From IMG/VR virus record IMGVR_UViG_3300025679_000005: DNA of 64,000 nt; one strand, given 5' to 3'. Both the position numbers and the translations under genes were made by a program. The DNA is from a virus. Lineage: Duplodnaviria > Caudoviricetes. The notes below the pieces were generated by a model. It had not been told where the DNA came from and did not search any database. It saw nothing but the letters and a program-made list of their open reading frames with translations. This document shows positions 1-64,000 of the stretch, one piece after another. Positions within the stretch are counted from its first letter, which is position 1, and every line of letters starts with the position of its first letter.

Positions 1-2033
1 ACGACATTCCCTTGACGAAAATCTATGAACGAGCCACGCTCAAAGGAGACCGGTGACTGAACCGCCAATCCGTAAAATATTGGTTTGCTGTTGTCGAAAA
101 CAGTTGCCGCTGTGATCCGGTTGTACTCGAAGTTCGCCTGAACACCGTACCAATTCCCCGATATCTCGCAACCAACGAAATACAGGTAATAGTCCGAGTC
201 GATGAACGAAGACTCTGCTCTTGTAACTTGCGGAAGAATGCAGCTAACGACGGCACTCCGGCCTACTCCGTTGTTGGAAATGGAAAGACTAGAGATCGTC
301 GTCAGTAGTGTGTCGACAGAAACCTGACCTCCTGGGGCCAGATTGACCGCGTGTCCAGATGCGTCAAGCCACGTCGAAACGAAACTGTTCTGAGCGTTGG
401 CATTGAGCCCTGTTGAATAGGCGACTTGACCAGCTACACTGGTAGACCATCCCCCGCCTGGCGCCAAGAAATTGGGGGGTGAGGATAGGCGTTGGTGGGC
501 AACCAGCGTCCCGCTCGCAACAGTGATTTGCCCGCGAGTGGTTGGAACTGCCGTGTTGACGACGGCGGTCACGTTGCCAGTTACGGCTTGTGAGATGGTT
601 CCCCAGATGACGAAATCGTTAGAGGACTCGGCGATATTTGGCCAAGAAATATCCAGGGTCAGCTTGCCATACGAGCCAGCCGCAATGAAGACGTTAGTAC
701 TCTGCTGGATAATGCACTTGGCGCCGCCTGGGCAGAGCCTATGGCTCAGCTCCTCGACAGAGGCGAGCGGATGGGTGATGGTCCCATCATTGGTGTCGTT
801 ACCCGTAGAAGCATTGACGTACCAATTGGCGACATAGGCAGCGCCCAATCCATGGCGCACCCATCGGGCGGTGTTGGGTGTAGTCGGCTGAACGATGTTC
901 ACGCCATCCGTCGCCGCAATCAACGACGAGCTAGGAATTGTCACCAGCTCGTAGATATCGTCGGGAGTCACAACAGACGCTAACAACCCGTTGGTTAGAC
1001 CAGTTGCATCGAATGTAGTGAGTGTTGCCAGAGTCTGGAATACAGGCAACGCTCCTGAGGGACCCGGAGGACCTGGAGGACCTGCTGTGCCTACTGTCTT
1101 TATGGCATTGTCCAGCAGTCCGTCGCTCCCGGTACCAGCCCAACCAAAGCCCTCGCGGCCCCCTAGGTTAGTCTCGTTCGGCTTTGCCCCAGGTAAGCCC
1201 GATGCGAGAGGGGGTAGTGGTTTTGGCCAGATCTGTGTTGGTGGGCAGAATAGCCCGTTTACCTCTTTGCAGAGGATGTTACGCATGTCTGTGTCTAGGG
1301 GGTTGCCCACCCTAGATGTCACACCCCATACCTTGTGTACGAACCTGTAGCTGCCAGGGATGTCGACCAGAACGAACTGAGCCAAAGCCGGGCTCGACGT
1401 TGTATCGTCCGAGTGGGCTAGGTCTATCGTTATTGCTTGTGATGCACCAACTGGAGTCCATACACAGTCTAGCTGCCAGCTGAGGACCCCTGTATCGTCG
1501 CTGTTCTTGACACACAACGATATCGGTGTTTCGTTGTTTTCTAGCCCGACCGCCCAACCGGCTGTCTGGGTGACGAACGGAGTGATGGTCAGTGTCGAGA
1601 GATTGCCGGTTCCAGGCGATGTTGCGAATGCTACACTCGTGCCAATTGCGGTTACCCCGAACTGTACCTTTACTGTGTCCGTGGCCTTTAGCGACAACTT
1701 TACGGTCGTCGCGAACGTCGGGATCGCTGTCTGTGCTGTCCCCGTCACACTCGCAATCGGCGTTGAGGCAACCACTACATCGTTGATGAGTAGGTACGCT
1801 CTTGTATCTGCACGTGAGCCAACCAGCGCTGTACAGTCCAGCCGACCCACCATCTGAAAGGCGTATTCGCCTGTCGATGGGATCGTGTAGATTGGTGCCG
1901 TGTGGTTTGGGAAAGCGTCGTAAAGCTCCTCTGTTGTGAGGGCTGTCAAAGGAAAAGGGAACGCCGTGTCTGTTTTGACGACGTTTCCAGCCGTGTTCTG
2001 CTTCGAGAACTGGATTAGCGCTGTAGCAGGCAT
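1..2033 (-). CDS. Tail fibre / receptor-binding-like protein, partial (open to the window edge, >677 aa; absent from the ORF track)
   Basis: Manual translation from ATG 2033 (MPATALIQFSKQ...) has no stop before position 1. It is Thr/Val/Gly-rich and beta-like, with a short collagen-like stretch GPPGPPGPSG and the motif WYVNASTGNDTNDGT that typically precedes beta-helix domains. Confidence 0.6.
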   Translation of the reverse strand, partial: MPATALIQFSKQNTAGNVVKTDTAFPFPLTALTTEELYDAFPNHTAPIYTIPSTGEYAFQMVGRLDCTALVGSRADTRAYLLINDVVVASTPIASVTGTAQTAIPTFATTVKLSLKATDTVKVQFGVTAIGTSVAFATSPGTGNLSTLTITPFVTQTAGWAVGLENNETPISLCVKNSDDTGVLSWQLDCVWTPVGASQAITIDLAHSDDTTSSPALAQFVLVDIPGSYRFVHKVWGVTSRVGNPLDTDMRNILCKEVNGLFCPPTQIWPKPLPPLASGLPGAKPNETNLGGREGFGWAGTGSDGLLDNAIKTVGTAGPPGPPGPSGALPVFQTLATLTTFDATGLTNGLLASVVTPDDIYELVTIPSSSLIAATDGVNIVQPTTPNTARWVRHGLGAAYVANWYVNASTGNDTNDGTITHPLASVEELSHRLCPGGAKCIIQQSTNVFIAAGSYGKLTLDISWPNIAESSNDFVIWGTISQAVTGNVTAVVNTAVPTTRGQITVASGTLVAHQRLSSPPNFLAPGGGWSTSVAGQVAYSTGLNANAQNSFVSTWLDASGHAVNLAPGGQVSVDTLLTTISSLSISNNGVGRSAVVSCILPQVTRAESSFIDSDYYLYFVGCEISGNWYGVQANFEYNRITAATVFDNSKPIFYGLAVQSPVSFERGSFIDFRQGNV

Positions 2034-2091
2034 TTCGGGCTCCTATGGGGGAGCCCGAATAAGAAGAAACCCTAGGGGATTAAGCCGAGTT

Positions 2092-2349
2092 TCATTCCCA
2101 TTTGAAAGGGCAGGCCTTCTTCTTGGCGACCAGGGCATCGTCCATGTACTGAAAGTACCCTATATTAACGTCCGTCCGCCAATCCACCCGGCCTATAAGG
2201 GCGTATTTGGTGGTCGAGGTGTCGTCCTTGCTGATGTAGCAGTCTAGGATTTTGCCGTTCGCGGCGATGAGGCTGTACGTGACCCAAATACCCACAGCCG
2301 AGCAGGCGGACAGGATTAGAAACCATAGAAGGTCGAACATTTTGGACAT
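2092..2349 (-). CDS. Small membrane protein
   Basis: C-terminal part of the track ORF; start MSKMFDLLWFLIL is followed by a hydrophobic segment. Confidence 0.45.
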   Translation of the reverse strand: MSKMFDLLWFLILSACSAVGIWVTYSLIAANGKILDCYISKDDTSTTKYALIGRVDWRTDVNIGYFQYMDDALVAKKKACPFKWE

Positions 2350-2542
2350 GGTCAGTATCGGCGGTCTTCTAGGACTGGGCGGGGGGACGGGATTGGCGGC
2401 TTGGGGAAGCCAGGGTCTCAAGGGGTCCCCACCAATGCTGGGGATTGGCGCCCTAGGTAACGGATGTAACCTAGGAGCAGCTATAGCCGCCACGACTTCA
2501 TTGACCGTGATCGTAGGCGGTGTGGGCGCCGGCCTAGGTTCC

Positions 2543-3013
2543 TTACACCAAAGCCTCAAGCCTGTGGATCCCTTCATCGATTTTGGCCAGGACCTCGGCA
2601 TGAGTCCTAGCTGGGGCATCATTGAATTCGATGGCTGAGCCCCCATGCCCTCTGGGGAACATGGCCAGGACGATGTTGTCGTGCATCTCGGAGTCCCCAT
2701 CGGGTACAGCGCCAATCACCTTGAAGATGGCTCCTGAGAGGCAATAGCAACTAGCCTTGGCCGGGTTTGCGGGGAGTCCCTCAGTGTCTTGTGCGTATCG
2801 GCCTTTGATCCAAGCGGATGGCTCCGTAAGAATCTGTCGCACTTCCTTGAGGAAGTCTAGTCTCCTTTGGGTATTGGACATGATCACGCTTCCATTAAAA
2901 AGGAGGGGCGTGCTCCCGGCTTCAGTGCCCTCTAAGGGCTCACAACGGCCGCAGACCGTACAAGAGGACTCGTCGTGGAGGTACACGCAGCCAGTTTCGC
3001 AGGAGCCAGGCAT
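2543..3013 (-). CDS. Paralog family A (DUF6197-like) protein with Cys-rich N-terminal extension
   Basis: Motifs WIKG..AQD, CYCLSGAI and FND...HAEVLAKID are shared with three other ORFs in the window. Confidence 0.7.
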   Translation of the reverse strand: MPGSCETGCVYLHDESSCTVCGRCEPLEGTEAGSTPLLFNGSVIMSNTQRRLDFLKEVRQILTEPSAWIKGRYAQDTEGLPANPAKASCYCLSGAIFKVIGAVPDGDSEMHDNIVLAMFPRGHGGSAIEFNDAPARTHAEVLAKIDEGIHRLEALV

Positions 3014-3034
3014 TGAGCCAGTCCTTACACCGAA

Positions 3035-3547
3035 TCACCGAAGCGGCTGCGGGGCCCCGTTATTGACCAAGCCCAATGCATATGCCTTGCCGATTCGCTC
3101 AGCGACTACCTTGAGGAGTTCCAAGGGCTTCAAGCTTCCCAGGTCATCCCCATCGCCCACACTGTAATCTCGATTGAAGAGCAGGTAGGCTTCAATGCCG
3201 TTCAGGTTCTGTGCGATAGTCCACTCCCAACCGAAGAAGGCGTACTCTTCCGACTCCTCTGGAGCTTCGAGGCAGGCAAATACATGGCCCATGTCATGGA
3301 CAATGTGGGGCCAGGGGGTTCCCTTGCTGTAATAGATTGCCTTGGCAGCGTAATCCACACCGAGATCGCTGTGCGTAAACGGCGCCAAAGCCCAAGATTC
3401 AGCTTCAGCTCTCTTGGAGAAGGTCTCTTCATCTAGTTCTGTGAGGGAGCCGCCCCACATTTTAACCAAGACCTTCAAGGCCTTGATTTTGATGTCATTA
3501 TCCGGCCCTGAGAGGTAGGCGGCCTCAGAGTCATGGTCGGCTTTCAT
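3035..3547 (-). CDS. Hypothetical protein
   Basis: ATG lies directly after the conserved promoter-like motif. Confidence 0.7.
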   Translation of the reverse strand: MKADHDSEAAYLSGPDNDIKIKALKVLVKMWGGSLTELDEETFSKRAEAESWALAPFTHSDLGVDYAAKAIYYSKGTPWPHIVHDMGHVFACLEAPEESEEYAFFGWEWTIAQNLNGIEAYLLFNRDYSVGDGDDLGSLKPLELLKVVAERIGKAYALGLVNNGAPQPLR

Positions 3548-3583
3548 GCCCTATAGAACGGATCGGCTTCGAGGAAGTTAAGC
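3548..3583 (-). promoter_or_regulatory. Repeated promoter-like motif (TTAAC-N16-CGTT)
   Basis: GCTTAACTTCCTCGAAGCCGATCCGTTCTATAGGGC then ATG 3547. Confidence 0.75.
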
Positions 3584-3616
3584 CTTGAGCTTGGCGAACT
3601 TACGAGCCCTAGAACA

Positions 3617-4129
3617 TCATAGGTCCCACTTGTCCAGACGTTCCCAGAACGGAATCCGCTCAATAGGTTCGACAATGTCAGCTTCAACAGGCTCGATGTC
3701 ATTGCAGCCCAGCCCCGTGCCCATTTCTCTGGACCTCGCAAGGTATGCCTTGAAGTCTTCGGCCTCAGTGAGCGCTGCTCCCCTAAGGAAATGTGTGAAG
3801 ACTAAAGTGTCAAGAGGGGCTCTACGGCAGTCCATCAACGAGGTCGGGATAGGGTAGCCCAATCCAGTATCGATGGATACAACCGCAAGCTCGGTGCCTA
3901 ATTCATACCGGCCTAATTCATACCTGCGCACCACACAATAGCGCTCAAAACCAGGGATAGCCCGAATGGTCGCTATAAGCCAGGCATGTGTCTGCCTCAA
4001 TTGCTCCTTTTTGGAGGCTTCCTCTTCATGCCGCTGTTGACGAGATTGCCGAATCTGAATCCATATAACTCCGCCTGCAAACAGAAGGACGCCTAAAGCC
4101 ACAAATAAGGCAATTAAATCCCTAGACAT
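3617..4129 (-). CDS. Membrane-anchored protein with C-terminal tag variant (PFWERLDKWDL)
   Basis: N-terminal TM helix and the tag at the C-terminus. Confidence 0.7.
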   Translation of the reverse strand: MSRDLIALFVALGVLLFAGGVIWIQIRQSRQQRHEEEASKKEQLRQTHAWLIATIRAIPGFERYCVVRRYELGRYELGTELAVVSIDTGLGYPIPTSLMDCRRAPLDTLVFTHFLRGAALTEAEDFKAYLARSREMGTGLGCNDIEPVEADIVEPIERIPFWERLDKWDL

Positions 4130-4132
4130 CGC

Positions 4133-4999
4133 CTACACCAACGGCTCATCGAGCAATCGCTCCCAAGTCGAGGGACCTACGATGACAGGTTCCTTGGGAG
4201 TAGCCGACTCAGGCTCGACGACACGGACCAGGTCAGGGGTGCTCAGAACCGCCTCAATCAACTCCATCTGCTCACTAGAGAGGTCCCAATTGTTCGCAAG
4301 ATCGAGGAATTCTTGAAGACAATCAGAGGTGTCATCGCTCATGACTGTACCCAGTACGCCGAAAGAGGCCCTATCTTCAACCGCTAGGAGGATGACGGAG
4401 GCCTCACTGACAGTGAGCCACCTCTCGGCCGCGTTACGAGTCACAAAGTTGATCATGGCCACAGTAAGTGCGTTGCCATCGGTGTCGCCACTGGTCCGGA
4501 TCAGGGCGTTATGGCTGAGCCATTGATAGTGCTGATGACGGACATGAGCGATAGCTGGGTGCGGCCCATCAGTCTCCAGTCTGATAGTATCCCCGACACG
4601 AAAGACATAGGGAGTTCCCTCGAATTCGTAAAAGATTCGCTGAGTCGGATGGTACAGGGTGTCCACAGCTCCTGGTGCTACCCAGTTTTCGTTGAGCAAT
4701 ACCCGAAGAATTCGTTGAGGGACCTGGGCTGAAATAGGTGGGCCCTCCTGAGTGCTAGCCAAATCGGCCGTCGCCCGGAATTCATCGCCACCATTGAGGT
4801 TGGCCCCTCTGAAGAAGGTCGACCAGCCCATGCTGTTACCGCCCAGGGCCTCCAACTCTCCGTCCTCGATGAAAGGCGCACTCGTATTCTCCATGACATA
4901 GACAGGGCGATTGGCCTCGATCCTGGCCAGTTGAAACCATCCCTGGACGTACCCAAGCTCCAGGTCATGCTCGGATATGACAAGTTCCCTAGGAGGCAT
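4133..4999 (-). CDS. C-terminal-tag protein (STWERLLDEPLV)
   Basis: 288-aa ORF, 3 nt from the next gene. Confidence 0.75.
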   Translation of the reverse strand: MPPRELVISEHDLELGYVQGWFQLARIEANRPVYVMENTSAPFIEDGELEALGGNSMGWSTFFRGANLNGGDEFRATADLASTQEGPPISAQVPQRILRVLLNENWVAPGAVDTLYHPTQRIFYEFEGTPYVFRVGDTIRLETDGPHPAIAHVRHQHYQWLSHNALIRTSGDTDGNALTVAMINFVTRNAAERWLTVSEASVILLAVEDRASFGVLGTVMSDDTSDCLQEFLDLANNWDLSSEQMELIEAVLSTPDLVRVVEPESATPKEPVIVGPSTWERLLDEPLV

Positions 5000-5183
5000 T
5001 TGTCACCGGGATCAGCTCGTAATGCTCCCGCTTCTTCCCACGGGATACCAACGCCTGCTCCCATTCGCTAGCAGTCTTCTGCATCGCCTCCTTGGGGTCC
5101 TGAGTCCACCGGTTCCAAGCGCCTATCATCTCCGCGATGTAGAGGGGCGTGGGGCTGTCCTTGAACTTGACGATGTACTGCAT
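4989..5183 (-). CDS. Paralog family B stand-alone domain
   Basis: YIA..G..RWT...EA..KT..EW...HYEL is shared with the C-termini of 7520..8254 and 8251..8757. Confidence 0.65.
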   Translation of the reverse strand: MQYIVKFKDSPTPLYIAEMIGAWNRWTQDPKEAMQKTASEWEQALVSRGKKREHYELIPVTNAS

Positions 5184-5192
5184 TTTTTAGGC

Positions 5193-5423
5193 CTAGTTGG
5201 CTGGAGGGCGAGCCATTCTGACGAAGGATTCCTGAGCCAAACGCAGCTTTCGCAGCCACTCGGTGTCGGCCTCAGAAAGCGGATCCCCTGCAAAGAGGCG
5301 CTTCATGGTTGCAACAGCTTCTTCATCGGACATACCCCATTGAAGCAGGCAGAAGAGCGTGAATTCCGGCGATGAGGCATGGTCCTTAGCCTCTTGCTCT
5401 GTCTTGAAAACTTGAATAGTCAT
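5193..5423 (-). CDS. Hypothetical protein
   Basis: Part of the packed minus-strand gene train. Confidence 0.55.
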   Translation of the reverse strand: MTIQVFKTEQEAKDHASSPEFTLFCLLQWGMSDEEAVATMKRLFAGDPLSEADTEWLRKLRLAQESFVRMARPPAN

Positions 5424-5593
5424 TATTCCGGCACCACATCTTCGTTGTTGAACACTTGCCTCTTCTTGGCTACCACGAACACACTGGCGATGTCACCCAC
5501 CTCAATGCACACCATCGCCTGGTCCCAGCCGTAACGCCGGACAGCTTCTTCAGTAGGGCGGTAATAGCGTCCAGGTTTGACGACCGCCTTCAT
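5423..5593 (-). CDS. Small hypothetical protein (56 aa, MKAVVKPGRYY...; not in track)
   Basis: Fills the gap; its TAA overlaps the ATG of the next gene. Confidence 0.55.
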   Translation of the reverse strand: MKAVVKPGRYYRPTEEAVRRYGWDQAMVCIEVGDIASVFVVAKKRQVFNNEDVVPE

Positions 5594-5618
5594 TGAAGAG
5601 CACGCCTGGCATCATCGA

Positions 5619-5828
5619 TCATGGGAGATGGTCGCCAACGGTGCTGAACTCAGTGATCCCCATCTGGCTAAGCCAATTTTCAGCATAACCCTGACGGCAT
5701 TCAATGGACAAGTGCGCTGGGTAACCCATCTCAGGAAAGGGCGTAGGACCGTCGAATCCGATGACAATCGTGTCCGTACCTCGGGTTCGAACGACAGTGA
5801 CCTTAGTGATTTCGATTTCTAGCTTCAT
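5619..5828 (-). CDS. Hypothetical protein
   Basis: Preceded by variant motif TTAAG-N16-CGTA-N10-ATG. Confidence 0.65.
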   Translation of the reverse strand: MKLEIEITKVTVVRTRGTDTIVIGFDGPTPFPEMGYPAHLSIECRQGYAENWLSQMGITEFSTVGDHLP

Positions 5829-5876
5829 GATCAGTTCCTACGTCCAGCTTGGCCTGAGCTTAAGAGGGTCTACACC

Positions 5877-6066
5877 AAAATAGCGAAACCCCCGAGGATG
5901 TGGCCACAGCCCGGGGGTTTCTAAGCTCGTTACACGGGAGGAACGCTAACCCCTCCAAGGCGACCGTTTATGGGGCGGTCCCAAGCCTGTTCGCGACTAC
6001 TAGAGATCCCGTCGAATCTCGTTCGAGGGGCGAACCAATTTACGCTTGCTTAACATGTCGAGCCTA
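5877..6066 (-). ncRNA. Candidate structured ncRNA
   Basis: Nested helices (TAGGCTCG-ACATG/CGTGT-AA-CGAGCTTA, CAAGC/GCTTG, GTTCGC/GCGAAC, GACCG/CGGTC, GGAGGG/CCCTCC) between a promoter variant and a terminator, with no credible ORF. Confidence 0.5.
5885..5921 (-). terminator. Intrinsic terminator-like hairpin
   Basis: GAAACCCCCG/CGGGGGTTTC stem followed by GCTATTTT on the minus strand. Confidence 0.6.
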
Positions 6067-6197
6067 CCTGTCCTTACGGCTGAGGGCCGTGGCCCTTAAG
6101 GGCTGTTGTAGGAATTGTTAGGCCTACATGTAGGTACAGTGTATGTTTTATTCGGAAAAGATCGTGCCAACATCGAATCGGTGTAGGATCTAAGGCA

Positions 6198-7058
6198 ATG
6201 CCGATCAACTGGGACAACTACACAACCGTCAGAGCCCATACCTTGTCGAGTCCCCAAGGCGAGGTCGTTCCAGCGAATTTGATCGCTACCGGTCTTAGAT
6301 GGATCACAGAGGTGCCTGCTGTTGGTGATTACCCGTGTTTCACCGCCAACACCCCGCTCACATGGTTCAGCCAGAGAACAGAGCCAGGGTCCCTCATTGT
6401 CCTTTCGAACCTGATTTGCCCTCGTCACGTCCAAATGGACGAGACCACCCTCTCAGGCTTCCACCGAAGCGGGGCGATTCTACGCCTAGATGGCGGGGCC
6501 TATAATACTCTGAGGCGCATTACCTGGATGAGCTATTCTCTGGGGCGCGAGACATTGCCGGTCGGGATTACCTTCAGCACCATCCCTGAAGTGAATGCAT
6601 TCGAAGATAGCCTAACAGCTATTACCAGACTGATTGAAGAGTACTCCGAGCAAAGGCTTCATCTAGCAGCGACCCCTCTCCTGGAGATCAGGGCTATGTT
6701 TATTAATCCCGTAGATGCTGGTGTATCGAGTCTAGCCAATAGTTTCCGCGAGGAGAGGGCGACCCGACACACTGAGGAAGTGGAGAGGGTCCGTCAACTT
6801 CGCTTGAATCAGCTGGATGAGGCCCTGGGGCGGGCGGAATTGTCCCCAAACCAGGCGTTCGTCATCAAGCAGGTGCTGGCTCACCCCACAAGCTTTTCCG
6901 TGCATCGAACGACTGCCACTCAGACCTTGATCTTCGCTGACTTCATAGTAGACGAGCCAGGCCCAGGAAGAACCCCGACGGAGCCGGTCGCAGAGTTAGT
7001 CCGACCCACTGCCTGGGAGCGTCTCAGCGATCCGCTACTGCCGGAGGAAGGTGAGTAG
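6198..7058 (+). CDS. C-terminal-tag protein (TAWERLSDPLLPEEGE)
   Basis: 286-aa ORF with a GGTGTA motif 12 nt upstream of the ATG. Confidence 0.75.
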   Translation: MPINWDNYTTVRAHTLSSPQGEVVPANLIATGLRWITEVPAVGDYPCFTANTPLTWFSQRTEPGSLIVLSNLICPRHVQMDETTLSGFHRSGAILRLDGGAYNTLRRITWMSYSLGRETLPVGITFSTIPEVNAFEDSLTAITRLIEEYSEQRLHLAATPLLEIRAMFINPVDAGVSSLANSFREERATRHTEEVERVRQLRLNQLDEALGRAELSPNQAFVIKQVLAHPTSFSVHRTTATQTLIFADFIVDEPGPGRTPTEPVAELVRPTAWERLSDPLLPEEGE

Positions 7059-7142
7059 AGTTAGCATTTTTGCCCCATTGTTGCCAAGATCGCTCCGAGG
7101 ACAACACACCAGGCGCAAGCCCACAGCCATTGAATATCTCGT

Positions 7143-7523
7143 TTACTTGGGGACGGCATTGGCAGCCTCCCAGGCGGCTCGCTCAGGAGACCGGAGGTAT
7201 GTCTCCAACCGTTCTCGATAGGCCTTCAGCAAGTCCGGTACATCGTTCCTGACGCAGGATTCGATGAGCAGCTCTAAGGCCATCACCTCAGGGTCGACGG
7301 TGGAGACATATTCGACCACAGAACTGCCGTCATCCAGCTCCCTGAGCTTATCGATCACAGTCAGGGGAATCCCGTAGTCCCCTCCTAAACGTTTGGGATT
7401 GCTATCTACCACTCCCAAGACGCCATCAAGGATCTCGATCCACAGCTCGGAATCGATGATGTGCGTAGCCCTCCACCAATCGGTTTTGGTGAATCGCCAG
7501 CCGTCGAGATCGAAATCAGTCAT
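7143..7523 (-). CDS. Hypothetical protein
   Basis: ATGA-type overlap with the upstream gene. Confidence 0.6.
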   Translation of the reverse strand: MTDFDLDGWRFTKTDWWRATHIIDSELWIEILDGVLGVVDSNPKRLGGDYGIPLTVIDKLRELDDGSSVVEYVSTVDPEVMALELLIESCVRNDVPDLLKAYRERLETYLRSPERAAWEAANAVPK

Positions 7524-8254
7524 GGCCTAACGACCACGAAGTACTTGTCTCTGTCATGGACTTCCCTGAGGATCACATGCCATTCATCGGCAGTCTTCCA
7601 CAGAGCTTCGGAGAGGTGAAGGGTGCATCGACCTATGGGGCCCAATTCAGCTAGGTAGATGGGGCCGGGGATTGTCTTGTGCCTGAGGACGTAGAGCGGT
7701 TCGGAATTGACGGTTGTCGGCCCCTCTAGCTCCCCAAGGCCTGACGAAATTAGAGCCTCAGGCGGCTTAAAATCGTGAGCCATAGCCTCGATGTGCCGTA
7801 GAATCCAGCCAGATACAGCAATAATATTAGTATCCTTGCCTAGGTGCAGGCTAGGTTTAAGGGATACCCTCGCGCCATTGACCTTCAGATGAAGAGTCTC
7901 CGTGCCGACTCCGACCCTGAAAGAATGATGCTGACGTGGCTGTAGCCAATCGCCATCGGCGATGTAGTCAAAGAGGACCTCGGACTTGTCATTGTCCGGA
8001 GTGATAGCTTCGATCTTGAAAGACCCGATCGTGATTTGGGTGTAATGCGGCGTTAAGGCAGCAACAAAGTTCTCCTGAATGAGCCTCAAGGCATCCACCA
8101 CGAATTCGATCGTCTCGTGCTTCTGTTTTTCCAATGACTTACGGTGATCAGCCTCTTCCTGTCGCCTTTGGAAAAAGGCGTCGGTCTGCTGCTTAACACT
8201 AGCCAGCAGCTCTTCACGCATCTCTCGCATGTATGCCTCCTGTCTAGCGCTCAC
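7520..8254 (-). CDS. Hypothetical protein with C-terminal family B domain
   Basis: Coiled-coil N-terminus; ends PLYVLRH...EALWKTADEW. Confidence 0.7.
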   Translation of the reverse strand: MSARQEAYMREMREELLASVKQQTDAFFQRRQEEADHRKSLEKQKHETIEFVVDALRLIQENFVAALTPHYTQITIGSFKIEAITPDNDKSEVLFDYIADGDWLQPRQHHSFRVGVGTETLHLKVNGARVSLKPSLHLGKDTNIIAVSGWILRHIEAMAHDFKPPEALISSGLGELEGPTTVNSEPLYVLRHKTIPGPIYLAELGPIGRCTLHLSEALWKTADEWHVILREVHDRDKYFVVVRP

Positions 8255-8757
8255 GGTTCTACCCTCACCAGCTCGTAGTGCTCAGCGTCGTGCCGAAGCT
8301 CCGCCCACTGGCTTTCGGTCTTCCTCAGAGCTTCCTCAATGTTTTGAGTCCAACGACCCATGGATCCAGCTATCTGTGCGATGTAGATCCCCGGCTCGAT
8401 TTGGCGGTGTCTCAGAACGTACAGGGGATTCCTCGATAGCATCGCATGAATAGCCGAAGCGTCGGCGAACATTTGAGGAGACAGCTCTTCCTGAAGCTTG
8501 AGCACCTGATTGGCCAAGCTCAGGGCCAATTCCTCCAGCTCGGACTCCGGGGGATTGAAGTGGGCCGAGCCGTTCTCGTCGAAAAACGTCGTGTAGGCAT
8601 CTTCTACGCCTTCGGTTACGACGGCAGTGGCCAGCTCCGGCCAAAGTTCCCTGAGGATGTCATTCAGGACCCCTTGCGGCCCACGGGCGCCGACCTTGTA
8701 GCCGGCATACACTCGGGTCATCCAGACCAGCTTCTGACAGATTTCAGTGGTATCCAT
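8251..8757 (-). CDS. Hypothetical protein with C-terminal family B domain
   Basis: Ends PLYVLRH...YIAQ..GRWT..EEALRKTESQW..HYEL. Confidence 0.7.
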   Translation of the reverse strand: MDTTEICQKLVWMTRVYAGYKVGARGPQGVLNDILRELWPELATAVVTEGVEDAYTTFFDENGSAHFNPPESELEELALSLANQVLKLQEELSPQMFADASAIHAMLSRNPLYVLRHRQIEPGIYIAQIAGSMGRWTQNIEEALRKTESQWAELRHDAEHYELVRVEP

Positions 8758-9095
8758 CAGACAGCAACTTTCTGACGCAGGGCTTCGAGGTCGGTGTCAA
8801 TCATCGCCAGGACTTCGTCGTGGCGTGAGCGGTCATTGAAGCGGCTCAACGAGTCCTTGAAGCTGAAAGCGTCCCGAAGGCGGTAATACCTAGCATTGCC
8901 ATTACCGGACCTAGTCTCCCTTCTAGTCACCTTGTACATCGCCCCTACCAGGCAAAAGCAGCAAGCCGCCGGATCCGTAGCGTCAACTCCAACTCCTCCA
9001 GGTCCCAAGGCCATGTCACCTTGAATCCAATGACTATGGTCCGAGATCAGCTCACGCACCGCCATGAGGTCGGCTAGGGTTTCTTTTTCGTACAT
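8757..9095 (-). CDS. Paralog family A (DUF6197-like) protein
   Basis: HWIQG, CFCLVGAM, FND...HDEVLAMID. Confidence 0.7.
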   Translation of the reverse strand: MYEKETLADLMAVRELISDHSHWIQGDMALGPGGVGVDATDPAACCFCLVGAMYKVTRRETRSGNGNARYYRLRDAFSFKDSLSRFNDRSRHDEVLAMIDTDLEALRQKVAV

Positions 9096-9104
9096 GATCC
9101 GACC

Positions 9105-9398
9105 CTAGAGCTGCTGGGGAGCGCAGCCGAAATCACGAGGTTCTGAGGTCAGGGCCCTCAAGGCCAAGGCGAACGCCTGGAAGTGCGGGTAGGCCGTCTC
9201 GTAAACGTCGATGACGAGGGCGACTCCGCATATGTCCAGCCCACTGGACGTAAGCCGCCCCAGAGCCTCTAGAGAGAGGTCGGGGGAGAAGTTGGGCACA
9301 GGCTTCAAGGCCTCTGCAAAAACGCTCTGGCGGGCCAATAGAACGCCCTTGTCAGTGCAGGCCTTGATGAAGTCGAGTTGTTCGGTTGTGAATTCCAT
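9105..9398 (-). CDS. Hypothetical protein
   Basis: Preceded by variant motif CCTTAAG-N16-CGTA-N10-ATG. Confidence 0.65.
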   Translation of the reverse strand: MEFTTEQLDFIKACTDKGVLLARQSVFAEALKPVPNFSPDLSLEALGRLTSSGLDICGVALVIDVYETAYPHFQAFALALRALTSEPRDFGCAPQQL

Positions 9399-9437
9399 GA
9401 TCAGAGCCTACGGCCGTCTTTTCCCGAACTTAAGGGC

Positions 9438-9878
9438 TCAGGGATGGCAGTTCACCGGATTGTTGTACGTACTGTAGAAAGTGGGGATCCAAGCAATGAG
9501 TTCGCACCCGTCGTACTTCCAGAAGGCACTAGTACAATTCGCGGCCTCATTAAACCTCGCTTGGGCATTGTCCTCGGACATGGCACCATCCCAAGGAGAG
9601 GCCGGATCGCGGCGGACTTCACCACCTCCACAGACCACCTGTATCGCTTGCTCAATAGCAGACTCAGCATCCCCATTCCAATCAGGCTGCGGGCCGTAGG
9701 GGCAATAAGTAACGACATGGGAGTACAGGAAGAACTTGGTCGTTTGGCCGTAGCCGCCAACGGGCAGGCACCGAACGGTTGTCCTGATCAGGCCGTACTG
9801 GAAGTCTGCTTGAGCAGCCTGCGATGCTGACGCCGTCATGATGCCAGCTGCGAAAATTAGAGCACACAATTTTGTCAT
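9438..9878 (-). CDS. Secreted Cys-containing protein
   Basis: Signal-peptide-like N-terminus; GGTGTA motif 12 nt upstream. Confidence 0.6.
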   Translation of the reverse strand: MTKLCALIFAAGIMTASASQAAQADFQYGLIRTTVRCLPVGGYGQTTKFFLYSHVVTYCPYGPQPDWNGDAESAIEQAIQVVCGGGEVRRDPASPWDGAMSEDNAQARFNEAANCTSAFWKYDGCELIAWIPTFYSTYNNPVNCHP

Positions 9879-10415
9879 GGGTCAGTCCTTTACACCAGGG
9901 GATAGCACTCACTTTGATTCATGTCTTCTTCTCGTATCGGCCAGCGTCCACTAGCAATCGCTCAAGCACGTACTCGAAGCCAGCCGCTACACCGTTCGAG
10001 TATGCCCTAGCCTCAAGGTTCACTTCCTTCTGGGCTCGCTTCAACGCAAGGGTTCGCCGCCCTGTGAGGATGGCTACGACCCGACGCAGCTCTTTGGCTT
10101 TGACGGTATTGGGAGAAGGGGTTGGGCTAGGCATGATCAAACCTCTCGACCAAGCTCCCAACGAAGCTCGGCAGTTTCCCGTAGAAGCCTGGCGATGTAA
10201 ATGTCCCGGCAATTACGGTAGTAGATGTAGTGGTCGGATTCTCCTCGCCGAGCGTACTCAAAGCAATGAGGCGTGTGATCCTGTGGTCCCGGATAGAAGG
10301 CAATGGGCAGAAGGCAGTATCCACAGTGATCCCCCGGCTGAGGGGGGTGCGATCCTCGGCCTAACGTCTTCACGCATCTTCTCAGCCAAGATCAACTGAG
10401 CTATCTGGTCCATGT

Positions 10416-10985
10416 TCATGGCATGGCCCTCGCCAATTGACGGGCGTAGGCTGCCGCCAGAGCGTCTTGGCCCCGCTCGTAGGCGTCGTCGATCAGCTCT
10501 CTAAGAGGCGACCTCACGTCATAAGGAACGGGTTCATGGCTAAGCTTCGGAGGCTTCGCACGGCGAACACACTCAACTTGCTGCTCTGGCGTGAGCAACT
10601 TCAGCGTCCGAATGGCTTCGGACATTAGCAGTGCGTCGTATTGACCATTTTTCATGGGAGAATCCAAACACACCACCACGATCACAGCATGCATCCACAG
10701 CAGCGAGTAGACGGCTGAGAGGAGCACTCCCTGCCAGTAGCCAATGGCCAGGATCATTCCAACGGCAACTACCCAGAAACGGCCCCAGACGATGAAGCGG
10801 TCAATCTGTCGCAGGTCTTCAGGTCCCACCGGTCGCCGCCTTCTCCAATAGGAAAGATCCTGTAGGACAGAGGTCAAACGGATTGTTCCGACACCGACGT
10901 CTAGGTGGTCGTGGAACGGATTCGGTTTCTTCACGTCCAAGGCAGTGAAGCTGGCGTCCACAGGACTCTTTGGAGGGAACTTCAT
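10416..10985 (-). CDS. Membrane protein
   Basis: Two central hydrophobic segments. Confidence 0.55.
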   Translation of the reverse strand: MKFPPKSPVDASFTALDVKKPNPFHDHLDVGVGTIRLTSVLQDLSYWRRRRPVGPEDLRQIDRFIVWGRFWVVAVGMILAIGYWQGVLLSAVYSLLWMHAVIVVVCLDSPMKNGQYDALLMSEAIRTLKLLTPEQQVECVRRAKPPKLSHEPVPYDVRSPLRELIDDAYERGQDALAAAYARQLARAMP

Positions 10986-11218
10986 GGAAGCCCAATCGGG
11001 TTACCAGCAAGACTGCGGTCACGGCAATACGTGAACAACAGATCCAGCTCTGAATCCGTCAACAGATTCAATACTATTGAGTCACGATCTAGGACCAGAA
11101 CTCCTGTCACCTCGGAGATCATCTTCTCCCATTGACCCCAGGTGTTGCCCTTCCACATGGAGTACTGGGCGATGTATTCCTTCTTCTGGGTCGAGGTCAT
11201 GGCATGAAATTCCCACAC
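10982..11218 (-). CDS. Hypothetical protein
   Basis: Part of the overlapping gene train. Confidence 0.5.
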   Translation of the reverse strand: MWEFHAMTSTQKKEYIAQYSMWKGNTWGQWEKMISEVTGVLVLDRDSIVLNLLTDSELDLLFTYCRDRSLAGNPIGLP

Positions 11219-11444
11219 TCTTCGGTGTGAAAGGGGTCCCGATAGTACGTGGCCACTCGAAAGAGTTTCTTGCGGGAGTTCTTGCTGTTCTCCTCGATAC
11301 GATCTTTCTTCTCTTGAGCAGAGGCGAAGGTCGGATGATGCTCACGACCACGACGGCGCCAACGAGGGTTCGCCTGCGTGCACATCTCGATGATGAAGAT
11401 GGGTCCATACTCTCCCAAAGGAGCCTTGTTCGCACGGTTGTGGG

Positions 11445-11852
11445 TCATGTGTCCACCAATGGCTGCCGGCTTAAGGCGTTGTCGATGAGAGCCAGTACCT
11501 CCTCGTGGGCGGCTCCGTCATTGAAGGTGTACAGGAATCCATGGCGAGCCTTGAGGCGGGCTGTTCGCGGGTCCTCTCCCGGTACAGAAATCAAAGCCTT
11601 GGTCAAGGCCCTCCCCAAGGGAATGCTCCCACGAGTAATGCGATTGATACCCCCGACAAGACAGAAACAGGTAGCCTCGGCCCCGCCAGAAGAGCAGGGC
11701 TCCCCCTCCTTGTCCTTGGCGAAGCTTCCCTTCGTCCAATGACTGGGCTCAGCCAGGAGGCCTCGAAGAGCTTTCAGTCCAGCAGCGATTTCGGCATTGC
11801 TTGGGGCCATACCTTCCCTACGACTGATCTGGTCAGGAGTTAAGAGGTGCAC
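11445..11852 (-). CDS. Paralog family A (DUF6197-like) protein
   Basis: HWTKG.FAKD, CFCLVGGI, FND...HEEVLALID. Confidence 0.7.
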   Translation of the reverse strand: MHLLTPDQISRREGMAPSNAEIAAGLKALRGLLAEPSHWTKGSFAKDKEGEPCSSGGAEATCFCLVGGINRITRGSIPLGRALTKALISVPGEDPRTARLKARHGFLYTFNDGAAHEEVLALIDNALSRQPLVDT

Positions 11853-12025
11853 TCTGAAATTCCTTGGTCAAGGTTCGGCTCTGGAGGGAGCCGACTTAAG
11901 GCCCTGTCAATGAGCGCTAACACTTCCTCGTAGGTGTGCGTGTCATTGAAAACCGTAAGGGATCGAGGTTCGCCAACAGGGAGGTGCTGGCTGAGGTAGT
12001 GCCAAAGGTGTAATGAGGCTGAGGC
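11840..12025 (-). pseudogene. C-terminal remnant of a family A paralog
   Basis: Start-less frame reads ...RSLTVFNDTHTYEEVLALIDRAL...; an in-frame TAG lies upstream and the CxCL motif is missing. Confidence 0.55.
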
Positions 12026-12089
12026 CTAGGCCGCGGGCTGCAAGCCACTGAGAGCAGGGTCAGTGTTAGAAGTCGGTGCATGCTCGATC

Positions 12090-13103
12090 CTACACCAAGA
12101 AGTCGCCTAGGACATCCCACTTGGATCTGGTGACCTCAGGCAAGGGCGAAACTCTGTCTGCGGTCACCAGGATCTCCACCTTGTAGTTGCCATTGCCCAG
12201 GGCAGTGACAGTGAAGTCCTCGATAGGGGTCGAGGCTACGATCCGTACGGCCTCCTGTCGAATGTGGGCATCCAGCTCAGGCGTGGGGTCAGTCTCTGGC
12301 AGCTCTGGAGTCCCAGCAGTGCCGACCCAAGTAGGAGACAGAGCATGGAATGCCTCGTTTGGCTGAATGGCCTCATTCCCGACCCTGACAACGAGATCCG
12401 AAGAGTTCCTCCAGGTGTTGTCGGCGAACCCCGGCCACGGTCCTGATCCGACGGCCTGACGCACCATCTGCCTGTTTGCAAGCAACGCCAGGCGATCCAC
12501 TGCCCGAATTTGCGGGTCATTAGCCGTGTAGAAGCTCTGACCAGGCTCGACCACGTAGGGAAAGTCGTCGCCGTCATGGCCGACTGTGACGAACTCACGC
12601 GAGAAGTTGTACCAGAGGAACCCTCCTTGAGGAGCGATCTCGTTTCGCTCCCAAGCTGCAAGTAGGAGCGCTGGCTCACAGACAATGCGACGATAAGACA
12701 CCTGAACCGGCTGAACCGGCTGTATTATGTAGAACATCTCCCCGGGCTCGACGTTGTACGCCATGGTCGCCGTCCCTCCCACGGTAACGACGTGGTCCGA
12801 GACGTTCAGGTAAAGAGCGCCAAAGTATTCGGGCGGCGGTTGCTGTAGATGCCCCCACGAGGTCTCCCTCTCAAACAGGTCAGGATCTATCTCAATGGAC
12901 CTACGAGGCTCGATAAAGAACCTCTCCCCAGGAGCTACCCGTAGCCCATACCCAGGGGTTCCCCTCAACGTGACGTAACCGTTAGAGGTGTTGCGCCAGT
13001 AGCCGTCGTCATCGTGGACCACCAAGCCCTGTGCGAACGCCGTAGACACCATACCGGGGTCTACCCATAGGCGCCTGGGCACTGTAAAAGGCTCCTCTGG
13101 CAT
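12090..13103 (-). CDS. C-terminal-tag protein with four internal repeats (ends RSKWDVLGDFLV)
   Basis: Four units of the form W/Y-x-N-x-S...VTVG...V-x-PG-x-x-F. Confidence 0.75.
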   Translation of the reverse strand: MPEEPFTVPRRLWVDPGMVSTAFAQGLVVHDDDGYWRNTSNGYVTLRGTPGYGLRVAPGERFFIEPRRSIEIDPDLFERETSWGHLQQPPPEYFGALYLNVSDHVVTVGGTATMAYNVEPGEMFYIIQPVQPVQVSYRRIVCEPALLLAAWERNEIAPQGGFLWYNFSREFVTVGHDGDDFPYVVEPGQSFYTANDPQIRAVDRLALLANRQMVRQAVGSGPWPGFADNTWRNSSDLVVRVGNEAIQPNEAFHALSPTWVGTAGTPELPETDPTPELDAHIRQEAVRIVASTPIEDFTVTALGNGNYKVEILVTADRVSPLPEVTRSKWDVLGDFLV

Positions 13104-13254
13104 CTACCCGCTCCCCATGAGAATCATCGTCAAGGTGTCCACATCGGGATGCACTCCTGAATCCCTGAATATCGAGATCACAATGTAGAGCCCGCACACG
13201 AGGGCGAAGCCTACGATCGAAACGATAATGGCGTACTCAGTGGGACCAAACTCC

Positions 13255-14316
13255 TCATAGGAGTGGCTCGTCACCAAGGATTTCATAGCGGGATCGGATC
13301 GGGGCATGCTCACTCACTCCTAACGGCCGGGGAAGCTCAGAGGTTAAGACCCCTTCGAGGCCGATTCCAGAGATTTCCGAATGGCCTACGGTGATTGTCG
13401 CCGCGAAGGTGTCCCCAGGGCTAATGCTGTAGCCGGACATTGTATTCACAATCGTCCGGATCAAAGCACGCTGAAGGGGGCTCAACCTAACGTCCTCGCA
13501 GACTCGATCAACGGCTTCCAGTTGGACTTGAATCCCGTCCACGCTCAAAGGGTCTATAGGTTGCGCTATAAAGTGAGACCCCATCTCAAGGCTGAGAGTG
13601 CGGCCGTCATTCGTAAAGAAGAGGATCTCGCTTCGAGCCTGGTACAGTACACCGTTGATCAGCACCACGTTATCGGTGGTCATTGCATGCTCAAAGGCCT
13701 GCCTGGGAATCACGTAGCTGCCACCAGAATCCGTCAGACGGATCAAGATGTGAGTGTGCTCAGGGGCAATCGGGGAAGGTGCTGGAGGCGTTGGAATGAC
13801 TCCCAACGTCGACCCTAAGGACATTCCAGCACTGGGACGGCCTGCGAAGAGACTATCCTCCATTCGAAAGACATCGCCCTGAGCGAGAACATGCCGTATA
13901 TCGTTGGAGTCAATGAGGGTTACCCTTTGCCGGACTAGGTAGTCCCCAGCCAGAGGTCGATCAAAGTACCCCTCCCCCTCTAACCTATAGAACTGATATC
14001 GCAGAACCGCGAATGCAGCGGTACGTTCTGGCCCTGTGTGGAAAATCCTAACGTATAGGGGCTCTGGAATCGGCCGCCGCTCCACCAAATCAGGAAAAGG
14101 TGTGGCCGTGAATAGATCTCCCGTCCAAAGCCGGTGGGTCGCACCATCACGGTCTTGTACTCCTATAGTAACAAGGGCTTCGTAGTGGTGCTCCCGGATA
14201 CGGTATAGAATCTGCCGCAATCTCAGACCCTCCTCGATCGCGGTTGCGTTTACAACAAAGGCATCAATATTTAGGGTAATGTTCGGCGATATCCTAGTGA
14301 TCGTGTAGAAGGGCAT
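13255..14316 (-). CDS. C-terminal-tag protein (RSRYEILGDEPLL)
   Basis: 353-aa ORF with the subterminal helix LSPLQRALIRTIV. Confidence 0.75.
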   Translation of the reverse strand: MPFYTITRISPNITLNIDAFVVNATAIEEGLRLRQILYRIREHHYEALVTIGVQDRDGATHRLWTGDLFTATPFPDLVERRPIPEPLYVRIFHTGPERTAAFAVLRYQFYRLEGEGYFDRPLAGDYLVRQRVTLIDSNDIRHVLAQGDVFRMEDSLFAGRPSAGMSLGSTLGVIPTPPAPSPIAPEHTHILIRLTDSGGSYVIPRQAFEHAMTTDNVVLINGVLYQARSEILFFTNDGRTLSLEMGSHFIAQPIDPLSVDGIQVQLEAVDRVCEDVRLSPLQRALIRTIVNTMSGYSISPGDTFAATITVGHSEISGIGLEGVLTSELPRPLGVSEHAPIRSRYEILGDEPLL

Positions 14317-14319
14317 CGT

Positions 14320-14490
14320 CTAGACCAAAGGCTCTTGAAGACGGTCCCCTAGGGAACGCCTCACGATTGGAGGGTTCTCAAGGCGCTCACAACGTGGGCA
14401 GTGAATGCCCCAGCCACCGCCGGCTATGACCGCTTGAGGGTGGCCCGCGATGGCACAGAGGAAGAGCTTTAGCCTAGTGAGAAAGTTCAT
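14320..14490 (-). CDS. 56-aa tag protein with CxxC (MNFLTRLKLFLC...HCPRC...RRSLGDRLQEPLV); not in track
   Basis: Manual translation; stop is 3 nt from the ATG of the next tag gene. Confidence 0.65.
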   Translation of the reverse strand: MNFLTRLKLFLCAIAGHPQAVIAGGGWGIHCPRCERLENPPIVRRSLGDRLQEPLV

Positions 14491-14494
14491 CGCC

Positions 14495-14734
14495 CTACCA
14501 GACCTTGACCACGCCTAGTTTGATTTCAACGAGCTTCACAGGCAACCCCGCATCTTCAAGAGGGCCCGCCTGGTCTAGCACCGATGTCACGTACGGGGCC
14601 AGATTCTCGTAGGATACCTCGAAGTCGGCTTGGATAGGTGCCCCCAAGTAGGTAAACTCAGGAGTGGACCTGCCCCCTCCGAAGGTGAGGACAGCGCCCG
14701 CAACATCGTTCTGAATCCATCGCAATGGAATCAT
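14495..14734 (-). CDS. Hypothetical protein
   Basis: Packed gene train. Confidence 0.5.
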   Translation of the reverse strand: MIPLRWIQNDVAGAVLTFGGGRSTPEFTYLGAPIQADFEVSYENLAPYVTSVLDQAGPLEDAGLPVKLVEIKLGVVKVW

Positions 14735-15119
14735 GATCGGTCCTTGTCGTAGATCGGAAGAACACCGTCCGGTAGTTGCTCCACGAGGAACGTCTTCCTC
14801 GGACCCGGGTACTGATAGTCAATGTTTCGACGAAGCGGGGGAGCCTTAGCCTCCCCACGGAGGACCTCTAGGGTGTGATCCCGACAGAGGCAACTCTCCG
14901 AGGTCGGCACCTTCCACCTAGGCTCCCCACAGGAGTCTCGAAGACACTCCCCTTGTGAGGCCTCATCGGGGCCGGCTAAGAACACCGCCATGGTCAGCTC
15001 GTTACGGGCCTCGGTCTCTGCCTCCTTATGGTCTTGATCGGCCTTGTAGTCGAAGTGGATGTAATCGTGGACGATGCGCATGCGTCCAGCAATGCCGTCA
15101 CTGGTGTCATCGCCGTCAC

Positions 15120-15452
15120 TCATTTTGAGGACAGCCTCAAGCGTTCCAAACCCCTGGGGTTGAACACCCCCAAGCCCACCTCTGTCATAATCTTGAGGTC
15201 GGCACCTTCCCACGCTTTATCGCGCCATGCTAGGGCTTGAGCCGAATCGATCCGAGCATCGCAGACACTGCACGAAACCCAGGTGGAATCGCCAATGGCA
15301 ACCAAACTCTGTTCTGGGCTTATGATCAAGCTAGGGTCCTCCTGGCGCATGGTCAACGTCGACCAAACACCTCCCTGAACCTGAAGTTGTTGATGCTCGT
15401 ACAGACTATGGCTACCACAGACGCAGACCTGATGCTGGTAGACGTAGTGCAT
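15120..15452 (-). CDS. Zn-binding hypothetical protein
   Basis: CxC and CxxC motifs; GGTGTA motif upstream. Confidence 0.55.
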   Translation of the reverse strand: MHYVYQHQVCVCGSHSLYEHQQLQVQGGVWSTLTMRQEDPSLIISPEQSLVAIGDSTWVSCSVCDARIDSAQALAWRDKAWEGADLKIMTEVGLGVFNPRGLERLRLSSK

Positions 15453-15694
15453 TCTCTAGAGACTTTACACCGCTGCCCTTAACTTCTTCCACCCTGATCC
15501 GTTAGAGTAAGTATCAAAGCGGCTCGCCTCCCTGGTTTTTTACGTATTCCCCAAGGACCGTGCCAAGAGCAAATACCCTCTCCCATCGTGATTACCCTCA
15601 GCCCCCTCGCTAGGTCTTTCTGCCTCCGAGGGGGTTTCGCTATTTCCCGGTGTATACCCCTTAACTCCTGCTGTTCATAGCCGTAAGAGACTCC

Positions 15695-15859
15695 ATGAAC
15701 AAACGCTCCTGGACGCAATCCATTCTCCTGACGATCCTGGTCGCCTTGGGAATGGCCCTCTTCATATTCTTGGAGAATACATTCCCCTACACCATGCTCA
15801 TCGTAGTCGTGATCGGCCTCTTCTGCTTCACCGCCTGGCTGTTCCGGAACACACGATGA
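15695..15859 (+). CDS. 54-aa two-TM membrane protein (not in track)
   Basis: ATG lies 34 nt after the TTAAC of a promoter variant (TTAAC-N16-CGTA). Confidence 0.6.
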   Translation: MNKRSWTQSILLTILVALGMALFIFLENTFPYTMLIVVVIGLFCFTAWLFRNTR

Positions 15860-15997
15860 CTCTGGTGTAACCAAGATTAGGTTCCTCAATCCCGGCTTTG
15901 CCCGAGAACCCCCTAGCTCGGCCGACATTTTGGGCAGCCGCCGATCCTGCCTAAGAAGTCATGGTTGAGCCGCTAGGTCGCATACCCAAGCCAACGC

Positions 15998-16483
15998 TCA
16001 GCGCAAATCTGTAGAACCCATGTCGTCCAAGTCACAGCCAGGGCAATTTGCGCGACCGTCGCATGATGCTGCTTGTTGCGCCTTTGAGCAAGCAACCCAT
16101 TCGCCGACCGTCATCGAGCACTTGGACAGATCCGTTCTGTCGACGCATTGACCTATGGATCCGACGATACGATCATGACGCTTCCCGTCCGGATATAGGC
16201 ACGAAATGATCGATCCCGGGCTTCCGATTGTACTGATCTCCCAACTGCAAACTGCGCCTTTCTCCGCCACAGAGAGCGACTTCATCGGCCTAGAAAACGG
16301 CAAGTCTTTGGGGCGATCTCCAATGAGTTGTTCGAGTTCAGCGAGCAACGCCGGAGAGCCTAGGATCGCCGAAGCCACGGCGCTAGGATCGGGAGAAGGC
16401 CCAGGCTGCCCCTTTTCACCAGCGGGACCACGGCAAGACACAGCTAGGCAGCAACACAAGCCAAGCACGCACATGACTTTCAT
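15998..16483 (-). CDS. Cys-rich lipoprotein-like protein
   Basis: Lipobox-like LAVSC, short collagen-like GPAGEKGQPG, many Cys. Confidence 0.6.
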   Translation of the reverse strand: MKVMCVLGLCCCLAVSCRGPAGEKGQPGPSPDPSAVASAILGSPALLAELEQLIGDRPKDLPFSRPMKSLSVAEKGAVCSWEISTIGSPGSIISCLYPDGKRHDRIVGSIGQCVDRTDLSKCSMTVGEWVACSKAQQAASCDGRANCPGCDLDDMGSTDLR

Positions 16484-16585
16484 AACGTCCCCTGCAAAAC
16501 AAATTCTACTTTCAGCCTGCCCATGGCCTTTAGAGGCGTCAAGTGCAGCTCCGGCCGTTCATTACAGACAGCTTCACCGTAAGCA

Positions 16586-16909
16586 TCACTTGGCGTGAAC
16601 CGGGGCGTGAGGCGTCCCAGCGTCCCCGAAAACCGAGTCGTACGCCTTCTGGCCGCCGAACGTGCAAACCTTCCAGGCGTGGAGGTACATTTGCCGATCC
16701 TCGCTTGTCTCCGCAAATTTGACCTTGCATGTTTCGGCCTCGCCGTTGGCAGCGCCGTACTTCTGCCAGAGGCCGTCCTCCCTGGCGAGACACGATGCCA
16801 GATAGCTCGCCTTCTTGGCCCTCTCTAACTGCCCCCCGACCGCGATGGGCAGTAGGGCGGCGATGAGAACGAGCAGGGTAATGGTTCGCGGGTTCTTCCA
16901 GTAGGGCAT
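16586..16909 (-). CDS. Secreted or membrane-anchored protein
   Basis: N-terminal hydrophobic helix. Confidence 0.55.
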   Translation of the reverse strand: MPYWKNPRTITLLVLIAALLPIAVGGQLERAKKASYLASCLAREDGLWQKYGAANGEAETCKVKFAETSEDRQMYLHAWKVCTFGGQKAYDSVFGDAGTPHAPVHAK

Positions 16910-17081
16910 GCGGCGAATGTAACCTGGACACTACCTGCGCACCCTATTTGGCACATATCTAGGGGTTTTCTCAGCTAGCCCTAGTCGATCGAAAAATCTT
17001 CGATCCAGTCGCGCACTAGGCGCGGTACACTGGTTCCGAGCGACTTTCGCGACACTTGCCAGGGAAAAAGGGAAACGAATC

Positions 17082-17417
17082 ATGAAGGTTAACCGCAAGA
17101 CGCTAATGGGCCCCGTCGTGCTGGCCGTCGGAGCGCTGACAACGGGTGCATTGGGTTCCTCATTTCCAACGAGTGAGAAGCCGCCGGGCAATCCAATCGA
17201 GGGGAGACTCAGCTCGTCCAAGAAGACTGATGAGCCCATTGCACTCTCTGAGCGCGACTGCGAAAGCGCATGCAGCTACTGCCAGAAATCCTGCGGGGAT
17301 AAGCCAGCCGGAAGCGAGAGAAGCGACTGTCAGCGAAACTGTACCGCATCCGCCGCAGGCTGCTGCGCCGGATATGGCAAAAAGCCGCCGGGATTCATGG
17401 GCTGCTACTGCAACTAG
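17082..17417 (+). CDS. Small secreted Cys-rich protein
   Basis: Signal-like N-terminus and about 10 Cys in CxxxC spacing. Confidence 0.6.
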   Translation: MKVNRKTLMGPVVLAVGALTTGALGSSFPTSEKPPGNPIEGRLSSSKKTDEPIALSERDCESACSYCQKSCGDKPAGSERSDCQRNCTASAAGCCAGYGKKPPGFMGCYCN

Positions 17418-17723
17418 GACGAAGCCTGCTCAAGGCCTGCAAGTAGCCTTCGACCTTCATGACGTGGTCGACGACCTCAGAACTATCCAGCGATTTTTTC
17501 GTGAGCCCCCGATGGGGACGCCGCCTTCACGTGTGGCGTCGGGCTCGGGCTTGAGGCGTGGGTGAGCAGGATTCCGACCAATGCTCCGACCGCGCCACCG
17601 GCGAGCGTCCCGAGCAACGGGGCTCCAAAAGACCCGATCATCGCTCCCATGGTAACGCCGGATTCGATGGTGATGCCGAGGGCGGCTCCGGCTGCGGCGC
17701 CAGACAAGACTATGCCTCGTTTC

Positions 17724-18203
17724 TTATCCCGAGTGGCTTTGTCCATCTTTTTTCGGCTCCTTCACCTTGAATGCTGAGTATCCAGGGAAACACGCCAAGA
17801 ACGCAAGCAACGCCGATGCAACATACGTTGCGCTCGGTGGCGTCCAACCTGGGCTGAGACGCCACGTTATGAGCATTGAGTGGTAAATTATCGTAACCGC
17901 CAGGATAGAAATCAGGGAAACGATGATCCCCAGACTCTCTTTGACGCTCTGCTTATCATAGAGCGTGTGAACTCCGTCGGCCACCGTCACGACCGCGAAA
18001 AAGGTCAAGGTGATCGGGCTGATTTGCGTCAATGCTTCAACAGCTTCGGGTGTCCATCGAAGAATTCCGTCCCAATTCACGGTTTTCCCCGTGCTTTCGA
18101 GGAAGAGAATCGCCATCGCCACAATGCCTGGCCCAAATAGTGGCAGGACTACCTTCAAGATAACCCAAGCCCAGAAGCGCGACCTGTCCGACATGGTCGC
18201 CAT
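17724..18203 (-). CDS. Multi-pass membrane protein
   Basis: About four hydrophobic segments. Confidence 0.6.
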   Translation of the reverse strand: MATMSDRSRFWAWVILKVVLPLFGPGIVAMAILFLESTGKTVNWDGILRWTPEAVEALTQISPITLTFFAVVTVADGVHTLYDKQSVKESLGIIVSLISILAVTIIYHSMLITWRLSPGWTPPSATYVASALLAFLACFPGYSAFKVKEPKKDGQSHSG

Positions 18204-18271
18204 GGTAGGTCAGGTCGCCGCTATTGTCAGAAAACCGGGGCCTTGGAAGCCGCGATCCTTACACCGACGCC

Positions 18272-18724
18272 TCAGGCCAGACCGATCTCGACAGCCGCTT
18301 CCACCCGCTTCCAGAAGGCAGCGGCGTCCTTGTCTTCGATCTCGACCCCCAAATCCTTGAGCTTGTAGTCCTTCTTGATGACCAAGACAGCGCTCTTTCG
18401 GTAGCCCATCTCCTTGGACTTCAGCTCGGCAATGACCTCGTTCAGGGCCTTCTCACGGTCCTTGAATCCCCGAACCCCGTGTCGCAGTACAGCAACAAGG
18501 TTTCGGTCCAGCAAGCCCGCCACTTCCTTGAACCAGTGGTCAATCCAATGGTCGTTCTTGATGCCCATCTTGGTTGCCAGGGTGGCCTTGTAGAACTCCA
18601 GCAGGGCGCCGCTGACGTGCTCCTCGACCTTGTCCTTGAAGGTCTCGCGGTTGTACGCCATCGAAAGCAGAATCCGTTTGGCGATCCTCTTCCGCATTTC
18701 CTCGTCTTTTTTGATGTTTGCCAT
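18272..18724 (-). CDS. Helical hypothetical protein
   Basis: Strong codon bias; GGTGTA motif 10 nt upstream. Confidence 0.7.
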   Translation of the reverse strand: MANIKKDEEMRKRIAKRILLSMAYNRETFKDKVEEHVSGALLEFYKATLATKMGIKNDHWIDHWFKEVAGLLDRNLVAVLRHGVRGFKDREKALNEVIAELKSKEMGYRKSAVLVIKKDYKLKDLGVEIEDKDAAAFWKRVEAAVEIGLA

Positions 18725-18733
18725 TCGTTCCTC

Positions 18734-19990
18734 TTACACCGACTGAGGGGTGGATCCCGAGGCTTGGCCCCAGAACTCCGGCTCGATCCCCAGCTCGTAC
18801 ATCTCGTGAACCAAGACCACGAGGTTGTGAACCAGCACCTTGCAGAGCACTTCGTTGACCTGAGCATCGAACTTCTTGGCTCGGACCGCTCCGCCGAACT
18901 TGCGCTTGATCATCGAGAACGTCGACTCGACGTTGCTCCGCTGGTGGTAGTGGCGATCGAACTCGGCTCGGCGGTACCAGAAGCAGTGCCAGAGCTTCTG
19001 CCATGCCTCGGGGCCGGCACCCTTGTTATTCGACTTGAACGGGATGTACGCCATGCCACCGGCATCTGCCACGGCAGCCAAATTGGCGTGTGAGATGTAC
19101 GCCTTGTCGGCCGACACTTCCTTCACCTCGAAGCGCTTGGCCGTGGTCTTCACCAAGCCCACGAACTGCGGCGAGTCGTGCATGTCGCCTTCGGTGACCT
19201 CGATCGAAGTCACGACGTTGGTGCGCACGCCCACCATGGCGTGGGCTTTGATCCAAGTTTGATAGCGCTGTTCACGCCCGTACTTGTGGTCGTACCAACG
19301 AGCGTACGTGCTGGTGTTGAACCCCGTACCGTCGACCGCGAACTGGTGCTCGACCGCTTTTAGGGGTGATGCGCTTTCTTCGATCATTGCCTTCAGAATC
19401 GGCGTGATTTCAGGATTCTGAAGGTAGTTGAAGATGCTGTTGTAGTGCGGGGCGCGGTCGATGAAACCTTTGGCTTCGCAGTCACGAATGTCACTGGTTG
19501 CACGACGGCCGCTCATGGTCGTGTGCGTCTTCATGGCGGCGCCGTAGATCACGTCCGACAAGGCGAGACGGGGCCTTCCCCGCGTTTGGGGAGGCTGTAC
19601 AACGCCATCGCATAGACCGCGGAGCAGCCTTTGGAAGTGCTCCTTCTCGTGGGTCTGAGCCTGGTTGTAGGCGGGCCAGTTTTGAGGATAAGTAACGCGC
19701 ACAGATTGGGAAGAGACGTGAACCGAACCGTCACGTTCACGCCGAACTTGGAGGCGGGTGAAGGTGACGGCGTGGATGTGCTTGCACATGAAGTGGTTGT
19801 CAGCGTGATCGGGACAGGTGCAGCTCAGCTCCAGCATGTCGACGCGGTAGGTGCGACCAGCGAGGGTCTGCGAAGGTACGAGCCAAAGATCGTCATCGAC
19901 CTTCTTCACCTGGTTCGACTCCGCTATTTGGCGGCCCTTGTCCTGACGGCGCTGAAGAGCGGTTGCGAGGAGGCTGTTCGCGGTTTCCAT
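18734..19990 (-). mobile_element. Transposase: N-terminal SWIM Zn finger plus IS4/IS5-like DDE domain
   Basis: CTCPD...CKHIHAV (SWIM); FAVDGTGF, VSADKAY and YHQRSNVESTFSMIKRKFG (DDE). Confidence 0.85.
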
Positions 19991-19993
19991 AGA

Positions 19994-20052
19994 AAGTATA
20001 TTACTAATTAGGTATACCCTTGTCAAGGGGCTCCTTCGTAAGTAATATACTT
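19994..20052. promoter_or_regulatory. Operator-like inverted repeat in a divergent promoter
   Basis: AAGTATATTACT / AGTAATATACTT 12-bp perfect IR with central palindrome CCCTTG-T-CAAGGG. Confidence 0.6.
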
Positions 20053-20055
20053 GAG

Positions 20056-20325
20056 ATGCAACTTACGAAGATCGCCCTCTGGGGGCACTACTGCACTCGC
20101 TGTGGGCATCGGTGGGTTCCACGCGGGCTCAAGCCGCCGTTGAAGTTGAACCCGCCCTTGGCGCCAGAGGACCCGGGTGAGATGCCAGACAGCGTGATCG
20201 AGCAGGCAACTGTCTGCCCACGCTGTAAGTCGCCCTACTGGGCCACCAAGCGGCGTGATGAAGCGGCCCGGGTCGGGGCTCCGGTGAAGAAGCCCCGACC
20301 CAAACCTCGTGTCGGTCAGAGATGA
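20056..20325 (+). CDS. Zn-ribbon protein
   Basis: CTRCGHRWVPR...CPRCKSPYW; divergent from the transposase. Confidence 0.7.
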   Translation: MQLTKIALWGHYCTRCGHRWVPRGLKPPLKLNPPLAPEDPGEMPDSVIEQATVCPRCKSPYWATKRRDEAARVGAPVKKPRPKPRVGQR

Positions 20326-20595
20326 GGCGCTACTACGACTGTCCAGTACCAGCGGAACTCGCTGGCCTGAGGGCATACGTACGCCTCTCGCAGATACATA
20401 TGCATCGCGAAATCGTCCTTTCCTCGGGGAAATGGACTTGCGCGAGCCCCTCCGGTGTATGAAACTGTCGAAACGGTAAGGCTTCGACTGGCTTCGACAC
20501 CGCGTGCCGGTTCGAGGTCGCTCAAGTCCGGTTGAAAAACCGGCACTCGCCCCGCTGGTGTTGCAAGCACTTGCGGGGTTTAGTGTTTTGTGGGG

Positions 20596-21027
20596 TTAGA
20601 CCGCCTCCCATTTGCCAGAGTCGACCCTTCGTACACGCCCCGTTCGCTTCAGGTAGTCGAGGAGGCTTGCCAAGGAACCCTTGTCAGCGTCGCGGTACAG
20701 TTTTTCGGCCAGCCAGTCGAGATCTGCCCGAGGGCGTTCCTGAAGCAACATCACGAGTCGGCCGCCTTGTCCTCGCTCGCCCTTCTCTAGGGGCGGGAGA
20801 TCTGAAGCCTTCGGTGCTTTCTCTGGGGCTGGCTTCAGGTCAGGTTCGTCAGCCGCCTTGCTCGCGATCTCTTCGAGGTCTTCGAGAAGCTGGGCTCGAC
20901 GCTTTTCCAATTCGGCCTTTTTCGAGGCATAGCTCTGCTCAACGGCAACCGCTTCCTTTTTGACTTCAGCGAGTTGTTCGTGAACCAGCTTCAAATGCTG
21001 GTTGAGGGTCAGGGGTGCTCTAGCCAC
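20596..21027 (-). CDS. Coiled-coil protein with a possible C-terminal winged helix
   Basis: Heptad-like N-terminus; ends SLLDYLKRTGRVRRVDSGKWEA. Confidence 0.55.
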   Translation of the reverse strand: MARAPLTLNQHLKLVHEQLAEVKKEAVAVEQSYASKKAELEKRRAQLLEDLEEIASKAADEPDLKPAPEKAPKASDLPPLEKGERGQGGRLVMLLQERPRADLDWLAEKLYRDADKGSLASLLDYLKRTGRVRRVDSGKWEAV

Positions 21028-21083
21028 ACTCGGAACTTATCAGAGATCTCGGAGCCGACAAGTCTGAAAAGTCAGAATTCTCG

Positions 21084-21353
21084 TTAAGACTTCCGAGGTC
21101 GTCCTTGCTTCACCTGGAGGGCCTCGCCACGGGCATCCTCGAACAGCTCCTTGATGTTCACGCGCAGCGCTGTCGCGAACTTCTCCAAGGTGTCGAGCCC
21201 CAGGTTTTCGAGCCCGCGTTCGACCTTGCTGATGTAGCGCCAGCCCAGATCGAGTTCTTCGGCCAGTTCTTCCTGGGTTCTCCCTGCTTTACGCCGAAGT
21301 TCAGCGATTCGACGGCCAACCCGTAGATAGATTGGCTTCGGGATATCCGCCAT
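21084..21353 (-). CDS. XRE-family HTH transcriptional regulator
   Basis: IAELRRKAGRTQEELAEELDLGWRYISKVERGLENLGLDTLEKFATAL. Confidence 0.9.
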   Translation of the reverse strand: MADIPKPIYLRVGRRIAELRRKAGRTQEELAEELDLGWRYISKVERGLENLGLDTLEKFATALRVNIKELFEDARGEALQVKQGRPRKS

Positions 21354-21453
21354 GGACGATGACGGTGGCGGCCAATCAATGTCCTAAACACACCTCTTTG
21401 AGGTAGACTTTGTCCCGGCTCGGACGGAAGCTGCCAGGCTCAAGGAGGCTTGG

Positions 21454-21861
21454 ATGAGGCTGTATTTCTCGGTGTTGATGTTGTTCGTGTTGACGTTAGC
21501 GACGTTGGTGACGGGGTGTCACAGGGGCGGGCCCTCAGATGCGGAGGTCTCTGCCCTTGTCATGCCGATCGCCGGACAAGTGGTTGGAGGATCTGGGACG
21601 ACCCTCAAGGACGCTGTTCAGTGCTCTGGGGAGGAGCAAACCATCTCTAAAGTCGAGGTCGCCCTTCGAGGGGAGAAGAACGAGCAGGATGGCTACTGGC
21701 CGGTCCAAGTCAGTATTGCCGGTACGTGCCGCGAATTCATGAACTGCGTCGGCAGGACGAGCTGCGTGCCCGGCATCGTCCCGTTCAAGACCAATCCCGT
21801 CTCTTTCAAGTTTCACAAAAACGACTTCGGCAAATGGGCTGCCGAGCCTTCGGAGAATTGA
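21454..21861 (+). CDS. Lipoprotein
   Basis: Signal peptide ending LVTGC. Confidence 0.7.
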   Translation: MRLYFSVLMLFVLTLATLVTGCHRGGPSDAEVSALVMPIAGQVVGGSGTTLKDAVQCSGEEQTISKVEVALRGEKNEQDGYWPVQVSIAGTCREFMNCVGRTSCVPGIVPFKTNPVSFKFHKNDFGKWAAEPSEN

Positions 21862-21976
21862 AGGATGTGACCCTCAGAGACGTTCCGTACGGTGACGTTC
21901 CGACCCTGTGATTGAGCACGATCGGGTTGTTCTCGTACTCTTGACGCCTAGCCAGGGACCGGCCGAACGTGACCCT

Positions 21977-22240
21977 ATGGCTGCCTACCTGATCACGTAC
22001 GACCTGAAAGATCGGAAGTACGAAAAGGCTCTGCTCGACTACGTGAGGGAAACCGAGGGCGCCGAAATGGTGACGGAATCCTCCTACGTGGCCATCACGA
22101 ACGACACCGCAGATCAAATTAAGGTGGCCATCAGGCAAATCACGAACGACCAGGCGCACGTCTACGTTTTCCCGGTGACGAGCTGCGTTGGGTACGGCAA
22201 AGAGTCGGTCAACGATTGGCTGACGAAGAACGGTCTGTAG
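21977..22240 (+). CDS. Small Cas2/VapD-like ferredoxin-fold protein
   Basis: Begins MAAYLITYDL with a beta-alpha-beta pattern; no cas1 or array nearby. Confidence 0.5.
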   Translation: MAAYLITYDLKDRKYEKALLDYVRETEGAEMVTESSYVAITNDTADQIKVAIRQITNDQAHVYVFPVTSCVGYGKESVNDWLTKNGL

Positions 22241-23160
22241 TCGTGATGGGGGTCTTCTCGACCGAAGGCTCGTCGCTCGTATCAAAGTGCGCTTGCTGAC
22301 CTCCGTAAACCGGAAGTGCGCTGGCATCGATTTCCACGGCGCCGTTCCGAACGCGGACGACAAGGCCGTGGGCGTGTTCGAGCCCGATGAACGTGATCGC
22401 TAGGTTTGGCATCGCCGGATCTACACCGCCGGAGCACGGCAGCATCGGACAGCTCGATCACAGATGTGCCGTCTCGCTCGTGGCACATCTTTCTTGGGCA
22501 GCTCGGAAGGGTTCTTGGGCAGAGGGCATTTCTAAGGCAAAGCCCTCAATCCCCAGGACCGAAAAGGCTCTCAGCCAAATCGCGTCCGTCCGCAAGGCAT
22601 ATCGAGGTGTTGTCACGGAACACCGTGTGCTGGCCAGGGCTACCGAAATCGGCCTTGAAATGCTAGCTAACTCTCCAAGCCTGCTAGTCCCCGCTGAAGA
22701 AAAGTAGCCATGGCTCGTCCCTGCCCCGAGACCCTCGACCAAGCCGTTCTCACTATTGAAGACGATGTCTACCGGGCAACTGCCATTGTCGACCTCCTTG
22801 AGACCGCCGGCCTCATCGACCCCGTAGGCCAGAACTGGCACAGCCTACGTGTGCGGATCGCTGAGTACGCCAGCTCAGAGCTGCGGAAATGCTGGATCGG
22901 TTCGAAATCGTAGGCAATGACCCCTTAAGCTGGCCAAGCCCCCGGCCGTAATCACTGTCCATGAAGAAGAAATCCACGTTCAAATCGACGATCACTGGCC
23001 AATTCCTGTTCGACAACAGCGGCGAAGGTATAAGGGACTTCCCCAGTAACTGGAAGGCCCTGTCAAAGGAAGCCAAAGACGACTGGAACCAGTTGGCAGC
23101 CACGACCTGCCAACAAGTCGCCGAGGACATCCTCAGAGTCTTCGAGTAAACTCACCCCAA

Positions 23161-23210
23161 GAAGGGCCCTCGAAGCATCCCCGGGAAGGATTCGAGGGCC
23201 CTTCTTCTTT
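23161..23210 (+). terminator. Intrinsic terminator
   Basis: GAAGGGCCCTCGAA/TTCGAGGGCCCTTC stem plus a T-rich tail. Confidence 0.8.
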
Positions 23211-23213
23211 CTC

Positions 23214-23249
23214 CCTTAACTTTCTCGAACCGGATCCGTTCTACTGATC
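23214..23249 (+). promoter_or_regulatory. Repeated promoter-like motif
   Basis: CCTTAACTTTCTCGAACCGGATCCGTTCTACTGATC then ATG 23250. Confidence 0.75.
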
Positions 23250-23483
23250 ATGTCCAACAAATACGTTGTCAGCTACGGATACGGCGAATCCAAAGAATTC
23301 TGGGACTTCAAGCCCGCTTCCGAATTCTACGCCAAGATCCTAGCCAATAACGTGCCTGGTATCACCGACATTACCGGCCCAGGCTATGACCCCGGTGACG
23401 AAGACGGCATGGGCAAAGACGACGGCCTGACTGAGGACCAACGGGACATCATCGAAGCCGTCAACATCGAGCTGGCGTCATGA
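23250..23483 (+). CDS. Small acidic hypothetical protein
   Basis: Starts at the motif. Confidence 0.7.
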   Translation: MSNKYVVSYGYGESKEFWDFKPASEFYAKILANNVPGITDITGPGYDPGDEDGMGKDDGLTEDQRDIIEAVNIELAS

Positions 23484-23644
23484 GCACTTGCAAAGGCTAC
23501 AGTGGGTTCGCATGCATGGAATGCGGCCACCGATTCAAAACCGTGTCCGGAGCCGAAAAAGCCTCCAGTAACGGCTGCCCCAAGTGCAACTCCTCCGACA
23601 TCGACCTCGAAGAGATCAAACCGGCCGGCCAGCCCAAGAAATGA
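23480..23644 (+). CDS. 54-aa Zn-ribbon protein (not in track)
   Basis: CMECGHRF...GCPKCNSSDI; ATGA overlap with the upstream gene. Confidence 0.65.
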   Translation: MSTCKGYSGFACMECGHRFKTVSGAEKASSNGCPKCNSSDIDLEEIKPAGQPKK

Positions 23645-23709
23645 AACGTCTGGCCCCACTAGACTCTGAGGAGATGCTCGAAGGCCTCACAAGAATCTAG
23701 GAAGAACCC

Positions 23710-23988
23710 ATGACCTACATCCCAACGATAGTGGAAGCTGAACACGTCTGCACTGAACATTGTGCCCACGAGCTGGAAGAACAGGTGAATTCGCTGCTGG
23801 CAGCCGCGAACCTACGGGCAGAGTCATTGTGGAAATTGCTCGATGATATCGACACCTTAGGTGACTCGATGAAGCCCGAGCTAACGCCCTACTTCCACGC
23901 CGTCGAGCGCATCCACAAGAAACGCCACACCATCTTGAAGTCGGACGGCTACGGACTGTTCACGGCCGTGATTGCCAAAGCCCCTTAA
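23710..23988 (+). CDS. Hypothetical protein
   Basis: GGAAG upstream; stop overlaps the next motif. Confidence 0.6.
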   Translation: MTYIPTIVEAEHVCTEHCAHELEEQVNSLLAAANLRAESLWKLLDDIDTLGDSMKPELTPYFHAVERIHKKRHTILKSDGYGLFTAVIAKAP

Positions 23989-24018
23989 CTTCCTCGAAGC
24001 GGGTCCGTTCTACTGATC
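23983..24018 (+). promoter_or_regulatory. Repeated promoter-like motif
   Basis: CCTTAACTTCCTCGAAGCGGGTCCGTTCTACTGATC then ATG 24019. Confidence 0.75.
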
Positions 24019-24246
24019 ATGAACACACCCAAAGCAATCTACCACGTGGTCCCGCTAAGTCGTGCGGATCAGCAAGACACCCTCATCTACAACACTCAAG
24101 GCGGCTTCGCTTGGGTCTCCCTCGCTTCCGGACAATCCTCCTGGTCAACCGAGAACCCTACCGCCGTCGGCGCTGAACTAGAGGCTCGTACGGCCGGCCT
24201 GGATCCGCAAGCTATTGCCTACATCAACCCCAAGAGTGCGTCATGA
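24019..24246 (+). CDS. Hypothetical protein
   Basis: Starts at the motif. Confidence 0.7.
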   Translation: MNTPKAIYHVVPLSRADQQDTLIYNTQGGFAWVSLASGQSSWSTENPTAVGAELEARTAGLDPQAIAYINPKSAS

Positions 24247-24524
24247 AATTCGAAATAGGCCAGAAGGTGTTCACTGATTACAGCCTCAACCGAAGAGGCC
24301 CCGCCACTCTAGTCCCACGCTACGTGATCAAGGTCGTCTACCGCAGCCTCAACGTCCTGGGAGGCGGCAGATCTAAGGTGGTCCGAACGATCGAGATCGG
24401 CGTCCTATACGAAATGTCAACCCTCGATTGGGACACGTTCCCCGACCTAACCACCTGGTGGGCCTCATTGAAACTGGGCGAACTCGACCAAAGATTCGAG
24501 AAGGCCTTCGGAAGCAGATCATGA
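24243..24524 (+). CDS. Hypothetical protein
   Basis: ATGA overlap. Confidence 0.6.
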   Translation: MKFEIGQKVFTDYSLNRRGPATLVPRYVIKVVYRSLNVLGGGRSKVVRTIEIGVLYEMSTLDWDTFPDLTTWWASLKLGELDQRFEKAFGSRS

Positions 24525-24860
24525 CCACTACAACCGTTCAGTACAACAGCTCCGGCTCGTTCATTGAAGTCGTCGGCCACAAGTTCTTCCACCGTGACTT
24601 GATCCCAGGCTACTAGGTCGAAGTCGACTGGTGGCAAGGCCTAGACCGATGCTTCTACGCCAACATCGAGGCGCCTGGGGATACCTGGAGCGGCGTCGTC
24701 TGCGTTGATGTGAAGGCCTCAGACGGGTGAGTGACCAAGTGGCCTAGCCCCTGACATCATGGGTGGCCTTGTTCACGAGTCATTGACTAGGCCACCCATT
24801 GTCACGTGATACTCCACGATCCGCGACCTGCGACCTTCCTGACCGGTGTAGATCCTGGCT

Positions 24861-25409
24861 ATGCAGATCCCGAAGTCAGTCAGTGTTGTGCTCCCCAAGA
24901 CCTTAGAGGACCTCTTACGTGGAGCCAAGACAAAGGATGGCAGGGCCTCCCTGTCCAAGCTTCTAGGTGAGGCAGCCGTTCGTGGATTCATGGAGATGGG
25001 AATCGAGCCAATGGCTGACCCAGACGCTCCAAAGAAGGCGCCCCTGGACGATCTCACCCAGAAGATGGGCGATGCCCTATTAGCGGCCAAGCCCGAGGCC
25101 CTGGCAAAAATACAGGCTGAGACCGAAGCCGCTATTGTAGTGGCCAGAGAGTCCAAGCTGCCTCCAGGCTACAAAGCAACGAATCATGGCGTAAACCCTG
25201 AGGTGAGGACCGAGGTCAAGGAACCGTTACTAACGACCAGAAAAGTGACTGTAGGTCAAGGAACCGTTACTAAAGACCAGAAAAGTGACTGTAGAGACCA
25301 GATCCTCGAAGAAGGGCCGCTCTTCACTGAGGAGCCGGAGGATGACGACCCAATGGCTTCCCTGTTCCGTGACGCCGAAAAAGCCGATTTCGGGCTGGAA
25401 GACGACTGA
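24861..25409 (+). CDS. Possible ribbon-helix-helix DNA-binding protein with acidic tail
   Basis: N-terminal SVSVVLPKTLEDLL...SLSKLLGEAA pattern; GGTGTA motif 10 nt upstream. Confidence 0.5.
   Translation: MQIPKSVSVVLPKTLEDLLRGAKTKDGRASLSKLLGEAAVRGFMEMGIEPMADPDAPKKAPLDDLTQKMGDALLAAKPEALAKIQAETEAAIVVARESKLPPGYKATNHGVNPEVRTEVKEPLLTTRKVTVGQGTVTKDQKSDCRDQILEEGPLFTEEPEDDDPMASLFRDAEKADFGLEDD
25214..25293 (+). repeat. 40-bp tandem duplication (one mismatch)
   Basis: GGTCAAGGAACCGTTACTAA(C/A)GACCAGAAAAGTGACTGTA x2. Confidence 0.9.
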
Positions 25410-25490
25410 AATCGGACTAGAATGCAGGGGTAAGCAGGACATGTAAACGCCGTGCAATCTCGTGCGGAGCCACAGTGATCCTGCTTACTC

Positions 25491-26669
25491 CTAGACTAAC
25501 GGATCGTCTAGTCGCTCGATCCAACTAGGCCATGAACTAGGAGGCCGCTTCTCCTCAGCCTGTGCTACCCAGGCAACAGGCTCAGTCCCCGGGACTGTAG
25601 CCACTGCCAAAGTCACGTTTACGTTGACATTGTCAGCGACAATGGATTCAAAACCCGGCTCGTGGTTCAAGATCGCCAGGACCAAAGCCCGCTGTATCGG
25701 CGGAATCGCTAGGCGGGCCAGGTACTCGACGACAATCGCTGACCTGAAAGGAACCTGAGGGAACAGCCCACCCAGAGTATGGTCAGGTTCTGGCTCGGGA
25801 GCCGCCTCAGCTTGAGGAGGCGGAATATACTCAATGAGTTCAGCATCATAGGCGGATCCTTGGGCAAGGACCACTTGGCCGCCATCCACTTGGTCTAGGT
25901 AGAGCGCCTGCCTAGCAAGGAGCGTCATTCCCGTGTCCGTCTGGGGAGTGACCTCAGCGTAGCCCATTTCAAGGTACTGCTGAACACGCCTCACGGGAAC
26001 GTCGTGGAGTCTCCCATTGGCGAGAATACGCACGGCATTGACTCCAGGCCGGACAGCCATCATCGCCCCCAAACTAGTGGTTACTGGGACCGTCCGATTC
26101 GCTGGGAACTGAGGATCGTCAATGGCCGGAGTCGGAGTCACCCAGTAATCCCTGCCCGCACGAATGGAACACCTGGCGTAGATGGCGGTGGTTGTAACGT
26201 TCATGTCAAAATCAAGAGTAGCCCGTAGGCAAACCCTGGAGGTAGCTCCATGGCCGTTGTCTACCCGCTCATGGGTAATAACTCGAAGGGCTCCGCCGTC
26301 AATGGCCTGCTCAAGGACAGCACGGACAACATGGAAAATAGCAGGGGTTTCTATCCGAAAGAGCGCACCCTCAGGCAATGCCAATGTCAGCTCAGGAACG
26401 TAGACGTAGGCTCGGAGCCAGAAAACCCCCCGGGCAGGGAATACATGCTCTCGCCCCATAACATCCACCAAGCGGGTATCGAAAGACCCCACTTGGCAGT
26501 AAATGTCAGAATCTGACCTGAATCCGGTCCTGAACCCGAAGTTGAGTCCGGGAGCAGCCTCCAACGCCGATCGAGCGATGTAGCCGATGTTGTTAGTGAC
26601 AGGGGTAATGTTAGACGTAAGCACCAGTAGGTGAGTGTAGGTACTCGAAGTTGCGAGTTCGTAAGGCAT
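25491..26669 (-). CDS. C-terminal-tag protein (PSWIERLDDPLV)
   Basis: 392-aa ORF with the subterminal helix IPPIQRALVLAIL. Confidence 0.8.
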   Translation of the reverse strand: MPYELATSSTYTHLLVLTSNITPVTNNIGYIARSALEAAPGLNFGFRTGFRSDSDIYCQVGSFDTRLVDVMGREHVFPARGVFWLRAYVYVPELTLALPEGALFRIETPAIFHVVRAVLEQAIDGGALRVITHERVDNGHGATSRVCLRATLDFDMNVTTTAIYARCSIRAGRDYWVTPTPAIDDPQFPANRTVPVTTSLGAMMAVRPGVNAVRILANGRLHDVPVRRVQQYLEMGYAEVTPQTDTGMTLLARQALYLDQVDGGQVVLAQGSAYDAELIEYIPPPQAEAAPEPEPDHTLGGLFPQVPFRSAIVVEYLARLAIPPIQRALVLAILNHEPGFESIVADNVNVNVTLAVATVPGTEPVAWVAQAEEKRPPSSWPSWIERLDDPLV

Positions 26670-26672
26670 GAC

Positions 26673-27302
26673 CTAAACCAGTGGATCCCCTAGACGTTCA
26701 CCCCAACTGAGCCCGATCGCCTCTGATTCTTCGGGAATAATCACCTTGGCCTTGAACCCGGACCCATCGGGGACCACCTCAAGGCAGATGGGCGATCCCA
26801 AAATCTTCGAGTTTATCAGCAATGACTGAAGCTGAATGGCCCCGCCCATGTACAGAGCCAAGGCATTCCCGAGTTCGTGTTGCCGCCTAGGGCTCTCTAG
26901 GTCTGCCCCGATAACGTCAGCCGCAACTGGATATGCCCAATAGATCTCGCCACTGAGCAAACGAACGATACTGAGCAAACGAACGGTCCTCGTTGAAGAG
27001 GCAACGGTCAGGGACACCCCAGAAACCACCCGCAATTGCAGTAGCGCAGGGTCAACATTCATCCGCTCCAATTCCCCACGTCGTTGAGCTTGCTCAACTT
27101 CGGATCGGTACACGTAGTGGCTCTCCGTACCATCACCACCTAGACGAATCCGAAGAAGCTGTGGAGGATCAGGGACAGTACGAGCGGAACCAAAAGGTGG
27201 ATCGTCCAATCGCTCAGACACTATCCGGAAGTGTGTGTAGTCATCCGCCGAAGGAATGTACGGCCTAGGCACCCTCAAGCTCCTTAGCCAATGCCAAGGC
27301 AA
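26673..27302 (-). CDS. C-terminal-tag protein (LSWGERLGDPLV)
   Basis: 209-aa ORF, 3 nt from the next tag gene. Confidence 0.75.
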   Translation of the reverse strand: MPWHWLRSLRVPRPYIPSADDYTHFRIVSERLDDPPFGSARTVPDPPQLLRIRLGGDGTESHYVYRSEVEQAQRRGELERMNVDPALLQLRVVSGVSLTVASSTRTVRLLSIVRLLSGEIYWAYPVAADVIGADLESPRRQHELGNALALYMGGAIQLQSLLINSKILGSPICLEVVPDGSGFKAKVIIPEESEAIGLSWGERLGDPLV

Positions 27303-27591
27303 TCACCTCTAGAACCTGGGAATGATGCGCTACGTCATTGAACCCAGCCAAAGAAAACCCGGCTGATTCCGGTAGAGCCTTTCGAAGGGATTCACGCAGA
27401 TGATGACACCGAAGACTGTCAATGCCCTCCGTAACCGAGATCACCCCTCCAATAAGACAGTAGCAAACCGCCCTAGGGTCCTGAGGTTCTACGCTCCTCC
27501 CTGAAGCGTCCCGGGCATACACCCCGGTAGTGCGCCGACTAGGCTCCGAAAACAGCTCTGAGAGCGCCCTGAGGTCAGCAACAAGGCTCAT
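27265..27591 (-). CDS. Paralog family A (DUF6197-like) protein
   Basis: TGVYARD, CYCLIGGV, FNDVAHHSQVL. Confidence 0.7.
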   Translation of the reverse strand: MSLVADLRALSELFSEPSRRTTGVYARDASGRSVEPQDPRAVCYCLIGGVISVTEGIDSLRCHHLRESLRKALPESAGFSLAGFNDVAHHSQVLEVIALALAKELEGA

Positions 27592-28692
27592 ACCGGATCC
27601 CCCGAGGCCCTGGCCGATGTCGTTGTCATCGCAAAGCCTTTCCTCACTGACCTTGCCCGAAAGCCAATGCCCGCACCGGACTTCACCTGAACACAGATGG
27701 TCCGCTTCCCAGGCCGGACAATGCGTACTCGCTCCCAGTAAGTGAACGTCTTTCGGTATCTGACTTTGGTCATCGTCTTGCCCATTTCTTAACCTTTCGA
27801 CCCAATCCAGTCTCGTACTGACTCAACATCGGGCCATGCCCGAGAGGACACTTCACGGAGCCTCCCTGAGGTGATCCGGCCTTACCCTGCGGCATCTCCC
27901 GTCGGGCAGTCCAATGACACTGTACACAAACGAAGGTGATCTTCACGTCAATACCCCGAACTCGTGTCCGGGACTATCCCCGGGTCAATGTCCCCAGAGG
28001 GAGCGCAGCTATAGGACCTACAATTGGTCGGCACAGGACTCAATATCCAGGCTGTGGCCAAGAGCCCAACCAGGAAGACAAAGCCCAAAGCCAGAAGCCC
28101 CACCTCAGGGAATAAACGGGAACGGGATGTCATGGCTGTCGATACGGCCGGCTCCCAGCCGTCCTTAAGGGGAAGCCCCCGTACAAACAAGCCGCTCCAC
28201 CAACGTCACCGGCCGTGTGCTTCGGACGCTCTTAACCGAAGGTCGTACTATCATCGTCATCTCAAAGTCCATCCCCCCTCCTCTACACCGAGGTCAGACA
28301 TCGTCTACGTCCCCCCAGGCAAGCACAGGCACAACCTCATGTGCGCTATTGGATGCTGTCGCATACCTCCAAGCCCTAGAAAAGGACATCGGGGGATAAC
28401 CCATCACCTGATGGCGCTGCCAGTAGTAATACCAAAAGCTCCCCAACCACCACCCACAGCCCCGGGAACGGCAATGCCTTGTCCATGCCGACGATTTCTG
28501 TGAGTATGTCATTGAGTATTGTCAGCAGCCCAAAACCCCCTCCACCGGCTCGCGAAGCATGCCAGGGAGAGGTCTATGATCCCCCCAGCTCACAATCCCG
28601 ATTACGGTACGAGATCTAGTCCCCCAAAAACGTCAGTAATAATCCCCATTTACATGAAGCTATGGAAAACAGTCCATATTCCGAGCAAAATT

Positions 28693-28718
28693 AAGGTGGG
28701 TCGGGAGCGACCCACCTT
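28693..28718 (-). terminator. Hairpin / terminator
   Basis: AAGGTGGGTCG-GGAG-CGACCCACCTT 11-bp stem, then AATTTT on the minus strand. Confidence 0.65.
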
Positions 28719-28725
28719 GGCGGGC

Positions 28726-29112
28726 TCAGGGTCTCGGCTTCGCCTCGATGTTGGATGAGCCCCGCCCTGTGGTTGCTCCCTGATCTTTGAAAGCTCTGCG
28801 GCTGTTCTTGTAGAATCGGCCCAAGAGCGGCTGAGGGTTCACGCCCAGGGTTTCGAGGACGGTGGTCATGACAGCGAGGTCGAGACCTCGTGGAGAGTTC
28901 GCAGTGGACTCGACCTTGAGGATGGGTTGACGTTCACTGTCAATGGTGATGTAGATCCCGGCTAAGAGTGGGTCGTTGTTGCCGACCCAGAGGTCTACCA
29001 CGCCGGAATCGAGGTGAGTCAGCATGTTGACGTTCACAGATCCGTCGAACATGTGGATCATGGGGTTGCTCTTATCGAGTGGATTCGAGGTCTTTTTGAT
29101 TTTCCAGGGCAT
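28726..29112 (-). CDS. Hypothetical protein
   Basis: Likely start MPWKIKK within the track ORF. Confidence 0.55.
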   Translation of the reverse strand: MPWKIKKTSNPLDKSNPMIHMFDGSVNVNMLTHLDSGVVDLWVGNNDPLLAGIYITIDSERQPILKVESTANSPRGLDLAVMTTVLETLGVNPQPLLGRFYKNSRRAFKDQGATTGRGSSNIEAKPRP

Positions 29113-29114
29113 GG

Positions 29115-29297
29115 TCAGTGAGTATTCCGTTGAGCGGGTTGGTTCCGACTCCGGTGGTGATCGAGGGCCATGAGGCCTAGCGAGGCTACTAGTGGAATGA
29201 GCCAGTAACTGGCGATCACATGATACACGAAGGCTAGGGTTCCCATAGCCCCCAGGAAGAAGAGGATGAGCCAGCCTAGGATTGTTGGACGCTTCAT
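29115..29297 (-). CDS. Small membrane protein
   Basis: Two hydrophobic segments; promoter variant upstream. Confidence 0.6.
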   Translation of the reverse strand: MKRPTILGWLILFFLGAMGTLAFVYHVIASYWLIPLVASLGLMALDHHRSRNQPAQRNTH

Positions 29298-29370
29298 GCT
29301 CAGGGTATACGGCCAACGGCCTTGGGAGATAAGGGGGAGAGGCCCTGTCTACTGTGGGATGTATGCCACA

Positions 29371-29393
29371 GTCTCAGCGTACTGAGCAATCAA
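29371..29393 (-). repeat. 23-bp leader repeat, copy 1
   Basis: TTGATTGCTCAGTACGCTGAGAC, identical at 58344-58366 (-) and 63420-63442 (+). Confidence 0.9.
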
Positions 29394-29423
29394 AAGGCTT
29401 TGCAGCCAAGGCGTTCCAGAAGG

Positions 29424-29459
29424 GCTTAACTTTCCCTAGGCGGATCCGTTCTACTGGGT
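29424..29459 (+). promoter_or_regulatory. Repeated promoter-like motif (antisense to 29466..29741)
   Basis: GCTTAACTTTCCCTAGGCGGATCCGTTCTACTGGGT then ATG 29460. Confidence 0.7.
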
Positions 29460-29465
29460 ATGTTC

Positions 29466-29741
29466 CTACCTCTTGGCGGAGTACTGAGTCCAGGCTCTCT
29501 CGATCCCGTAGATGACGATTGTGGCGAAGCCATAGGCGATGGCGGTCACAACGAAGGCTCCTAGGAGTGCTCCTGGGATATGGGCTCCCTCATGGATGTA
29601 ACGGATGAACACCACGGTGAGGACGATCGTTTGAAACGAGATGTTCCACTTGGTGGTGGCGTGCTCTCGGAGGTATTCGAGGAAGGACATCAGGTCCTTT
29701 ACACCGATTTTTGGACGAGGGATCCCGTCCCCGTGGGTCAA
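29466..29741 (-). CDS. Two-TM membrane protein
   Basis: Hydrophobic segments; downstream of the minus-strand motif. Confidence 0.6.
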   Translation of the reverse strand: MTHGDGIPRPKIGVKDLMSFLEYLREHATTKWNISFQTIVLTVVFIRYIHEGAHIPGALLGAFVVTAIAYGFATIVIYGIERAWTQYSAKR

Positions 29742-29772
29742 AAAGGCGTCGCCGATCGGCCCGTGCCCTGTT

Positions 29773-29808
29773 GACTAGTAGAACGGATCGGATGAGAGGA
29801 AGTTAAGG
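29773..29808 (-). promoter_or_regulatory. Repeated promoter-like motif (no start codon at +1)
   Basis: CCTTAACTTCCTCTCATCCGATCCGTTCTACTAGTC. Confidence 0.7.
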
Positions 29809-29870
29809 GCTCATCCTGCCATTTGGCAGGGAGAATGGCAGGATGGACTGCGGGGTGCTTCTGGTTCTTG

Positions 29871-29938
29871 ATCACGGCACAGGGATCGAACCTGTGATGC
29901 CCCTTGTTAGGAGGTATGTTGCCACTACATTAACCGTG
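29871..29938 (-). tRNA. tRNA-like element with shortened anticodon arm (possible pseudo-tRNA, loop CTAACAA)
   Basis: Acceptor TCACGGT/GCCGTGA, D arm ATGT-AGTGGCA-ACAT, T arm ACAGG-TTCGATC-CCTGT; only 19 nt between the D and T arms; no CCA. Confidence 0.55.
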
Positions 29939-30375
29939 AAACCGCGAAGGACATGCATATCCTCAACTGGGCCGCTCGCTAGCTAGACTTTGCAACCTTG
30001 CAGACTAGTACGGTCGGGGGCGTGGGGAAGTTAAGGGGCTTCTCAGTAAACGGACATCTTCTGGACGTTGACCCCACCTCTTGGGGCCAACATATCGATC
30101 AGCATTCGGCCCTTTGCAAGAATCGTTTCAGGAACGCCTGGCCCTTGGACGATAGTGGCCTCAGGGTAATACAGCCTCTGTGAGGGCCGTCATTGCGATC
30201 CAAGCCTCGTGTTGGGGTGCGGCCTCGCACCAGGCGAACATGCCCGGAGCCTTGGCTTCGTAGGTTTTTGCTTGAGCGTTCAATTCGATGGTGATTCCCA
30301 TCCCCTACTATACACCGACCTGAGAGCCTTCGCTCAAAGAAAAGTTGAACGTATACGATAGGTTGCGTGGAGGGG

Positions 30376-30792
30376 TTAAGGGGCTTCTTTCGGACGAACG
30401 ATCAGCGTTTGACATCCGCCGTAGACCCAAGCCTTGGCGTGGTATTCTTGGGAACGACATCTTTTCCAAGAGGGGTCTATGATACGGCCTCGCTTGTCTG
30501 GGTCCCAAACTAGGCAATGCCACAGGCCTTCCCAGTAGGGGGTGTGCGCCTTTAAGTCAAGGAAGAGGATGGCGCTTGAGCTGAAGTCAAAGTAGTCGGT
30601 CTTTCGAACGCTATACCCATAGCTACGCAGGATCTTGACCATATGCGTAGTGTAGAGGCCGGGGTCTGACACTTGTCGCCAGCCCCGTCCGAAGGCCCGC
30701 TTCATCACGGCGTTGTAGGGCTGTCCCACAATGGTGGCTATCGCTGCCACGGCACAACCTAGGGGGTGGGGCTGTTCGACTCGGAGGTGCAT
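30376..30792 (-). CDS. Peptidase C39-like protein
   Basis: VEQPHPLGCAVAAIATI (Gln...Cys) and a downstream HCLVWD (His). Confidence 0.65.
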   Translation of the reverse strand: MHLRVEQPHPLGCAVAAIATIVGQPYNAVMKRAFGRGWRQVSDPGLYTTHMVKILRSYGYSVRKTDYFDFSSSAILFLDLKAHTPYWEGLWHCLVWDPDKRGRIIDPSWKRCRSQEYHAKAWVYGGCQTLIVRPKEAP

Positions 30793-31075
30793 CTTCTTGG
30801 GGGTCTACACCAAGGCTACCAACCTAAGCTTGGGTGTAGGGCAACTCTTCTTATGGAGCTGCAACAGCTTCTTGAGCCCTTTGCCCTTGGGGGCCACGGA
30901 TGTGTTGCAGACGGTGCAGACCCAATGGGGCGTGGTCTGGGGAGGCATCACCATCCATACACCAGAGTAAATTCCACGTATATCGAAAGTCATGTCCTAG
31001 AGTTCTTGTTTTCGGCGATCACTAGGCTCGGAAATAGGGCCTTAAGAAGCCCGCCTCATGGCCGTATCTGTGGCC

Positions 31076-31402
31076 ATGACCAAACTCCTCATTGTCGACG
31101 AAGTTCACAGCAACATCCCCATGTCAGACGGCATTCGAGACCAGATCACGGCAGGCGTCTACGATAATCCGCTGGAAGTTCCTTGGGGCGACCTCAAGAC
31201 CAATCCCGAGGGTTTTGGGGCATACTCCAAAGTAGAGGATGGGCTGATTGCCAAGTTCAAGGCCGATGCTCTCGAAGAGGTGGGTCTCACCGACCATCCC
31301 AAGGCGGATCGGATCTGGGACAAGGCCTGGGATGAGCGAGCCGACGAGGGGATCTGGGAGGTTTTCGATGAACTGGAAGAACTTGCGGACCTGATCCGAT
31401 AG
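31076..31402 (+). CDS. Acidic hypothetical protein
   Basis: Start assigned by variant motif TTAAG-N16-CGTA-N9-ATG. Confidence 0.65.
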   Translation: MTKLLIVDEVHSNIPMSDGIRDQITAGVYDNPLEVPWGDLKTNPEGFGAYSKVEDGLIAKFKADALEEVGLTDHPKADRIWDKAWDERADEGIWEVFDELEELADLIR

Positions 31403-31403
31403 C

Positions 31404-31439
31404 CCTTAACTTCCACCCTCGGCTTCCGTTCTACTGATC
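31404..31439 (+). promoter_or_regulatory. Repeated promoter-like motif
   Basis: CCTTAACTTCCACCCTCGGCTTCCGTTCTACTGATC then ATG 31440. Confidence 0.75.
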
Positions 31440-31640
31440 ATGTCCACCAAGATCACCCTCGAAGAACTGATTGACCGTGTCGGCGCCCACGATGACATGG
31501 CGATGTCCCGGACCGAGGCCGGTCGTATCGCTTACTGCAAAGTCATTGGGGACATCATGGCTGACGCCGGCTGGGACATTGACGAGTACGAGCTGGCTTT
31601 GGCTGACCGCATCGGTGAGCTGCGAGCCAAGGGGCTCTGA
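31440..31640 (+). CDS. Hypothetical protein
   Basis: Starts at the motif. Confidence 0.7.
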   Translation: MSTKITLEELIDRVGAHDDMAMSRTEAGRIAYCKVIGDIMADAGWDIDEYELALADRIGELRAKGL

Positions 31641-31917
31641 TTCCCCTTAACTTTCCAAATAACCCCCGCTTGAAAGAAGACCATGCCCACCATTTCCCCC
31701 ATTGCTGACCGCGTTTACGCCCTCAATGAGTTCAAGGCCCCTCTCAAGAGCGGTCGCATCCACAGGGCCATTCGAGCCCGCCTCTTCGGCAACGATAGCC
31801 TTGTCAAAGAGGCTTGGGAAGTCGAGGCCATGGAGGCGGTTTGCCATCGCAACCGTCGCCGTACCAACCTCCACTTCAAACGCTCGGCCAATAGCCGATG
31901 ACCTTCCTCAAAGCCCT

Positions 31918-32115
31918 TCAGGGCCTATCGGGGGCCGACGACACCCTCTTGCCACCGGGGTCGGCGAAGCCTACGCCGTCGATGAGGTCGTCATCAAGGT
32001 CAGCGTCGAAGTCCAGCTGACGTTCGCCATCGAGGTCCGCATCCTCGTCACGATCACCGTCCATCTCGTAATCGAAGTCGTTGTCGTATTCCAGCTCGCT
32101 GTCTTCGTAGTTCAT
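31918..32115 (-). CDS. Very acidic small protein
   Basis: D/E-rich; starts at the motif. Confidence 0.65.
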   Translation of the reverse strand: MNYEDSELEYDNDFDYEMDGDRDEDADLDGERQLDFDADLDDDLIDGVGFADPGGKRVSSAPDRP

Positions 32116-32151
32116 GCCCAGTAGAACGGATCCACTAGCGGGAAGTCAAGG
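32116..32151 (-). promoter_or_regulatory. Repeated promoter-like motif (TTGAC variant)
   Basis: CCTTGACTTCCCGCTAGTGGATCCGTTCTACTGGGC then ATG 32115. Confidence 0.75.
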
Positions 32152-32317
32152 AACCTAGCGGGAACGTCGGTGACTATCAACGTCCGCTCTGAAGTCAGCT
32201 CGATGTAAGTCCGTACCCTATAACGGTTCTTGACCGTTGAAGCAGCCCACTTGAAGAGTGCTTCATCCGGCGCCTTGATTCGAATCGGCTGGCCGGAGTA
32301 GTAGGCGCTGATTCGCC

Positions 32318-32560
32318 TCACTTCTGCTGGACCTTGAGGCAGCCCTTGCAGACCCAGATCTTGGGGTCGCCAATTTGGGCCTTAGGGGCCTTCTGGGTGG
32401 CCCAGGCACGCTTGTGGGCTTGCTCGGCGGCATCCCCTGGCTCAGTCCCTGTGTGCGAGCACATGGTCTTGCAGAGGTCACATTGGGCCACATAGGTCGG
32501 GGCGGAGTAGCCCTTGACCGGATGGGTGTATCGGATGGTCGGATGTTCGATGATTGACAT
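32318..32560 (-). CDS. Zn-finger protein
   Basis: CDLC...WVCKGC. Confidence 0.6.
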   Translation of the reverse strand: MSIIEHPTIRYTHPVKGYSAPTYVAQCDLCKTMCSHTGTEPGDAAEQAHKRAWATQKAPKAQIGDPKIWVCKGCLKVQQK

Positions 32561-33467
32561 TGCTTCTGTCTACGGCCTAGTGGAGGGATACTTTACACCA
32601 ACTCGTCCTTTTTCGGGGCGAGAATGAGCCAGCGGGCGAAATCAGCGGTGTCGGGGAGCTTCCCCTCACTCCAGGCCTTGAGGAAGGTGGCAGAGTCCAT
32701 GCCGTAACGATCCTCAAGCTCTGTGAGAACCTTCGCCCGCCATGGGGGTAGGAGCCTCTTCGGGGTACCTATTGCCTTCAAGTAGGCCTCTCGCTTCTTG
32801 CGAGACAAGAGGTTGAGTTCGCTCAATCTCACAGCTTCAAAGTCCCTGAACGCAGGGGTTGATCCCTAGTGGGGACCTGACCGGGTGGGAGCCGTGTCCA
32901 TTCACTTCGATGGTTCGCACGCTCCCAGATGCCGTCCTCGGGACTGACCTTGAAGGGGTTGACCATGACTCTGACCACGCGATCGGTCTTGGCAGCAGCT
33001 GACAGGATGGGGACGATCGCGTCTATTTCAGGCTCGTACTCTACCATGGTCTATCCTCGTAATCCTGCTCGACTGACTTCTTAGCCTCGTCCAGCGTCTC
33101 CCAACTACGCTCGATCATACGCTGGTAGACAGCCTCTTTGGGGAACGAGGCGTGCCAGCCATCTTGCCGCTCTACGTGGCCCCCTAGGAACCAGACACAG
33201 GCTTTCCTCACGTCATCCACTGAAAACATGTAGGTGACGTAGTCGTCCTCGCCTAGGACTTCCCAGGTCTTCATGGGGGCATGGCCGCACCACGTCCGAA
33301 GTCCTTGAAGGGGCTGAGGATGAAGAAGCTCACGCCCAAGCAGCTCAAAGGTGTTTGGGTCCTGGGATTGGCCCTGGATGCCCAAGGGCTCAATGATCAC
33401 CTAGTTAGCCAGAAGTTCGACCCAAAGACGGGGATCACGAGCTTCGTGTTCGAAAACGATCTTTAGG

Positions 33468-33503
33468 CCTTAACTTCCCCTGCCCGGCTCCGTTCTACTT
33501 ATC
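33468..33503 (+). promoter_or_regulatory. Repeated promoter-like motif
   Basis: CCTTAACTTCCCCTGCCCGGCTCCGTTCTACTTATC then ATG 33504. Confidence 0.75.
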
Positions 33504-33713
33504 ATGACCAAGATCATCATCATCGACGAGGGCCACGCATTCGTCTCCCCCGCCGGCCTCAATAAGTACCTCAGGGATCTCGCCTATGGTACCCCCAAGG
33601 TCTGCTCAGCCCCGACTTGCAAGCGCCTCGCCAGCTTCGAGTCGGCTACCGGCCTCTGTGGCCATTGCGAGGAGGCCCTCCAGGACCAGCTCGACTACAT
33701 GGATTCGCTATGA
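33504..33713 (+). CDS. Small Zn-finger protein
   Basis: CSAPTC...LCGHC. Confidence 0.65.
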   Translation: MTKIIIIDEGHAFVSPAGLNKYLRDLAYGTPKVCSAPTCKRLASFESATGLCGHCEEALQDQLDYMDSL

Positions 33714-34615
33714 TGACAATCGAGTTGAAACTCCTGATCGCAGTCTCGTTAACGTTAGCGGCTTGCTCGGCTCCCTTCACGACTGGAGCCCTTGGCTTGG
33801 CTACAGGTGATGCCGGAGCCGGTGGTGAAGCCGGAAGCCTTGAGGTGCCCCTTGAGGCCGGCTCAGGAGGCGGTATCGCTACTCCCTCCGGTGGCTCGGC
33901 TGGATCTACAGTAGGAGGGTCTGCGGGCAGTGCTTCAACGGCGGGCCTTGGTGGGTCCGAGACTACAGCAGGCTCAGGAGGAGTTGCCGGAGCTATCGTC
34001 CCCGCTGGCTCAGCTGGAGCCCCTCAAGGAGGCTCTGGAGGAGTCCCTACCATGACAGCTGGCTCTGGTGGAATGCCCCAAGGTGGATCCCATCAGGGAG
34101 GCTCAGGCGGGACGGCTACCGCTGGTTCTTCGGGATCCCCTCAAGGAGGTTCAGCTGGAATGCCTCAAGGTGGAGCTTCTGATTATGGGGTGGATGTTCT
34201 TGGAGACCGAACCTACCGGGGCTACCAATCCTGTTCCTGTGACGCCTCAGGGTTCACATGTCGGGACCTCTACCCCCCGACCAAGTCCGAGAGTGGGCTG
34301 ATTCCACCGGGGTGCTCTTGTGGTCCAGGCGAAGTATTTAGTTGCCAGGATCTGAGCCAAAACCTGCCTCAGGACTTCTGGGTCCAAATCCAGTGTGTCG
34401 GGACCTCGACCAAAGGAGCCGTTACGCTTCAACTCTATGACGGCCCTCCCACGCCCCGCTTCGTTGCCTGTGGGGACGTTATTGACGAGGAGACCGTCCG
34501 CTTCGGCGGCGGTACCATCCCCCTCCTACTGCTGGAGGGCGGTTTGAACGACACCACCTATAGCTTTCCCGTAGGAGGCTCTGACCTCATCGTTTTGACG
34601 GTCCAACTGAACTGA
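33710..34615 (+). CDS. Lipoprotein with long Gly/Ser linker and Cys-rich C-terminal domain
   Basis: Lipobox LAAC; GGSAG low-complexity tract; CSC/C pattern. Confidence 0.75.
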   Translation: MMTIELKLLIAVSLTLAACSAPFTTGALGLATGDAGAGGEAGSLEVPLEAGSGGGIATPSGGSAGSTVGGSAGSASTAGLGGSETTAGSGGVAGAIVPAGSAGAPQGGSGGVPTMTAGSGGMPQGGSHQGGSGGTATAGSSGSPQGGSAGMPQGGASDYGVDVLGDRTYRGYQSCSCDASGFTCRDLYPPTKSESGLIPPGCSCGPGEVFSCQDLSQNLPQDFWVQIQCVGTSTKGAVTLQLYDGPPTPRFVACGDVIDEETVRFGGGTIPLLLLEGGLNDTTYSFPVGGSDLIVLTVQLN

Positions 34616-34619
34616 TTGC

Positions 34620-34655
34620 CCTTAACTTCTTCGAACTCGATCCGTTCTACTGAGT
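34620..34655 (+). promoter_or_regulatory. Repeated promoter-like motif (followed by GTG-TAA and a structured leader)
   Basis: CCTTAACTTCTTCGAACTCGATCCGTTCTACTGAGT. Confidence 0.7.
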
Positions 34656-34790
34656 GTGTAAGATCGGGAAAACAGCGAGGGTCCTGCGGCCTCGTTGATA
34701 GCCCACTGACCGCAGGATGTAGCGGCTTCCCAGGCGACGGACCTTGGAAACCTCTCTGGTAAGCCGCTACGCTATTCTTCAAGGAACCCA
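34656..34790 (+). ncRNA. Candidate structured leader (pseudoknot plus hairpin)
   Basis: CAGCGAGG/CCTCGTTG stem whose loop TCCTGCGG pairs with CCGCAGGA; then a GTAGCGGCTT/AAGCCGCTAC stem. Confidence 0.45.
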
Positions 34791-35201
34791 ATGACCGAAT
34801 ACCTCAAGTTCCAAGCAACGATGACCAAAGCCTACGAGGGCTACACGGAAAAGATGGACCTCAAGGACTTCTACGCTTCGCTCAACCCCTGGACTCGCTC
34901 AGTGGTTGCCTTTGGTAACCTCAATTACCAGGTCGAGAACGGTGGCTTCTCCCAATGGCACGACAACGGCTATTACGTGGGCCTAGATGCCATCCTCCAC
35001 GGTCTGATCCGCTTGGACACCCCAGAGGCCGGGGAGATGCTCAATCTCATCCAATCGGCTCGTGACCGCCTCCACTACCTCGACAAGCTCGATGAGGACG
35101 AGGACGACAATTGGGCGGGCTCAAAGCTCGACACCCTGGACTCCGCCTTCTACGCCCTCGCCCCGAAGGTCTTGCAGCAGATCGAAGATTCGTTGCCCTG
35201 A
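34791..35201 (+). CDS. DUF4375 (DMP19-like) acidic protein
   Basis: QVENGGFSQWHDN motif; acidic composition. Confidence 0.65.
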   Translation: MTEYLKFQATMTKAYEGYTEKMDLKDFYASLNPWTRSVVAFGNLNYQVENGGFSQWHDNGYYVGLDAILHGLIRLDTPEAGEMLNLIQSARDRLHYLDKLDEDEDDNWAGSKLDTLDSAFYALAPKVLQQIEDSLP

Positions 35202-35202
35202 C

Positions 35203-35238
35203 CCTTAACTTCAGTGGGGTCGATCCGTTCTATTGATC
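35203..35238 (+). promoter_or_regulatory. Repeated promoter-like motif
   Basis: CCTTAACTTCAGTGGGGTCGATCCGTTCTATTGATC then ATG 35239. Confidence 0.75.
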
Positions 35239-35625
35239 ATGCCCCACAAGATGACCGTCGTCGAGCACATCGAAGCCAACTCCGCCTCGTTGTCCCTCTC
35301 CCATTGTGACGGCCTCTACCATGTCTCCTGCATCCGCCTGACCCCGGCCGGTGAGCTGGACCACGATGTCGAGCTGTATGTGAAGTCCTTCACGGAAGCG
35401 GCTTTAGCGGCCAAGATCTACATCGAGCTGGAAGCGGCCTTGAAAATGGCAGAGAGATACTGCTACAAGGCCAAGGCCCGCCTTCTCATGGGGGTCGCGA
35501 AGATGACGGAAACCAACCACTCCCTGGCAATCGATGAACTTCCTCAAATACGCAGGGATTGCCCTAGCCACCCTTGCGTTCGGCACCCTCCTCTTCATTT
35601 TCCTTGTCCCGGACCCATTGGATGA
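35239..35625 (+). CDS. Hypothetical protein
   Basis: Start assigned by the motif. Confidence 0.65.
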   Translation: MPHKMTVVEHIEANSASLSLSHCDGLYHVSCIRLTPAGELDHDVELYVKSFTEAALAAKIYIELEAALKMAERYCYKAKARLLMGVAKMTETNHSLAIDELPQIRRDCPSHPCVRHPPLHFPCPGPIG

Positions 35626-35677
35626 TGCCCCAAACCCAGGGGTCTACACCCCTCGTCATTAAATTGATCATTCAGGT

Positions 35678-35713
35678 ACTTAACTTCTGACCACTCGATC
35701 CGTTCTACTGATC
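35678..35713 (+). promoter_or_regulatory. Repeated promoter-like motif
   Basis: ACTTAACTTCTGACCACTCGATCCGTTCTACTGATC then ATG 35714. Confidence 0.75.
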
Positions 35714-35845
35714 ATGACGAACGAGAATGGCCTCCTCCCCTGCTCCCCCGAAGCAGCTGCTCACGAAGCCCGGATCGCCGCCTACTACGCGAAAAAGGCC
35801 GCCTACCTCCCCAAAGCCTACGCTGCCAACGCCCCGAAGAAATGA
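35714..35845 (+). CDS. 43-aa protein coupled to the sigma gene (not in track)
   Basis: MTNENGLLPCSPEAAAHEARIAAYYAKKAAYLPKAYAANAPKK; TGA overlaps ATG 35842. Confidence 0.6.
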   Translation: MTNENGLLPCSPEAAAHEARIAAYYAKKAAYLPKAYAANAPKK

Positions 35846-36459
35846 CCATGAAAACCAAGCCCATCGCTCCCGAAGCTTCCAAAGCCCTGATCGCCCTGTA
35901 CACTCCCTTGGTTCATAAAATAGCGGGAGGCTTCCAAAGGAAGCTCCCTCGCAACGTCCTCCGTGAGGACTTGGTCGCGGCCGGAATGTGCGGCCTCTGG
36001 CAAGCCGTTCAGAATTTCAACAAATCCCCTGAATCCTTCGAATGGTACGTTCGTGTCCGTGTTCGTGGGGCGATCCTCGATGAGCTACGAGCCCAAGACT
36101 GGCTTCCCCGTCGTGCACGAGCTGCGGCCGAAGCGGCTAGCGGTACCGATGGGTACGTCCCGCCCCCGGCTGTCGTCCGCTTCGATGACGTGAGTGAATG
36201 GGAGCAGAATCGTTGCCTGACCGATTCCTCCAGCAGCGAAGCCGCCACCGCTGCCAAGCAGACCTTGGACACGATCCTCTTGGCCGTTGACACGCTGCCG
36301 GAGCGGGAACGCTTCATCGTCGCTCAACACTACTTCAAGGGTATGAAATTCAAGGACATCGCCGTGGAGATGCACGTCAGCGAACCCCGCATATCCCAGC
36401 TCCACGCTAGGGCAATGGCAAGGCTTCGTGCCCAAGCACACCTGAGTGCGTCCACGTGA
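35842..36459 (+). CDS. Sigma-70 family factor, FliA/WhiG-like
   Basis: Region 2 EDLVAAGMCGL...RVRGAILDELRAQDWLPR; region 4 LPERER...KDIAVEMHVSEPRISQLHARA. Confidence 0.9.
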   Translation: MTMKTKPIAPEASKALIALYTPLVHKIAGGFQRKLPRNVLREDLVAAGMCGLWQAVQNFNKSPESFEWYVRVRVRGAILDELRAQDWLPRRARAAAEAASGTDGYVPPPAVVRFDDVSEWEQNRCLTDSSSSEAATAAKQTLDTILLAVDTLPERERFIVAQHYFKGMKFKDIAVEMHVSEPRISQLHARAMARLRAQAHLSAST

Positions 36460-36610
36460 ACTACGAATACCGAACGGTCACGGGTGACTACACGTATCCT
36501 GGGGCCTCTACCCTCCTCAAGAAGTACCCCGAGCCCGGCTGGGAACTGTGGGAGTACGCTCCGCATTACTGGTTCTGGAGACGCCCCATCTCGGTGTAAG
36601 ATCAAGGTCT

Positions 36611-37027
36611 ATGGCAACCCCCAAGAAAAAGGCCAAACGGCTCAAGACCCTCGTGATCAAAGAGTCAAGATGGCTTCGCTACGGGTCTACACGCCCATCG
36701 GCTCTCTATGCGAAGAGCCTTAAAGGTAAGGGCCTCCCCGGGGACATGTGCTGCCTAGGCTTCTTGGCCCAAGCCTGTGGCGCAACTTCTAGGCAGATCG
36801 AGGCCGCCGTCCGCCCTCAGGATGTGCCCAACATCAAATGGCCCAAAGGCGCCCTAAAGACCAGACATGGCCGTCAAGAAGATACCCTGTGGACGCAGAT
36901 GGCCATCAGGATCAATGATAGACCTTCGATCCTCCACACGGGAATTGATACGCCCCTCGAAGAACGTAAGGCACGCCTCACTAAGCATTTCCGAAAGATC
37001 GGTTTCAAGCTAGTATTCGTGCCGTAG
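36611..37027 (+). CDS. Hypothetical phage protein
   Basis: WLRYG...MCCLGFLAQACG; GGTGTA motif 12 nt upstream of ATG 36611. Confidence 0.65.
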   Translation: MATPKKKAKRLKTLVIKESRWLRYGSTRPSALYAKSLKGKGLPGDMCCLGFLAQACGATSRQIEAAVRPQDVPNIKWPKGALKTRHGRQEDTLWTQMAIRINDRPSILHTGIDTPLEERKARLTKHFRKIGFKLVFVP

Positions 37028-37030
37028 CCA

Positions 37031-37960
37031 ATGCCCGACAACGATCATCTGTTCTTCCTGGAGCGTGACGAGGGAAGCCGCTTGGCGCTGGAAGAACCCC
37101 CCTTGGCACGCCCAGCAGAGCCCCTACCGTCACCCACGTTCACGCTCGTCTTGACCGTATCCGGTCCGGACGTTCACGGCCTCGAAATGGTCGTTGGCCA
37201 AGCCGACTTCCAAAGGGCCATGGACAGAGGCGACATCGTTATAGGGGGGGTGGACACCCGCGCCCACTTCGAGGTCATTCAGCCCGTCACGTTCGGTCAG
37301 TTTATCCTCGCCCTGGGAACAAGATTCTCGATCCGGCAATCGAATACGTACTCAACCGTTCGCCCAGGGGTCACACATCCGAATCGGGGAGCCCTCGCAG
37401 TCGACGCCCAAAACCTGAGAAATTACATCGCCTGGGGTTGGCTCATCCCAACGACGCCCGAAGGTCCTCTGTACCGTACCCCGAGAGGCTTCAATATCGT
37501 ATTGGTCAACAGCCACGTCATCCCCCTGATTGCTGACGAAGTCATTGAGGTCGTCACGCCGGTCGAGCCGAACCTCGATCTCGAACGGCCGGCCCTCACT
37601 ACGCAGGAGTTCCACACACCGTACCACTCCACAGCCGGCTTGGAGCTACCACCCGCACGCCCCGCTTGGATACGCAATGCCATTCGTGCCATAACAACCT
37701 CTCTTGCAGCAGACGGCCTAGGGGACGCCCAGATCCAACGAGTCATAAACCTTCTCCTCACACCCGGCTCTGGCCTAGAGCTTGCCCAAGCTCCAACCCC
37801 CTCTGATGATGAAGTCCTTGAGGCCATCACTCGTCGAAGAGACGCTGCTACTGTAGATGGCCAAGTCTTAGGGCCTGTCCTCAGAGTGACCCCACCAACG
37901 CCCGAGCCTGACAGACGCTCTGTGTGGGACAGACTAGGAGACGATGACGACCTAGGATGA
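37031..37960 (+). CDS. C-terminal-tag protein (RSVWDRLGDDDDLG)
   Basis: 309-aa ORF with the subterminal helix LGDAQIQRVINLLLTPG. Confidence 0.75.
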   Translation: MPDNDHLFFLERDEGSRLALEEPPLARPAEPLPSPTFTLVLTVSGPDVHGLEMVVGQADFQRAMDRGDIVIGGVDTRAHFEVIQPVTFGQFILALGTRFSIRQSNTYSTVRPGVTHPNRGALAVDAQNLRNYIAWGWLIPTTPEGPLYRTPRGFNIVLVNSHVIPLIADEVIEVVTPVEPNLDLERPALTTQEFHTPYHSTAGLELPPARPAWIRNAIRAITTSLAADGLGDAQIQRVINLLLTPGSGLELAQAPTPSDDEVLEAITRRRDAATVDGQVLGPVLRVTPPTPEPDRRSVWDRLGDDDDLG

Positions 37961-38097
37961 ACGGCAACAGGGTATAGCCTGACCCATGCAAGGGCGAAGC
38001 CCGGGAGCGTAGCGACCCTGGGTATGCTATGACCCACCGCCGGTAATCCAGTGACCTTGAAATCCGGCCCATTAACCAAACGGCGGTCCGCGATCCC

Positions 38098-38256
38098 CTA
38101 AAATGGCGTATCCAGTATGCGTCCCGCTTTTATCGGCAAAAGGGTAAAACCTAATTCGGAACCTGGGAAAGCACCCCTACCCTTATTTTTGGCTCGATTT
38201 CAAATCGGCTAAAATGGGGTAGGGGCTCAGAATTTTCCCTGGACCCGCCATTTTAG
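38098..38256. repeat. AT-richer palindromic intergenic element
   Basis: CTAAAATGGCG (38098) / CGCCATTTTAG (38246) inverted repeat and an imperfect palindrome at 38174-38225. Confidence 0.55.
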
Positions 38257-38279
38257 CCCAAATGTGCTATACTCAGCAC

Positions 38280-39317
38280 ATGCTTCCCATCAACTTCAAG
38301 GACCTCACTGGCCAACGCTTCGAAGAGCTGAAACTGACCGTGATCGGTGCGACCTCACCTGACGCACATGGGCACATGCTGTGGAAGTGCCTACGGGATG
38401 ACGGCTCGGAAATACTGCGGACGGGCAGCTACCTGACGCATTACAAGCCCAGGGAGAAGGTGTTGCATCCCAAGCGTCCGCCAGCACCCAAGATCAAGCC
38501 GACTCCGGAGTACACTGCCTGGACTTCGATGAAACAGCGTTGCTTGAATTCTAACGCTCAAGCCTACAAGGACTACGGAGGGCGAGGCATCACCGTCTGC
38601 CAGCGGTGGCAGGACAGCTACGAGGCCTTCCTAGAGGACGTTGGGCCACGACCGGGCAAAGGCTACTCTCTTGAACGGGAGCATTCTGACGGCAACTACG
38701 AGCCGGGGAATGCGCACTGGGCTACGCGCATAGCTCAAGCACGAAACACTAGAGCAAGCCGTCTGCTGACCCATCAAGGGGAGACATTGACCGTGGCCGG
38801 TTGGGCAGAGAGACTGGGAATTCCAAAGCACACAATTACAAACCGTCTGAACCAGGGCCTGGAAATAGAAGCGGTGTTTGGCCCCACCAAACTAAAGCCT
38901 AGAACTGGCTTTGAGCGGACTATCGGCGTTGAACGTGACGCCTGGAAAGCAATGCTACATCGTTGCACGAACCCGAAACATCCTGCCTGGTCGAAGTATG
39001 GTGGCCGAGGGATCCTGGTGTGCGAACGTTGGCTGGGATCCTTCGACAACTTTCTGGCTGATGTTGGCGCCCGACCAGGTCCTGGGTACAGTCTGGAGCG
39101 GAAGGATGTCAACGGCAATTACGAGCTGGACAACTGCAAGTGGGCTACTAGGACGGAGCAGATGCGGAACACCAGGAAGACGCGCTGGCTCACGTTGCAC
39201 GGGGTCACGCGCAGCTTGAGTGAGTGGGCCGAGGTGACGGGCATCAACTACGAGACGATCCGCAATCGGCTACGGAAGGGGTTGTCGGTGGAACGGGTGC
39301 TGGCCTTGGCGGTGTAG
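38280..39317 (+). CDS. Free-standing HNH-type endonuclease with a tandem duplicated domain
   Basis: Two copies of AW..M..RC.N....Y..YGGRGI.VC.RW...SLER....GNYE..N..WATR..Q.RN; extended -10 TGCTATACT upstream. Confidence 0.85.
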   Translation: MLPINFKDLTGQRFEELKLTVIGATSPDAHGHMLWKCLRDDGSEILRTGSYLTHYKPREKVLHPKRPPAPKIKPTPEYTAWTSMKQRCLNSNAQAYKDYGGRGITVCQRWQDSYEAFLEDVGPRPGKGYSLEREHSDGNYEPGNAHWATRIAQARNTRASRLLTHQGETLTVAGWAERLGIPKHTITNRLNQGLEIEAVFGPTKLKPRTGFERTIGVERDAWKAMLHRCTNPKHPAWSKYGGRGILVCERWLGSFDNFLADVGARPGPGYSLERKDVNGNYELDNCKWATRTEQMRNTRKTRWLTLHGVTRSLSEWAEVTGINYETIRNRLRKGLSVERVLALAV

Positions 39318-39326
39318 ATAACGGGG

Positions 39327-39878
39327 ATGCCTGTCCTTACACGCACTCAACGTGAGATTCATGACGCTATTGCTGAAGAAGCAGGCATTGTTGCTAGGGG
39401 ATTTCACAGAGAAACCGTAGCTGACAGCACTGTCATTGCTGTTCTCCGAGCGCATAGTCTGATTGAGGGTCAACTCTACCAGACTATGGAATCCAGATAC
39501 CCAGGGCTGGGCCTAAGAGAGATTGACTTGAATTTTCACAAGCTACATCGATTAGCATTCAGCACCAACTTTGGATCCCCTGTGAGTCAAGCCATAGGGG
39601 CTTTGAATAGGATTCGAAACAGAATTGCTCATGGCGCGGAGGGTCAAATCCCAGACCATGACCTAAACCTCATTCGAGCAGCTATCCCTGTGAACTCTCG
39701 CACAGGGAGTATCACTCTAATGTGTTATATGCTCCTGAATACAGTGGCGATTTCGCAGGCTGTAGAGCGTAAGCTGCATCTGATCCTTTCTGAATCAGAT
39801 GAGGAACAGGCGGCCAGAGAAGCACATGCCCAAATTGGAGAGGACATTCTAGTCCGACGTGGGTGGCTTACCCGATAG
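39327..39878 (+). CDS. HEPN-like domain protein
   Basis: LRAHSLIE...LNRIRNRIAHG (R-x4-H). Confidence 0.5.
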   Translation: MPVLTRTQREIHDAIAEEAGIVARGFHRETVADSTVIAVLRAHSLIEGQLYQTMESRYPGLGLREIDLNFHKLHRLAFSTNFGSPVSQAIGALNRIRNRIAHGAEGQIPDHDLNLIRAAIPVNSRTGSITLMCYMLLNTVAISQAVERKLHLILSESDEEQAAREAHAQIGEDILVRRGWLTR

Positions 39879-40441
39879 CCAGCCTGCCTCCGGCGGTGTA
39901 AGACAGTCATTGGCAATGCCCGTCGACAAGCTCCCCCTTCATCCAATACTGAAAGACATCCGCCAGGACCAGGAGGATCGACGCCGCAAGCGAGGAAAAT
40001 ACGCCCCTCCGACGGAAACGTGCCGAGGCTGCTCAGGGACCGTGGTCGCTGAGATCAGCTACAGGGATGACGGGAGGATTGGCGGCCCTCCCCGGCCGGC
40101 CTACGTCAGCGGATGGTATTGCCAGGATTGTTTCCTCGTGTATCGGCAATGTCCACCCACGCCTCCGGCGGATCCAGGGTGATGTCCAAACCGGTACAGT
40201 TCTTGGCCAAGGTCGTGGAGTCTAGGCTTCAGCTCGACATCCCTGTGGATTCCGAGGTATTCCCAGAGGGGGCGGAGGTCACGCTCACAGTGAGTGGGAT
40301 CGTCACTGACCGCTGTCGGTGTGTCTTCGTGCCAGGGATTATGAATCCACCGGGGAATCGAATGCCTCGTGTTAGAACTAGGTGTGCTCTCCAGAGGGGC
40401 CACGAAGACGGGCACAGTTTCGAACCGGTGTAGTAACGGCA

Positions 40442-40774
40442 ATGCCTCCTCCGGATCCAAGTCGTTCTGTGCTTGTCAGTGCACTCGCTGAGGTGTACCA
40501 CCACTTCGAGGTCATGGGGATCCGGGTTGGATTCATCTACCTGAATCCGAACGAGATGGCGGTATTGGCCAAAGACGAGTGCTTCGACGTGGAGACCCAT
40601 CGTGAGGTGTTGGAGCACTTGAGCTGGGGCAGTGGGGGCTCTTATGAGGGGTGTTTATTCGGAGCCTTTGTCTTTAGCTCGGACAAGGTTCCCATGAGCC
40701 ATGTGGGGGTCATCCCCGAGGACTTCAAAGCGGAGCTGCTTGGCGGAGCCGGATGTATTCCCTTGGGGTTGTAG
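40442..40774 (+). CDS. Hypothetical protein, possibly capsid-domain-like
   Basis: Start by GGTGTA motif; RVGFIYLNPNE...FDVETHREVL...LFGAFVFSSDKVP. Confidence 0.5.
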   Translation: MPPPDPSRSVLVSALAEVYHHFEVMGIRVGFIYLNPNEMAVLAKDECFDVETHREVLEHLSWGSGGSYEGCLFGAFVFSSDKVPMSHVGVIPEDFKAELLGGAGCIPLGL

Positions 40775-41518
40775 TGTTCATGGACGAACTCGATGGTTGT
40801 TTCAGCTTCGTCGCGTGCTTTGCCATCATGTGGATCGTGGTGGTCTTGGGAGCGATCTCCCTGGCCGTTTACGGCCGGGCGTGGATCGTCGAGAACTGGT
40901 TCTTGTTCCTGCTGGCTGGGCTCATTGGGTTGATGACCCTGGACCGATCATGATCTCCGATAAAGATTTTGCTGTCTTTGAAATGTGGTTCCGGGAATAC
41001 TTCGATGTTGATGGGCCCGAGGAGTTGCCGGACCCGAAGTACCTTCACCTGTGGGCAGACCTGCATGGACAAGAATTCCTATCGGAATTGAAGGCGATGC
41101 GAAAGGTACCCATCTGTCCTGGGTGTTGTCATCCTCGGTGTGACTCCAGGTGTGACCTCAACGCCAATCCGGTTTACCGGTACATTCCCGGCGAGCCCTG
41201 TCCCTGCTGCGTGTTCAAGTCCGAGCCTTAGCCCATGATCGTACTCTCTCGAAGACGCCAGGGGATAGCTGAAGCCATCGGGGCGGCAACCGCTCACGAT
41301 ATCTTCGTGTCGATGTTGAACCCGAATTTTCGAGGGGAGAACTTCACTTGGGCGAAGCTAGAAGAGATGGCTGTGATCTCTGCCAGGAACAGGATTCCTC
41401 TTCACGGTAACTTCGGTCGGGACCTGTTGACGATGCAAAAAGTCGCCGAGCATTGGGCGAGGTATATTGTCAAAACTTGCCTGTCTGACTCCGATGTCGA
41501 GACGTGGTTGCCTCTGCC

Positions 41519-41848
41519 GTGAGCGTGCTCTCTCAGGCCTATGAGGACGCTAAGGCTGAGATCGATTACCTACAGCGGTGGGCGTATAGCCAATATCTGT
41601 GGGTGCAACGCCCGGGGCATCGTCGCGTGCGAATTCGCACTACGACATTGCTAGGGCTTGAATCCATGATCATGAAAGCGATTGACTATCTTGGAGTCGA
41701 AGGCGGACGACCTACCTTCCGAGCATTTTCCTCGGAAGTGACGATGGGTTCCGTGTTCACGGTCAAGCACTTCGAGAAGTTTCAGATAGTCGGAATTGAA
41801 TTTCCGAAACTTTCCGTCTGGGATCGCCTTTCCGACCCTATTATCTAA
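41519..41848 (+). CDS. C-terminal-tag protein (LSVWDRLSDPII)
   Basis: GTGA overlap with the upstream gene; tag at the end. Confidence 0.7.
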   Translation: MSVLSQAYEDAKAEIDYLQRWAYSQYLWVQRPGHRRVRIRTTTLLGLESMIMKAIDYLGVEGGRPTFRAFSSEVTMGSVFTVKHFEKFQIVGIEFPKLSVWDRLSDPII

Positions 41849-41876
41849 GAGCAATCACTGACCGTAAGGACCTTCC

Positions 41877-43207
41877 ATGGGCTCATTCAACGCTACCTGT
41901 ATCGTCTCCAATCTTCCTATTGAAGCTGGGGACAAAGTTCGATACCTCGCACTTGCCCGGAACGCTTACGATGTCGACGGATCCGGCCTCTGCTGTTACG
42001 TCACGGGGCGTTGGCAGCTCCACGGGGTTCCGATCAAAGCCGAGTACAACGACTACGGCTCAGTGGAAAACATCGTCCCGGGGTTCACGACGGATCTCTT
42101 TTTCAAGGGACTGGCGATGGCAGTGGTCGAGGTCGGGGTCGGGGACAATTCGTGTCATGACGTTCCCGTCCGTGAGGACATGAACGTGGAACAGTGGCTG
42201 GAGGCCCTTTGGGAGGGGCGGGTCAAGGTCAGTGACCACAGGGCGTTGTATCGCAAGATCTCAGAGGCTAAGGAGCTTGACCAGAAGCTTGAGGAGCTGA
42301 CGGGATCGAACCCGCAGTTGGCTGGATTCTACGATCCGAAGGCTTATGAGCCAACGACAGGGATTCCTTCGTTCCGGCGGATCGAGAAGCTCATGGCTGA
42401 AGCCGGGATCGAGGTCTCATCCGGTGGCTTCGCTTCCGGTGTTTTGGTCGACGAGGTAGGTTCTGGATTCGTTCGCATCCGCCGTGGGGAGATTGGTGAG
42501 AAGCCGGGTCTGGAGCCTCTCCTTCCGATCCTACATGGGGCTCATACACCAATGGATCGGAGATCTTGGTTGGGGCTTTGCCCAGTACCGATCCGAAGGT
42601 TCACATCCACGTGAACCACGACGTTGAGGACTACAACAAGGCGAGGCCGGTTTCTGCGGCGATGATTCGAGAGGATGTGTGGCAGATCCTTGTGAATACG
42701 CCCATAGATTCCTGGCACGGCAACTACAACATCGACAGTTTCAAGTCCGAGGCTTTGAGGGCCTTGGAAGGGGACCTTGCTAAGGCCGAAGAGCTGAAAG
42801 TGGCTAAGGCCGGTGGAGACGAGAGTAGGATCTTCCGTTTGGCTATGCGGATGAACGACGACTTCGACATCAATCCCCGGGAGAATGTTTTCCGGGGATC
42901 AATCCGCGGCAGCGAAGGCGTTTCCGGATTCTCATTCCGGGAGGCGTTCCGTTTCGGTATCGAGCAGGGAACGTCACCTGAAGAGTTGCGTGCCTACATT
43001 CTCGACTTGGCGGAGACGGTCTACGTCCAGTGGGTGTATTCAGTACTCCACGGGCAGTGGCATCCGACGACGAACTCCGGCCAGGAGGGCAACTGGAAGG
43101 AGCACCGCCAGTTTCTGACATCGTTGTTGGAGATCAAGGGACGCTGGGAGAATGCGTCCGATGAGTCTGATGAGGGCGAGGACGACGATTCGGGACCGGA
43201 GGAGTGA
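41877..43207 (+). pseudogene. One conserved-looking phage gene split by a -1 frameshift near 42497-42563
   Basis: Two overlapping ORFs (41877..42614 and 42566..43207) with continuous coding style; G4 run at 42537-42540. Confidence 0.55.
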
Positions 43208-43883
43208 TTTCCCCTGGTGTAAGGTAGGCCGTGAAATTCATTACTGTATTCAATCGTGTCCTTAGCCTAGCTAGGGCGGACGGCTACAGCAGACTGTTTC
43301 AAAGTGAGCCTGGGGAAAGACCTCTTCTATCTGTGCTGTTGAGATCTGACGACGACTGGGAGATGCGTGTGTTGGGATCCGGTGGCGTGGCCGGCTTCGG
43401 GAAAGGGTCTACCTTGGAAGAGGCAGAGGCACAGGTCATGGCCAATCTGTCTAGCTTGAACCGGGCCCTTTCGGGGCTCATCTACGAGCTTACGTGAATT
43501 CCCCTAGGAATCTGTTTCCGAGCTGATTTCGGCCCTCTACCCACCGCGGCCTGCGGCCGTAGACTCAGTCCCACTTACGATGGTTTCGAGCCGTCCAGAA
43601 GTCCTTGGAGTAGTCCCCAATATTGAGACCATTATCCCCCACGTGAACAACGATAGATCTACGACAACCTCAAGGAGAACAACTAGTGGAACGCCGGTTT
43701 GTGATTCAGTACATGAAGGATGACGGTTCTTGGCACGATTACGTGCCCCGTCCGATTCTGGAGAGGGACCAGAGTTACGAAGAGGTTGTGCGGATGGCCA
43801 AGGACCTAAAGCCCGAGTTGAAGCAGTGGCGGGTCCTGACCTACACCCTGACTGCGACCCTGAATTTGGGGTAGACTGTTTCG

Positions 43884-44288
43884 ATGCCCACTAACATCAA
43901 GGACTTTGTGGCCGGGGTGCAGGCACCCCTTGAGCCTGAGGACAAGCCTACGCCAAGGTTGGCCGAGGCTTTGCAAAAGGTCCTGGACAGGTACAGGTCA
44001 GCCGAAAGGTTGCTCCTCGATGAGTACTACCCTCTTGGAACGATCCTGTATATGATCTCGACAGTCTTTTACGAGCCTTTGGGAGAGTTCCTTGAGAGAG
44101 GGACACCAGGGAAGGTAGTCAGCCGCTGGTCGTGGAATGCGGGCACTGAACATTCCATCCACATTGAGATCGTCTCTCCCTCAGGGATCATTCACAGGAT
44201 TACAGAGGATCTACCAAACATCCAGCATGGCTGGTCCTTGGACCCTCCGGCCACGATTGCAGATCGCCTAACGGACCCCCTTCTCTAG
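43884..44288 (+). CDS. C-terminal-tag protein (ATIADRLTDPLL)
   Basis: 134-aa ORF. Confidence 0.7.
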   Translation: MPTNIKDFVAGVQAPLEPEDKPTPRLAEALQKVLDRYRSAERLLLDEYYPLGTILYMISTVFYEPLGEFLERGTPGKVVSRWSWNAGTEHSIHIEIVSPSGIIHRITEDLPNIQHGWSLDPPATIADRLTDPLL

Positions 44289-44306
44289 CCGGTGTATTAC
44301 CCGGCA

Positions 44307-44795
44307 ATGGCACTTACCGAAGCTGATCTGGTCAGGGTTCAAGAACTGGCGAACAAGGCCACTTACGGGATTCAGTCCGTCCTAGAAAAGCGTAAGCAGA
44401 AAGAGCTGGAGATCGAGCATGCTCAGGCGGTGATGCGTGAAGAGACGGGCAGGCTCTTTAATGAAGTAGTGACCCCCACCCTCCAAGCTTACGTGGAGGC
44501 GAGGACGAACGGCCCTGCGTACCTTCGTCTTACGCTAGTAGTAATGAAGGGTATGAATCCGGTCCTGAATTTGATCTACCACCCTGAGAAGCCTGGGGAA
44601 ACGGGGATGGATCCTTTGACCGTTGCTATTTTTTACGAGGATTCTGGTGCTTTCAGGCTTGAGTACCGCTGTGATTGTACTTTCGTCAATGGCGAAAAGA
44701 AGTTCTACCTGGACCTGGACATGATGACCCCTGCGAACATCCTCGCAAAGCTCCACCAGATCTTCCAGCATTGGGACAGTCAAAACGGTTTCTAG
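44307..44795 (+). CDS. Hypothetical protein
   Basis: GGTGTA motif 10 nt upstream of ATG 44307. Confidence 0.65.
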   Translation: MALTEADLVRVQELANKATYGIQSVLEKRKQKELEIEHAQAVMREETGRLFNEVVTPTLQAYVEARTNGPAYLRLTLVVMKGMNPVLNLIYHPEKPGETGMDPLTVAIFYEDSGAFRLEYRCDCTFVNGEKKFYLDLDMMTPANILAKLHQIFQHWDSQNGF

Positions 44796-44850
44796 CCCTT
44801 AGGTTTGTGAGAACCACTGCCGTATAGTGAGGCATGAAAGTTTGCTCCAA

Positions 44851-46026
44851 ATGATTCGTTCCTACCGATACCCCCTGCACCCAACGAAGGCCCAGGAAGC
44901 GATCCTGCTTCACTGGCTTCGCATGTGTTGCAGTCTGTATAATGGGGCACTGGAGGAACGTAAGTCCTCTTGGGTCAAGCTAAAGAAGGGTGTCTCCTAC
45001 CTCAATCAGCAGAGGTCTCTGACTATCATTCGGGCACAAGATCCTGACTTCGAAGCGATCCCAGCAGCTATTCTTAGGGCCCCTCTCAAGCGTCTCGATC
45101 GCGCCTACAAGGCGTTCTTCCGCCGTGTTAAATCCGGCGAAACTCCAGGCTTTCCCAGATTTAAGAGCAGTAAGCGCTATGATTCCTTCTCGTTAATGGG
45201 GCAATTCTCTGAGGCCACCCCTAAGGCCAAAGGGCGATCAGCCCAAGTTCGCATCCCGAAGCTGGGGTTAGTCAAGTTCAACCAATACCGACCCCTCAAG
45301 GGGAAGGTCAGAGATATCCTCGTCAAGCGAGAGGCTGATCGATGGTTCGTAATCTTTCAGTGTGACCTAGGAGCTGCCCCTGAGGTCGTTGTCGACCCTA
45401 CGAAGTCCGTCGGCATCGACTTGGGACTCACCCATTTCGGGACTTTGGATGATGGGACGACGATCTCCAATCCCAGGTTCTTCAAGGCAGGGCAGGACCT
45501 CCTAGCACGTCGCCAATGCGCTCTGCAACGCAAGCGCAAGGGCAGCCGCTCCCGACAACGGGCCAAGACCCTAGTCCAGAGGGCTCACGCTCACGTCAAG
45601 AACCAGAGGCTAGATCACGCTAGGAAGCTGGCGAAGTCCCTCTTTGAAACGAATGACATAGTCTGTTACGAGGACCTCTCGATTCAGGAGATGATCTCAG
45701 GTCCTTCCAGAGATGGTAAATACAAGCTCAATTTAGCGAAGTCAATCGTAGATGCGTCCTGGTCAATCACAATCCACTGCCTAAAATGCAAAGCGGAAGA
45801 AGCTGGCAAATTAGCGGTAGGGGTAGATCCAAGAGGGACCACACAGAGGTGTAGTGGGTGCGGAACCGTCGTCCCAAAGGGACTCCGGGACCGCGTTCAT
45901 GATTGCCCCGTCTGTGGCCTCATCATGGATCGTGACCAGAATGCAGGATGTAACATCAAAGCGCTCGGTTTGAGCGCGGTCAGTGGCTTGCGAAGCCAGC
46001 CGAAGTCCGAAAGGAAGGCGGCTTAA
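44851..46026 (+). mobile_element. tnpB: TnpB RNA-guided nuclease, intact (IS200/IS605-type, no tnpA)
   Basis: HTH MIRSYRYPLHPT; RuvC VGIDLG, CYEDL, DRDQNA; Zn ribbon CSGC/CPVC. Confidence 0.92.
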
Positions 46027-46073
46027 ATGAGCCGTCAAGACTCGGGCAAAACCGAAGTAACTGAAGACGATTT
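45958..46073 (+). ncRNA. omegaRNA scaffold plus putative guide of TnpB copy 1
   Basis: Hairpins conserved with covariation across three copies; scaffold ends GCAAAACC at 46053. Confidence 0.65.
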
Positions 46074-46215
46074 CCAGAACTTCGTGGCGAAGTGGCAGGC
46101 CACGGTTGCTGTCGACGAATCAGAGCGAGAGGCTATGGTTGCCGCGCTTCCTTTGGCTGTGCTGGTCGTTCTTCAGTACACTACAGCGTCAATGGAAAGC
46201 ATTCCCCGGTCATGA
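46027..46215 (+). CDS. Small protein whose start lies inside the omegaRNA hairpin
   Basis: ATG directly follows the tnpB stop TAA. Confidence 0.4.
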   Translation: MSRQDSGKTEVTEDDFQNFVAKWQATVAVDESEREAMVAALPLAVLVVLQYTTASMESIPRS

Positions 46216-46991
46216 TCCTCTCTCGCCAGTATCGTGTCGACGGTGTCGACGCCAACAAGCAGGGGGCGTTCGTGCTCCTACGTGGTACGCACGAACGGCT
46301 TCAGATTGCCGTGAGTGACGTGGAGGCTAACGAGCTTCGAGGTCATGTGGGGCGGTTCCTGAAGCTAGTACTTGAAGAGCGGAGCCCTTCGTCGGCCCCA
46401 CCTCCAGTGCCCTCCAGGGTCGACGGGTGACCACCTTATTGTATCTCCTGGCGGGGGCGGTCTGCGGAACCGTTGGGGGATACTTGATGTTCATCTGCCC
46501 GCACAAGCGAAAGCCTGTTGAGAAGCCTTCGGTAAATCGCCCCATTTTCGCTTACATGGAGTCGATTCACGCTGGAGGTGCTTCCAAGTGGCACATGCGT
46601 CGCCTACCTCCTGATGGGGTCCTCAAACTGGGAGGTGGGATTACGACTCCCAGTCTTTGCGGCAAAGTCACGAAGGGGTGGGACTTGGCAGTACCTTTGA
46701 GTGGGCGACACGAGCGTCACACCTGTGAGGAGTGTACTCGAATTTACTTGGCTACCTTCAGGGATCCGGTGTAACAGCCTGGGTGTCCCTTTACCATTGG
46801 TGCATCCTCGGGCTGGCCCTTTTGGTGTTTGGCTTCCTGACAATAATCTGTGGAGCGCACTACCTGACCCTGGTATCCATCATGGGCGTAGTCACGATCA
46901 CCTTCCACATAGTCACGTCTAAAGACGTTCTTTAGAATTTAGAGGATCTTTACTAGGCCCCGGTGTAGTGACGAAATTCAAGGAGATACCA

Positions 46992-47357
46992 ATGACCCAA
47001 TCACATTCAAAATTCAAAGTATTCATCTCGGAACCCGGCAAGAACGGCCTTCTCAATGAGGACGTTCCGGTGGCGATCTCGCGCTTCGTCGATCAGCACA
47101 ACGTGGCCGCCAAGAGCATCGGCGTCGAATTCAAACAGTCCACCGGCAAGGTCTGGTTCACCCTGGGTTATGCCGAAGGCCAGGGAACGCACCAGGTGGC
47201 CGTCAAAACGGTCGTGCTAGGCCAACTTGGTGACGACGCCTCTGCCCTCGAAAACGCGCTGGAGACGGCAGCCAGTGGCCTCGACAACGTGATCTGCCAC
47301 GAGTTCTACGTGGATGGCACCGACACCTTCGTCGCTGTCTTCTTGCAGAAGCTCTGA
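46992..47357 (+). CDS. Hypothetical protein
   Basis: AGGAG Shine-Dalgarno upstream; strong codon bias; followed by a terminator. Confidence 0.75.
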   Translation: MTQSHSKFKVFISEPGKNGLLNEDVPVAISRFVDQHNVAAKSIGVEFKQSTGKVWFTLGYAEGQGTHQVAVKTVVLGQLGDDASALENALETAASGLDNVICHEFYVDGTDTFVAVFLQKL

Positions 47358-47368
47358 GCATTTGCTCT

Positions 47369-47412
47369 GGAAAGGGCCTGCTGCCTTCGGGTAGTGGGCC
47401 CTTTCCTATTTT
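47369..47412 (+). terminator. Intrinsic terminator with UUCG loop
   Basis: GGAAAGGGCC...TTCG...GGCCCTTTCC then TATTTT. Confidence 0.8.
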
Positions 47413-48238
47413 GTATGGCCGATCCTGTTGAGCCCATGACCCCGCTTGTAGCTGGAGCTGAGAGAGTTACCAACCATTGTTGTGGGTGCGTCGAGGTCTA
47501 TCGTATGGACGTTCACGGTAAATGGGTCTGGAAGTCTGGGACAGCTTGTGGTCAAACCGTGCGTTCGGTGTACATACCCACATGATTTACCCCAAAGGCG
47601 GAATCGACTACGAACCGATGACCGAGACGCGACCGAGGTGTAACGAGTGCAGGTTCCCATTTGCACGGACTTCGCACGAGGAAGTATCGGCGGGCTACTG
47701 CAATGGGACAGATGAACTCCGATGCGCTATGGCCGTCATCGCCCGTCTCCGCTCCGAGCTAGACGCCGCGAAGCATCTGCCAGACAAGTTCGAGGAAGAG
47801 AACGATCCGGACTTCGAGGAAGAGCCAGGATACCCTGCTCGTCCGCCCAGAGGCGGTCATCCTATGCAGCCGATCGTCTTAGATCAGAATGGGACTCCTA
47901 GATTCAAGCAGAATCAGATTGTCTATTTTCTGGTTCATCACGGCGGTTTCAACCTTAATCAGATTGCGGCGATGCCATGGCCCAAAGAGGACTACGAGCA
48001 GCTCATGCAGTTGATCGGTACCTCCGTGAGTGCGATCGGTGCCAATACCGAATTCGTCAGCGCCGAGCTTGTGGCTGAAGCGGACGGTATCGCTGAGACC
48101 CTTCTGAAATGAACGCTTGGATTGGCACGGAAGTTACCCTCACTAGGGACACCGAATGCAAATACTGCTGCAACGAGCACTCCCCACCGACCTCAAGACC
48201 CGTATCTCCGCCGCAGTTAACGCCTAGGATCTCAGCCA

Positions 48239-48781
48239 ATGCCTCCAGAGCAAGTCGGTTTCAGAGAGCTGTACAACTCTCACTTTCGTATGGTCTGGAG
48301 AATGTTGAGTCGGCTTGGTGTGCCCAGCGCGGACGTGCCTGATCTTACCCAAAAAGTGTTTCTGATTGCGTTCACGAAGCTGCCAGAATTCGAAGGCCGC
48401 TCCACGATCTCGACGTGGTTGTGCAGCATTTGCAATCGCGTCGCCTGTGGTCATCGGCGATCGTGGTCCACTCGCAACGAGGTTTCCACGGATCCTGTGC
48501 AGCTCGAAGGAATCTCGGGAGAATCGAACGTTCGGCCGCCGGACATCGCGTTGGCGTTACACGCGGAAGCTGAACGCTTCTTAGCCAAGCTGTCCGAAGA
48601 GCAGCGAGCCGTCTTCGTTCTGTACGAAGGCGACGAATTGTCCGGGCCGGAAATTGCCTCGATTTTGCATATCTCTTTGGGGACGGTTCGCTCACGTTTA
48701 CGAGATGCCCACGTCACGTTTCGGCGCGAAATACGACGCTTGGCCATCCGGAGCGCAGATACGCCCCCTCTGAACGTTTAG
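48239..48781 (+). CDS. ECF sigma-70 factor
   Basis: DLTQKVFLIAF...FEGRSTISTWL; region 4 LSEEQRAVFVL...EIASILHISLGTVRSRL. Confidence 0.9.
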   Translation: MPPEQVGFRELYNSHFRMVWRMLSRLGVPSADVPDLTQKVFLIAFTKLPEFEGRSTISTWLCSICNRVACGHRRSWSTRNEVSTDPVQLEGISGESNVRPPDIALALHAEAERFLAKLSEEQRAVFVLYEGDELSGPEIASILHISLGTVRSRLRDAHVTFRREIRRLAIRSADTPPLNV

Positions 48782-48782
48782 C

Positions 48783-48819
48783 CCTTAACTTTACGGGGTC
48801 AGGTTCCGTTCTACTGAGC
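48783..48819 (+). promoter_or_regulatory. Repeated promoter-like motif (N17 spacer)
   Basis: CCTTAACTTTACGGGGTCAGGTTCCGTTCTACTGAGC then ATG 48820. Confidence 0.75.
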
Positions 48820-49125
48820 ATGACCTCCCACGTTGTTGAACTAAACGCCGTTACCAACTCTGGCTTGCCTTATAGTGACGGATCCGGCGCTCCTGCCAAC
48901 GTCACTGTAATCTGCGGCAAATTCCTCTTCCGATTCGCCGTGGACTTCATCCTCGAAGCGAAACCCCGCCTTGTGAATTACGACGCTACGAGGGGATCTT
49001 TGAGGTCTGATCGGCGTCAAGCTGAAGCTGCGGCCCAGGAGGCCTACCTCACGTGGCTGACCGCTCACGTAGGTTCGGATTGGTTTACAGTCAATCGCGA
49101 AATGTACTCAAAGGATCCCAGCTGA
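48820..49125 (+). CDS. Hypothetical protein
   Basis: Starts at the motif. Confidence 0.7.
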   Translation: MTSHVVELNAVTNSGLPYSDGSGAPANVTVICGKFLFRFAVDFILEAKPRLVNYDATRGSLRSDRRQAEAAAQEAYLTWLTAHVGSDWFTVNREMYSKDPS

Positions 49126-49337
49126 TGTCCCTTCGTATCAAGGCTGTAATCGCTTGCGACAAACTCGGCTGCAAGGTAGAGCAGGATCACGAGATCGAGA
49201 TCTCCTCTGAGGAGGTTGAGGCTAGACGCTTTCTTTCGGTGGCACACCGGGCGGACGCCTTGCCTGAGGGTTGGTCATACTACAGCAGTTACGGCGCCTC
49301 TGAAGTCCGCTGTCCTGAACACACCGATCCGTTTTGC

Positions 49338-49373
49338 TCTTAACTTTCGGCTTCGGGATCCGTTCTATTGATC
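49338..49373 (+). promoter_or_regulatory. Repeated promoter-like motif
   Basis: TCTTAACTTTCGGCTTCGGGATCCGTTCTATTGATC then ATG 49374 (a 27-aa ORF coupled to ATG 49454). Confidence 0.75.
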
Positions 49374-49453
49374 ATGAACAAGCTAACCTCTCTCGCAGCC
49401 GAACTAACCCGTCTCCCCCAGTGTCTTCGCTATTGTTTTCACGAAAGAACCCA

Positions 49454-49762
49454 ATGAGCCGCTTCAGCAAAAACCTCGTTGACGAAACCCTTCAGAAGCG
49501 TCTTCAGAGCATCCAAGACACCTGGGGTTTTGACCCCAGGGTGGGTTATGCCCAAGTCGAGGCTGTCGCCACGGCACGACGCAGAGAGCTTCACGGGACC
49601 GATCAGGAGATCCTCCACGACGCTTTGATCGCGTACGGCGAATATTCTGCGTTGATGCAGGTAGCCGAAGACCTTGGCATCCAAGCATATCCTGACGTGT
49701 CAAATCAGGTGCCCATACGCATAAATAAAGCCTACATCCGGTACATGAAGGTTCCAGCATGA
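49454..49762 (+). CDS. Hypothetical protein
   Basis: ATGA coupling on both sides. Confidence 0.6.
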   Translation: MSRFSKNLVDETLQKRLQSIQDTWGFDPRVGYAQVEAVATARRRELHGTDQEILHDALIAYGEYSALMQVAEDLGIQAYPDVSNQVPIRINKAYIRYMKVPA

Positions 49763-50073
49763 ACTACCTCAGCCTAGGAAGTGCTCCCGTATCCGAATCC
49801 TGTGCTCAGCTTGGGGAGCCTGAGTACGAAGCCCGCGCAAGGGCTGAATGCCGGGCCCTCATTGGCCAATTGCAGCGTCTTTACGAGGCGAGGCATGGCC
49901 ACACTCTTCCTTGCCAGCTCTTCGTTAAAGGGCAGTTACACGACTTTGGGACATACTTCGAGGTTTCTGCCAAGTTCATTGAAGAGGCGGTCAGTCAGGA
50001 GGCTGTCTACTGGCTTGAGGCTCATTTGCCTGAGAATTGGGATGAAGAGGCCCTTCGCGAAATTCACGTCTGA
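49759..50073 (+). CDS. Hypothetical phage protein
   Basis: YLSLGSAP..E.CAQLG...HDFGTYFEV. Confidence 0.7.
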   Translation: MNYLSLGSAPVSESCAQLGEPEYEARARAECRALIGQLQRLYEARHGHTLPCQLFVKGQLHDFGTYFEVSAKFIEEAVSQEAVYWLEAHLPENWDEEALREIHV

Positions 50074-50074
50074 C

Positions 50075-50110
50075 CCTTAACTTATGGGTTCACGACCCGT
50101 TCTATGGATC
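50075..50110 (+). promoter_or_regulatory. Repeated promoter-like motif
   Basis: CCTTAACTTATGGGTTCACGACCCGTTCTATGGATC then ATG 50111. Confidence 0.7.
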
Positions 50111-50440
50111 ATGCCCAATCAAACCGCCCCCGAACGCATTATCGCTCTTTTCGAACACCTCTGGCCCAGCGAAATCTTTAGCATCCGTTCAGACGTAGGT
50201 AGTCAGACTGTCTCTCTCGTGATTTCCAGCAAGGACTTCCTGACGACTTATGCCAGGGTCCGCTTCGAACCCAAGAACTGGGCGGACGGAAACATCGCCA
50301 CCACCGGCTACAAGGTCGAGATCAGTTACGCCGCCTTCAACGGCTCGTTGGAGGACATGACTCCCAATCTCTTCGTCATCACCATGGTGAACGGCGTGAT
50401 CAAGGCAATGCAAGAGGTCTCTCTCATCAAGGGCGAGTAG
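50111..50440 (+). CDS. Hypothetical protein
   Basis: Start assigned by the motif. Confidence 0.7.
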   Translation: MPNQTAPERIIALFEHLWPSEIFSIRSDVGSQTVSLVISSKDFLTTYARVRFEPKNWADGNIATTGYKVEISYAAFNGSLEDMTPNLFVITMVNGVIKAMQEVSLIKGE

Positions 50441-51002
50441 TTTGCCCTTAACTTCTGACCCCGGGATCCGTTCTATTGATCATGGCACAAGCAAAACGAA
50501 TCGAAGCGGTCACGGTTACCCGAACCTGGTATGCACGTCGCCAAGCCGCTATCGGTCAGGCCAACGTCCTGACCACCCAGAAACAGCAGCAGCACAATGC
50601 TGTCAGAGATCCGCTGGGCGGACAGCTCTGGCGGTTAGAAAACGCTGTGACCAAGGAATTGGTCGACTCCGAAGGCGTCCCCCTCGAAGTCAATTCCCAA
50701 GGATACCCCGTCTCTCTCATCAAGGGCGAGTAGTTTGCCCTTAACTTCTGACCCCGGGATCCGTTCTATTGATCATGGCACAAGCAAAACGAATCGAAGC
50801 GGTCACGGTTACCCGAACCTGGTATGCACGTCGCCAAGCCGCTATCGGTCAGGCCAACGTCCTGACCACCCAGAAACAGCAGCAGCACAATGCTGTCAGA
50901 GATCCGCTGGGCGGACAGCTCTGGCGGTTAGAAAACGCTGTGACCAAGGAATTGGTCGACTCCGAAGGCGTCCCCCTCGAAGTCAATTCCCAAGGATACC
51001 CC
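50417..51002 (+). repeat. Exact 293-bp tandem duplication containing a promoter motif and gene (ATG 50482 and 50775)
   Basis: Units 50417-50709 and 50710-51002; GTCT microhomology at all three junctions. Confidence 0.95.
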
Positions 51003-51743
51003 GTCTAAAATGGCAACTACCAAGCACACGATCACACCCACCGTTTTAGAGCGTGAAGACGGTATGGCAATGCTTCGCCTCGCCAATGGCATGTGGGCCA
51101 TTCGAGCCCCGATCGCCGGCCAGGCTCGATTCTGGGACGGACTGTACTGGGTCGTATCGAGTCGCATCAATACGGCGTCAGGGATCTGGCCCCTTAGGTT
51201 CCAGTTTGAAGCCGTCAACGCTGCGGCCATCCTAGAGGTCTTGGAAGCTCCGTGAACAAGCCCAAACCAGTGTTCATCGACCCCCAAGAGGGTTTCCTAC
51301 TAAAGGGTGTCGACCACTAGTACTGCCCCTTTAGAATGGTAGATACCTTCATTGACCTAGAAACGTTGATCAAAATCAACGACGAGCTAGATATCGCTGG
51401 TCATCTGGTGACCTTCGATGAAGCCCTGGCATGGCTGCGGAAGGCCCCTCAAGCAGAGACCCTGGAGGACCTCGAAGGAGAAGACCCTCACGCCATTGAC
51501 CAATACCTCCGAACGGGCGGACCCAATGTTTGAGGGATCCTGCGGTGCGTATATCACCCGGACCGGCTCAGTCATTCCTGACGGTGAGCTGGCCTACTAC
51601 GCCCCCACGGTAGATTCTCAGCCAATGCCCGTGAAGGTAGAGGCGATCATCTTCTCGAACCCCGAGCACGTGACAGTAACCATCAAGGCTCCTTGGGGTT
51701 ATGAGACCCTAACCGGCCCACAAGCCAATCGACTGCTAGCGTC

Positions 51744-52388
51744 ATGAACCCCATCAGGATTCCGATCGGAACGCTGCCTTCACGAGAGCAGTTCGACATT
51801 GCCTTCATTGAAGTGACAGGACCCTCAAGGACTTTCGCCTTCAAAGGGATGTCCTTTTTTGCCGCCTTGCTCTGGATGACACTCATCGACCGGCTCAGCA
51901 TTTCCAACATGCCTGAAAAGCATGTCGAGCCGGCCGAAGCTCAGGCCGCTCGACTTTGGTGCTCAGAGGTTCTGACAGCTCTAGGCTTTAAATGGATCGA
52001 GTACGGAGACGAGCCCGACCCTCACAAGGAAGTGCTCGTGACCTTTCGCCTTCCGATCAATGCCGACAAGGAAGACGGTTACCGGTATCTCGAAATGTTG
52101 GTCTACGGGCCGATGAACTACGTCGGCGTCTACTGTCGCCAGACGTGGGACATCATCTCCTTGGATGACATGGACTTCGATGATGACGGTGATGGCTGTC
52201 CGAAGCCAGGCAAAGATTACGTCAAGACCACCACTGCCTGGGAACAGATCTGCTACCACGATTCTGGCTGGCGCACGGACGGAATCGATCGCATCATCCG
52301 GATGTACGAAGACCAGATCTTGGGCCTGAGAGGTCCCCGCTGGTATCAAGTGATTGACGCCCCGCAAGAAATCCAGTCTAAGTACTGA
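51744..52388 (+). CDS. Hypothetical protein
   Basis: 214-aa ORF in the plus-strand train. Confidence 0.65.
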   Translation: MNPIRIPIGTLPSREQFDIAFIEVTGPSRTFAFKGMSFFAALLWMTLIDRLSISNMPEKHVEPAEAQAARLWCSEVLTALGFKWIEYGDEPDPHKEVLVTFRLPINADKEDGYRYLEMLVYGPMNYVGVYCRQTWDIISLDDMDFDDDGDGCPKPGKDYVKTTTAWEQICYHDSGWRTDGIDRIIRMYEDQILGLRGPRWYQVIDAPQEIQSKY

Positions 52389-52934
52389 CCGGTGTATGAC
52401 CCCGAATGGTTCATCTGATTGTGGCATTCCTGGGGATCATCGTAGGTTACCGTCTAGGAGCTGGTAGGTGGATGTGGCAAAAGAAGAACTGAAGCCGTTT
52501 CCGATAACAGCAAATCGGGAAGGTACCGGAGAAGTGCGTGTGAGCTTCCCAGGAGGCTCTGTGCTGCTTTGCGCCCATGGGGCTAGGGCATTGGCCCATG
52601 AAATCGAACAGGCCGCTGTGGGGCAGTATTGTGACGGCTACAGGCATGGTGATGAGTCGACCATGTACATCGGCTTCAAGGCGGAGTCATGATCGAAGCA
52701 GGGCAGCTCTACCAGGACCTTCGCAAAAGGCATGCCTGGAGGCAAGTACTGGTGATTGGGCGCCCCTTCAAAGGCGAGAAGCTTCTGTGTACTGTGTTCT
52801 CAGTGGCTACGAATCAGCCCATTGGCAGAGCCCTCAGGATCCCCGTTGAGGTACTGAGTGACCCAACACGGTACAAGCTCATTGAACGGAAGTCTTCGAC
52901 CAAGAAGTCGGTTTCTGAGCATCCGCAAGGCTCC

Positions 52935-52970
52935 CCTTAACTTCCTCGAAGCGGCTCCGTTCTACTGAGC
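52935..52970 (+). promoter_or_regulatory. Repeated promoter-like motif
   Basis: CCTTAACTTCCTCGAAGCGGCTCCGTTCTACTGAGC then ATG 52971. Confidence 0.75.
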
Positions 52971-53747
52971 ATGGACAACAGGCACCCCTTCGAAAAAGCT
53001 CTCCTCGGCAAAGCGCCATTCCGTTGCGTTCGTGTCGAGGAAATAGTCCACACCTCTGCGGACGGACACACCCGTGCCGGCACCAGCTGTGACTTCTGTT
53101 TCACGAGCATCCGCTGGGCCTTCTTCATCAACTCGGCCGACGGCAAGGAATTCAAGGTCGGTTGCGATTGCGTCGCCAAGACCCACGACTCCGGCCTCAA
53201 GTCCGAGGTTTCCAAAGCCCGCCGTGAGTTCAAGGCTGAGACCAAGCGGACTGCCTTGCGAGTGGCTGCTAAGGAGCGGGCAGCACAGTTCCTGGCCAAG
53301 CATACTGGCCTGGAAACGGCCCTCAAGGTCGAGCACCCTATCATCCGTGACATTGGCAGCAAGCTGCTCCAGTACGGCTCCTTGAGCCTGCGTCAGGTGG
53401 CCTTCGTGTTCTCCCTAGCCGAAAAGGCTGAGCTGGCGGAACTGGACATTGTGGGCTGTGCCCAACCTCCAGTCCTTGACGTGCCCTCCTTCGAGGACCG
53501 TGTTCAACTCGTGGTCAAGGTCTTGTCCACGCGACTGGATGAGGGGCGTTTCGGCACCACCTTGAAGGCCCTCTACCAGGTGCGTACCCCCGAAGGCTGT
53601 TGGAAGGCCTGGGGCACTCTCCCCAGCGGGATCCGCGGGGAGGTCAAGGGCAACACCTACACGATCAAGACCCGTGTGGTACCCTCGAAGGAAGACCCCA
53701 AGTTCGGGTTCTTCAATCGTCCTACGGTTGTTCAGCTCAATAGCTGA
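52971..53747 (+). CDS. Phage protein with N-terminal Zn-binding motif
   Basis: CDFCFTSIRW...FKVGCDCV; beta-rich C-terminus. Confidence 0.75.
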   Translation: MDNRHPFEKALLGKAPFRCVRVEEIVHTSADGHTRAGTSCDFCFTSIRWAFFINSADGKEFKVGCDCVAKTHDSGLKSEVSKARREFKAETKRTALRVAAKERAAQFLAKHTGLETALKVEHPIIRDIGSKLLQYGSLSLRQVAFVFSLAEKAELAELDIVGCAQPPVLDVPSFEDRVQLVVKVLSTRLDEGRFGTTLKALYQVRTPEGCWKAWGTLPSGIRGEVKGNTYTIKTRVVPSKEDPKFGFFNRPTVVQLNS

Positions 53748-54270
53748 TCAGGTATGTCTTTGGAACGGAGTCTGTTAGCCAGACTCCGTTCGTCGAGAGA
53801 TAGAACTTGTACCCGTCCGCGTGCATGACACCCGCTTGCACGGTCAGAATAATGGCCGGGCGACGCCTATTGGCCACGATCAGGGCTGTAGCCAAATCCG
53901 CTGACAAGTGCACGTGGTGCCGGGCCATTTTCTGGAGCCCACCCGATTCAAAGACAGCTTCCACGAATCGGGTGGAGGTACCATGATATAGAGTCTCCGG
54001 AGGTTCCCGCTCTTCGTACCCCAGGCCGACTTCCACCGAATGCCCCTGAGAAGCTCGAATTCGAGTCTTGTCCTCGTTGAACTCGAAGCGCTTCTTGTCG
54101 TTGTCGGCAACGACATCTTCGAGGTCTTGCCTGGACATGTAGGTGACGACGCCCAGTAATGCGGCGACATCGAGCCAACCCGCCTCGTCCAGGGTCAACC
54201 CGAAACCCCCCGGGTCATGTCGGAGGATCCGGCTGAGCAACTTGCTTCGTTTGACCTGTAGCTTGATCAT
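53737..54270 (-). CDS. kptA: RNA 2'-phosphotransferase (KptA/Tpt1)
   Basis: SKLLSRILRHDP, DKKRF, IRASQGHS, LYHGT, HHVHLS, YLSTNGVWLT. Confidence 0.92.
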   Translation of the reverse strand: MIKLQVKRSKLLSRILRHDPGGFGLTLDEAGWLDVAALLGVVTYMSRQDLEDVVADNDKKRFEFNEDKTRIRASQGHSVEVGLGYEEREPPETLYHGTSTRFVEAVFESGGLQKMARHHVHLSADLATALIVANRRRPAIILTVQAGVMHADGYKFYLSTNGVWLTDSVPKTYLISY

Positions 54271-54273
54271 GGC

Positions 54274-54678
54274 GTGCCTTGCACTATTCAACGCCTCAAT
54301 CGTAAAGGCGTCGAAGCTCCGCCCGACAACATCCCTACGGAAGGGGACAACATCAAAGCTGAGTTCAAGGAGCGCATCAAAGGCATGGCCACGGACCTCG
54401 TGAAGAAGCGGCAGGCCTTCTCCGAGATCATGGCCAAGAAAAACCTGACCAAGGCTGACCGCGAAGCAGCGGCCAAGACTTTGGACCAAGCTGTCCAAGA
54501 ACTGACTGCCAACGCCCCTTTCTTCCTGGAGATGTTCCAGGAGGCCACCGAGAAGGTCGTGCACACGGCCAAGGCCGAGGTCGCTGCCTTCATGGCCGTA
54601 GCTTCCCAGGAGCGTGGCGTAGCCTTGCCAGAGGGCGAGATTCCTTCTAGGCTCCTCCCCTTGGGTGCCACCGAATAA
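54274..54678 (+). CDS. Helical hypothetical protein (start uncertain)
   Basis: Strong codon bias in the 3' part. Confidence 0.5.
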   Translation: MPCTIQRLNRKGVEAPPDNIPTEGDNIKAEFKERIKGMATDLVKKRQAFSEIMAKKNLTKADREAAAKTLDQAVQELTANAPFFLEMFQEATEKVVHTAKAEVAAFMAVASQERGVALPEGEIPSRLLPLGATE

Positions 54679-55111
54679 GGCACTTTTTAGTAACTCTCTG
54701 TAATATGGTTGCTTCAGCTCCGCGGATTTTCACGTTAGGGAACGGTCGTAAATTTAGGGCTACCCCTGATTCAGGGTCCTACAACGGACTACAGCTGGAA
54801 GTCCGAGTCCCGTGGGGTTGGGAGACACTAAAGGCTCAAGATATGATAGACTTGGCCACGAAGGCTTTGGCTAGGCAGGCGATTGGCGCTCCGGTCAAGG
54901 ACTTCAGGTGGAGCTTAGATGATCGCTATACCGACCCAGGTTGAGACACTCCTGGAGGTCCTGTTCTTTCTTTCCGTGCTGATGTCGGCCACTCTACTAT
55001 TTCACGCCCCTCGCTGATTTTTTCGAAAACGGGCTAGAAGTCGGTGTAGCAATGGACAGCCGGTCGATGTGCAGGTACCCCCCTCCCTGCTGCTTCCGGC
55101 GCCTACTAAGT

Positions 55112-55233
55112 CCCCTGGCGTGTCGCGCTTTCCCCTCAAGCAGTCCACGCCAGGGGCAATTCTCTCTCTGATTCAGCCCACGAACACGTGACTACGGTTT
55201 GGACGCTGTACCCATGTCGTGGGCTGAATCAGA
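55112..55233. ncRNA. Two long intergenic hairpins, candidate structured RNA
   Basis: 11-bp IR at 55112-55122/55146-55156 and a perfect 17-bp IR at 55167-55183/55217-55233. Confidence 0.45.
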
Positions 55234-55237
55234 AAGA

Positions 55238-55273
55238 GCTTAACTTCTTCGGGGCGTGTCCGTTCTACTGATC
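55238..55273 (+). promoter_or_regulatory. Repeated promoter-like motif
   Basis: GCTTAACTTCTTCGGGGCGTGTCCGTTCTACTGATC then ATG 55274. Confidence 0.75.
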
Positions 55274-55873
55274 ATGAACCGCGCCGAATTCTTCGCCATG
55301 CTGGAGCCTTTCCTGGCCCCGTCCACTTTGCTCGATGTCCAGGTGGCCTACACCTTCGCCAAGTTCGGCCATCGGGCCCAGGTCCGCAAGGAGACGGATG
55401 CGGACGGAAAGCCCGTCCGCTACTTCGAACACGTTCGCCGGGTAGCGATCAACGTGGTCCAAGACGCCAAGATCGTCCTCCCGGAGTTGGTTATCGCCGC
55501 CCTCATCCACGATGGGCTGGAGGACACCCGGGACATCACCCCGGAGATGACAGAGCACCTGTTCGGCAAAGAGGTGGCCATGATCGTGAAGACCCTCTCT
55601 AAGTGCCCTGAAGAGGGCTATCTCGAACGGTTCCACATGTGCACGGACTGGCGGGCCTATGTGGTCAAAGCCTGCGACCGCCTCGACAATCTGCGTTCTC
55701 TGAGCCAGGCCTCCCCTGAATTCCAGGCCAAGCAGATCAAGGAGACAAGGGCCAAATATTACGACCTGTTCGACAAGATGATCGTGTTGACCCCTCCAGA
55801 GTACAGGGCTCGTACTCAATCCCTACGGGACGCCATCATCAAGCAGACCGAAGGGCATCGGATCAGTCCTTAA
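55274..55873 (+). CDS. HD-domain hydrolase (SpoT/Mesh1-like, small alarmone hydrolase type)
   Basis: YFEHVRRVA, AALIHDGLEDT, VKACDRLDNLR. Confidence 0.85.
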   Translation: MNRAEFFAMLEPFLAPSTLLDVQVAYTFAKFGHRAQVRKETDADGKPVRYFEHVRRVAINVVQDAKIVLPELVIAALIHDGLEDTRDITPEMTEHLFGKEVAMIVKTLSKCPEEGYLERFHMCTDWRAYVVKACDRLDNLRSLSQASPEFQAKQIKETRAKYYDLFDKMIVLTPPEYRARTQSLRDAIIKQTEGHRISP

Positions 55874-55903
55874 TTTTCTGGGCCCTGCTCCGTTAGAACA
55901 GAC

Positions 55904-56383
55904 ATGAACCGACCCACTTACAACGGCTCGACCGTCACCACGCCTGAAGCGGCCATGTTGATCCAACTCTTGGGAGCACAGACCTACCGGGATCTCGCCC
56001 TGACCACGGATCAGATGAGAGCCATCCAGAAGCTCTATGGCTTCGTGCCGGAGAAGCCGAACAAGAAGCCTGAGGCTCCCGTCAAGCCCGAGCGTGCGGA
56101 CCTTGACACTCTCTGGAAGTACGAAGATGCCATGAAGGCGTATGAGAAGGCGGTCCGTTCCCACGAGAAATGGGAAGATCCCATCAAGCTCATGCAAGCG
56201 GGGGCAGATCATAACGCCCTACGTCACGCACAATCCGACGGGCTTCGTGTCATCGCCTGGCTAGCCCAGTACGTTCCTGCCGGAGAAGACCCTCTCAAAC
56301 ACGTGATCCAGCTTGCTGCCGAAGCGGGCATGGACGTGAGCTGCGAGGAACTGGAGTGGGCTAACTCCGACCCTACAGACTGA
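55904..56383 (+). CDS. Hypothetical protein
   Basis: Starts 34 nt after a TTAAT-N16-CGTT variant motif. Confidence 0.7.
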   Translation: MNRPTYNGSTVTTPEAAMLIQLLGAQTYRDLALTTDQMRAIQKLYGFVPEKPNKKPEAPVKPERADLDTLWKYEDAMKAYEKAVRSHEKWEDPIKLMQAGADHNALRHAQSDGLRVIAWLAQYVPAGEDPLKHVIQLAAEAGMDVSCEELEWANSDPTD

Positions 56384-56936
56384 CTGCAACGCTGAACCTG
56401 GGGTCAGCGTATCCGGTACCGTAGACCCAGACCCAATCTCTGTGGCGCCGGATACCGTAGCTACCGATTTCGACGCCCCTCAATTCGATGTCCAGGCCCG
56501 CCTCTGTGTGCCGGATATAGGCGTCCTCCCCGCCTTCAAGGGAGTGAAAGAAGTCGAGAGCGTGGCAGGCCATGTTCCCCAGAGCGGCGTGTACCCACCC
56601 GTCTTTGGAATCGGTCTTTCGGCACTCGATCAGCTCTACCTTGAAGAAGGTGTTCTGATGAAGCTCGTCCGGGGTGTCGTCTCTGAAACAAGGTGTGGCG
56701 GCCATTCGCTTACCAAAGTCTAGGGTGTCGTCGAGCATTTTCTGTATGAAAGCCTGCTCGGCAGAGCCCACAAGGGTTCCTTGATTGCCCATCCCCAGCG
56801 GTTTGGCTCCGGTTGGCAATGTCACCGCCACGGCTTCGGCACTGACAATCCAGGGTACTTCCACGTACCTGTATCCGTGGACTTGGTACATCTCGACAGC
56901 GCTGCCAACATTGACCCAGTTGATGCCGTGTTTCAT
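56373..56936 (-). CDS. Stand-alone class II aminoacyl-tRNA synthetase catalytic-core-like protein
   Basis: YVEVPWIV, LVGSAEQ, TPCFRDD...HQNTFFKVELI, EIGSYG, GTGYADPR; no anticodon-binding domain. Confidence 0.65.
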   Translation of the reverse strand: MKHGINWVNVGSAVEMYQVHGYRYVEVPWIVSAEAVAVTLPTGAKPLGMGNQGTLVGSAEQAFIQKMLDDTLDFGKRMAATPCFRDDTPDELHQNTFFKVELIECRKTDSKDGWVHAALGNMACHALDFFHSLEGGEDAYIRHTEAGLDIELRGVEIGSYGIRRHRDWVWVYGTGYADPRFSVAVSL

Positions 56937-57181
56937 TTGTGCTCTCCAGCCTCGAAGGCGCGGCGGGTGCCGGCTGCCATCTTGGCGACATCGACCATAG
57001 CCACCCCCAAAGTCTCAGCCACACCTTCGATAGCTCCGTATAAGTCGGCCAGCTCACAGAGGGCGAGGATGGGGTTGTCCTGCTCCAAAGCTTCGGCTAG
57101 CTCATCCAGCTCCTCAGCAATTTTTGAGGGGGACCCGTAGACTCCTCGAACCTTGATCGGGCGTAGGTGGTAGCTGCTCAT
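56933..57181 (-). CDS. MazG-like small helical protein
   Basis: KIAEELDEL...LCELADLYGAIE (ExxE...ExxD). Confidence 0.55.
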   Translation of the reverse strand: MSSYHLRPIKVRGVYGSPSKIAEELDELAEALEQDNPILALCELADLYGAIEGVAETLGVAMVDVAKMAAGTRRAFEAGEHK

Positions 57182-57312
57182 TTTCTCCGAATCACTTTCC
57201 GCCGCTTTACTTTGCGGCGTTCAATGAGCGTGACCTCGATGTCGTAGTAGCGCCTATCCCGGCGGGTGCGGCGGATTTTTGGAGTTCTCTTGGGCTCTAC
57301 GGGGTCGGACAA
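57178..57312 (-). CDS. 44-aa highly basic protein (not in track)
   Basis: TTG 10 nt after GGTGTA; Arg/Lys-rich; TGA overlaps the next ATG. Confidence 0.45.
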   Translation of the reverse strand: MSDPVEPKRTPKIRRTRRDRRYYDIEVTLIERRKVKRRKVIRRK

Positions 57313-57367
57313 GTGCTAGGATATACACCGATGATCAAAATATCCCAAGACCCCGCGTCTCAAGGAG

Positions 57368-58033
57368 GTGCTCAAGGACGACAAGCTCTTGAAGGCTTGG
57401 CGGAAGTGCACGGTCATCGTCAGTGAGAAACTTGACGGTTCCAACACCGGAGTCAGCTTCAGCCCTGAGGGTCTGCTGATCCTTCAGAGTCGGGGCCACG
57501 TGCTCACAGGAGGCGCCAGAGAGCGTCAGTTTGAACTATTCAAGCAATGGGGCCACTCCAACATCGACGCCCTCTACGGAGCCATAGGGAGTCGTTACGT
57601 CCTGTTCGGTGAATGGCTCTATGCCAAGCATAAGGTCTTCTATGATGCATTACCCGGGTACTTCATCGAGTACGACCTGTACGACAAGGAAGCCAAGAGG
57701 TTCTTGACGACGCCTCAACGAGCGGAGATCATCGGATCCTTGGGAGTCCCCTCGGCGCCGGTATTGTTCGAAGGAGTGTTTGGCAAGGTCAACAACTTCG
57801 TGCAATACGTCGGACTGTCCGCGTTCAAGACGCCTAAGTGGCGATCCCATTTAGGTTCCCTCGAAGGAACTGACGACAGCTCGTGGATGGAAGGGATCTA
57901 TATCAAAATCGAGGACGACTTTGAGGTTGTCGGGCGGATCAAGTTTCCTCGCCCGGAATTCGAGAAGATCCGGGATGACGACACGAACTGGCTGCGTCGA
58001 CCGATCGTGAAGAACCTGCTCCGTCAGGGGTGA
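57368..58033 (+). CDS. RNA ligase (ATP-dependent nucleotidyltransferase, Rnl2-like)
   Basis: EKLDGSN (motif I), LFGEWL, FIEYDLYD, EGIYIK. Confidence 0.85.
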   Translation: MLKDDKLLKAWRKCTVIVSEKLDGSNTGVSFSPEGLLILQSRGHVLTGGARERQFELFKQWGHSNIDALYGAIGSRYVLFGEWLYAKHKVFYDALPGYFIEYDLYDKEAKRFLTTPQRAEIIGSLGVPSAPVLFEGVFGKVNNFVQYVGLSAFKTPKWRSHLGSLEGTDDSSWMEGIYIKIEDDFEVVGRIKFPRPEFEKIRDDDTNWLRRPIVKNLLRQG

Positions 58034-58335
58034 CAGAGGTCGCAGCCGGGACTGCTGCAAGCGCAGTATGGCTTGAGTTTTGGCTGTGGAGGTTCTTTAC
58101 CGCTACCTTCGCAGTGAGGACACTCCATCATGAGCCTGGAGTTCATGGGCACATGCACCTGTTTTTTGCCTGCGCAGCGACCACAAGGTGTTGAGGACGC
58201 TACAGGGAATGGCAAGGATAGCTGCGGGCAGGTCAGGTGCTCGGCCTTGAACTTGTCCACAGAGGCGAGGACCCCGCTCAAAGCTGCCGGCATTTTCAGT
58301 GCTTCAGAGACGCCGCACTTCTGACAATGGAACAC
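58024..58335 (-). CDS. Cys-rich Zn-finger protein (DnaJ-like CxxCxG repeats)
   Basis: CQKCG, CGRCAG, CPHCEGSG. Confidence 0.6.
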   Translation of the reverse strand: MFHCQKCGVSEALKMPAALSGVLASVDKFKAEHLTCPQLSLPFPVASSTPCGRCAGKKQVHVPMNSRLMMECPHCEGSGKEPPQPKLKPYCACSSPGCDLCHP

Positions 58336-58343
58336 CGGGGGTT

Positions 58344-58366
58344 GTCTCAGCGTACTGAGCAATCAA
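58344..58366 (-). repeat. 23-bp leader repeat, copy 2
   Basis: TTGATTGCTCAGTACGCTGAGAC just downstream of GGTGTATACC. Confidence 0.9.
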
Positions 58367-59318
58367 ATATTGGTATACACCGCCGCCCCTGTCTGGAAAA
58401 TTAGTACCGTCACCAGGCCAGCGTCTTCACCGGGTATCGGTTCTCCTAGATTACCATTTCCAACTTACGCCTTTCAACGTGTGGGGTTAGCCCGCTTGCG
58501 CGGGCAATGGGGTTTCTAAAGTTCCACCTGCTCAGCCGACCTGATGACTAAGCTTGACCACGTCTAGCTCGGGGCAAGCCTAGTTGGATTCTACCATAAC
58601 TTCGGGAGTTTGGAAATTAGTTCGAAGCAGGCCATTGAAGGATTGTACTTGAACCGACAGCCAGTCTTAGTGTCCTTAAGGATAAGGGACACTAACTGCT
58701 CACTCTGTTTCCGGACGTAGGTTTCCGCAGACAATTCGTCGTGAAACATGCTGACCATTCGACCCCTGAGGTCGAGGGCCCAGTATCTGAAAGGCAGATC
58801 CATCATCCGAGCAGGTGTATAAGCAAAGGCTTCAGGCAGCTTTGCGCGGTTTACGACAGGGCTCTTTTTTAGGGTCGGCCAAGAATCTGCCGCGCACATC
58901 CAAGGCAACAGCTCTTCGAAGAGCCTTGAGAGCATTCCATAGCTCTGGCTTTTTCTCCCAACGGATGGCCAAACGCTCGACATTCCAGCAGGTTGGCTTA
59001 CACCACCTCTCGATTGGAAATAGCTGACCGTAAAGAACGCAGCCCTTCAAAGCACACCCCACCTTAGGGTTCTCTCCCATGGGATCCAAGATTCGTGCAG
59101 GGAAGTTGCAGAACGGGCACTGGGCGGGAAGGCCCTCTGGCCCGTGCGCCCACACGAATTCGGCCTCATCGCCTTGACCGTAACCCCCTGTCAGACCTCT
59201 TGTAGCAGATGGTGCAGTACATGGAGTAGCCCGTTCGCAGGCTATAATTAGTGTAGGGCACTTCTCCACAGCAGAGTTTCATGGGATGTTTTTACACCGG
59301 CTTAGATAGGAGGTCCCC

Positions 59319-59588
59319 ATGGAATTTAGAGCGGAGGCTAATCTGCCTGAGGAAGAACTGCTGGAGATCGGCACGTACCTGGGCGGGATACTCGCAAGCG
59401 AGTTGAGGCTCCAGCCATCGGAGGTGGTGGTCAGGGTTGAGATGAAAGAATCCCCCGACGATTCGGAGAACATCGATATCTATTATCGCATCACCATCAA
59501 AAATCGCACCCCCAATGAGTTGGAGATGTTTCAGGCTCAGCAACTATTCGAAAAACTGATGGGTTATGACGAGACGATGCTCAATTAA
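59319..59588 (+). CDS. Acidic hypothetical protein
   Basis: GGAGG Shine-Dalgarno upstream. Confidence 0.65.
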   Translation: MEFRAEANLPEEELLEIGTYLGGILASELRLQPSEVVVRVEMKESPDDSENIDIYYRITIKNRTPNELEMFQAQQLFEKLMGYDETMLN

Positions 59589-59608
59589 GTGCTAGACTAC
59601 CTACCCCA

Positions 59609-60802
59609 ATGATCCGTTCCTTTCGTTACCAACTGCATCCAACGAGGGGTCAGGAAGCGACCATGAGGGGCTGGCTTCTCACATGCGGCAGTCTTTACAA
59701 TGGAGCCCTGGAAGAGAAGAAGTCCTCGTGGGTCAGGCTCAAAAAGGGCGTTTCCTACAATGATCAGACCCGGTCACTGACTCTCATCAGATCTCAGGAT
59801 CCTGCTTTTGAAGTGATCCCAATGATGGTGCTGAGATCAGCGCTTAAGCGACTTGAACCGCGGGAAGCCTGGTGTTTCGCCAGACTTTAGGCGTCGGAAG
59901 AATCCGTCGAAGGAGCGATCAAAGGTAGCAAGAGGTATGATTCATTTTCGTTGATGAGATCCTCTAAAGTACTCCCCAAGATCAAAGAACGCTCAGCCCA
60001 AGTCAAAATCCCCAAATTGGGTTTGGTGAATTTCAATCAGTACCGCCCTCACAAGGGAACGATCAAGGACATCCTCGTCAAGCGAGAAGGGGATCGCTGG
60101 TTCGTGATTTTCCAGTGCGATTTGGGAACCTCCCCAGAGACCGTTGTCGACTCCACGAAGTCCGTCGGTATCGACCTGGGACTCACCCATTTCGCGACTC
60201 TGGATTCCGGTGAGACGATCGAGAACCCCAGGTTCTTCAAGGCGGGGCAGGAACTTCTGGCTCGGCGGCAGCGTGCCCTGCAACGCAAGCGCAAGGGCAG
60301 TTCTAGTCGGAAGCGGGCCAAAATCCTTGTCCAGAGGGCTCACGCTCACATCAAGAATCAGCGATTAGATCACGCTAGGAAGCTGGCAAAGTCACTCTTC
60401 AGTCGGTTTGACGTTGTCTGTTACGAAGACCTCACGATCCAGTCAATGATCGAAGGTTCTTATCTAGCGAAATCAATCGTAGATGCGTCCTGGTCAATTA
60501 CAATCCACTGCCTAAAGTGCAAAGCGGAAGAAGCTGGCAAATTAGCGGTAGGGGTAGATCCAAGAGGGACCACACAGAGGTGTCATGCCTGCGGAACCGT
60601 TGTCCCCAAGGGACTCCGTGACCGCGTCCATGATTGCCCAGAGTGCGGCCTCATCATGGATCGTGACCAGAATGCAGGATGTAACATCAAAGCGCTCGGT
60701 TTGAGCGTGGTCAGTGGTCGATTTGACCAGCCGAAGTCCATAGGATCCTCAGATTTTATGGGCAAAACCCGGACACGAACCTGCTCAAAGACAGCAGGTT
60801 AA
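59609..60802 (+). pseudogene. tnpB: TnpB copy 2, interrupted by a 62-bp internal inversion
   Basis: The reverse complement of 59857-59918 encodes the missing (D)RSFDGFFRRLKSGETPGFPR(F); re-inversion restores a 397-aa ORF. Confidence 0.9.
60689..60789 (+). ncRNA. omegaRNA scaffold plus putative guide of TnpB copy 2
   Basis: Same hairpins; scaffold ends GCAAAACC at 60769. Confidence 0.65.
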
Positions 60803-61110
60803 TTAAGGCTGTTGGCGTATTGGGGGTAAGCTCCCTTGGCTTCCAAGATCGCCCGCTCTTCCGCCGTGAACAAGTTGGCTGGGATGATTCGTCGAACGAA
60901 CTCATCTGCGGCCAGCCTACCCTCTTGAAAAAGCGTAGCGGCCTCGTGGAATCTATCCCAGACGGCCTTTTGCTTGTCGTCAGGCAACTGTTCGACCACT
61001 TTGCTGATGGATTCCATCACGTCTGACGCATCTGACGCATTTGACGCATTCGAGCTGGGGATCATTTGTTCTTTCGAGCTTGCAGGGTCATGCGCTGGAC
61101 AGCTAGACAT
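60799..61110 (-). CDS. Hypothetical protein
   Basis: Convergent with tnpB copy 2; in-frame 9-bp repeat. Confidence 0.5.
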   Translation of the reverse strand: MSSCPAHDPASSKEQMIPSSNASNASDASDVMESISKVVEQLPDDKQKAVWDRFHEAATLFQEGRLAADEFVRRIIPANLFTAEERAILEAKGAYPQYANSLN

Positions 61111-61963
61111 TCGTTCACTAGAGACTTAGCGGCCTCATCCACGGGGCCGACGTTGCCCGAAGTGATACCGCGCTCTAAGAGGTTCACGAGCTTGGTTGAA
61201 AGTTCTCGCACTCTGGAGGCCTTCTGTAGACTCTCTTGCGATGGCATTGACTTGGCTGTGTGGGAGGCGCCTGCGAGAATGCTTGAGGCGGTTTCGAAGC
61301 TTTTTCTAGCTTCGACCGCATCTAGAGCCGCAGGGAATGCGCTAACGCTGTGACGGCGACTCATGGGAAAGGCCTTTTAGTTGTTGTGACGGGCATGTCC
61401 TCTGATACGGCCAAGTCTATGGAAGACTTAAGCGAATGTTTCGGGAAAGTCCGTTCGACCTGACCTCGATGCTCAACACAGGTAGGGCAATTCACCTCAT
61501 GGGCGTTTAGCGTATCCTCAAAGGACAGCCATTTATGACCGTTCGGCCATTCCGCAGGGACTCCAGGCATCCCGCAGTAGGACCTACCATGCCTGAGAAT
61601 GTGAACGACGGTCATGTTTGGAACTACACCGGAAAGGGTGTAGTATCCCCCATGGATGAAGAAGCAGCTCTTGCCTGGGGACAGGACTACGCCGATCCCT
61701 GCAGCCCCAACCCGTTGATCGCAATCGCCTCGGGCGTAGCCCTTCTGATTGGAGGCGTGTTCTTCCTCCTAGGGTTGGGAGTATTCATGGTCCTGGACCA
61801 AGGGAAGCTTTTGTTAGGTGCCAAAAACCGCCAGTAGTCCCAAGATGAAGAGTGCTACCATGAACCCGTGCCAGAAGCCGTCCTTATAATTTTCCATGAG
61901 TGAAAGGCTAACGCCCACTGTTGCAAGAGGCAAATTTATAGAGTACAGTGAGTCCCCATTTCT

Positions 61964-63152
61964 ATGGATCGTTCCTACCGATACCCCCTGCATCCGACGA
62001 AGGGCCAGGAAGCGACCTTGCTTCACTGGCTTCGCGTGTGCTGTAGTCTCTACAACGGGGCTCTAGAAGAACGTAGGGGTTCTTGGAGTCGACTCAAAAA
62101 AGGGAATTACCTACGTTGATCAATCAAAGTCCTTGACCACCATTCGCGGGCAAGACCCTGAATTCGAAGCTATCCCCGCTTCTATCCTGAGGTCTCCTTT
62201 GAAACGCTTGGATCACTCCTACAAGGCATTTTTCCGCCGCGTGCAGTCTGAGGAAACGCCTGGCTTCCCACGGTTCAAGAGCAGCAAGCGTTACAACTCT
62301 TTCTCGCTAATGATATCAGCCTCTAAGGTCGTCCCAAAGACCGAAGGATCATCAGCCTTAGTGAGAGTCCCAAAATTAGGTCTTGTTAAGTTCAATCAGT
62401 ATCGACCACATCTTGGGAAGATCAGAAATACCGTTGTCAAGCATGAGGCCGGTAAATGGTTCGTGATCTTCCAGTGCGATTTGGGAACCTCCCCAGAGAC
62501 CGTTGTCGACTCCACGAAGTCCGTCGGTATTGACCTAGGGCTCACCCACTTCGCGACATTAGACTCCGGTGAGACGGTCGAGAACCCCAGGTTCTTCAAG
62601 GCGGGACAAGAGACCCTTGCGAAGCGCCAACGCAAGCTATCGCGTAAGCGCAGAGGCAGCAGGTCTAGACAACGGGCTAAGACCCTCGTTCAAAGAGCCC
62701 ACCTTCATATCAAGAATCAGAGGTTAGATCACGCTAGGAAGCTGGCAAAGTTTCTCTTCAGTCGGTTCGATGTGGTCTGTTACGAGAACCTTCAGATAGC
62801 AAACATGATTCAGGGAAACCTGAGCAAGGCAATCTCGGATGCGGGTTGGTCTATACTCCTCAAGTGCCTAAGATGCAAAGCTGAGAATGCTGGCAAACTG
62901 GCAATTGGGGTTGATCCAAGGGGAACCACACAGAGGTGCCATGGGTGCGGGGAGATCGTCCCCAAGGGACTTCGGGTCCGCGTCCACAATTGCCCTTTCT
63001 GTGGTCTCGTCATGGACAGAGATCAGAACGCTGCCCTAAATATCAAAGCGCTCGGTTTGAGCGCGGTCAACGGCCTGCAAGGCCAGCCGAAGCTTAAGCT
63101 AGAAGTTTTAAGCAAAACCTCAGAAACCTTCTTTGTAGCGGATCCTTTGTGA
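61964..63152 (+). pseudogene. tnpB: TnpB copy 3 with a +1 frameshift in an A6 tract (62096-62101)
   Basis: MDRSYRYPLHPT frame stops after KKG; removing one A gives KKGITYVDQSKSL, matching the other copies; RuvC D/E/D intact. Confidence 0.88.
63045..63139 (+). ncRNA. omegaRNA scaffold plus putative guide of TnpB copy 3
   Basis: Same hairpins; scaffold ends GCAAAACC at 63119. Confidence 0.65.
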
Positions 63153-63415
63153 TCCAATACTTCGGTTGGGCGGCCGCTACGCTATTCACGATTGCCTCAG
63201 GGCTTCAGGTCATCAAAGTATGGCGAGAAGGCCAGGCCAAGGGGATGTCCTGGTGGTATCTCCTTCTAGTCTGGACGGGCTTTTGGCTCATGGGTGCGTA
63301 CACCATCCACACCAAAGTAGGCAGTGCTCTGATCTACAGCTACGGCCTCCAACTAGTCGCTTTCACGGTCATGATCGTTCGAAAGCTATTCCCCACTGCC
63401 GGAGTTGGTGTATAA
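63149..63415 (+). CDS. PQ-loop / SemiSWEET-like membrane protein
   Basis: Three TM helices; GWAAATLF...LQVIKVWR...AKGMSW pattern. Confidence 0.7.
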   Translation: MIQYFGWAAATLFTIASGLQVIKVWREGQAKGMSWWYLLLVWTGFWLMGAYTIHTKVGSALIYSYGLQLVAFTVMIVRKLFPTAGVGV

Positions 63416-63419
63416 TCCC

Positions 63420-63442
63420 TTGATTGCTCAGTACGCTGAGAC
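63420..63442 (+). repeat. 23-bp leader repeat, copy 3
   Basis: TTGATTGCTCAGTACGCTGAGAC 3 nt after GGTGTATAAT. Confidence 0.9.
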
Positions 63443-63485
63443 AGCTGGATGATGCCCCCAGCAAAGAGAAAGCAAGTAAGTCAGA

Positions 63486-63929
63486 ATGGGAAACAGATTG
63501 TTCGTAGGAAACCTCTCGTACAACACGAATGAGGCTAGTTTGTCGGAGATCTTCGCCAAGTGTGGGTCGATCACCAGCACCAAAATCATCACGGATCGTG
63601 AGACCGGTCAGAGCCGCGGATTCGGCTTCGTCGAGTTCGCTACCGACTCGGAAGCTGCCGGCGCCATGGAGTCCCTGAACGGGGCCCTCTTGGATGGCCG
63701 TCCCCTGGCCGTCAAGGAGGCAGAAGCCCGTCCCCCGCGCCAAAGTGGCGGTGGTGGTGGCTACACCAGCAGGCCGTCCAGTGGTGGCTACTCCAGTGGT
63801 GGCTACTCCAGTGGTGGCGGTGGTTATGCAGCCTCCCCTCCTCCCGAGCTGCCTCCAACCGGTGGCCGCAACAAGGGTGGCGGTGGCAAGCAGCGTCGTG
63901 ACCGTGATCGCAGTGACCGCGACTACTGA
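63486..63929 (+). CDS. RRM (RNP-1) RNA-binding protein with Gly-rich tail
   Basis: RNP2 LFVGNL, RNP1 RGFGFVEF; SSGGY repeats. Confidence 0.93.
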   Translation: MGNRLFVGNLSYNTNEASLSEIFAKCGSITSTKIITDRETGQSRGFGFVEFATDSEAAGAMESLNGALLDGRPLAVKEAEARPPRQSGGGGGYTSRPSSGGYSSGGYSSGGGGYAASPPPELPPTGGRNKGGGGKQRRDRDRSDRDY

Positions 63930-63943
63930 TCACGTAGTCGAGT

Positions 63944-63985
63944 AGCAGAAAAGGGCTGGCAGAGGATGCTAGCCCTTTTGCTTTT
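63944..63985 (+). terminator. Intrinsic terminator
   Basis: AAAAGGGCTGGCA/TGCTAGCCCTTTT stem plus T tracts. Confidence 0.8.
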
Positions 63986-64000
63986 GTGGTGTAGGATCCT

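What the first reader, a model, noticed from the sequence alone, without database searches (positions are those of the whole stretch)
3617..44288. At least 11 dissimilar proteins share a C-terminal peptide tag, W[DE]RLx[DE]PL[VL]: candidate addressing or docking system
Seen: the C-termini are 3617 PFWERLDKWDL*, 4133 STWERLLDEPLV*, 6198 TAWERLSDPLLPEEGE*, 12090 RSKWDVLGDFLV*, 13255 RSRYEILGDEPLL*, 14320 RSLGDRLQEPLV*, 25491 SWIERLDDPLV*, 26673 SWGERLGDPLV*, 37031 SVWDRLGDDDDLG*, 41519 SVWDRLSDPII*, 43884 TIADRLTDPLL*. The carriers range from 56 to 392 aa, lie on both strands across 40 kb, include a TM protein and a CxxC mini-protein, and are often preceded by a Pro-rich linker. Three pairs are adjacent with 3-nt gaps. 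The codons differ synonymously (R as CGA/CGT/CGC/AGA; P as CCG/CCA/CCT/CCC), so selection acts on the peptide rather than on a DNA repeat. Established analogies: T4 gp43/gp33/gp55 share a C-terminal sliding-clamp-binding peptide, and encapsulin cargo uses C-terminal loading peptides. Inference: a modular zip code recruiting a variable cargo set to one partner (capsid interior or ejection machinery, phage compartment, host hub protein or protease).
Basis: partly seen in the sequence, partly recalled or inferred. Interest (0 to 1): 0.9.

Follow-up and report, generated by a model that had tools for sequence, protein, structure and literature searches.

The report
Shared C-terminal peptide tag, huge phage
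A 464-kb CasPhi-carrying phage from peat ends at least 15 otherwise unrelated, database-orphan proteins with the same short peptide ([R/P]-[S/T]-x-W-[D/E]-R-L plus an acidic/hydrophobic end), which looks like a portable docking handle for one unidentified partner.

Summary
All 11 listed ORFs end in the peptide. I confirmed 4 more just upstream of the window on the same 464-kb contig.

- **Position:** in 100 kb, W-[DEQ]-R-L occurs 10 times over six frames. Nine of these lie 4-10 residues before the stop of a long ORF (p about 1e-11).
- **Level of selection:** Arg and Leu each use five codons, so selection acts on the peptide.
- **Context:** the tail follows a Pro-rich linker, and AlphaFold models it as a short N-capped helix.
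- **Carriers:** they share no significant similarity outside the tail and have no Pfam, PHROG or PDB match. Almost none has a homolog among billions of proteins.
- **One ortholog:** a roughly 75%-identical strain keeps the tail while the middle of the protein is replaced.
- **Sister phage:** it shows no such tails in 33 kb.
- **Topology:** one carrier is membrane-anchored with the tail on the cytoplasmic side.

My reading is a short linear docking motif read by a common cytoplasmic partner. No partner was found, so every specific role (clamp, protease, packaging, Ubl) stays open.

First-stage notes report the same tag in four other windows of this genome (about 35 carriers in total). The scan has also seen analogous but different shared tails in other phages. 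I class it as a new variant of a known kind, of moderate to high interest.

The parts
3617..4129 (-). Carrier 1, 170 aa. It has an N-terminal transmembrane helix followed by a basic stretch, so the C-terminal domain and the tail ...IPFWERLDKWDL* should face the cytoplasm.
   Evidence: Topology is inferred from the positive-inside rule. Only weak, sub-threshold Pfam/PHROG hits to the TM region.
4133..4999 (-). Carrier 2, 288 aa, starts Met-Pro, tail ...PSTWERLLDEPLV*. Its stop lies 3 nt before the start of carrier 1.
   Evidence: No family hit. Present in the public protein set as P0126.
6198..7058 (+). Carrier 3, 286 aa, starts Met-Pro, tail ...PTAWERLSDPLLPEEGE* (motif 10 residues from the stop). 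It has its own GGTGTAGGAT promoter-like motif 18 nt before the ATG.
   Evidence: P0121
12090..13103 (-). Carrier 4, 337 aa (public aa), tail ...RSKWDVLGDFLV*. The body shows three PG[EQ]xF[FY] hairpin-like repeats.
   Evidence: ESM Atlas model poor, no look-alike.
13255..14316 (-). Carrier 5, 353 aa, starts Met-Pro, tail ...RSRYEILGDEPLL*.
   Evidence: No homolog other than itself among 5.8 billion clusters.
14320..14490 (-). Carrier 6, 56 aa, hydrophobic N-terminus and one CxxC, tail ...RSLGDRLQEPLV*. Its stop lies 3 nt before the start of carrier 5.
25491..26669 (-). Carrier 7, 392 aa, starts Met-Pro, tail ...PSWIERLDDPLV*.
   Evidence: No homolog. No Atlas look-alike.
26673..27272 (-). Carrier 8, 199 aa (GTG start, then Pro), tail ...LSWGERLGDPLV*. 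Its stop lies 3 nt before the start of carrier 7. A DUF6197 gene (27265-27591) overlaps its start.
   Evidence: P0125
37031..37960 (+). Carrier 9, 309 aa, starts Met-Pro, tail ...RSVWDRLGDDDDLG*. It is the only carrier with an ortholog elsewhere: P0127, 192 aa, tail RRSVWDRLGDDDIE*.
41504..41848 (+). Carrier 10, at most 114 aa (start uncertain; an ATG at 41666 would give 60 aa), tail ...LSVWDRLSDPII*.
43884..44288 (+). Carrier 11, 134 aa, starts Met-Pro, tail ...ATIADRLTDPLL* (no Trp).

Best explanation
The tail is a short linear docking motif.

**Shown**
- Its core is [R/P]-[S/T]-x-W-[D/E/Q]-R-L, usually followed by an acidic residue and a hydrophobic end (commonly D-P-L-V).
- It sits 3-10 residues from the C-terminus, behind a Pro-rich linker.
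- It is under peptide-level selection.
- It is attached to many sequence-unrelated, fast-evolving accessory proteins of one huge phage lineage.

**Inferred**
- The Ser/Thr caps a one-to-two-turn helix that puts Trp and Leu on one face.
- This helix docks in a hydrophobic groove of one common partner. The partner is cytoplasmic, because a membrane-anchored carrier presents the tail on the cytoplasmic side.
- The partner is probably phage-encoded, because the nearest sister phage lacks the tails in the 33 kb examined.

**Open**
- What the partner does with the clients (gather, load, modify or destroy them) is unknown.
For: - **Position:** 9 of 10 W[DEQ]RL in 100 kb lie at C-termini of long ORFs, p = 1.2e-11.
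- **Peptide-level selection:** five codons each for Arg and Leu.
- **Linker:** Pro-rich, p = 1e-4.
- **Predicted shape:** AF2 on the 123-aa carrier gives a folded ferredoxin-like body, a low-confidence linker at 101-111 and a helix at 112-117 covering S-W-E-R-L-S.
- **Unrelated bodies:** carriers are unrelated by BLAST and by a leave-one-out HMM, and they include a TM protein, a 56-aa protein, a 121-123-aa paralog trio and 200-390-aa proteins.
- **Ortholog:** it keeps the last 35 residues and the tag although its middle is replaced.
- **Lineage-specific:** a tail-profile search of 1.84 billion representatives finds only this phage's proteins and that ortholog.
- **Sister phage:** the contig shares both promoter motifs with this phage but has no tagged gene in 33 kb.
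Against: - No partner was identified and no binding was tested.
- Only one cross-genome comparison exists. There the 36 tag-coding bases are 36/36 identical against a roughly 75% background. That could reflect recent exchange or a nucleic-acid constraint rather than purifying selection on the peptide.
- Some carriers may be very distant paralogs: a hairpin pattern is 7-fold enriched (post hoc), and 8 of 11 start Met-Pro.
- The residues after R-L are variable, and the distance to the C-terminus ranges from 4 to 10 in verified carriers (unverified notes list one at 3). The 'DPLV' end is therefore not a fixed part of the code.
- In carriers 2 and 4 the final Leu-Val-stop codons (TTGGTGTAG) coincide with a promoter-like GGTGTAG motif.
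Confidence: 0.5

Rival explanations
1. The tail is a shared degron. A phage or host AAA+ protease, or its adaptor, recognises it and removes a whole class of accessory proteins at a set time. This is a special case of docking, with destruction as the outcome.
For: - The tail is terminal, exposed and on a flexible linker.
- 9 of 15 verified tails end in two or three aliphatic residues, as many bacterial C-terminal degrons do (the degron comparison is from my own knowledge).
- The carriers look like accessory proteins whose activity may need limiting.
Against: - The conserved part is W-[DE]-R-L, not the last residues. Several tails end in acidic or Gly/Pro residues (DDDDLG, PEEGE, AQSE, STEEIP).
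- No protease or adaptor gene lies in the window.
Confidence: 0.12
2. The tail is the surviving end of one old, extremely diverged paralog family, spread further by 3'-end recombination. It would be kept for folding or oligomerisation of each protein, not because a common reader exists.
For: - 8 of 11 window carriers start Met-Pro (Fisher p = 4e-5).
- A helix pattern L-[SP]-x-x-Q-x-x-x-I-x-x-x-L recurs 50-80 residues before the end in 5-7 carriers.
- A hairpin pattern is 7-fold enriched.
- The trio upstream of the window are true paralogs.
Against: - With the tail masked, the left-out member never ranks first in the HMM searches.
- The tail also sits on a TM protein, a 56-aa protein and a ferredoxin-like family with quite different bodies.
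- The tail is separated from the body by a disordered linker, which does not fit a folding role.
- The Met-Pro start also goes with the GGTGTA promoter context (ATGC in 9 of 14 such genes).
Confidence: 0.15
3. The tail is a virion-incorporation or ejection signal that loads the carriers into the capsid or another virion part. This would work like an encapsulin cargo-loading peptide or the capsid-targeting sequence of T4 internal proteins.
For: - The layout (C-terminal peptide after a flexible linker) matches encapsulin cargo (PMC8346489).
- A 464-kb phage has room for many internal proteins.
- One carrier cluster lies directly upstream of the 2256-aa fibre-like gene.
Against: - A membrane-anchored carrier cannot be packaged as such.
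- The tagged genes are interleaved with sigma factors, transposases and small leaderless genes, not with head genes.
- First-stage notes (unverified) place the head module more than 100 kb away, with its own N-terminal tag and protease code.
- There is no resemblance to known loading peptides.
Confidence: 0.08
4. It is a clamp-binding motif. The tails tether their proteins to the phage's own bacterial-type beta clamp, or block the host clamp, as the C-termini of T4 gp43, gp55 and gp33 bind gp45.
For: - The architecture matches the T4 epitopes: short, hydrophobic plus acidic, at the very end, on a divergent flexible linker, and interchangeable (PMC2988020).
- Clamp-binding motifs occur at either terminus (PMC11139829), and a first-stage note reports one N-terminal copy of the tag.
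- Notes report beta-clamp, holA, holB and dnaX genes in this genome (unverified).
Against: - The motif does not fit Q-phi-x-[LM]-[FL] or Q-phi-x-[LM]-x-[FL] (PMC11139829).
- None of the carriers has a recognisable DNA-handling domain.
- There are far more clients than any known clamp has, and one is membrane-anchored.
Confidence: 0.07
5. It is a nucleic-acid signal (promoter, coupling or RNA element) that happens to be translated, or a type-1-like secretion signal.
For: - In carriers 2 and 4 the last codons plus the stop read TTGGTGTAG, a promoter-like motif. Three tagged genes end 3 nt before the next ATG.
- The tag DNA is 36/36 identical between strains.
- Acidic-plus-three-hydrophobic ends recall the protease T1SS motif (from my own knowledge).
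Against: - The core W-[DE]-R-L is encoded by many different codons.
- Most tagged genes have no gene directly downstream.
- No ABC exporter or membrane-fusion protein lies in the window, there are no RTX repeats, and one carrier is a membrane protein.
Confidence: 0.04

Closest known systems
C-terminal sliding-clamp-binding epitopes of phage T4 gp43, gp55 and gp33 (Geiduschek and Kassavetis 2010, PMC2988020)
   Same: Several unrelated proteins of one phage end in a highly similar short hydrophobic-plus-acidic peptide. It is joined to the body by a divergent, probably unstructured linker, and the peptides are interchangeable handles for one partner.
   Different: T4 has three clients, all working on DNA. 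Here there are at least 15 clients (about 35 by unverified notes) of unknown function, one of them membrane-anchored. The sequence differs, and no clamp link is shown.
Bacterial beta-clamp binding motifs, Q-phi-x-[LM]-[FL] and Q-phi-x-[LM]-x-[FL] (PMC11139829)
   Same: A short linear motif at a disordered terminus of many clients of one hub.
   Different: The consensus is not met: there is no Gln at position 1, and the core is Trp/Arg-based. The carriers have no replication or repair domains.
Encapsulin cargo-loading peptides (Andreas and Giessen 2021, PMC8346489)
   Same: A C-terminal peptide behind a flexible linker addresses varied cargo to one protein shell of viral (HK97) ancestry.
   Different: Cargo genes normally sit next to the shell gene. 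Here the genes are scattered over more than 100 kb, far from the head genes. One carrier is a membrane protein, and there is no sequence likeness.
Acidic C-terminal tails of T7 gp2.5 and gp4 that dock on T7 DNA polymerase (from my own knowledge)
   Same: An acidic terminal tail with a critical aromatic or hydrophobic residue, shared by different proteins of one phage.
   Different: T7 has two clients. Its tails are long acid runs ending in Phe, with no W-x-R-L core.
LIR/AIM motifs, [W/F/Y]-x-x-[L/I/V], that bind ubiquitin-like ATG8 proteins (from my own knowledge)
   Same: The core W-x-x-L is preceded by Ser/Thr. First-stage notes report a Ubl-E1-E2-JAB operon in this genome (unverified).
   Different: That is a eukaryotic system. 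In LIRs the acidic residues precede the aromatic residue, while here they follow. No bacterial or phage Ubl is known to read such a motif. Nothing was tested.

Membership tests
T4-type clamp-binding C-terminal epitope | Short hydrophobic and acidic peptide at the extreme C-terminus, on a divergent flexible linker | tested here: met
   Tail alignment of 15 carriers. The linker is 13% Pro against 6.4% in the bodies. AF2 gives a low-confidence linker followed by a short helix.
T4-type clamp-binding C-terminal epitope | Carriers are clamp clients (polymerase, sigma-like factor, co-activator or other DNA-tracking proteins) | tested here: not met
   No carrier has a Pfam, PHROG or PDB-sequence match. 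The two sigma factors in the window lack the tail.
T4-type clamp-binding C-terminal epitope | Demonstrated binding to a sliding clamp encoded by the phage or its host | not testable with these tools
   Clamp genes are reported only in unverified notes from other windows. The rest of the genome is not searchable, and no co-folding tool is available.
Bacterial beta-clamp binding motif | Sequence fits Q-phi-x-[LM]-[FL] or Q-phi-x-[LM]-x-[FL] | tested here: not met
   None of the 15 tails fits in any register (compared with the consensus in PMC11139829).
Encapsulin / capsid cargo-loading peptide | Cargo genes adjacent to an HK97-fold shell gene, and cargo soluble | tested here: not met
   No capsid or shell family was found in the window or in the 36 kb upstream. 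Carrier 1 has a TM anchor.
Encapsulin / capsid cargo-loading peptide | Carriers found inside particles | not testable with these tools
   This needs virion proteomics. The phage is known only from metagenomes.
Type 1 secretion C-terminal signal | ABC exporter and membrane-fusion protein genes nearby, with RTX or similar repeats in the substrates | tested here: not met
   The Pfam inventory of the window holds none. There are no Gly-rich nonapeptide repeats in the carriers.
Ordinary paralog family | Significant full-length or domain similarity among members outside the shared tail | tested here: not met
   All-vs-all BLAST gives E >= 0.007 in an 11-sequence database. In the leave-one-out HMM with the tail masked, the left-out member ranked 8th to 119th or was not found. 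Exception: the three 121-123-aa carriers upstream are paralogs (26-28% identity).
DNA repeat / mobile sequence | Copies alike at nucleotide level, including third codon positions | tested here: not met
   Five synonymous codons each for Arg and Leu, and four for Pro.

The most novel reading that the evidence does not exclude
The tail is the address label of a proteome-scale docking network in a virus of bacteria. Roughly one in fifteen proteins of this 464-kb phage would be gathered by one phage-encoded hub through a W-x-R-L helix, and new accessory genes would join the network simply by acquiring the tail. The hub could be, for example, its divergent beta clamp, its ubiquitin-like protein system, or a scaffold of an infection compartment.
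Probability: 0.3. Interest if true: 0.85.

Novelty: new variant of a known kind. Interest (0 to 1): 0.6.

Why it matters
Shared terminal handles are known in phages only for a few clients, such as the T4 clamp binders and the T7 acidic tails. Here a single peptide marks at least 15 verified orphan proteins, and perhaps about 35.

- **A handle on orphan genes.** Most genes of huge phages are orphans.
- **An evolutionary route.** The tag would show how new phage genes can be plugged into an existing machine by gaining a dozen codons.
- **A possible tool.** The tail could serve as a portable recruitment tag.

Tried and rejected
**Family and structure searches on the carriers**
- Pfam and PHROG scans of all carriers gave nothing.
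- Homolog searches for carriers 7 and 5 found only the proteins themselves.
- ESM Atlas for carriers 4 and 7 gave poor models and no look-alike.
- A PDB sequence search with the tail profile gave nothing.
- The AF2 model of the 123-aa carrier is a generic ferredoxin-like fold. Its best PDB match is a phage SAM lyase (E = 1e-3, TM 0.46), too weak to use.

**Searches for the tag elsewhere**
- My first DNA pattern for the tag in IMG/VR matched none of the phage's own tails, so it was uninformative.
- A narrower pattern (E-R-L-x-D-P-L-V-TAG) gave one chance hit in IMG/VR and 15 chance hits in JGI metagenomes: wrong GC, short ORFs, no second tail, and no class-2 promoter motifs.

**Whole-genome access**
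- No whole genome is held, and the 464-kb record cannot be searched.
- I therefore walked 36 kb upstream with look-ups.

**Relatives**
- The 345-aa neighbour used to find relatives is a widespread, probably mobile, duplicated-domain gene. Only one contig found through it (L003/L009/L029) is a true sister phage.

**DUF6197 as a candidate reader**
- Four paralogs sit near the carriers.
- The AF2 model is helical with no structural match, there is no PDB relative, and no copies occur near the four upstream carriers. This remains a loose lead only.

**Promoter class**
- Promoter class of the tagged genes showed no significant bias.

Full report
**What the DNA is.** The window lies on a 464,302-bp metagenomic contig (ENA ERZ27294387, k141_731965; window position w corresponds to record position w + 255,772). 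The same sequence sits on an 83.7-kb JGI contig. The only sequencing run found to hold it is a peat metagenome. No match exists in the phage, plasmid or IMG/VR collections. The window and the 36 kb upstream contain:
- an IS4-type transposase and three TnpB genes;
- two sigma factors, an RNA ligase, KptA, and DMP19- and DUF6197-family genes;
- a 761-aa Cas12-like gene, an integrase, and a 2256-aa fibre-like gene.

First-stage notes describe the genome as a CasPhi-bearing huge phage. I did not verify that beyond these genes.

**The observation.** All eleven C-termini are as quoted. Four coordinates in the finding mark gene starts, or are slightly off, rather than C-termini (see the observation check).
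- In the window, W-[DE]-R-L occurs five times in all six reading frames, each time 5-10 residues before the stop of a long ORF.
- I extended the sequence 36 kb upstream by four look-ups on the same contig. This confirmed four more carriers: three paralogs of 121-123 aa ending PTAWQRLENPEL, PTAWQRLAQSE and PTSWERLSSTEEIP, and a 113-aa protein ending RSVWDRLMEDQIL.
- Over this 100 kb, 9 of 10 W-[DEQ]-R-L copies lie 4-10 residues before a stop with at least 110 open codons upstream. Only 4.8% of positions qualify by chance (at a threshold of 40 open codons), so p = 1.2e-11. Shuffled DNA gives 2.8 copies on average.
- Aligned on the core, the 15 tails read [R/P]-[S/T]-x-W-[D/E/Q]-R-L-x(0-2)-acidic-...-hydrophobic.
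- Arg is written with five codons and Leu with five, so this is not a DNA repeat.
- The 20 residues before the tail are twice as Pro-rich as the bodies (p = 1e-4).

**Are the carriers unrelated?** By sequence, mostly yes.
- All-vs-all BLAST finds only the tail.
- When the tail is masked, an HMM built from six large carriers does not find the seventh.
- None has a Pfam, PHROG or PDB relative.
- Carriers 5 and 7 have no homolog among 5.8 billion protein clusters.
- A profile of the tails searched against 1.84 billion representatives returns only this phage's proteins, one ortholog and two low-complexity giants.

There are hints of old common ancestry among the large carriers. A recurring helix pattern sits 50-80 residues before the end. 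A hairpin pattern is 7-fold enriched, though I chose it after looking. A Met-Pro start occurs in 8 of 11 carriers (p = 4e-5). However, ATGC is also the usual start context behind the GGTGTA promoter-like motif, so the Met-Pro start may be a nucleic-acid effect. The TM protein, the 56-aa protein and the ferredoxin-like trio are clearly different kinds of protein.

**Evidence from relatives.**
- The single ortholog (P0127, on a 3.5-kb JGI contig from a strain about 75% identical in DNA) keeps the N-terminal 110 residues and the last 35 residues with the tag. About 120 residues in between are replaced. This is what a portable terminal module predicts. The tag-coding 36 bases are identical between the strains, so this one pair cannot separate peptide selection from recent exchange.
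- A sister phage contig (Logan SRR30224793, 44 kb) shares the sigma/DMP19 neighbourhood and both promoter-like motifs. It has no tagged gene in the 33 kb I could read.
- Pattern scans of IMG/VR and JGI metagenomes returned only chance hits.
- The tag therefore looks like a recent, lineage-specific invention. That fits a phage-encoded reader better than a conserved host hub, though the evidence is thin.

**How it probably works.**
- The Ser/Thr and the acidic residue three positions later form a helix-capping box.
- AlphaFold, given only the three paralogs, folds the body (pLDDT 76), leaves residues 101-111 disordered, and places a helix on S-W-E-R-L-S.
- Trp and Leu would then face one side, which is a typical groove-binding handle.
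- Carrier 1 has an N-terminal membrane helix followed by a basic stretch, so its tail should be cytoplasmic (inference from the positive-inside rule).
- None of the other carriers has an obvious signal peptide (by eye), although carrier 6 has a hydrophobic N-terminus of unclear meaning.
- The distance from the core to the C-terminus varies from 4 to 10 residues, and the last residues vary. A free carboxylate at a fixed distance is thus not essential.
- I found no reader. The window's Pfam inventory has no PDZ, TPR, protease, clamp or shell protein.
- Four DUF6197 paralogs sit close to carrier clusters. Their model is an unmatched helical bundle, and none lies near the upstream carriers, so this is only a loose lead.

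**Comparison with known systems.**
- *T4 clamp binders.* The closest precedent is T4, where gp43, gp55 and gp33 share interchangeable hydrophobic-acidic C-termini on divergent linkers that bind the gp45 clamp (PMC2988020). The architecture is the same. The sequence, the number of clients and the kind of clients are not.
- *Bacterial clamp motif.* The tails do not fit the bacterial clamp-binding consensus (PMC11139829).
- *Encapsulin loading peptides.* These share the layout but not the gene neighbourhood, and a membrane-anchored carrier does not fit.
- *Leads from first-stage notes (unverified).* This genome is reported to hold a beta clamp with its loader, a Ubl-E1-E2-JAB operon, and a separate N-terminal tag in the head module.

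**Earlier notes.** The same tail was noted by first-stage readers in four other windows of this genome, spanning about 220 kb. I re-found five of those copies myself: four upstream of the window and one overlapping it. The scan has also followed up analogous but different shared tails in other phages and an archaeal island.

**Verdict.** The feature is real, statistically strong and under peptide-level selection. It is best read as a portable docking motif for an unknown common partner. Function and partner are untested. I class it as a new variant of a known kind.

Noticed in passing
window-wide, e.g. 23210-23249, 33464-33503, 52931-52970; also 6177-6197, 39309-39326: Two promoter-like motifs abut start codons, and most genes lack a Shine-Dalgarno sequence. 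One is CTTAA[CG]-N15-18-CGTTCTA-N6-ATG (18 copies in 100 kb). The other is GGTGTA[AG], 4-14 nt before the ATG (64 copies in 100 kb). This suggests leaderless mRNAs. The sister phage contig carries both motifs.
   Followed up: partly
2543-3013, 8757-9095, 11445-11852, 27265-27591 (all minus strand): Four DUF6197 (PF19698) paralogs with an invariant CxC...FND..H signature. Three lie within 600 nt of a tagged gene. The AF2 model is helical (pLDDT 72), with no PDB relative by sequence or fold.
   Followed up: partly
4989-5183, 7520-8254, 8251-8757 (minus strand): A second shared C-terminal module of about 60 residues, ending ...HYEL[IV].V.P, on three otherwise different proteins.
   Followed up: no
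38280-39317 (+): A 345-aa protein made of two copies of a YGGRGI.VC..W...SLDRID..GNYEPGNCRWAT..EQ.RN domain. It has more than 6,600 homologs, many on 300-440-kb contigs. It is probably a mobile DNA-binding or nuclease-like gene, and it is a poor marker of phage relatedness.
   Followed up: partly
tagged genes' starts, e.g. 4997-4999, 6198-6202, 13101-13103, 37031-37035: 8 of 11 tagged genes begin ATG-CCN (Met-Pro), against about 12 of 98 other genes (Fisher p = 4e-5). ATGC is also common after the GGTGTA motif, so this may be an initiation-context effect.
   Followed up: partly
37913-37948 (+) and L007:3242-3277: The 36 bases encoding RRSVWDRLGDDD are identical in a strain that is otherwise about 75% identical. 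This may be either recent exchange or an extra nucleic-acid constraint.
   Followed up: no
upstream of the window: L012:9335-9700, 11496-11861, 11866-12237: Three tagged paralogs of 121-123 aa with a ferredoxin-like AF2 model (pLDDT 76). The best PDB match is a phage SAM lyase (6zm9, E = 1e-3, TM 0.46), too weak for an assignment.
   Followed up: partly
50482-50733 and 50775-51008 (+): Two adjacent genes whose first 77 codons are identical, each with the same 40 bases upstream, including the CTTAAC...CGTTCTA promoter-like motif.
   Followed up: no
18734-20026 (-), 44827-46026, 59951-60802, 62133-63152 (+): An IS4-type DDE transposase and three TnpB genes (73-82% identical to each other) inside a phage genome. 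A 761-aa Cas12-like gene and a tyrosine recombinase lie 21-26 kb upstream of the window (L012:15106-17391 and 18607-19446).
   Followed up: no
53737-54564 (-): A KptA/Tpt1 RNA 2'-phosphotransferase (Pfam E = 1e-46). The Pfam inventory of window proteins also found an RNA ligase, an RRM protein and an HD-domain protein, whose positions in the window I did not determine. Together these would make an RNA-repair gene set.
   Followed up: no

Follow-up and report, generated by a model that had tools for sequence, protein, structure and literature searches.

Transposase-less TnpB–omegaRNA cassettes in a large peat phage are candidate RNA-guided homing elements

We identified at least six copies of a TnpB gene in the roughly 465 kb genome of an uncultivated peat phage. 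On balance, we interpret them as TnpB–omegaRNA (OMEGA) cassettes that have neither a transposase nor a left end and that probably persist as RNA-guided homing, or selfish, elements. The whole set is best read as a variation on the already known TnpB–omegaRNA selfish genes, minus the transposase. All coordinates are positions in the window, the 64,000-nt stretch of IMG/VR record IMGVR_UViG_3300025679_000005 (Caudoviricetes) that was analyzed. Three TnpB genes lie in the window, with start codons (ATG) at 44851, 59609, and 61964; at least three additional copies lie outside it in the same genome, two of them intact and one (c5) carrying a 3' deletion. An earlier note on this DNA had described the three window genes, each with an omegaRNA-like scaffold overlapping its 3' end, and Pfam assignments, matches to ISDra2 structures, RNA folds, and covariation bear this out. 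Its feature positions stand as placed, except that copy 3, for which it gave a start at 61967, begins 3 nt away at 61964.

Copy 1 (44851..46026, + strand) encodes an intact protein of 391 amino acids that contains the Pfam families HTH_OrfB_IS605, OrfB_IS605, and Cas12f1-like_TNB and matches ISDra2 TnpB over its full length (PDB 8BF8/8EXA/8H1J, E about 1e-42). TnpB membership was assigned on a RuvC D-E-D triad, a CxxC...CxxC zinc finger, a length of 350–550 aa, and OrfB_IS605 and TNB domains. Copy 1 has the catalytic residues, zinc finger, size, and domains, and its RuvC D/E/D and four zinc-finger Cys occupy invariant or nearly invariant alignment columns. Full-length similarity, triad, and zinc finger are shared with ISDra2 TnpB of Deinococcus radiodurans (PMC8612924, PMC10097598).

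The TnpB motifs are still present in copies 2 and 3 despite their broken reading frames. Copy 2 (59609..60802, + strand) has an in-frame stop after residue 93, brought in by an inverted 62-bp segment with 4-bp inverted repeats, TTGA/TCAA (59853..59922); reverse-complementing the segment reopens the frame. Copy 3 (61964..63152, + strand) carries a +1 frameshift in an A6 run (62096-62101), and taking one base out of this run gives an open frame of 395 aa. Because of the inversion and the frameshift, two of the three window cassettes cannot make full-length TnpB, and the proposal of minimal cassettes of ORF plus RNA is to that extent not supported. Copies 2 and 3 are pseudogenes in decay, and the most that their scaffolds could do is serve an intact paralogue in trans.

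The phage copies are 73–82% identical to copy 1 in protein sequence, versus at most 58% for any other protein, which argues for expansion within the lineage. Half of the six are broken, each differently: by inversion (copy 2), frameshift (copy 3), or deletion (c5). Such varied damage points to a selfish rather than an essential role, and decay fits a set of which half is dead as well as activity does. The broken copies, together with the missing transposase and left end, would also suit inert relics, that is, old insertions, no longer expressed or mobile, that are eroding within a genome large and tolerant enough to keep them. Against this, three copies keep a full-length ORF with all catalytic residues despite 25–30% DNA divergence, third-codon-position identity among the copies climbs to 65–75% across the final 300 nt, and compensatory changes maintain the scaffold pairings. 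The raised third-position identity and the compensatory changes indicate continued selection on protein and RNA, and we regard the relic explanation as improbable.

Downstream of the DRDQNA motif, each window copy contains AGCGCTC-GGTTT-GAGCG(C/T), a variable hairpin 2, GCCGAA, a variable hairpin 3, and AAAACC, the last base of which falls at 46053 (copy 1), 60769 (copy 2), or 63119 (copy 3). The scaffold cores, all on the + strand, span 45961..46053, 60692..60769, and 63048..63119 and score 59.8, 65.9, and 67.2 bits, respectively, with R1, a covariance model that we built from this same scaffold. In copy 1, where the core was also placed by its MFE fold and covariation, stem 1 occupies 45961-45977 (loop GGTTT, 45967-45971), stem 2 occupies 45978-46001, stem 3 occupies 46005-46047, and the tail occupies 46048-46053 (AAACC, 46049-46053). 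The corresponding loop and AAACC lie at 60698-60702 and 60765-60769 in copy 2 and at 63054-63058 and 63115-63119 in copy 3. Stem 1 sits within the ALGLSA codons of tnpB. After it come stem 2, which is variable and closed by GGU/GCC, then a GAAG linker, the likewise variable stem 3, and the 5-nt tail AAACC. Folds of all copies have this three-hairpin layout in common despite differing stem sequences, in agreement with the hairpin and compensatory changes that had been noted. The three window copies had fold z-scores between −1.8 and −4.1; copies c4 and c6 scored −2.0 and −2.4, and the relative L168 reached −6.0.

The first hairpin has a GGTTT loop to which the AAACC tail is complementary, and the two are predicted to pair as a pseudoknot. 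Among relatives, the loop and tail covary (GGTTT/AAACC, GGCTT/AAGCC, and GGTAT/ATACC). Stem 1 and the loop–tail pairing together are 99.4% paired across 15 scaffolds, with both-side changes at 7 of the 11 pairs; no shuffle out of 500 scored as high, and slid registers gave 19–55% pairing. The five pseudoknot pairs alone are 98.6% paired with both-side changes in 2/5, a count that is partly circular because we chose some 3' ends ourselves, those of four relatives being picked partly by seeking pairing. The ends of the phage copies and of the pair L091/L093 were set by loss of similarity and are free of this circularity; the L173/L090 scaffold end was read by eye from the sequence.

The solved omegaRNA of ISDra2 has a pseudoknot at the corresponding place (PMC10097598), and this match suggests a compact ISDra2-type architecture. 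As part of our best reading, the phage RNA would thus adopt a compact omegaRNA fold of this type, measuring 68–100 nt from stem 1 to end versus 116 nt in ISDra2, with the middle stems shrunk to a single short hairpin. In both systems, the RNA overlaps the tnpB 3' end, the stem 1 loop pairs with the bases immediately before the guide, and a terminal hairpin lies ahead of the guide, which is putative in the phage and comes from the right flank. The scaffold end had been thought unlike the usual right end, a contrast that gives way to the covarying, ISDra2-like pairing of AAACC with the stem 1 loop (PMC10097598). In the phage copies, the tail C-AAACC abuts the guide, whereas canonical relatives (e.g., L100 and L019) have ends of the GAGT-GTCAC type. 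Comparison with known families, which the earlier note had recommended, returned nothing: the scaffold had no match in Rfam, even at E up to 10, and R1 had none in about 150 canonical TnpB loci.

We define a cassette as beginning with the start codon of tnpB and ending with the final base of the omegaRNA scaffold. On the right, similarity among the six copies ends after AAACC; the scaffold, which overlaps the 3' end of tnpB, terminates at this boundary and is followed by flank sequence, as in ISDra2-type elements. With the boundary after AAAACC, the guides would derive from the right flank. The three putative guides (46054..46073, 60770..60789, and 63120..63139, all on the + strand) are 20-mers unrelated to one another, as had been claimed; guide 2 overlaps a hairpin between convergent genes. 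Copy 1 also has a 62-aa ORF across the element boundary (46027..46215, + strand), the ATG of which comes right after the TnpB stop codon. This TAAATG stop-start falls in the loop at the tip of stem 3, and the same TAAATG/ORF module is present in copy c4 (L003).

Phages often have compact type V and TnpB-like systems (PMC12607003), a fact in keeping with domestication by the phage, in which selection would favor guides that cut the DNA of the host or of rivals, or the proteins would regulate transcription in the manner of TldR. In the present case, however, the guides are adjacent phage DNA, and none of the three has a second match in the DNA examined. Exact matches to guides 2 and 3 were absent from viral contigs, and the sole outside match of guide 1, which we take as chance, is an unrelated AT-rich contig, identical over exactly 20 nt with no similarity beyond. 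The RuvC residues (D, E, D) are intact, unlike those of TldR, and half of the copies are pseudogenes. Domestication is therefore very hard to credit.

On the left, similarity of every copy pair begins within 5 nt of the ATG, in line with the earlier statement that the copies share nothing upstream of their start codons, and no subterminal hairpin is common to the six copies. TnpB needs a short transposon-adjacent motif (TAM) beside its target. The six left junctions (TCCAA, CCCCA, TTTCT, GCTCG, ATGGC, and CTTAG) share no 5' motif, so no TAM can be proposed. We also considered whether ATGAT at the ORF start is a TTGAT-like TAM derived from the target and rejected this, since a conserved Met-Ile-Arg N-terminus, which heads the consensus of 26 clade proteins, explains it better. 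ISDra2 TnpB likewise opens with Met-Ile-Arg. A sigma-70 promoter scan found none upstream of any copy, with counts not above those in shuffles.

The absence of tnpA that had been noted was confirmed over a larger region. A Y1 TnpA HMM, trained on six Pfam-confirmed TnpA sequences, gave no matches in the window plus L003, L005, L006, and L007 (about 120 kb of genome), while its positive controls matched. No Y1_Tnp or resolvase family is among the Pfam assignments precomputed for the DNA up to 10 kb from five of the copies, and no TnpA was found beside relatives having the same scaffold type. With no tnpA, left end, or TTGAT-like 5' motif, the phage cassettes differ from ISDra2. In carrying tnpB without tnpA, they resemble the non-autonomous IS1341 group. 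IS200/IS605 elements are described with hairpin-forming left and right ends (PMC13565253); if this family description holds for the IS1341 group, as we assume, the phage cassettes depart from it in having similarity only from the ATG and an unconserved right-end hairpin.

These comparisons bear on whether the cassettes are ordinary non-autonomous IS200/IS605 elements of the IS1341 type, moved by a phage- or host-encoded Y1 TnpA, with short or diverged left ends and with TnpB acting in restorative homing after excision. Relatives at 35–40% identity do lie directly downstream of Y1 TnpA genes, several insertion sites call for some means of transposition, roughly 340 kb of the genome lies beyond the TnpA search, and an unconstrained left end might fail to align at 70–75% DNA identity. 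However, the gap between the upstream stop codon and the ATG measures only 6–20 nt in copies c5 and 2, and only 9 nt in L168, which leaves no room for a left-end hairpin. The right-end hairpin sequence differs in every copy, so a single TnpA could not recognize all of them by sequence. Together with the missing 5' target motif and the absence of TnpA from the DNA searched and from the neighbors of same-scaffold relatives, these features make this explanation unlikely, in our judgment.

We searched for relatives of the phage and for alleles that lack a cassette. Neither megablast nor blastn found a DNA match to the region in the phage collection, two flanking proteins had no relatives among viral contigs, and the 170-aa protein downstream of c4 matched only itself among 5.8 billion proteins; the flanking genes are ORFans in the collections searched. 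A contig from a second assembly in ENA is 100% identical to the window except for one 293-bp tandem unit and is thus not an independent strain. Among the sequencing runs listed for this DNA, only the probable source peat metagenome and one low-share soil run contain it, both as contigs, and no RNA run is among them. Mapping these two runs to the cassettes showed only paralogue cross-mapping and no joint skipping a cassette. Position 49339, flagged by a joint, was considered as an empty paralogous site and rejected: it is an intergenic stretch beside a gene start rather than a paralogous gene, with a near-identical copy about 1.1 kb downstream, at 50441. The guide search suggested in the earlier note accordingly yielded no empty sites, and the motif-free left junctions do not allow a TAM to be inferred.

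More widely, 371 of 50,697 phage records contain TnpB, sometimes several times per genome. For example, Thermus phage phiLo and the uncultured 485-kb phage LR745208.1 each have three matching places, with TnpB homologues merely 31–38% identical to those of the phage cassettes. The neighbor genes of clade relatives are mostly without Pfam families, so a "phage-specific clade" is unproven.

Homing without a transposase, the reading that we favor, would operate as follows. The 16–20 nt of flanking DNA past AAACC would be transcribed as the guide, and the AAACC–GGUUU pseudoknot would form beside it. Intact copies, copy 1 among them, would produce a TnpB–omegaRNA nuclease that cuts DNA in which the right-flank sequence lies beside a TAM rather than beside AAACC, such as the cassette-less allele of a co-infecting relative. 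The element's own junction would be spared, since there the end of the scaffold stands in place of the TAM. Repair by recombination would then carry a copy of the cassette into the cut allele (non-restorative or "intronless" homing). Expression, cleavage, and homing are all steps that we infer from sequence, and homing cannot explain the colonization of at least six different sites. TnpB is established as a homing nuclease, and its TnpA-independent spread and homing between co-infecting phages have already been proposed under the name "transposon non-restorative homing" (PMC13565253).

The cassettes also resemble the seg/mob free-standing homing endonuclease genes of T-even phages. Both are multicopy, diverged nuclease ORFs between phage genes without their own transposition machinery, both include decayed copies, and both would be expected to spread by cutting a co-infecting relative followed by recombination. 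Recognition by the phage cassettes would depend on an RNA guide and a TAM, not on protein as in seg/mob. More tentatively, the cassettes may be natural RNA-guided free-standing homing endonuclease genes, a lineage without transposase or left end that spreads only by cutting the cassette-less alleles of co-infecting relatives, some copies of which make their insertion harmless through a TAAATG hairpin-loop module at which translation restarts to read the phage gene downstream; we consider this fuller proposal possible, though doubtful as a whole.

If the copies do not work, they are simply a commonplace example of selfish elements falling into decay within a large phage genome. Should the intact ones prove functional, they would represent a natural OMEGA system maintained in a virus with no transposase at all and a real case of "non-restorative homing", which has so far been mainly theoretical. 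The paralogues would then form a ready series for defining what a TnpB guide RNA minimally requires (68–100 nt, a 5-bp pseudoknot, and variable stems 2 and 3), and the covarying pseudoknot would provide a simple rule for locating the scaffold 3' end, and hence the guide, in this TnpB clade.

All three tnpB genes reported in the earlier note were found in the window, on the + strand, and further copies occur in the same genome (c4, c5 and c6, at loci L003, L005 and L006, respectively). Copy 1 (44851-46026) encodes an intact 391-aa protein with three TnpB Pfam domains and a full-length alignment to ISDra2 TnpB structures (E about 1e-42). When 26 proteins are aligned, its RuvC D/E/D residues and four zinc cysteines occupy columns that are invariant or nearly so. 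Copies c4 (393 aa) and c6 (390 aa, − strand, just outside the window, 3′ end GAAACC) are likewise intact.

The other half of the copies has decayed. Copy 2 (from 59609) is broken by an inverted 62-bp segment that brings in a stop codon, and reverse-complementing this segment regains the conserved stretch DRSFDGFFRR...GFPRF. The inversion and the 4-bp inverted repeats that bound it, TTGA/TCAA, occupy 59853-59922, and the restored borders read TTGAT and TTCAA; it may stem from an accidental template switch or from the action of an enzyme. Copy 3 (from 61964) carries one surplus A in an A6 run (62096-62101); dropping one base of the run opens a 395-aa frame. For c5, a deletion between two ATGG repeats (L005 11090-11125) has removed RuvC-III and nearly the whole scaffold, leaving the terminal AAACC.

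Because the other copies share 73-82% protein identity with copy 1, compared to at most 58% for any other protein among the 5.8 billion searched, the family looks like an expansion within the lineage. When the six copies are compared at third codon positions, identity is ~40% in the 5′ half but reaches 65-75% in the final 300 nt (window 45744-46053), and several copy pairs show patches of at least 95% identity. This pattern could reflect either gene conversion among the copies or a constraint acting on a longer stretch of RNA or DNA. At window 45760-45787 there is a promoter-like TGGTCA-N16-TAAAAT.

In all copy pairs, DNA similarity begins no more than 5 nt from the ATG and stops at the CC of (A/G)AAACC, which places a sharp right boundary at the scaffold end. 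No common sequence was found across the upstream flanks, and each of the six copies has a different five-base sequence 5′ of its ATG. In c5 and copy 2, a stop codon precedes the ATG by only 6 nt and 20 nt, respectively, leaving no room for a classical left-end hairpin in these two copies. Canonical TnpB relatives adjoin Y1 TnpA genes, and an HMM built from six such TnpA sequences matched its controls and found nothing in the window and four further loci (~120 kb of genome), nor beside relatives with the same scaffold type. Neither Y1_Tnp nor resolvase domains occur among the called neighbours of the copies. The reported lack of tnpA and of a left end is thus borne out in the ~120 kb examined, by the HMM and by the start of similarity at the ATG.

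Every 3′ end folds independently into one common layout, and the compensatory hairpin changes noted earlier are real. Stem 1 (GCGCUC/GAGCGC, loop GGUUU) is followed by stem 2, a variable hairpin closing with GGU/GCC, a GAAG linker, a second variable hairpin (stem 3) and the tail AAAACC, which is free in the independent fold. The stem-1 loop and the tail AAACC are perfectly complementary, and in relatives with the same layout loop and tail change together: loop GGCTT accompanies tail AAGCC (loci L173, L091 and L093), GAGCC (L089) or GGGCC (L088), and loop GGTAT accompanies ATACC (L008). Across 15 scaffolds, 99.4% of cells in stem 1 and the loop-tail pairing are paired, a value that is partly circular for L008, L088, L089 and L092, where the 3′ end was placed partly by seeking the complement. 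The phage copies and L091/L093 are free of this circularity because their ends were fixed by loss of similarity; the ends of L173 and L090 were read by eye from the sequence. Both sides change in 7 of the 11 pairs, none of 500 shuffles scored as high, and slid registers give 19-55% pairing. At L088 (4069-4170), the distal scaffold and 13 nt of flank are tandemly duplicated, giving two candidate guide-proximal ends in series.

The earlier note inferred a scaffold end unlike the usual IS200/IS605 right-end hairpin; a departure from the known architecture is not supported. The solved structure of the ISDra2 complex shows bases -5 to -3 paired with -103 to -105, which sit between the stem 1 strands (-116 to -111 paired with -91 to -86), and the pseudoknot stacks onto stem 1 (PMC10097598). 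Because the loop-tail pairing corresponds to this pseudoknot, the phage scaffold is a miniature of a known architecture, 68-100 nt long compared to 116 nt in ISDra2. By sequence, it is a distinct subfamily: an Rfam search returned no match, and a covariance model matched only its own building sequences, including three places in the window, and 0 of ~150 TnpB loci with 35-44% identity.

Several features straddle or adjoin the right boundary. Terminator-like hairpins just past the element overlap the putative guides of copy 2 (60770-60800) and c6 (L006 16720-16750, −), and short hairpins occur in several further right flanks; they may reflect target preference or chance. In copies 1 and c4, the TnpB stop is followed by an ATG (TAAATG or TAAAATG) in the stem 3 apical loop, and the ORF from this ATG continues past the end of the element into the phage gene downstream (window 46024-46215; L003 11180-11696). 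This arrangement may allow translation to restart and so reduce polarity, and one contig of the source run points to a third copy that has it.

An ENA metagenome contig (464,302 bp) matches the window at 100% identity, except that the window has one additional 293-bp tandem unit. Each unit is a small gene with a conserved leader (repeat at ~50421-51006), and the difference is probably owing to assembly or population variation within the repeat. A peat metagenome is the sole sequencing dataset strongly containing this DNA, and no RNA run containing it came up in the search. Gene content other than structural genes points to a very large phage: the genome encodes endonuclease VII, an Acb1-like protein, RNA ligase, sigma factors, HNH nucleases and very numerous small ORFs without family assignment. 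A DNA search of the phage collection found no relatives, viral contigs yielded no homologues of two flanking proteins, and among the 5.8 billion proteins the 170-aa protein downstream of c4 matched only itself. A second mobile element, unrelated to the TnpB cassettes, is a 430-aa DDE_Tnp_1 (IS4-like) transposase ORF (18734-20026, −). The 351-aa protein at 38262-39317 (+), with two strong PHROG HNH-endonuclease family matches (E down to 7e-98) and no Pfam match, may be another homing-type nuclease. The sole tRNA gene (29870-29939, −) is a tRNA-Val with anticodon AAC, which is uncommon among bacteria.

The comparisons establish an intact predicted TnpB in copy 1 and a conserved, covarying putative guide-RNA scaffold. 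Intact copies would form a TnpB-omegaRNA nuclease with a guide supplied by the right flank. In nature, this nuclease would target the right-flank sequence lacking a preceding AAACC, i.e., the cassette-less allele, and repair templated by the occupied genome would copy the cassette into the cut allele. Such action would agree with what is established for TnpB and with an earlier proposal of "non-restorative homing" between co-infecting phages (PMC13565253). TnpB-omegaRNA systems are already well known; 371 of 50,697 phage records contain TnpB genes, and their occurrence in phages has likewise been reported (PMC12607003). What distinguishes the present family is a cassette spanning only the ORF to the scaffold end, without transposase or left end, a compact scaffold whose 5-bp loop-tail pseudoknot lies directly against the guide, and the presence of several copies, some decayed, within a single huge phage.
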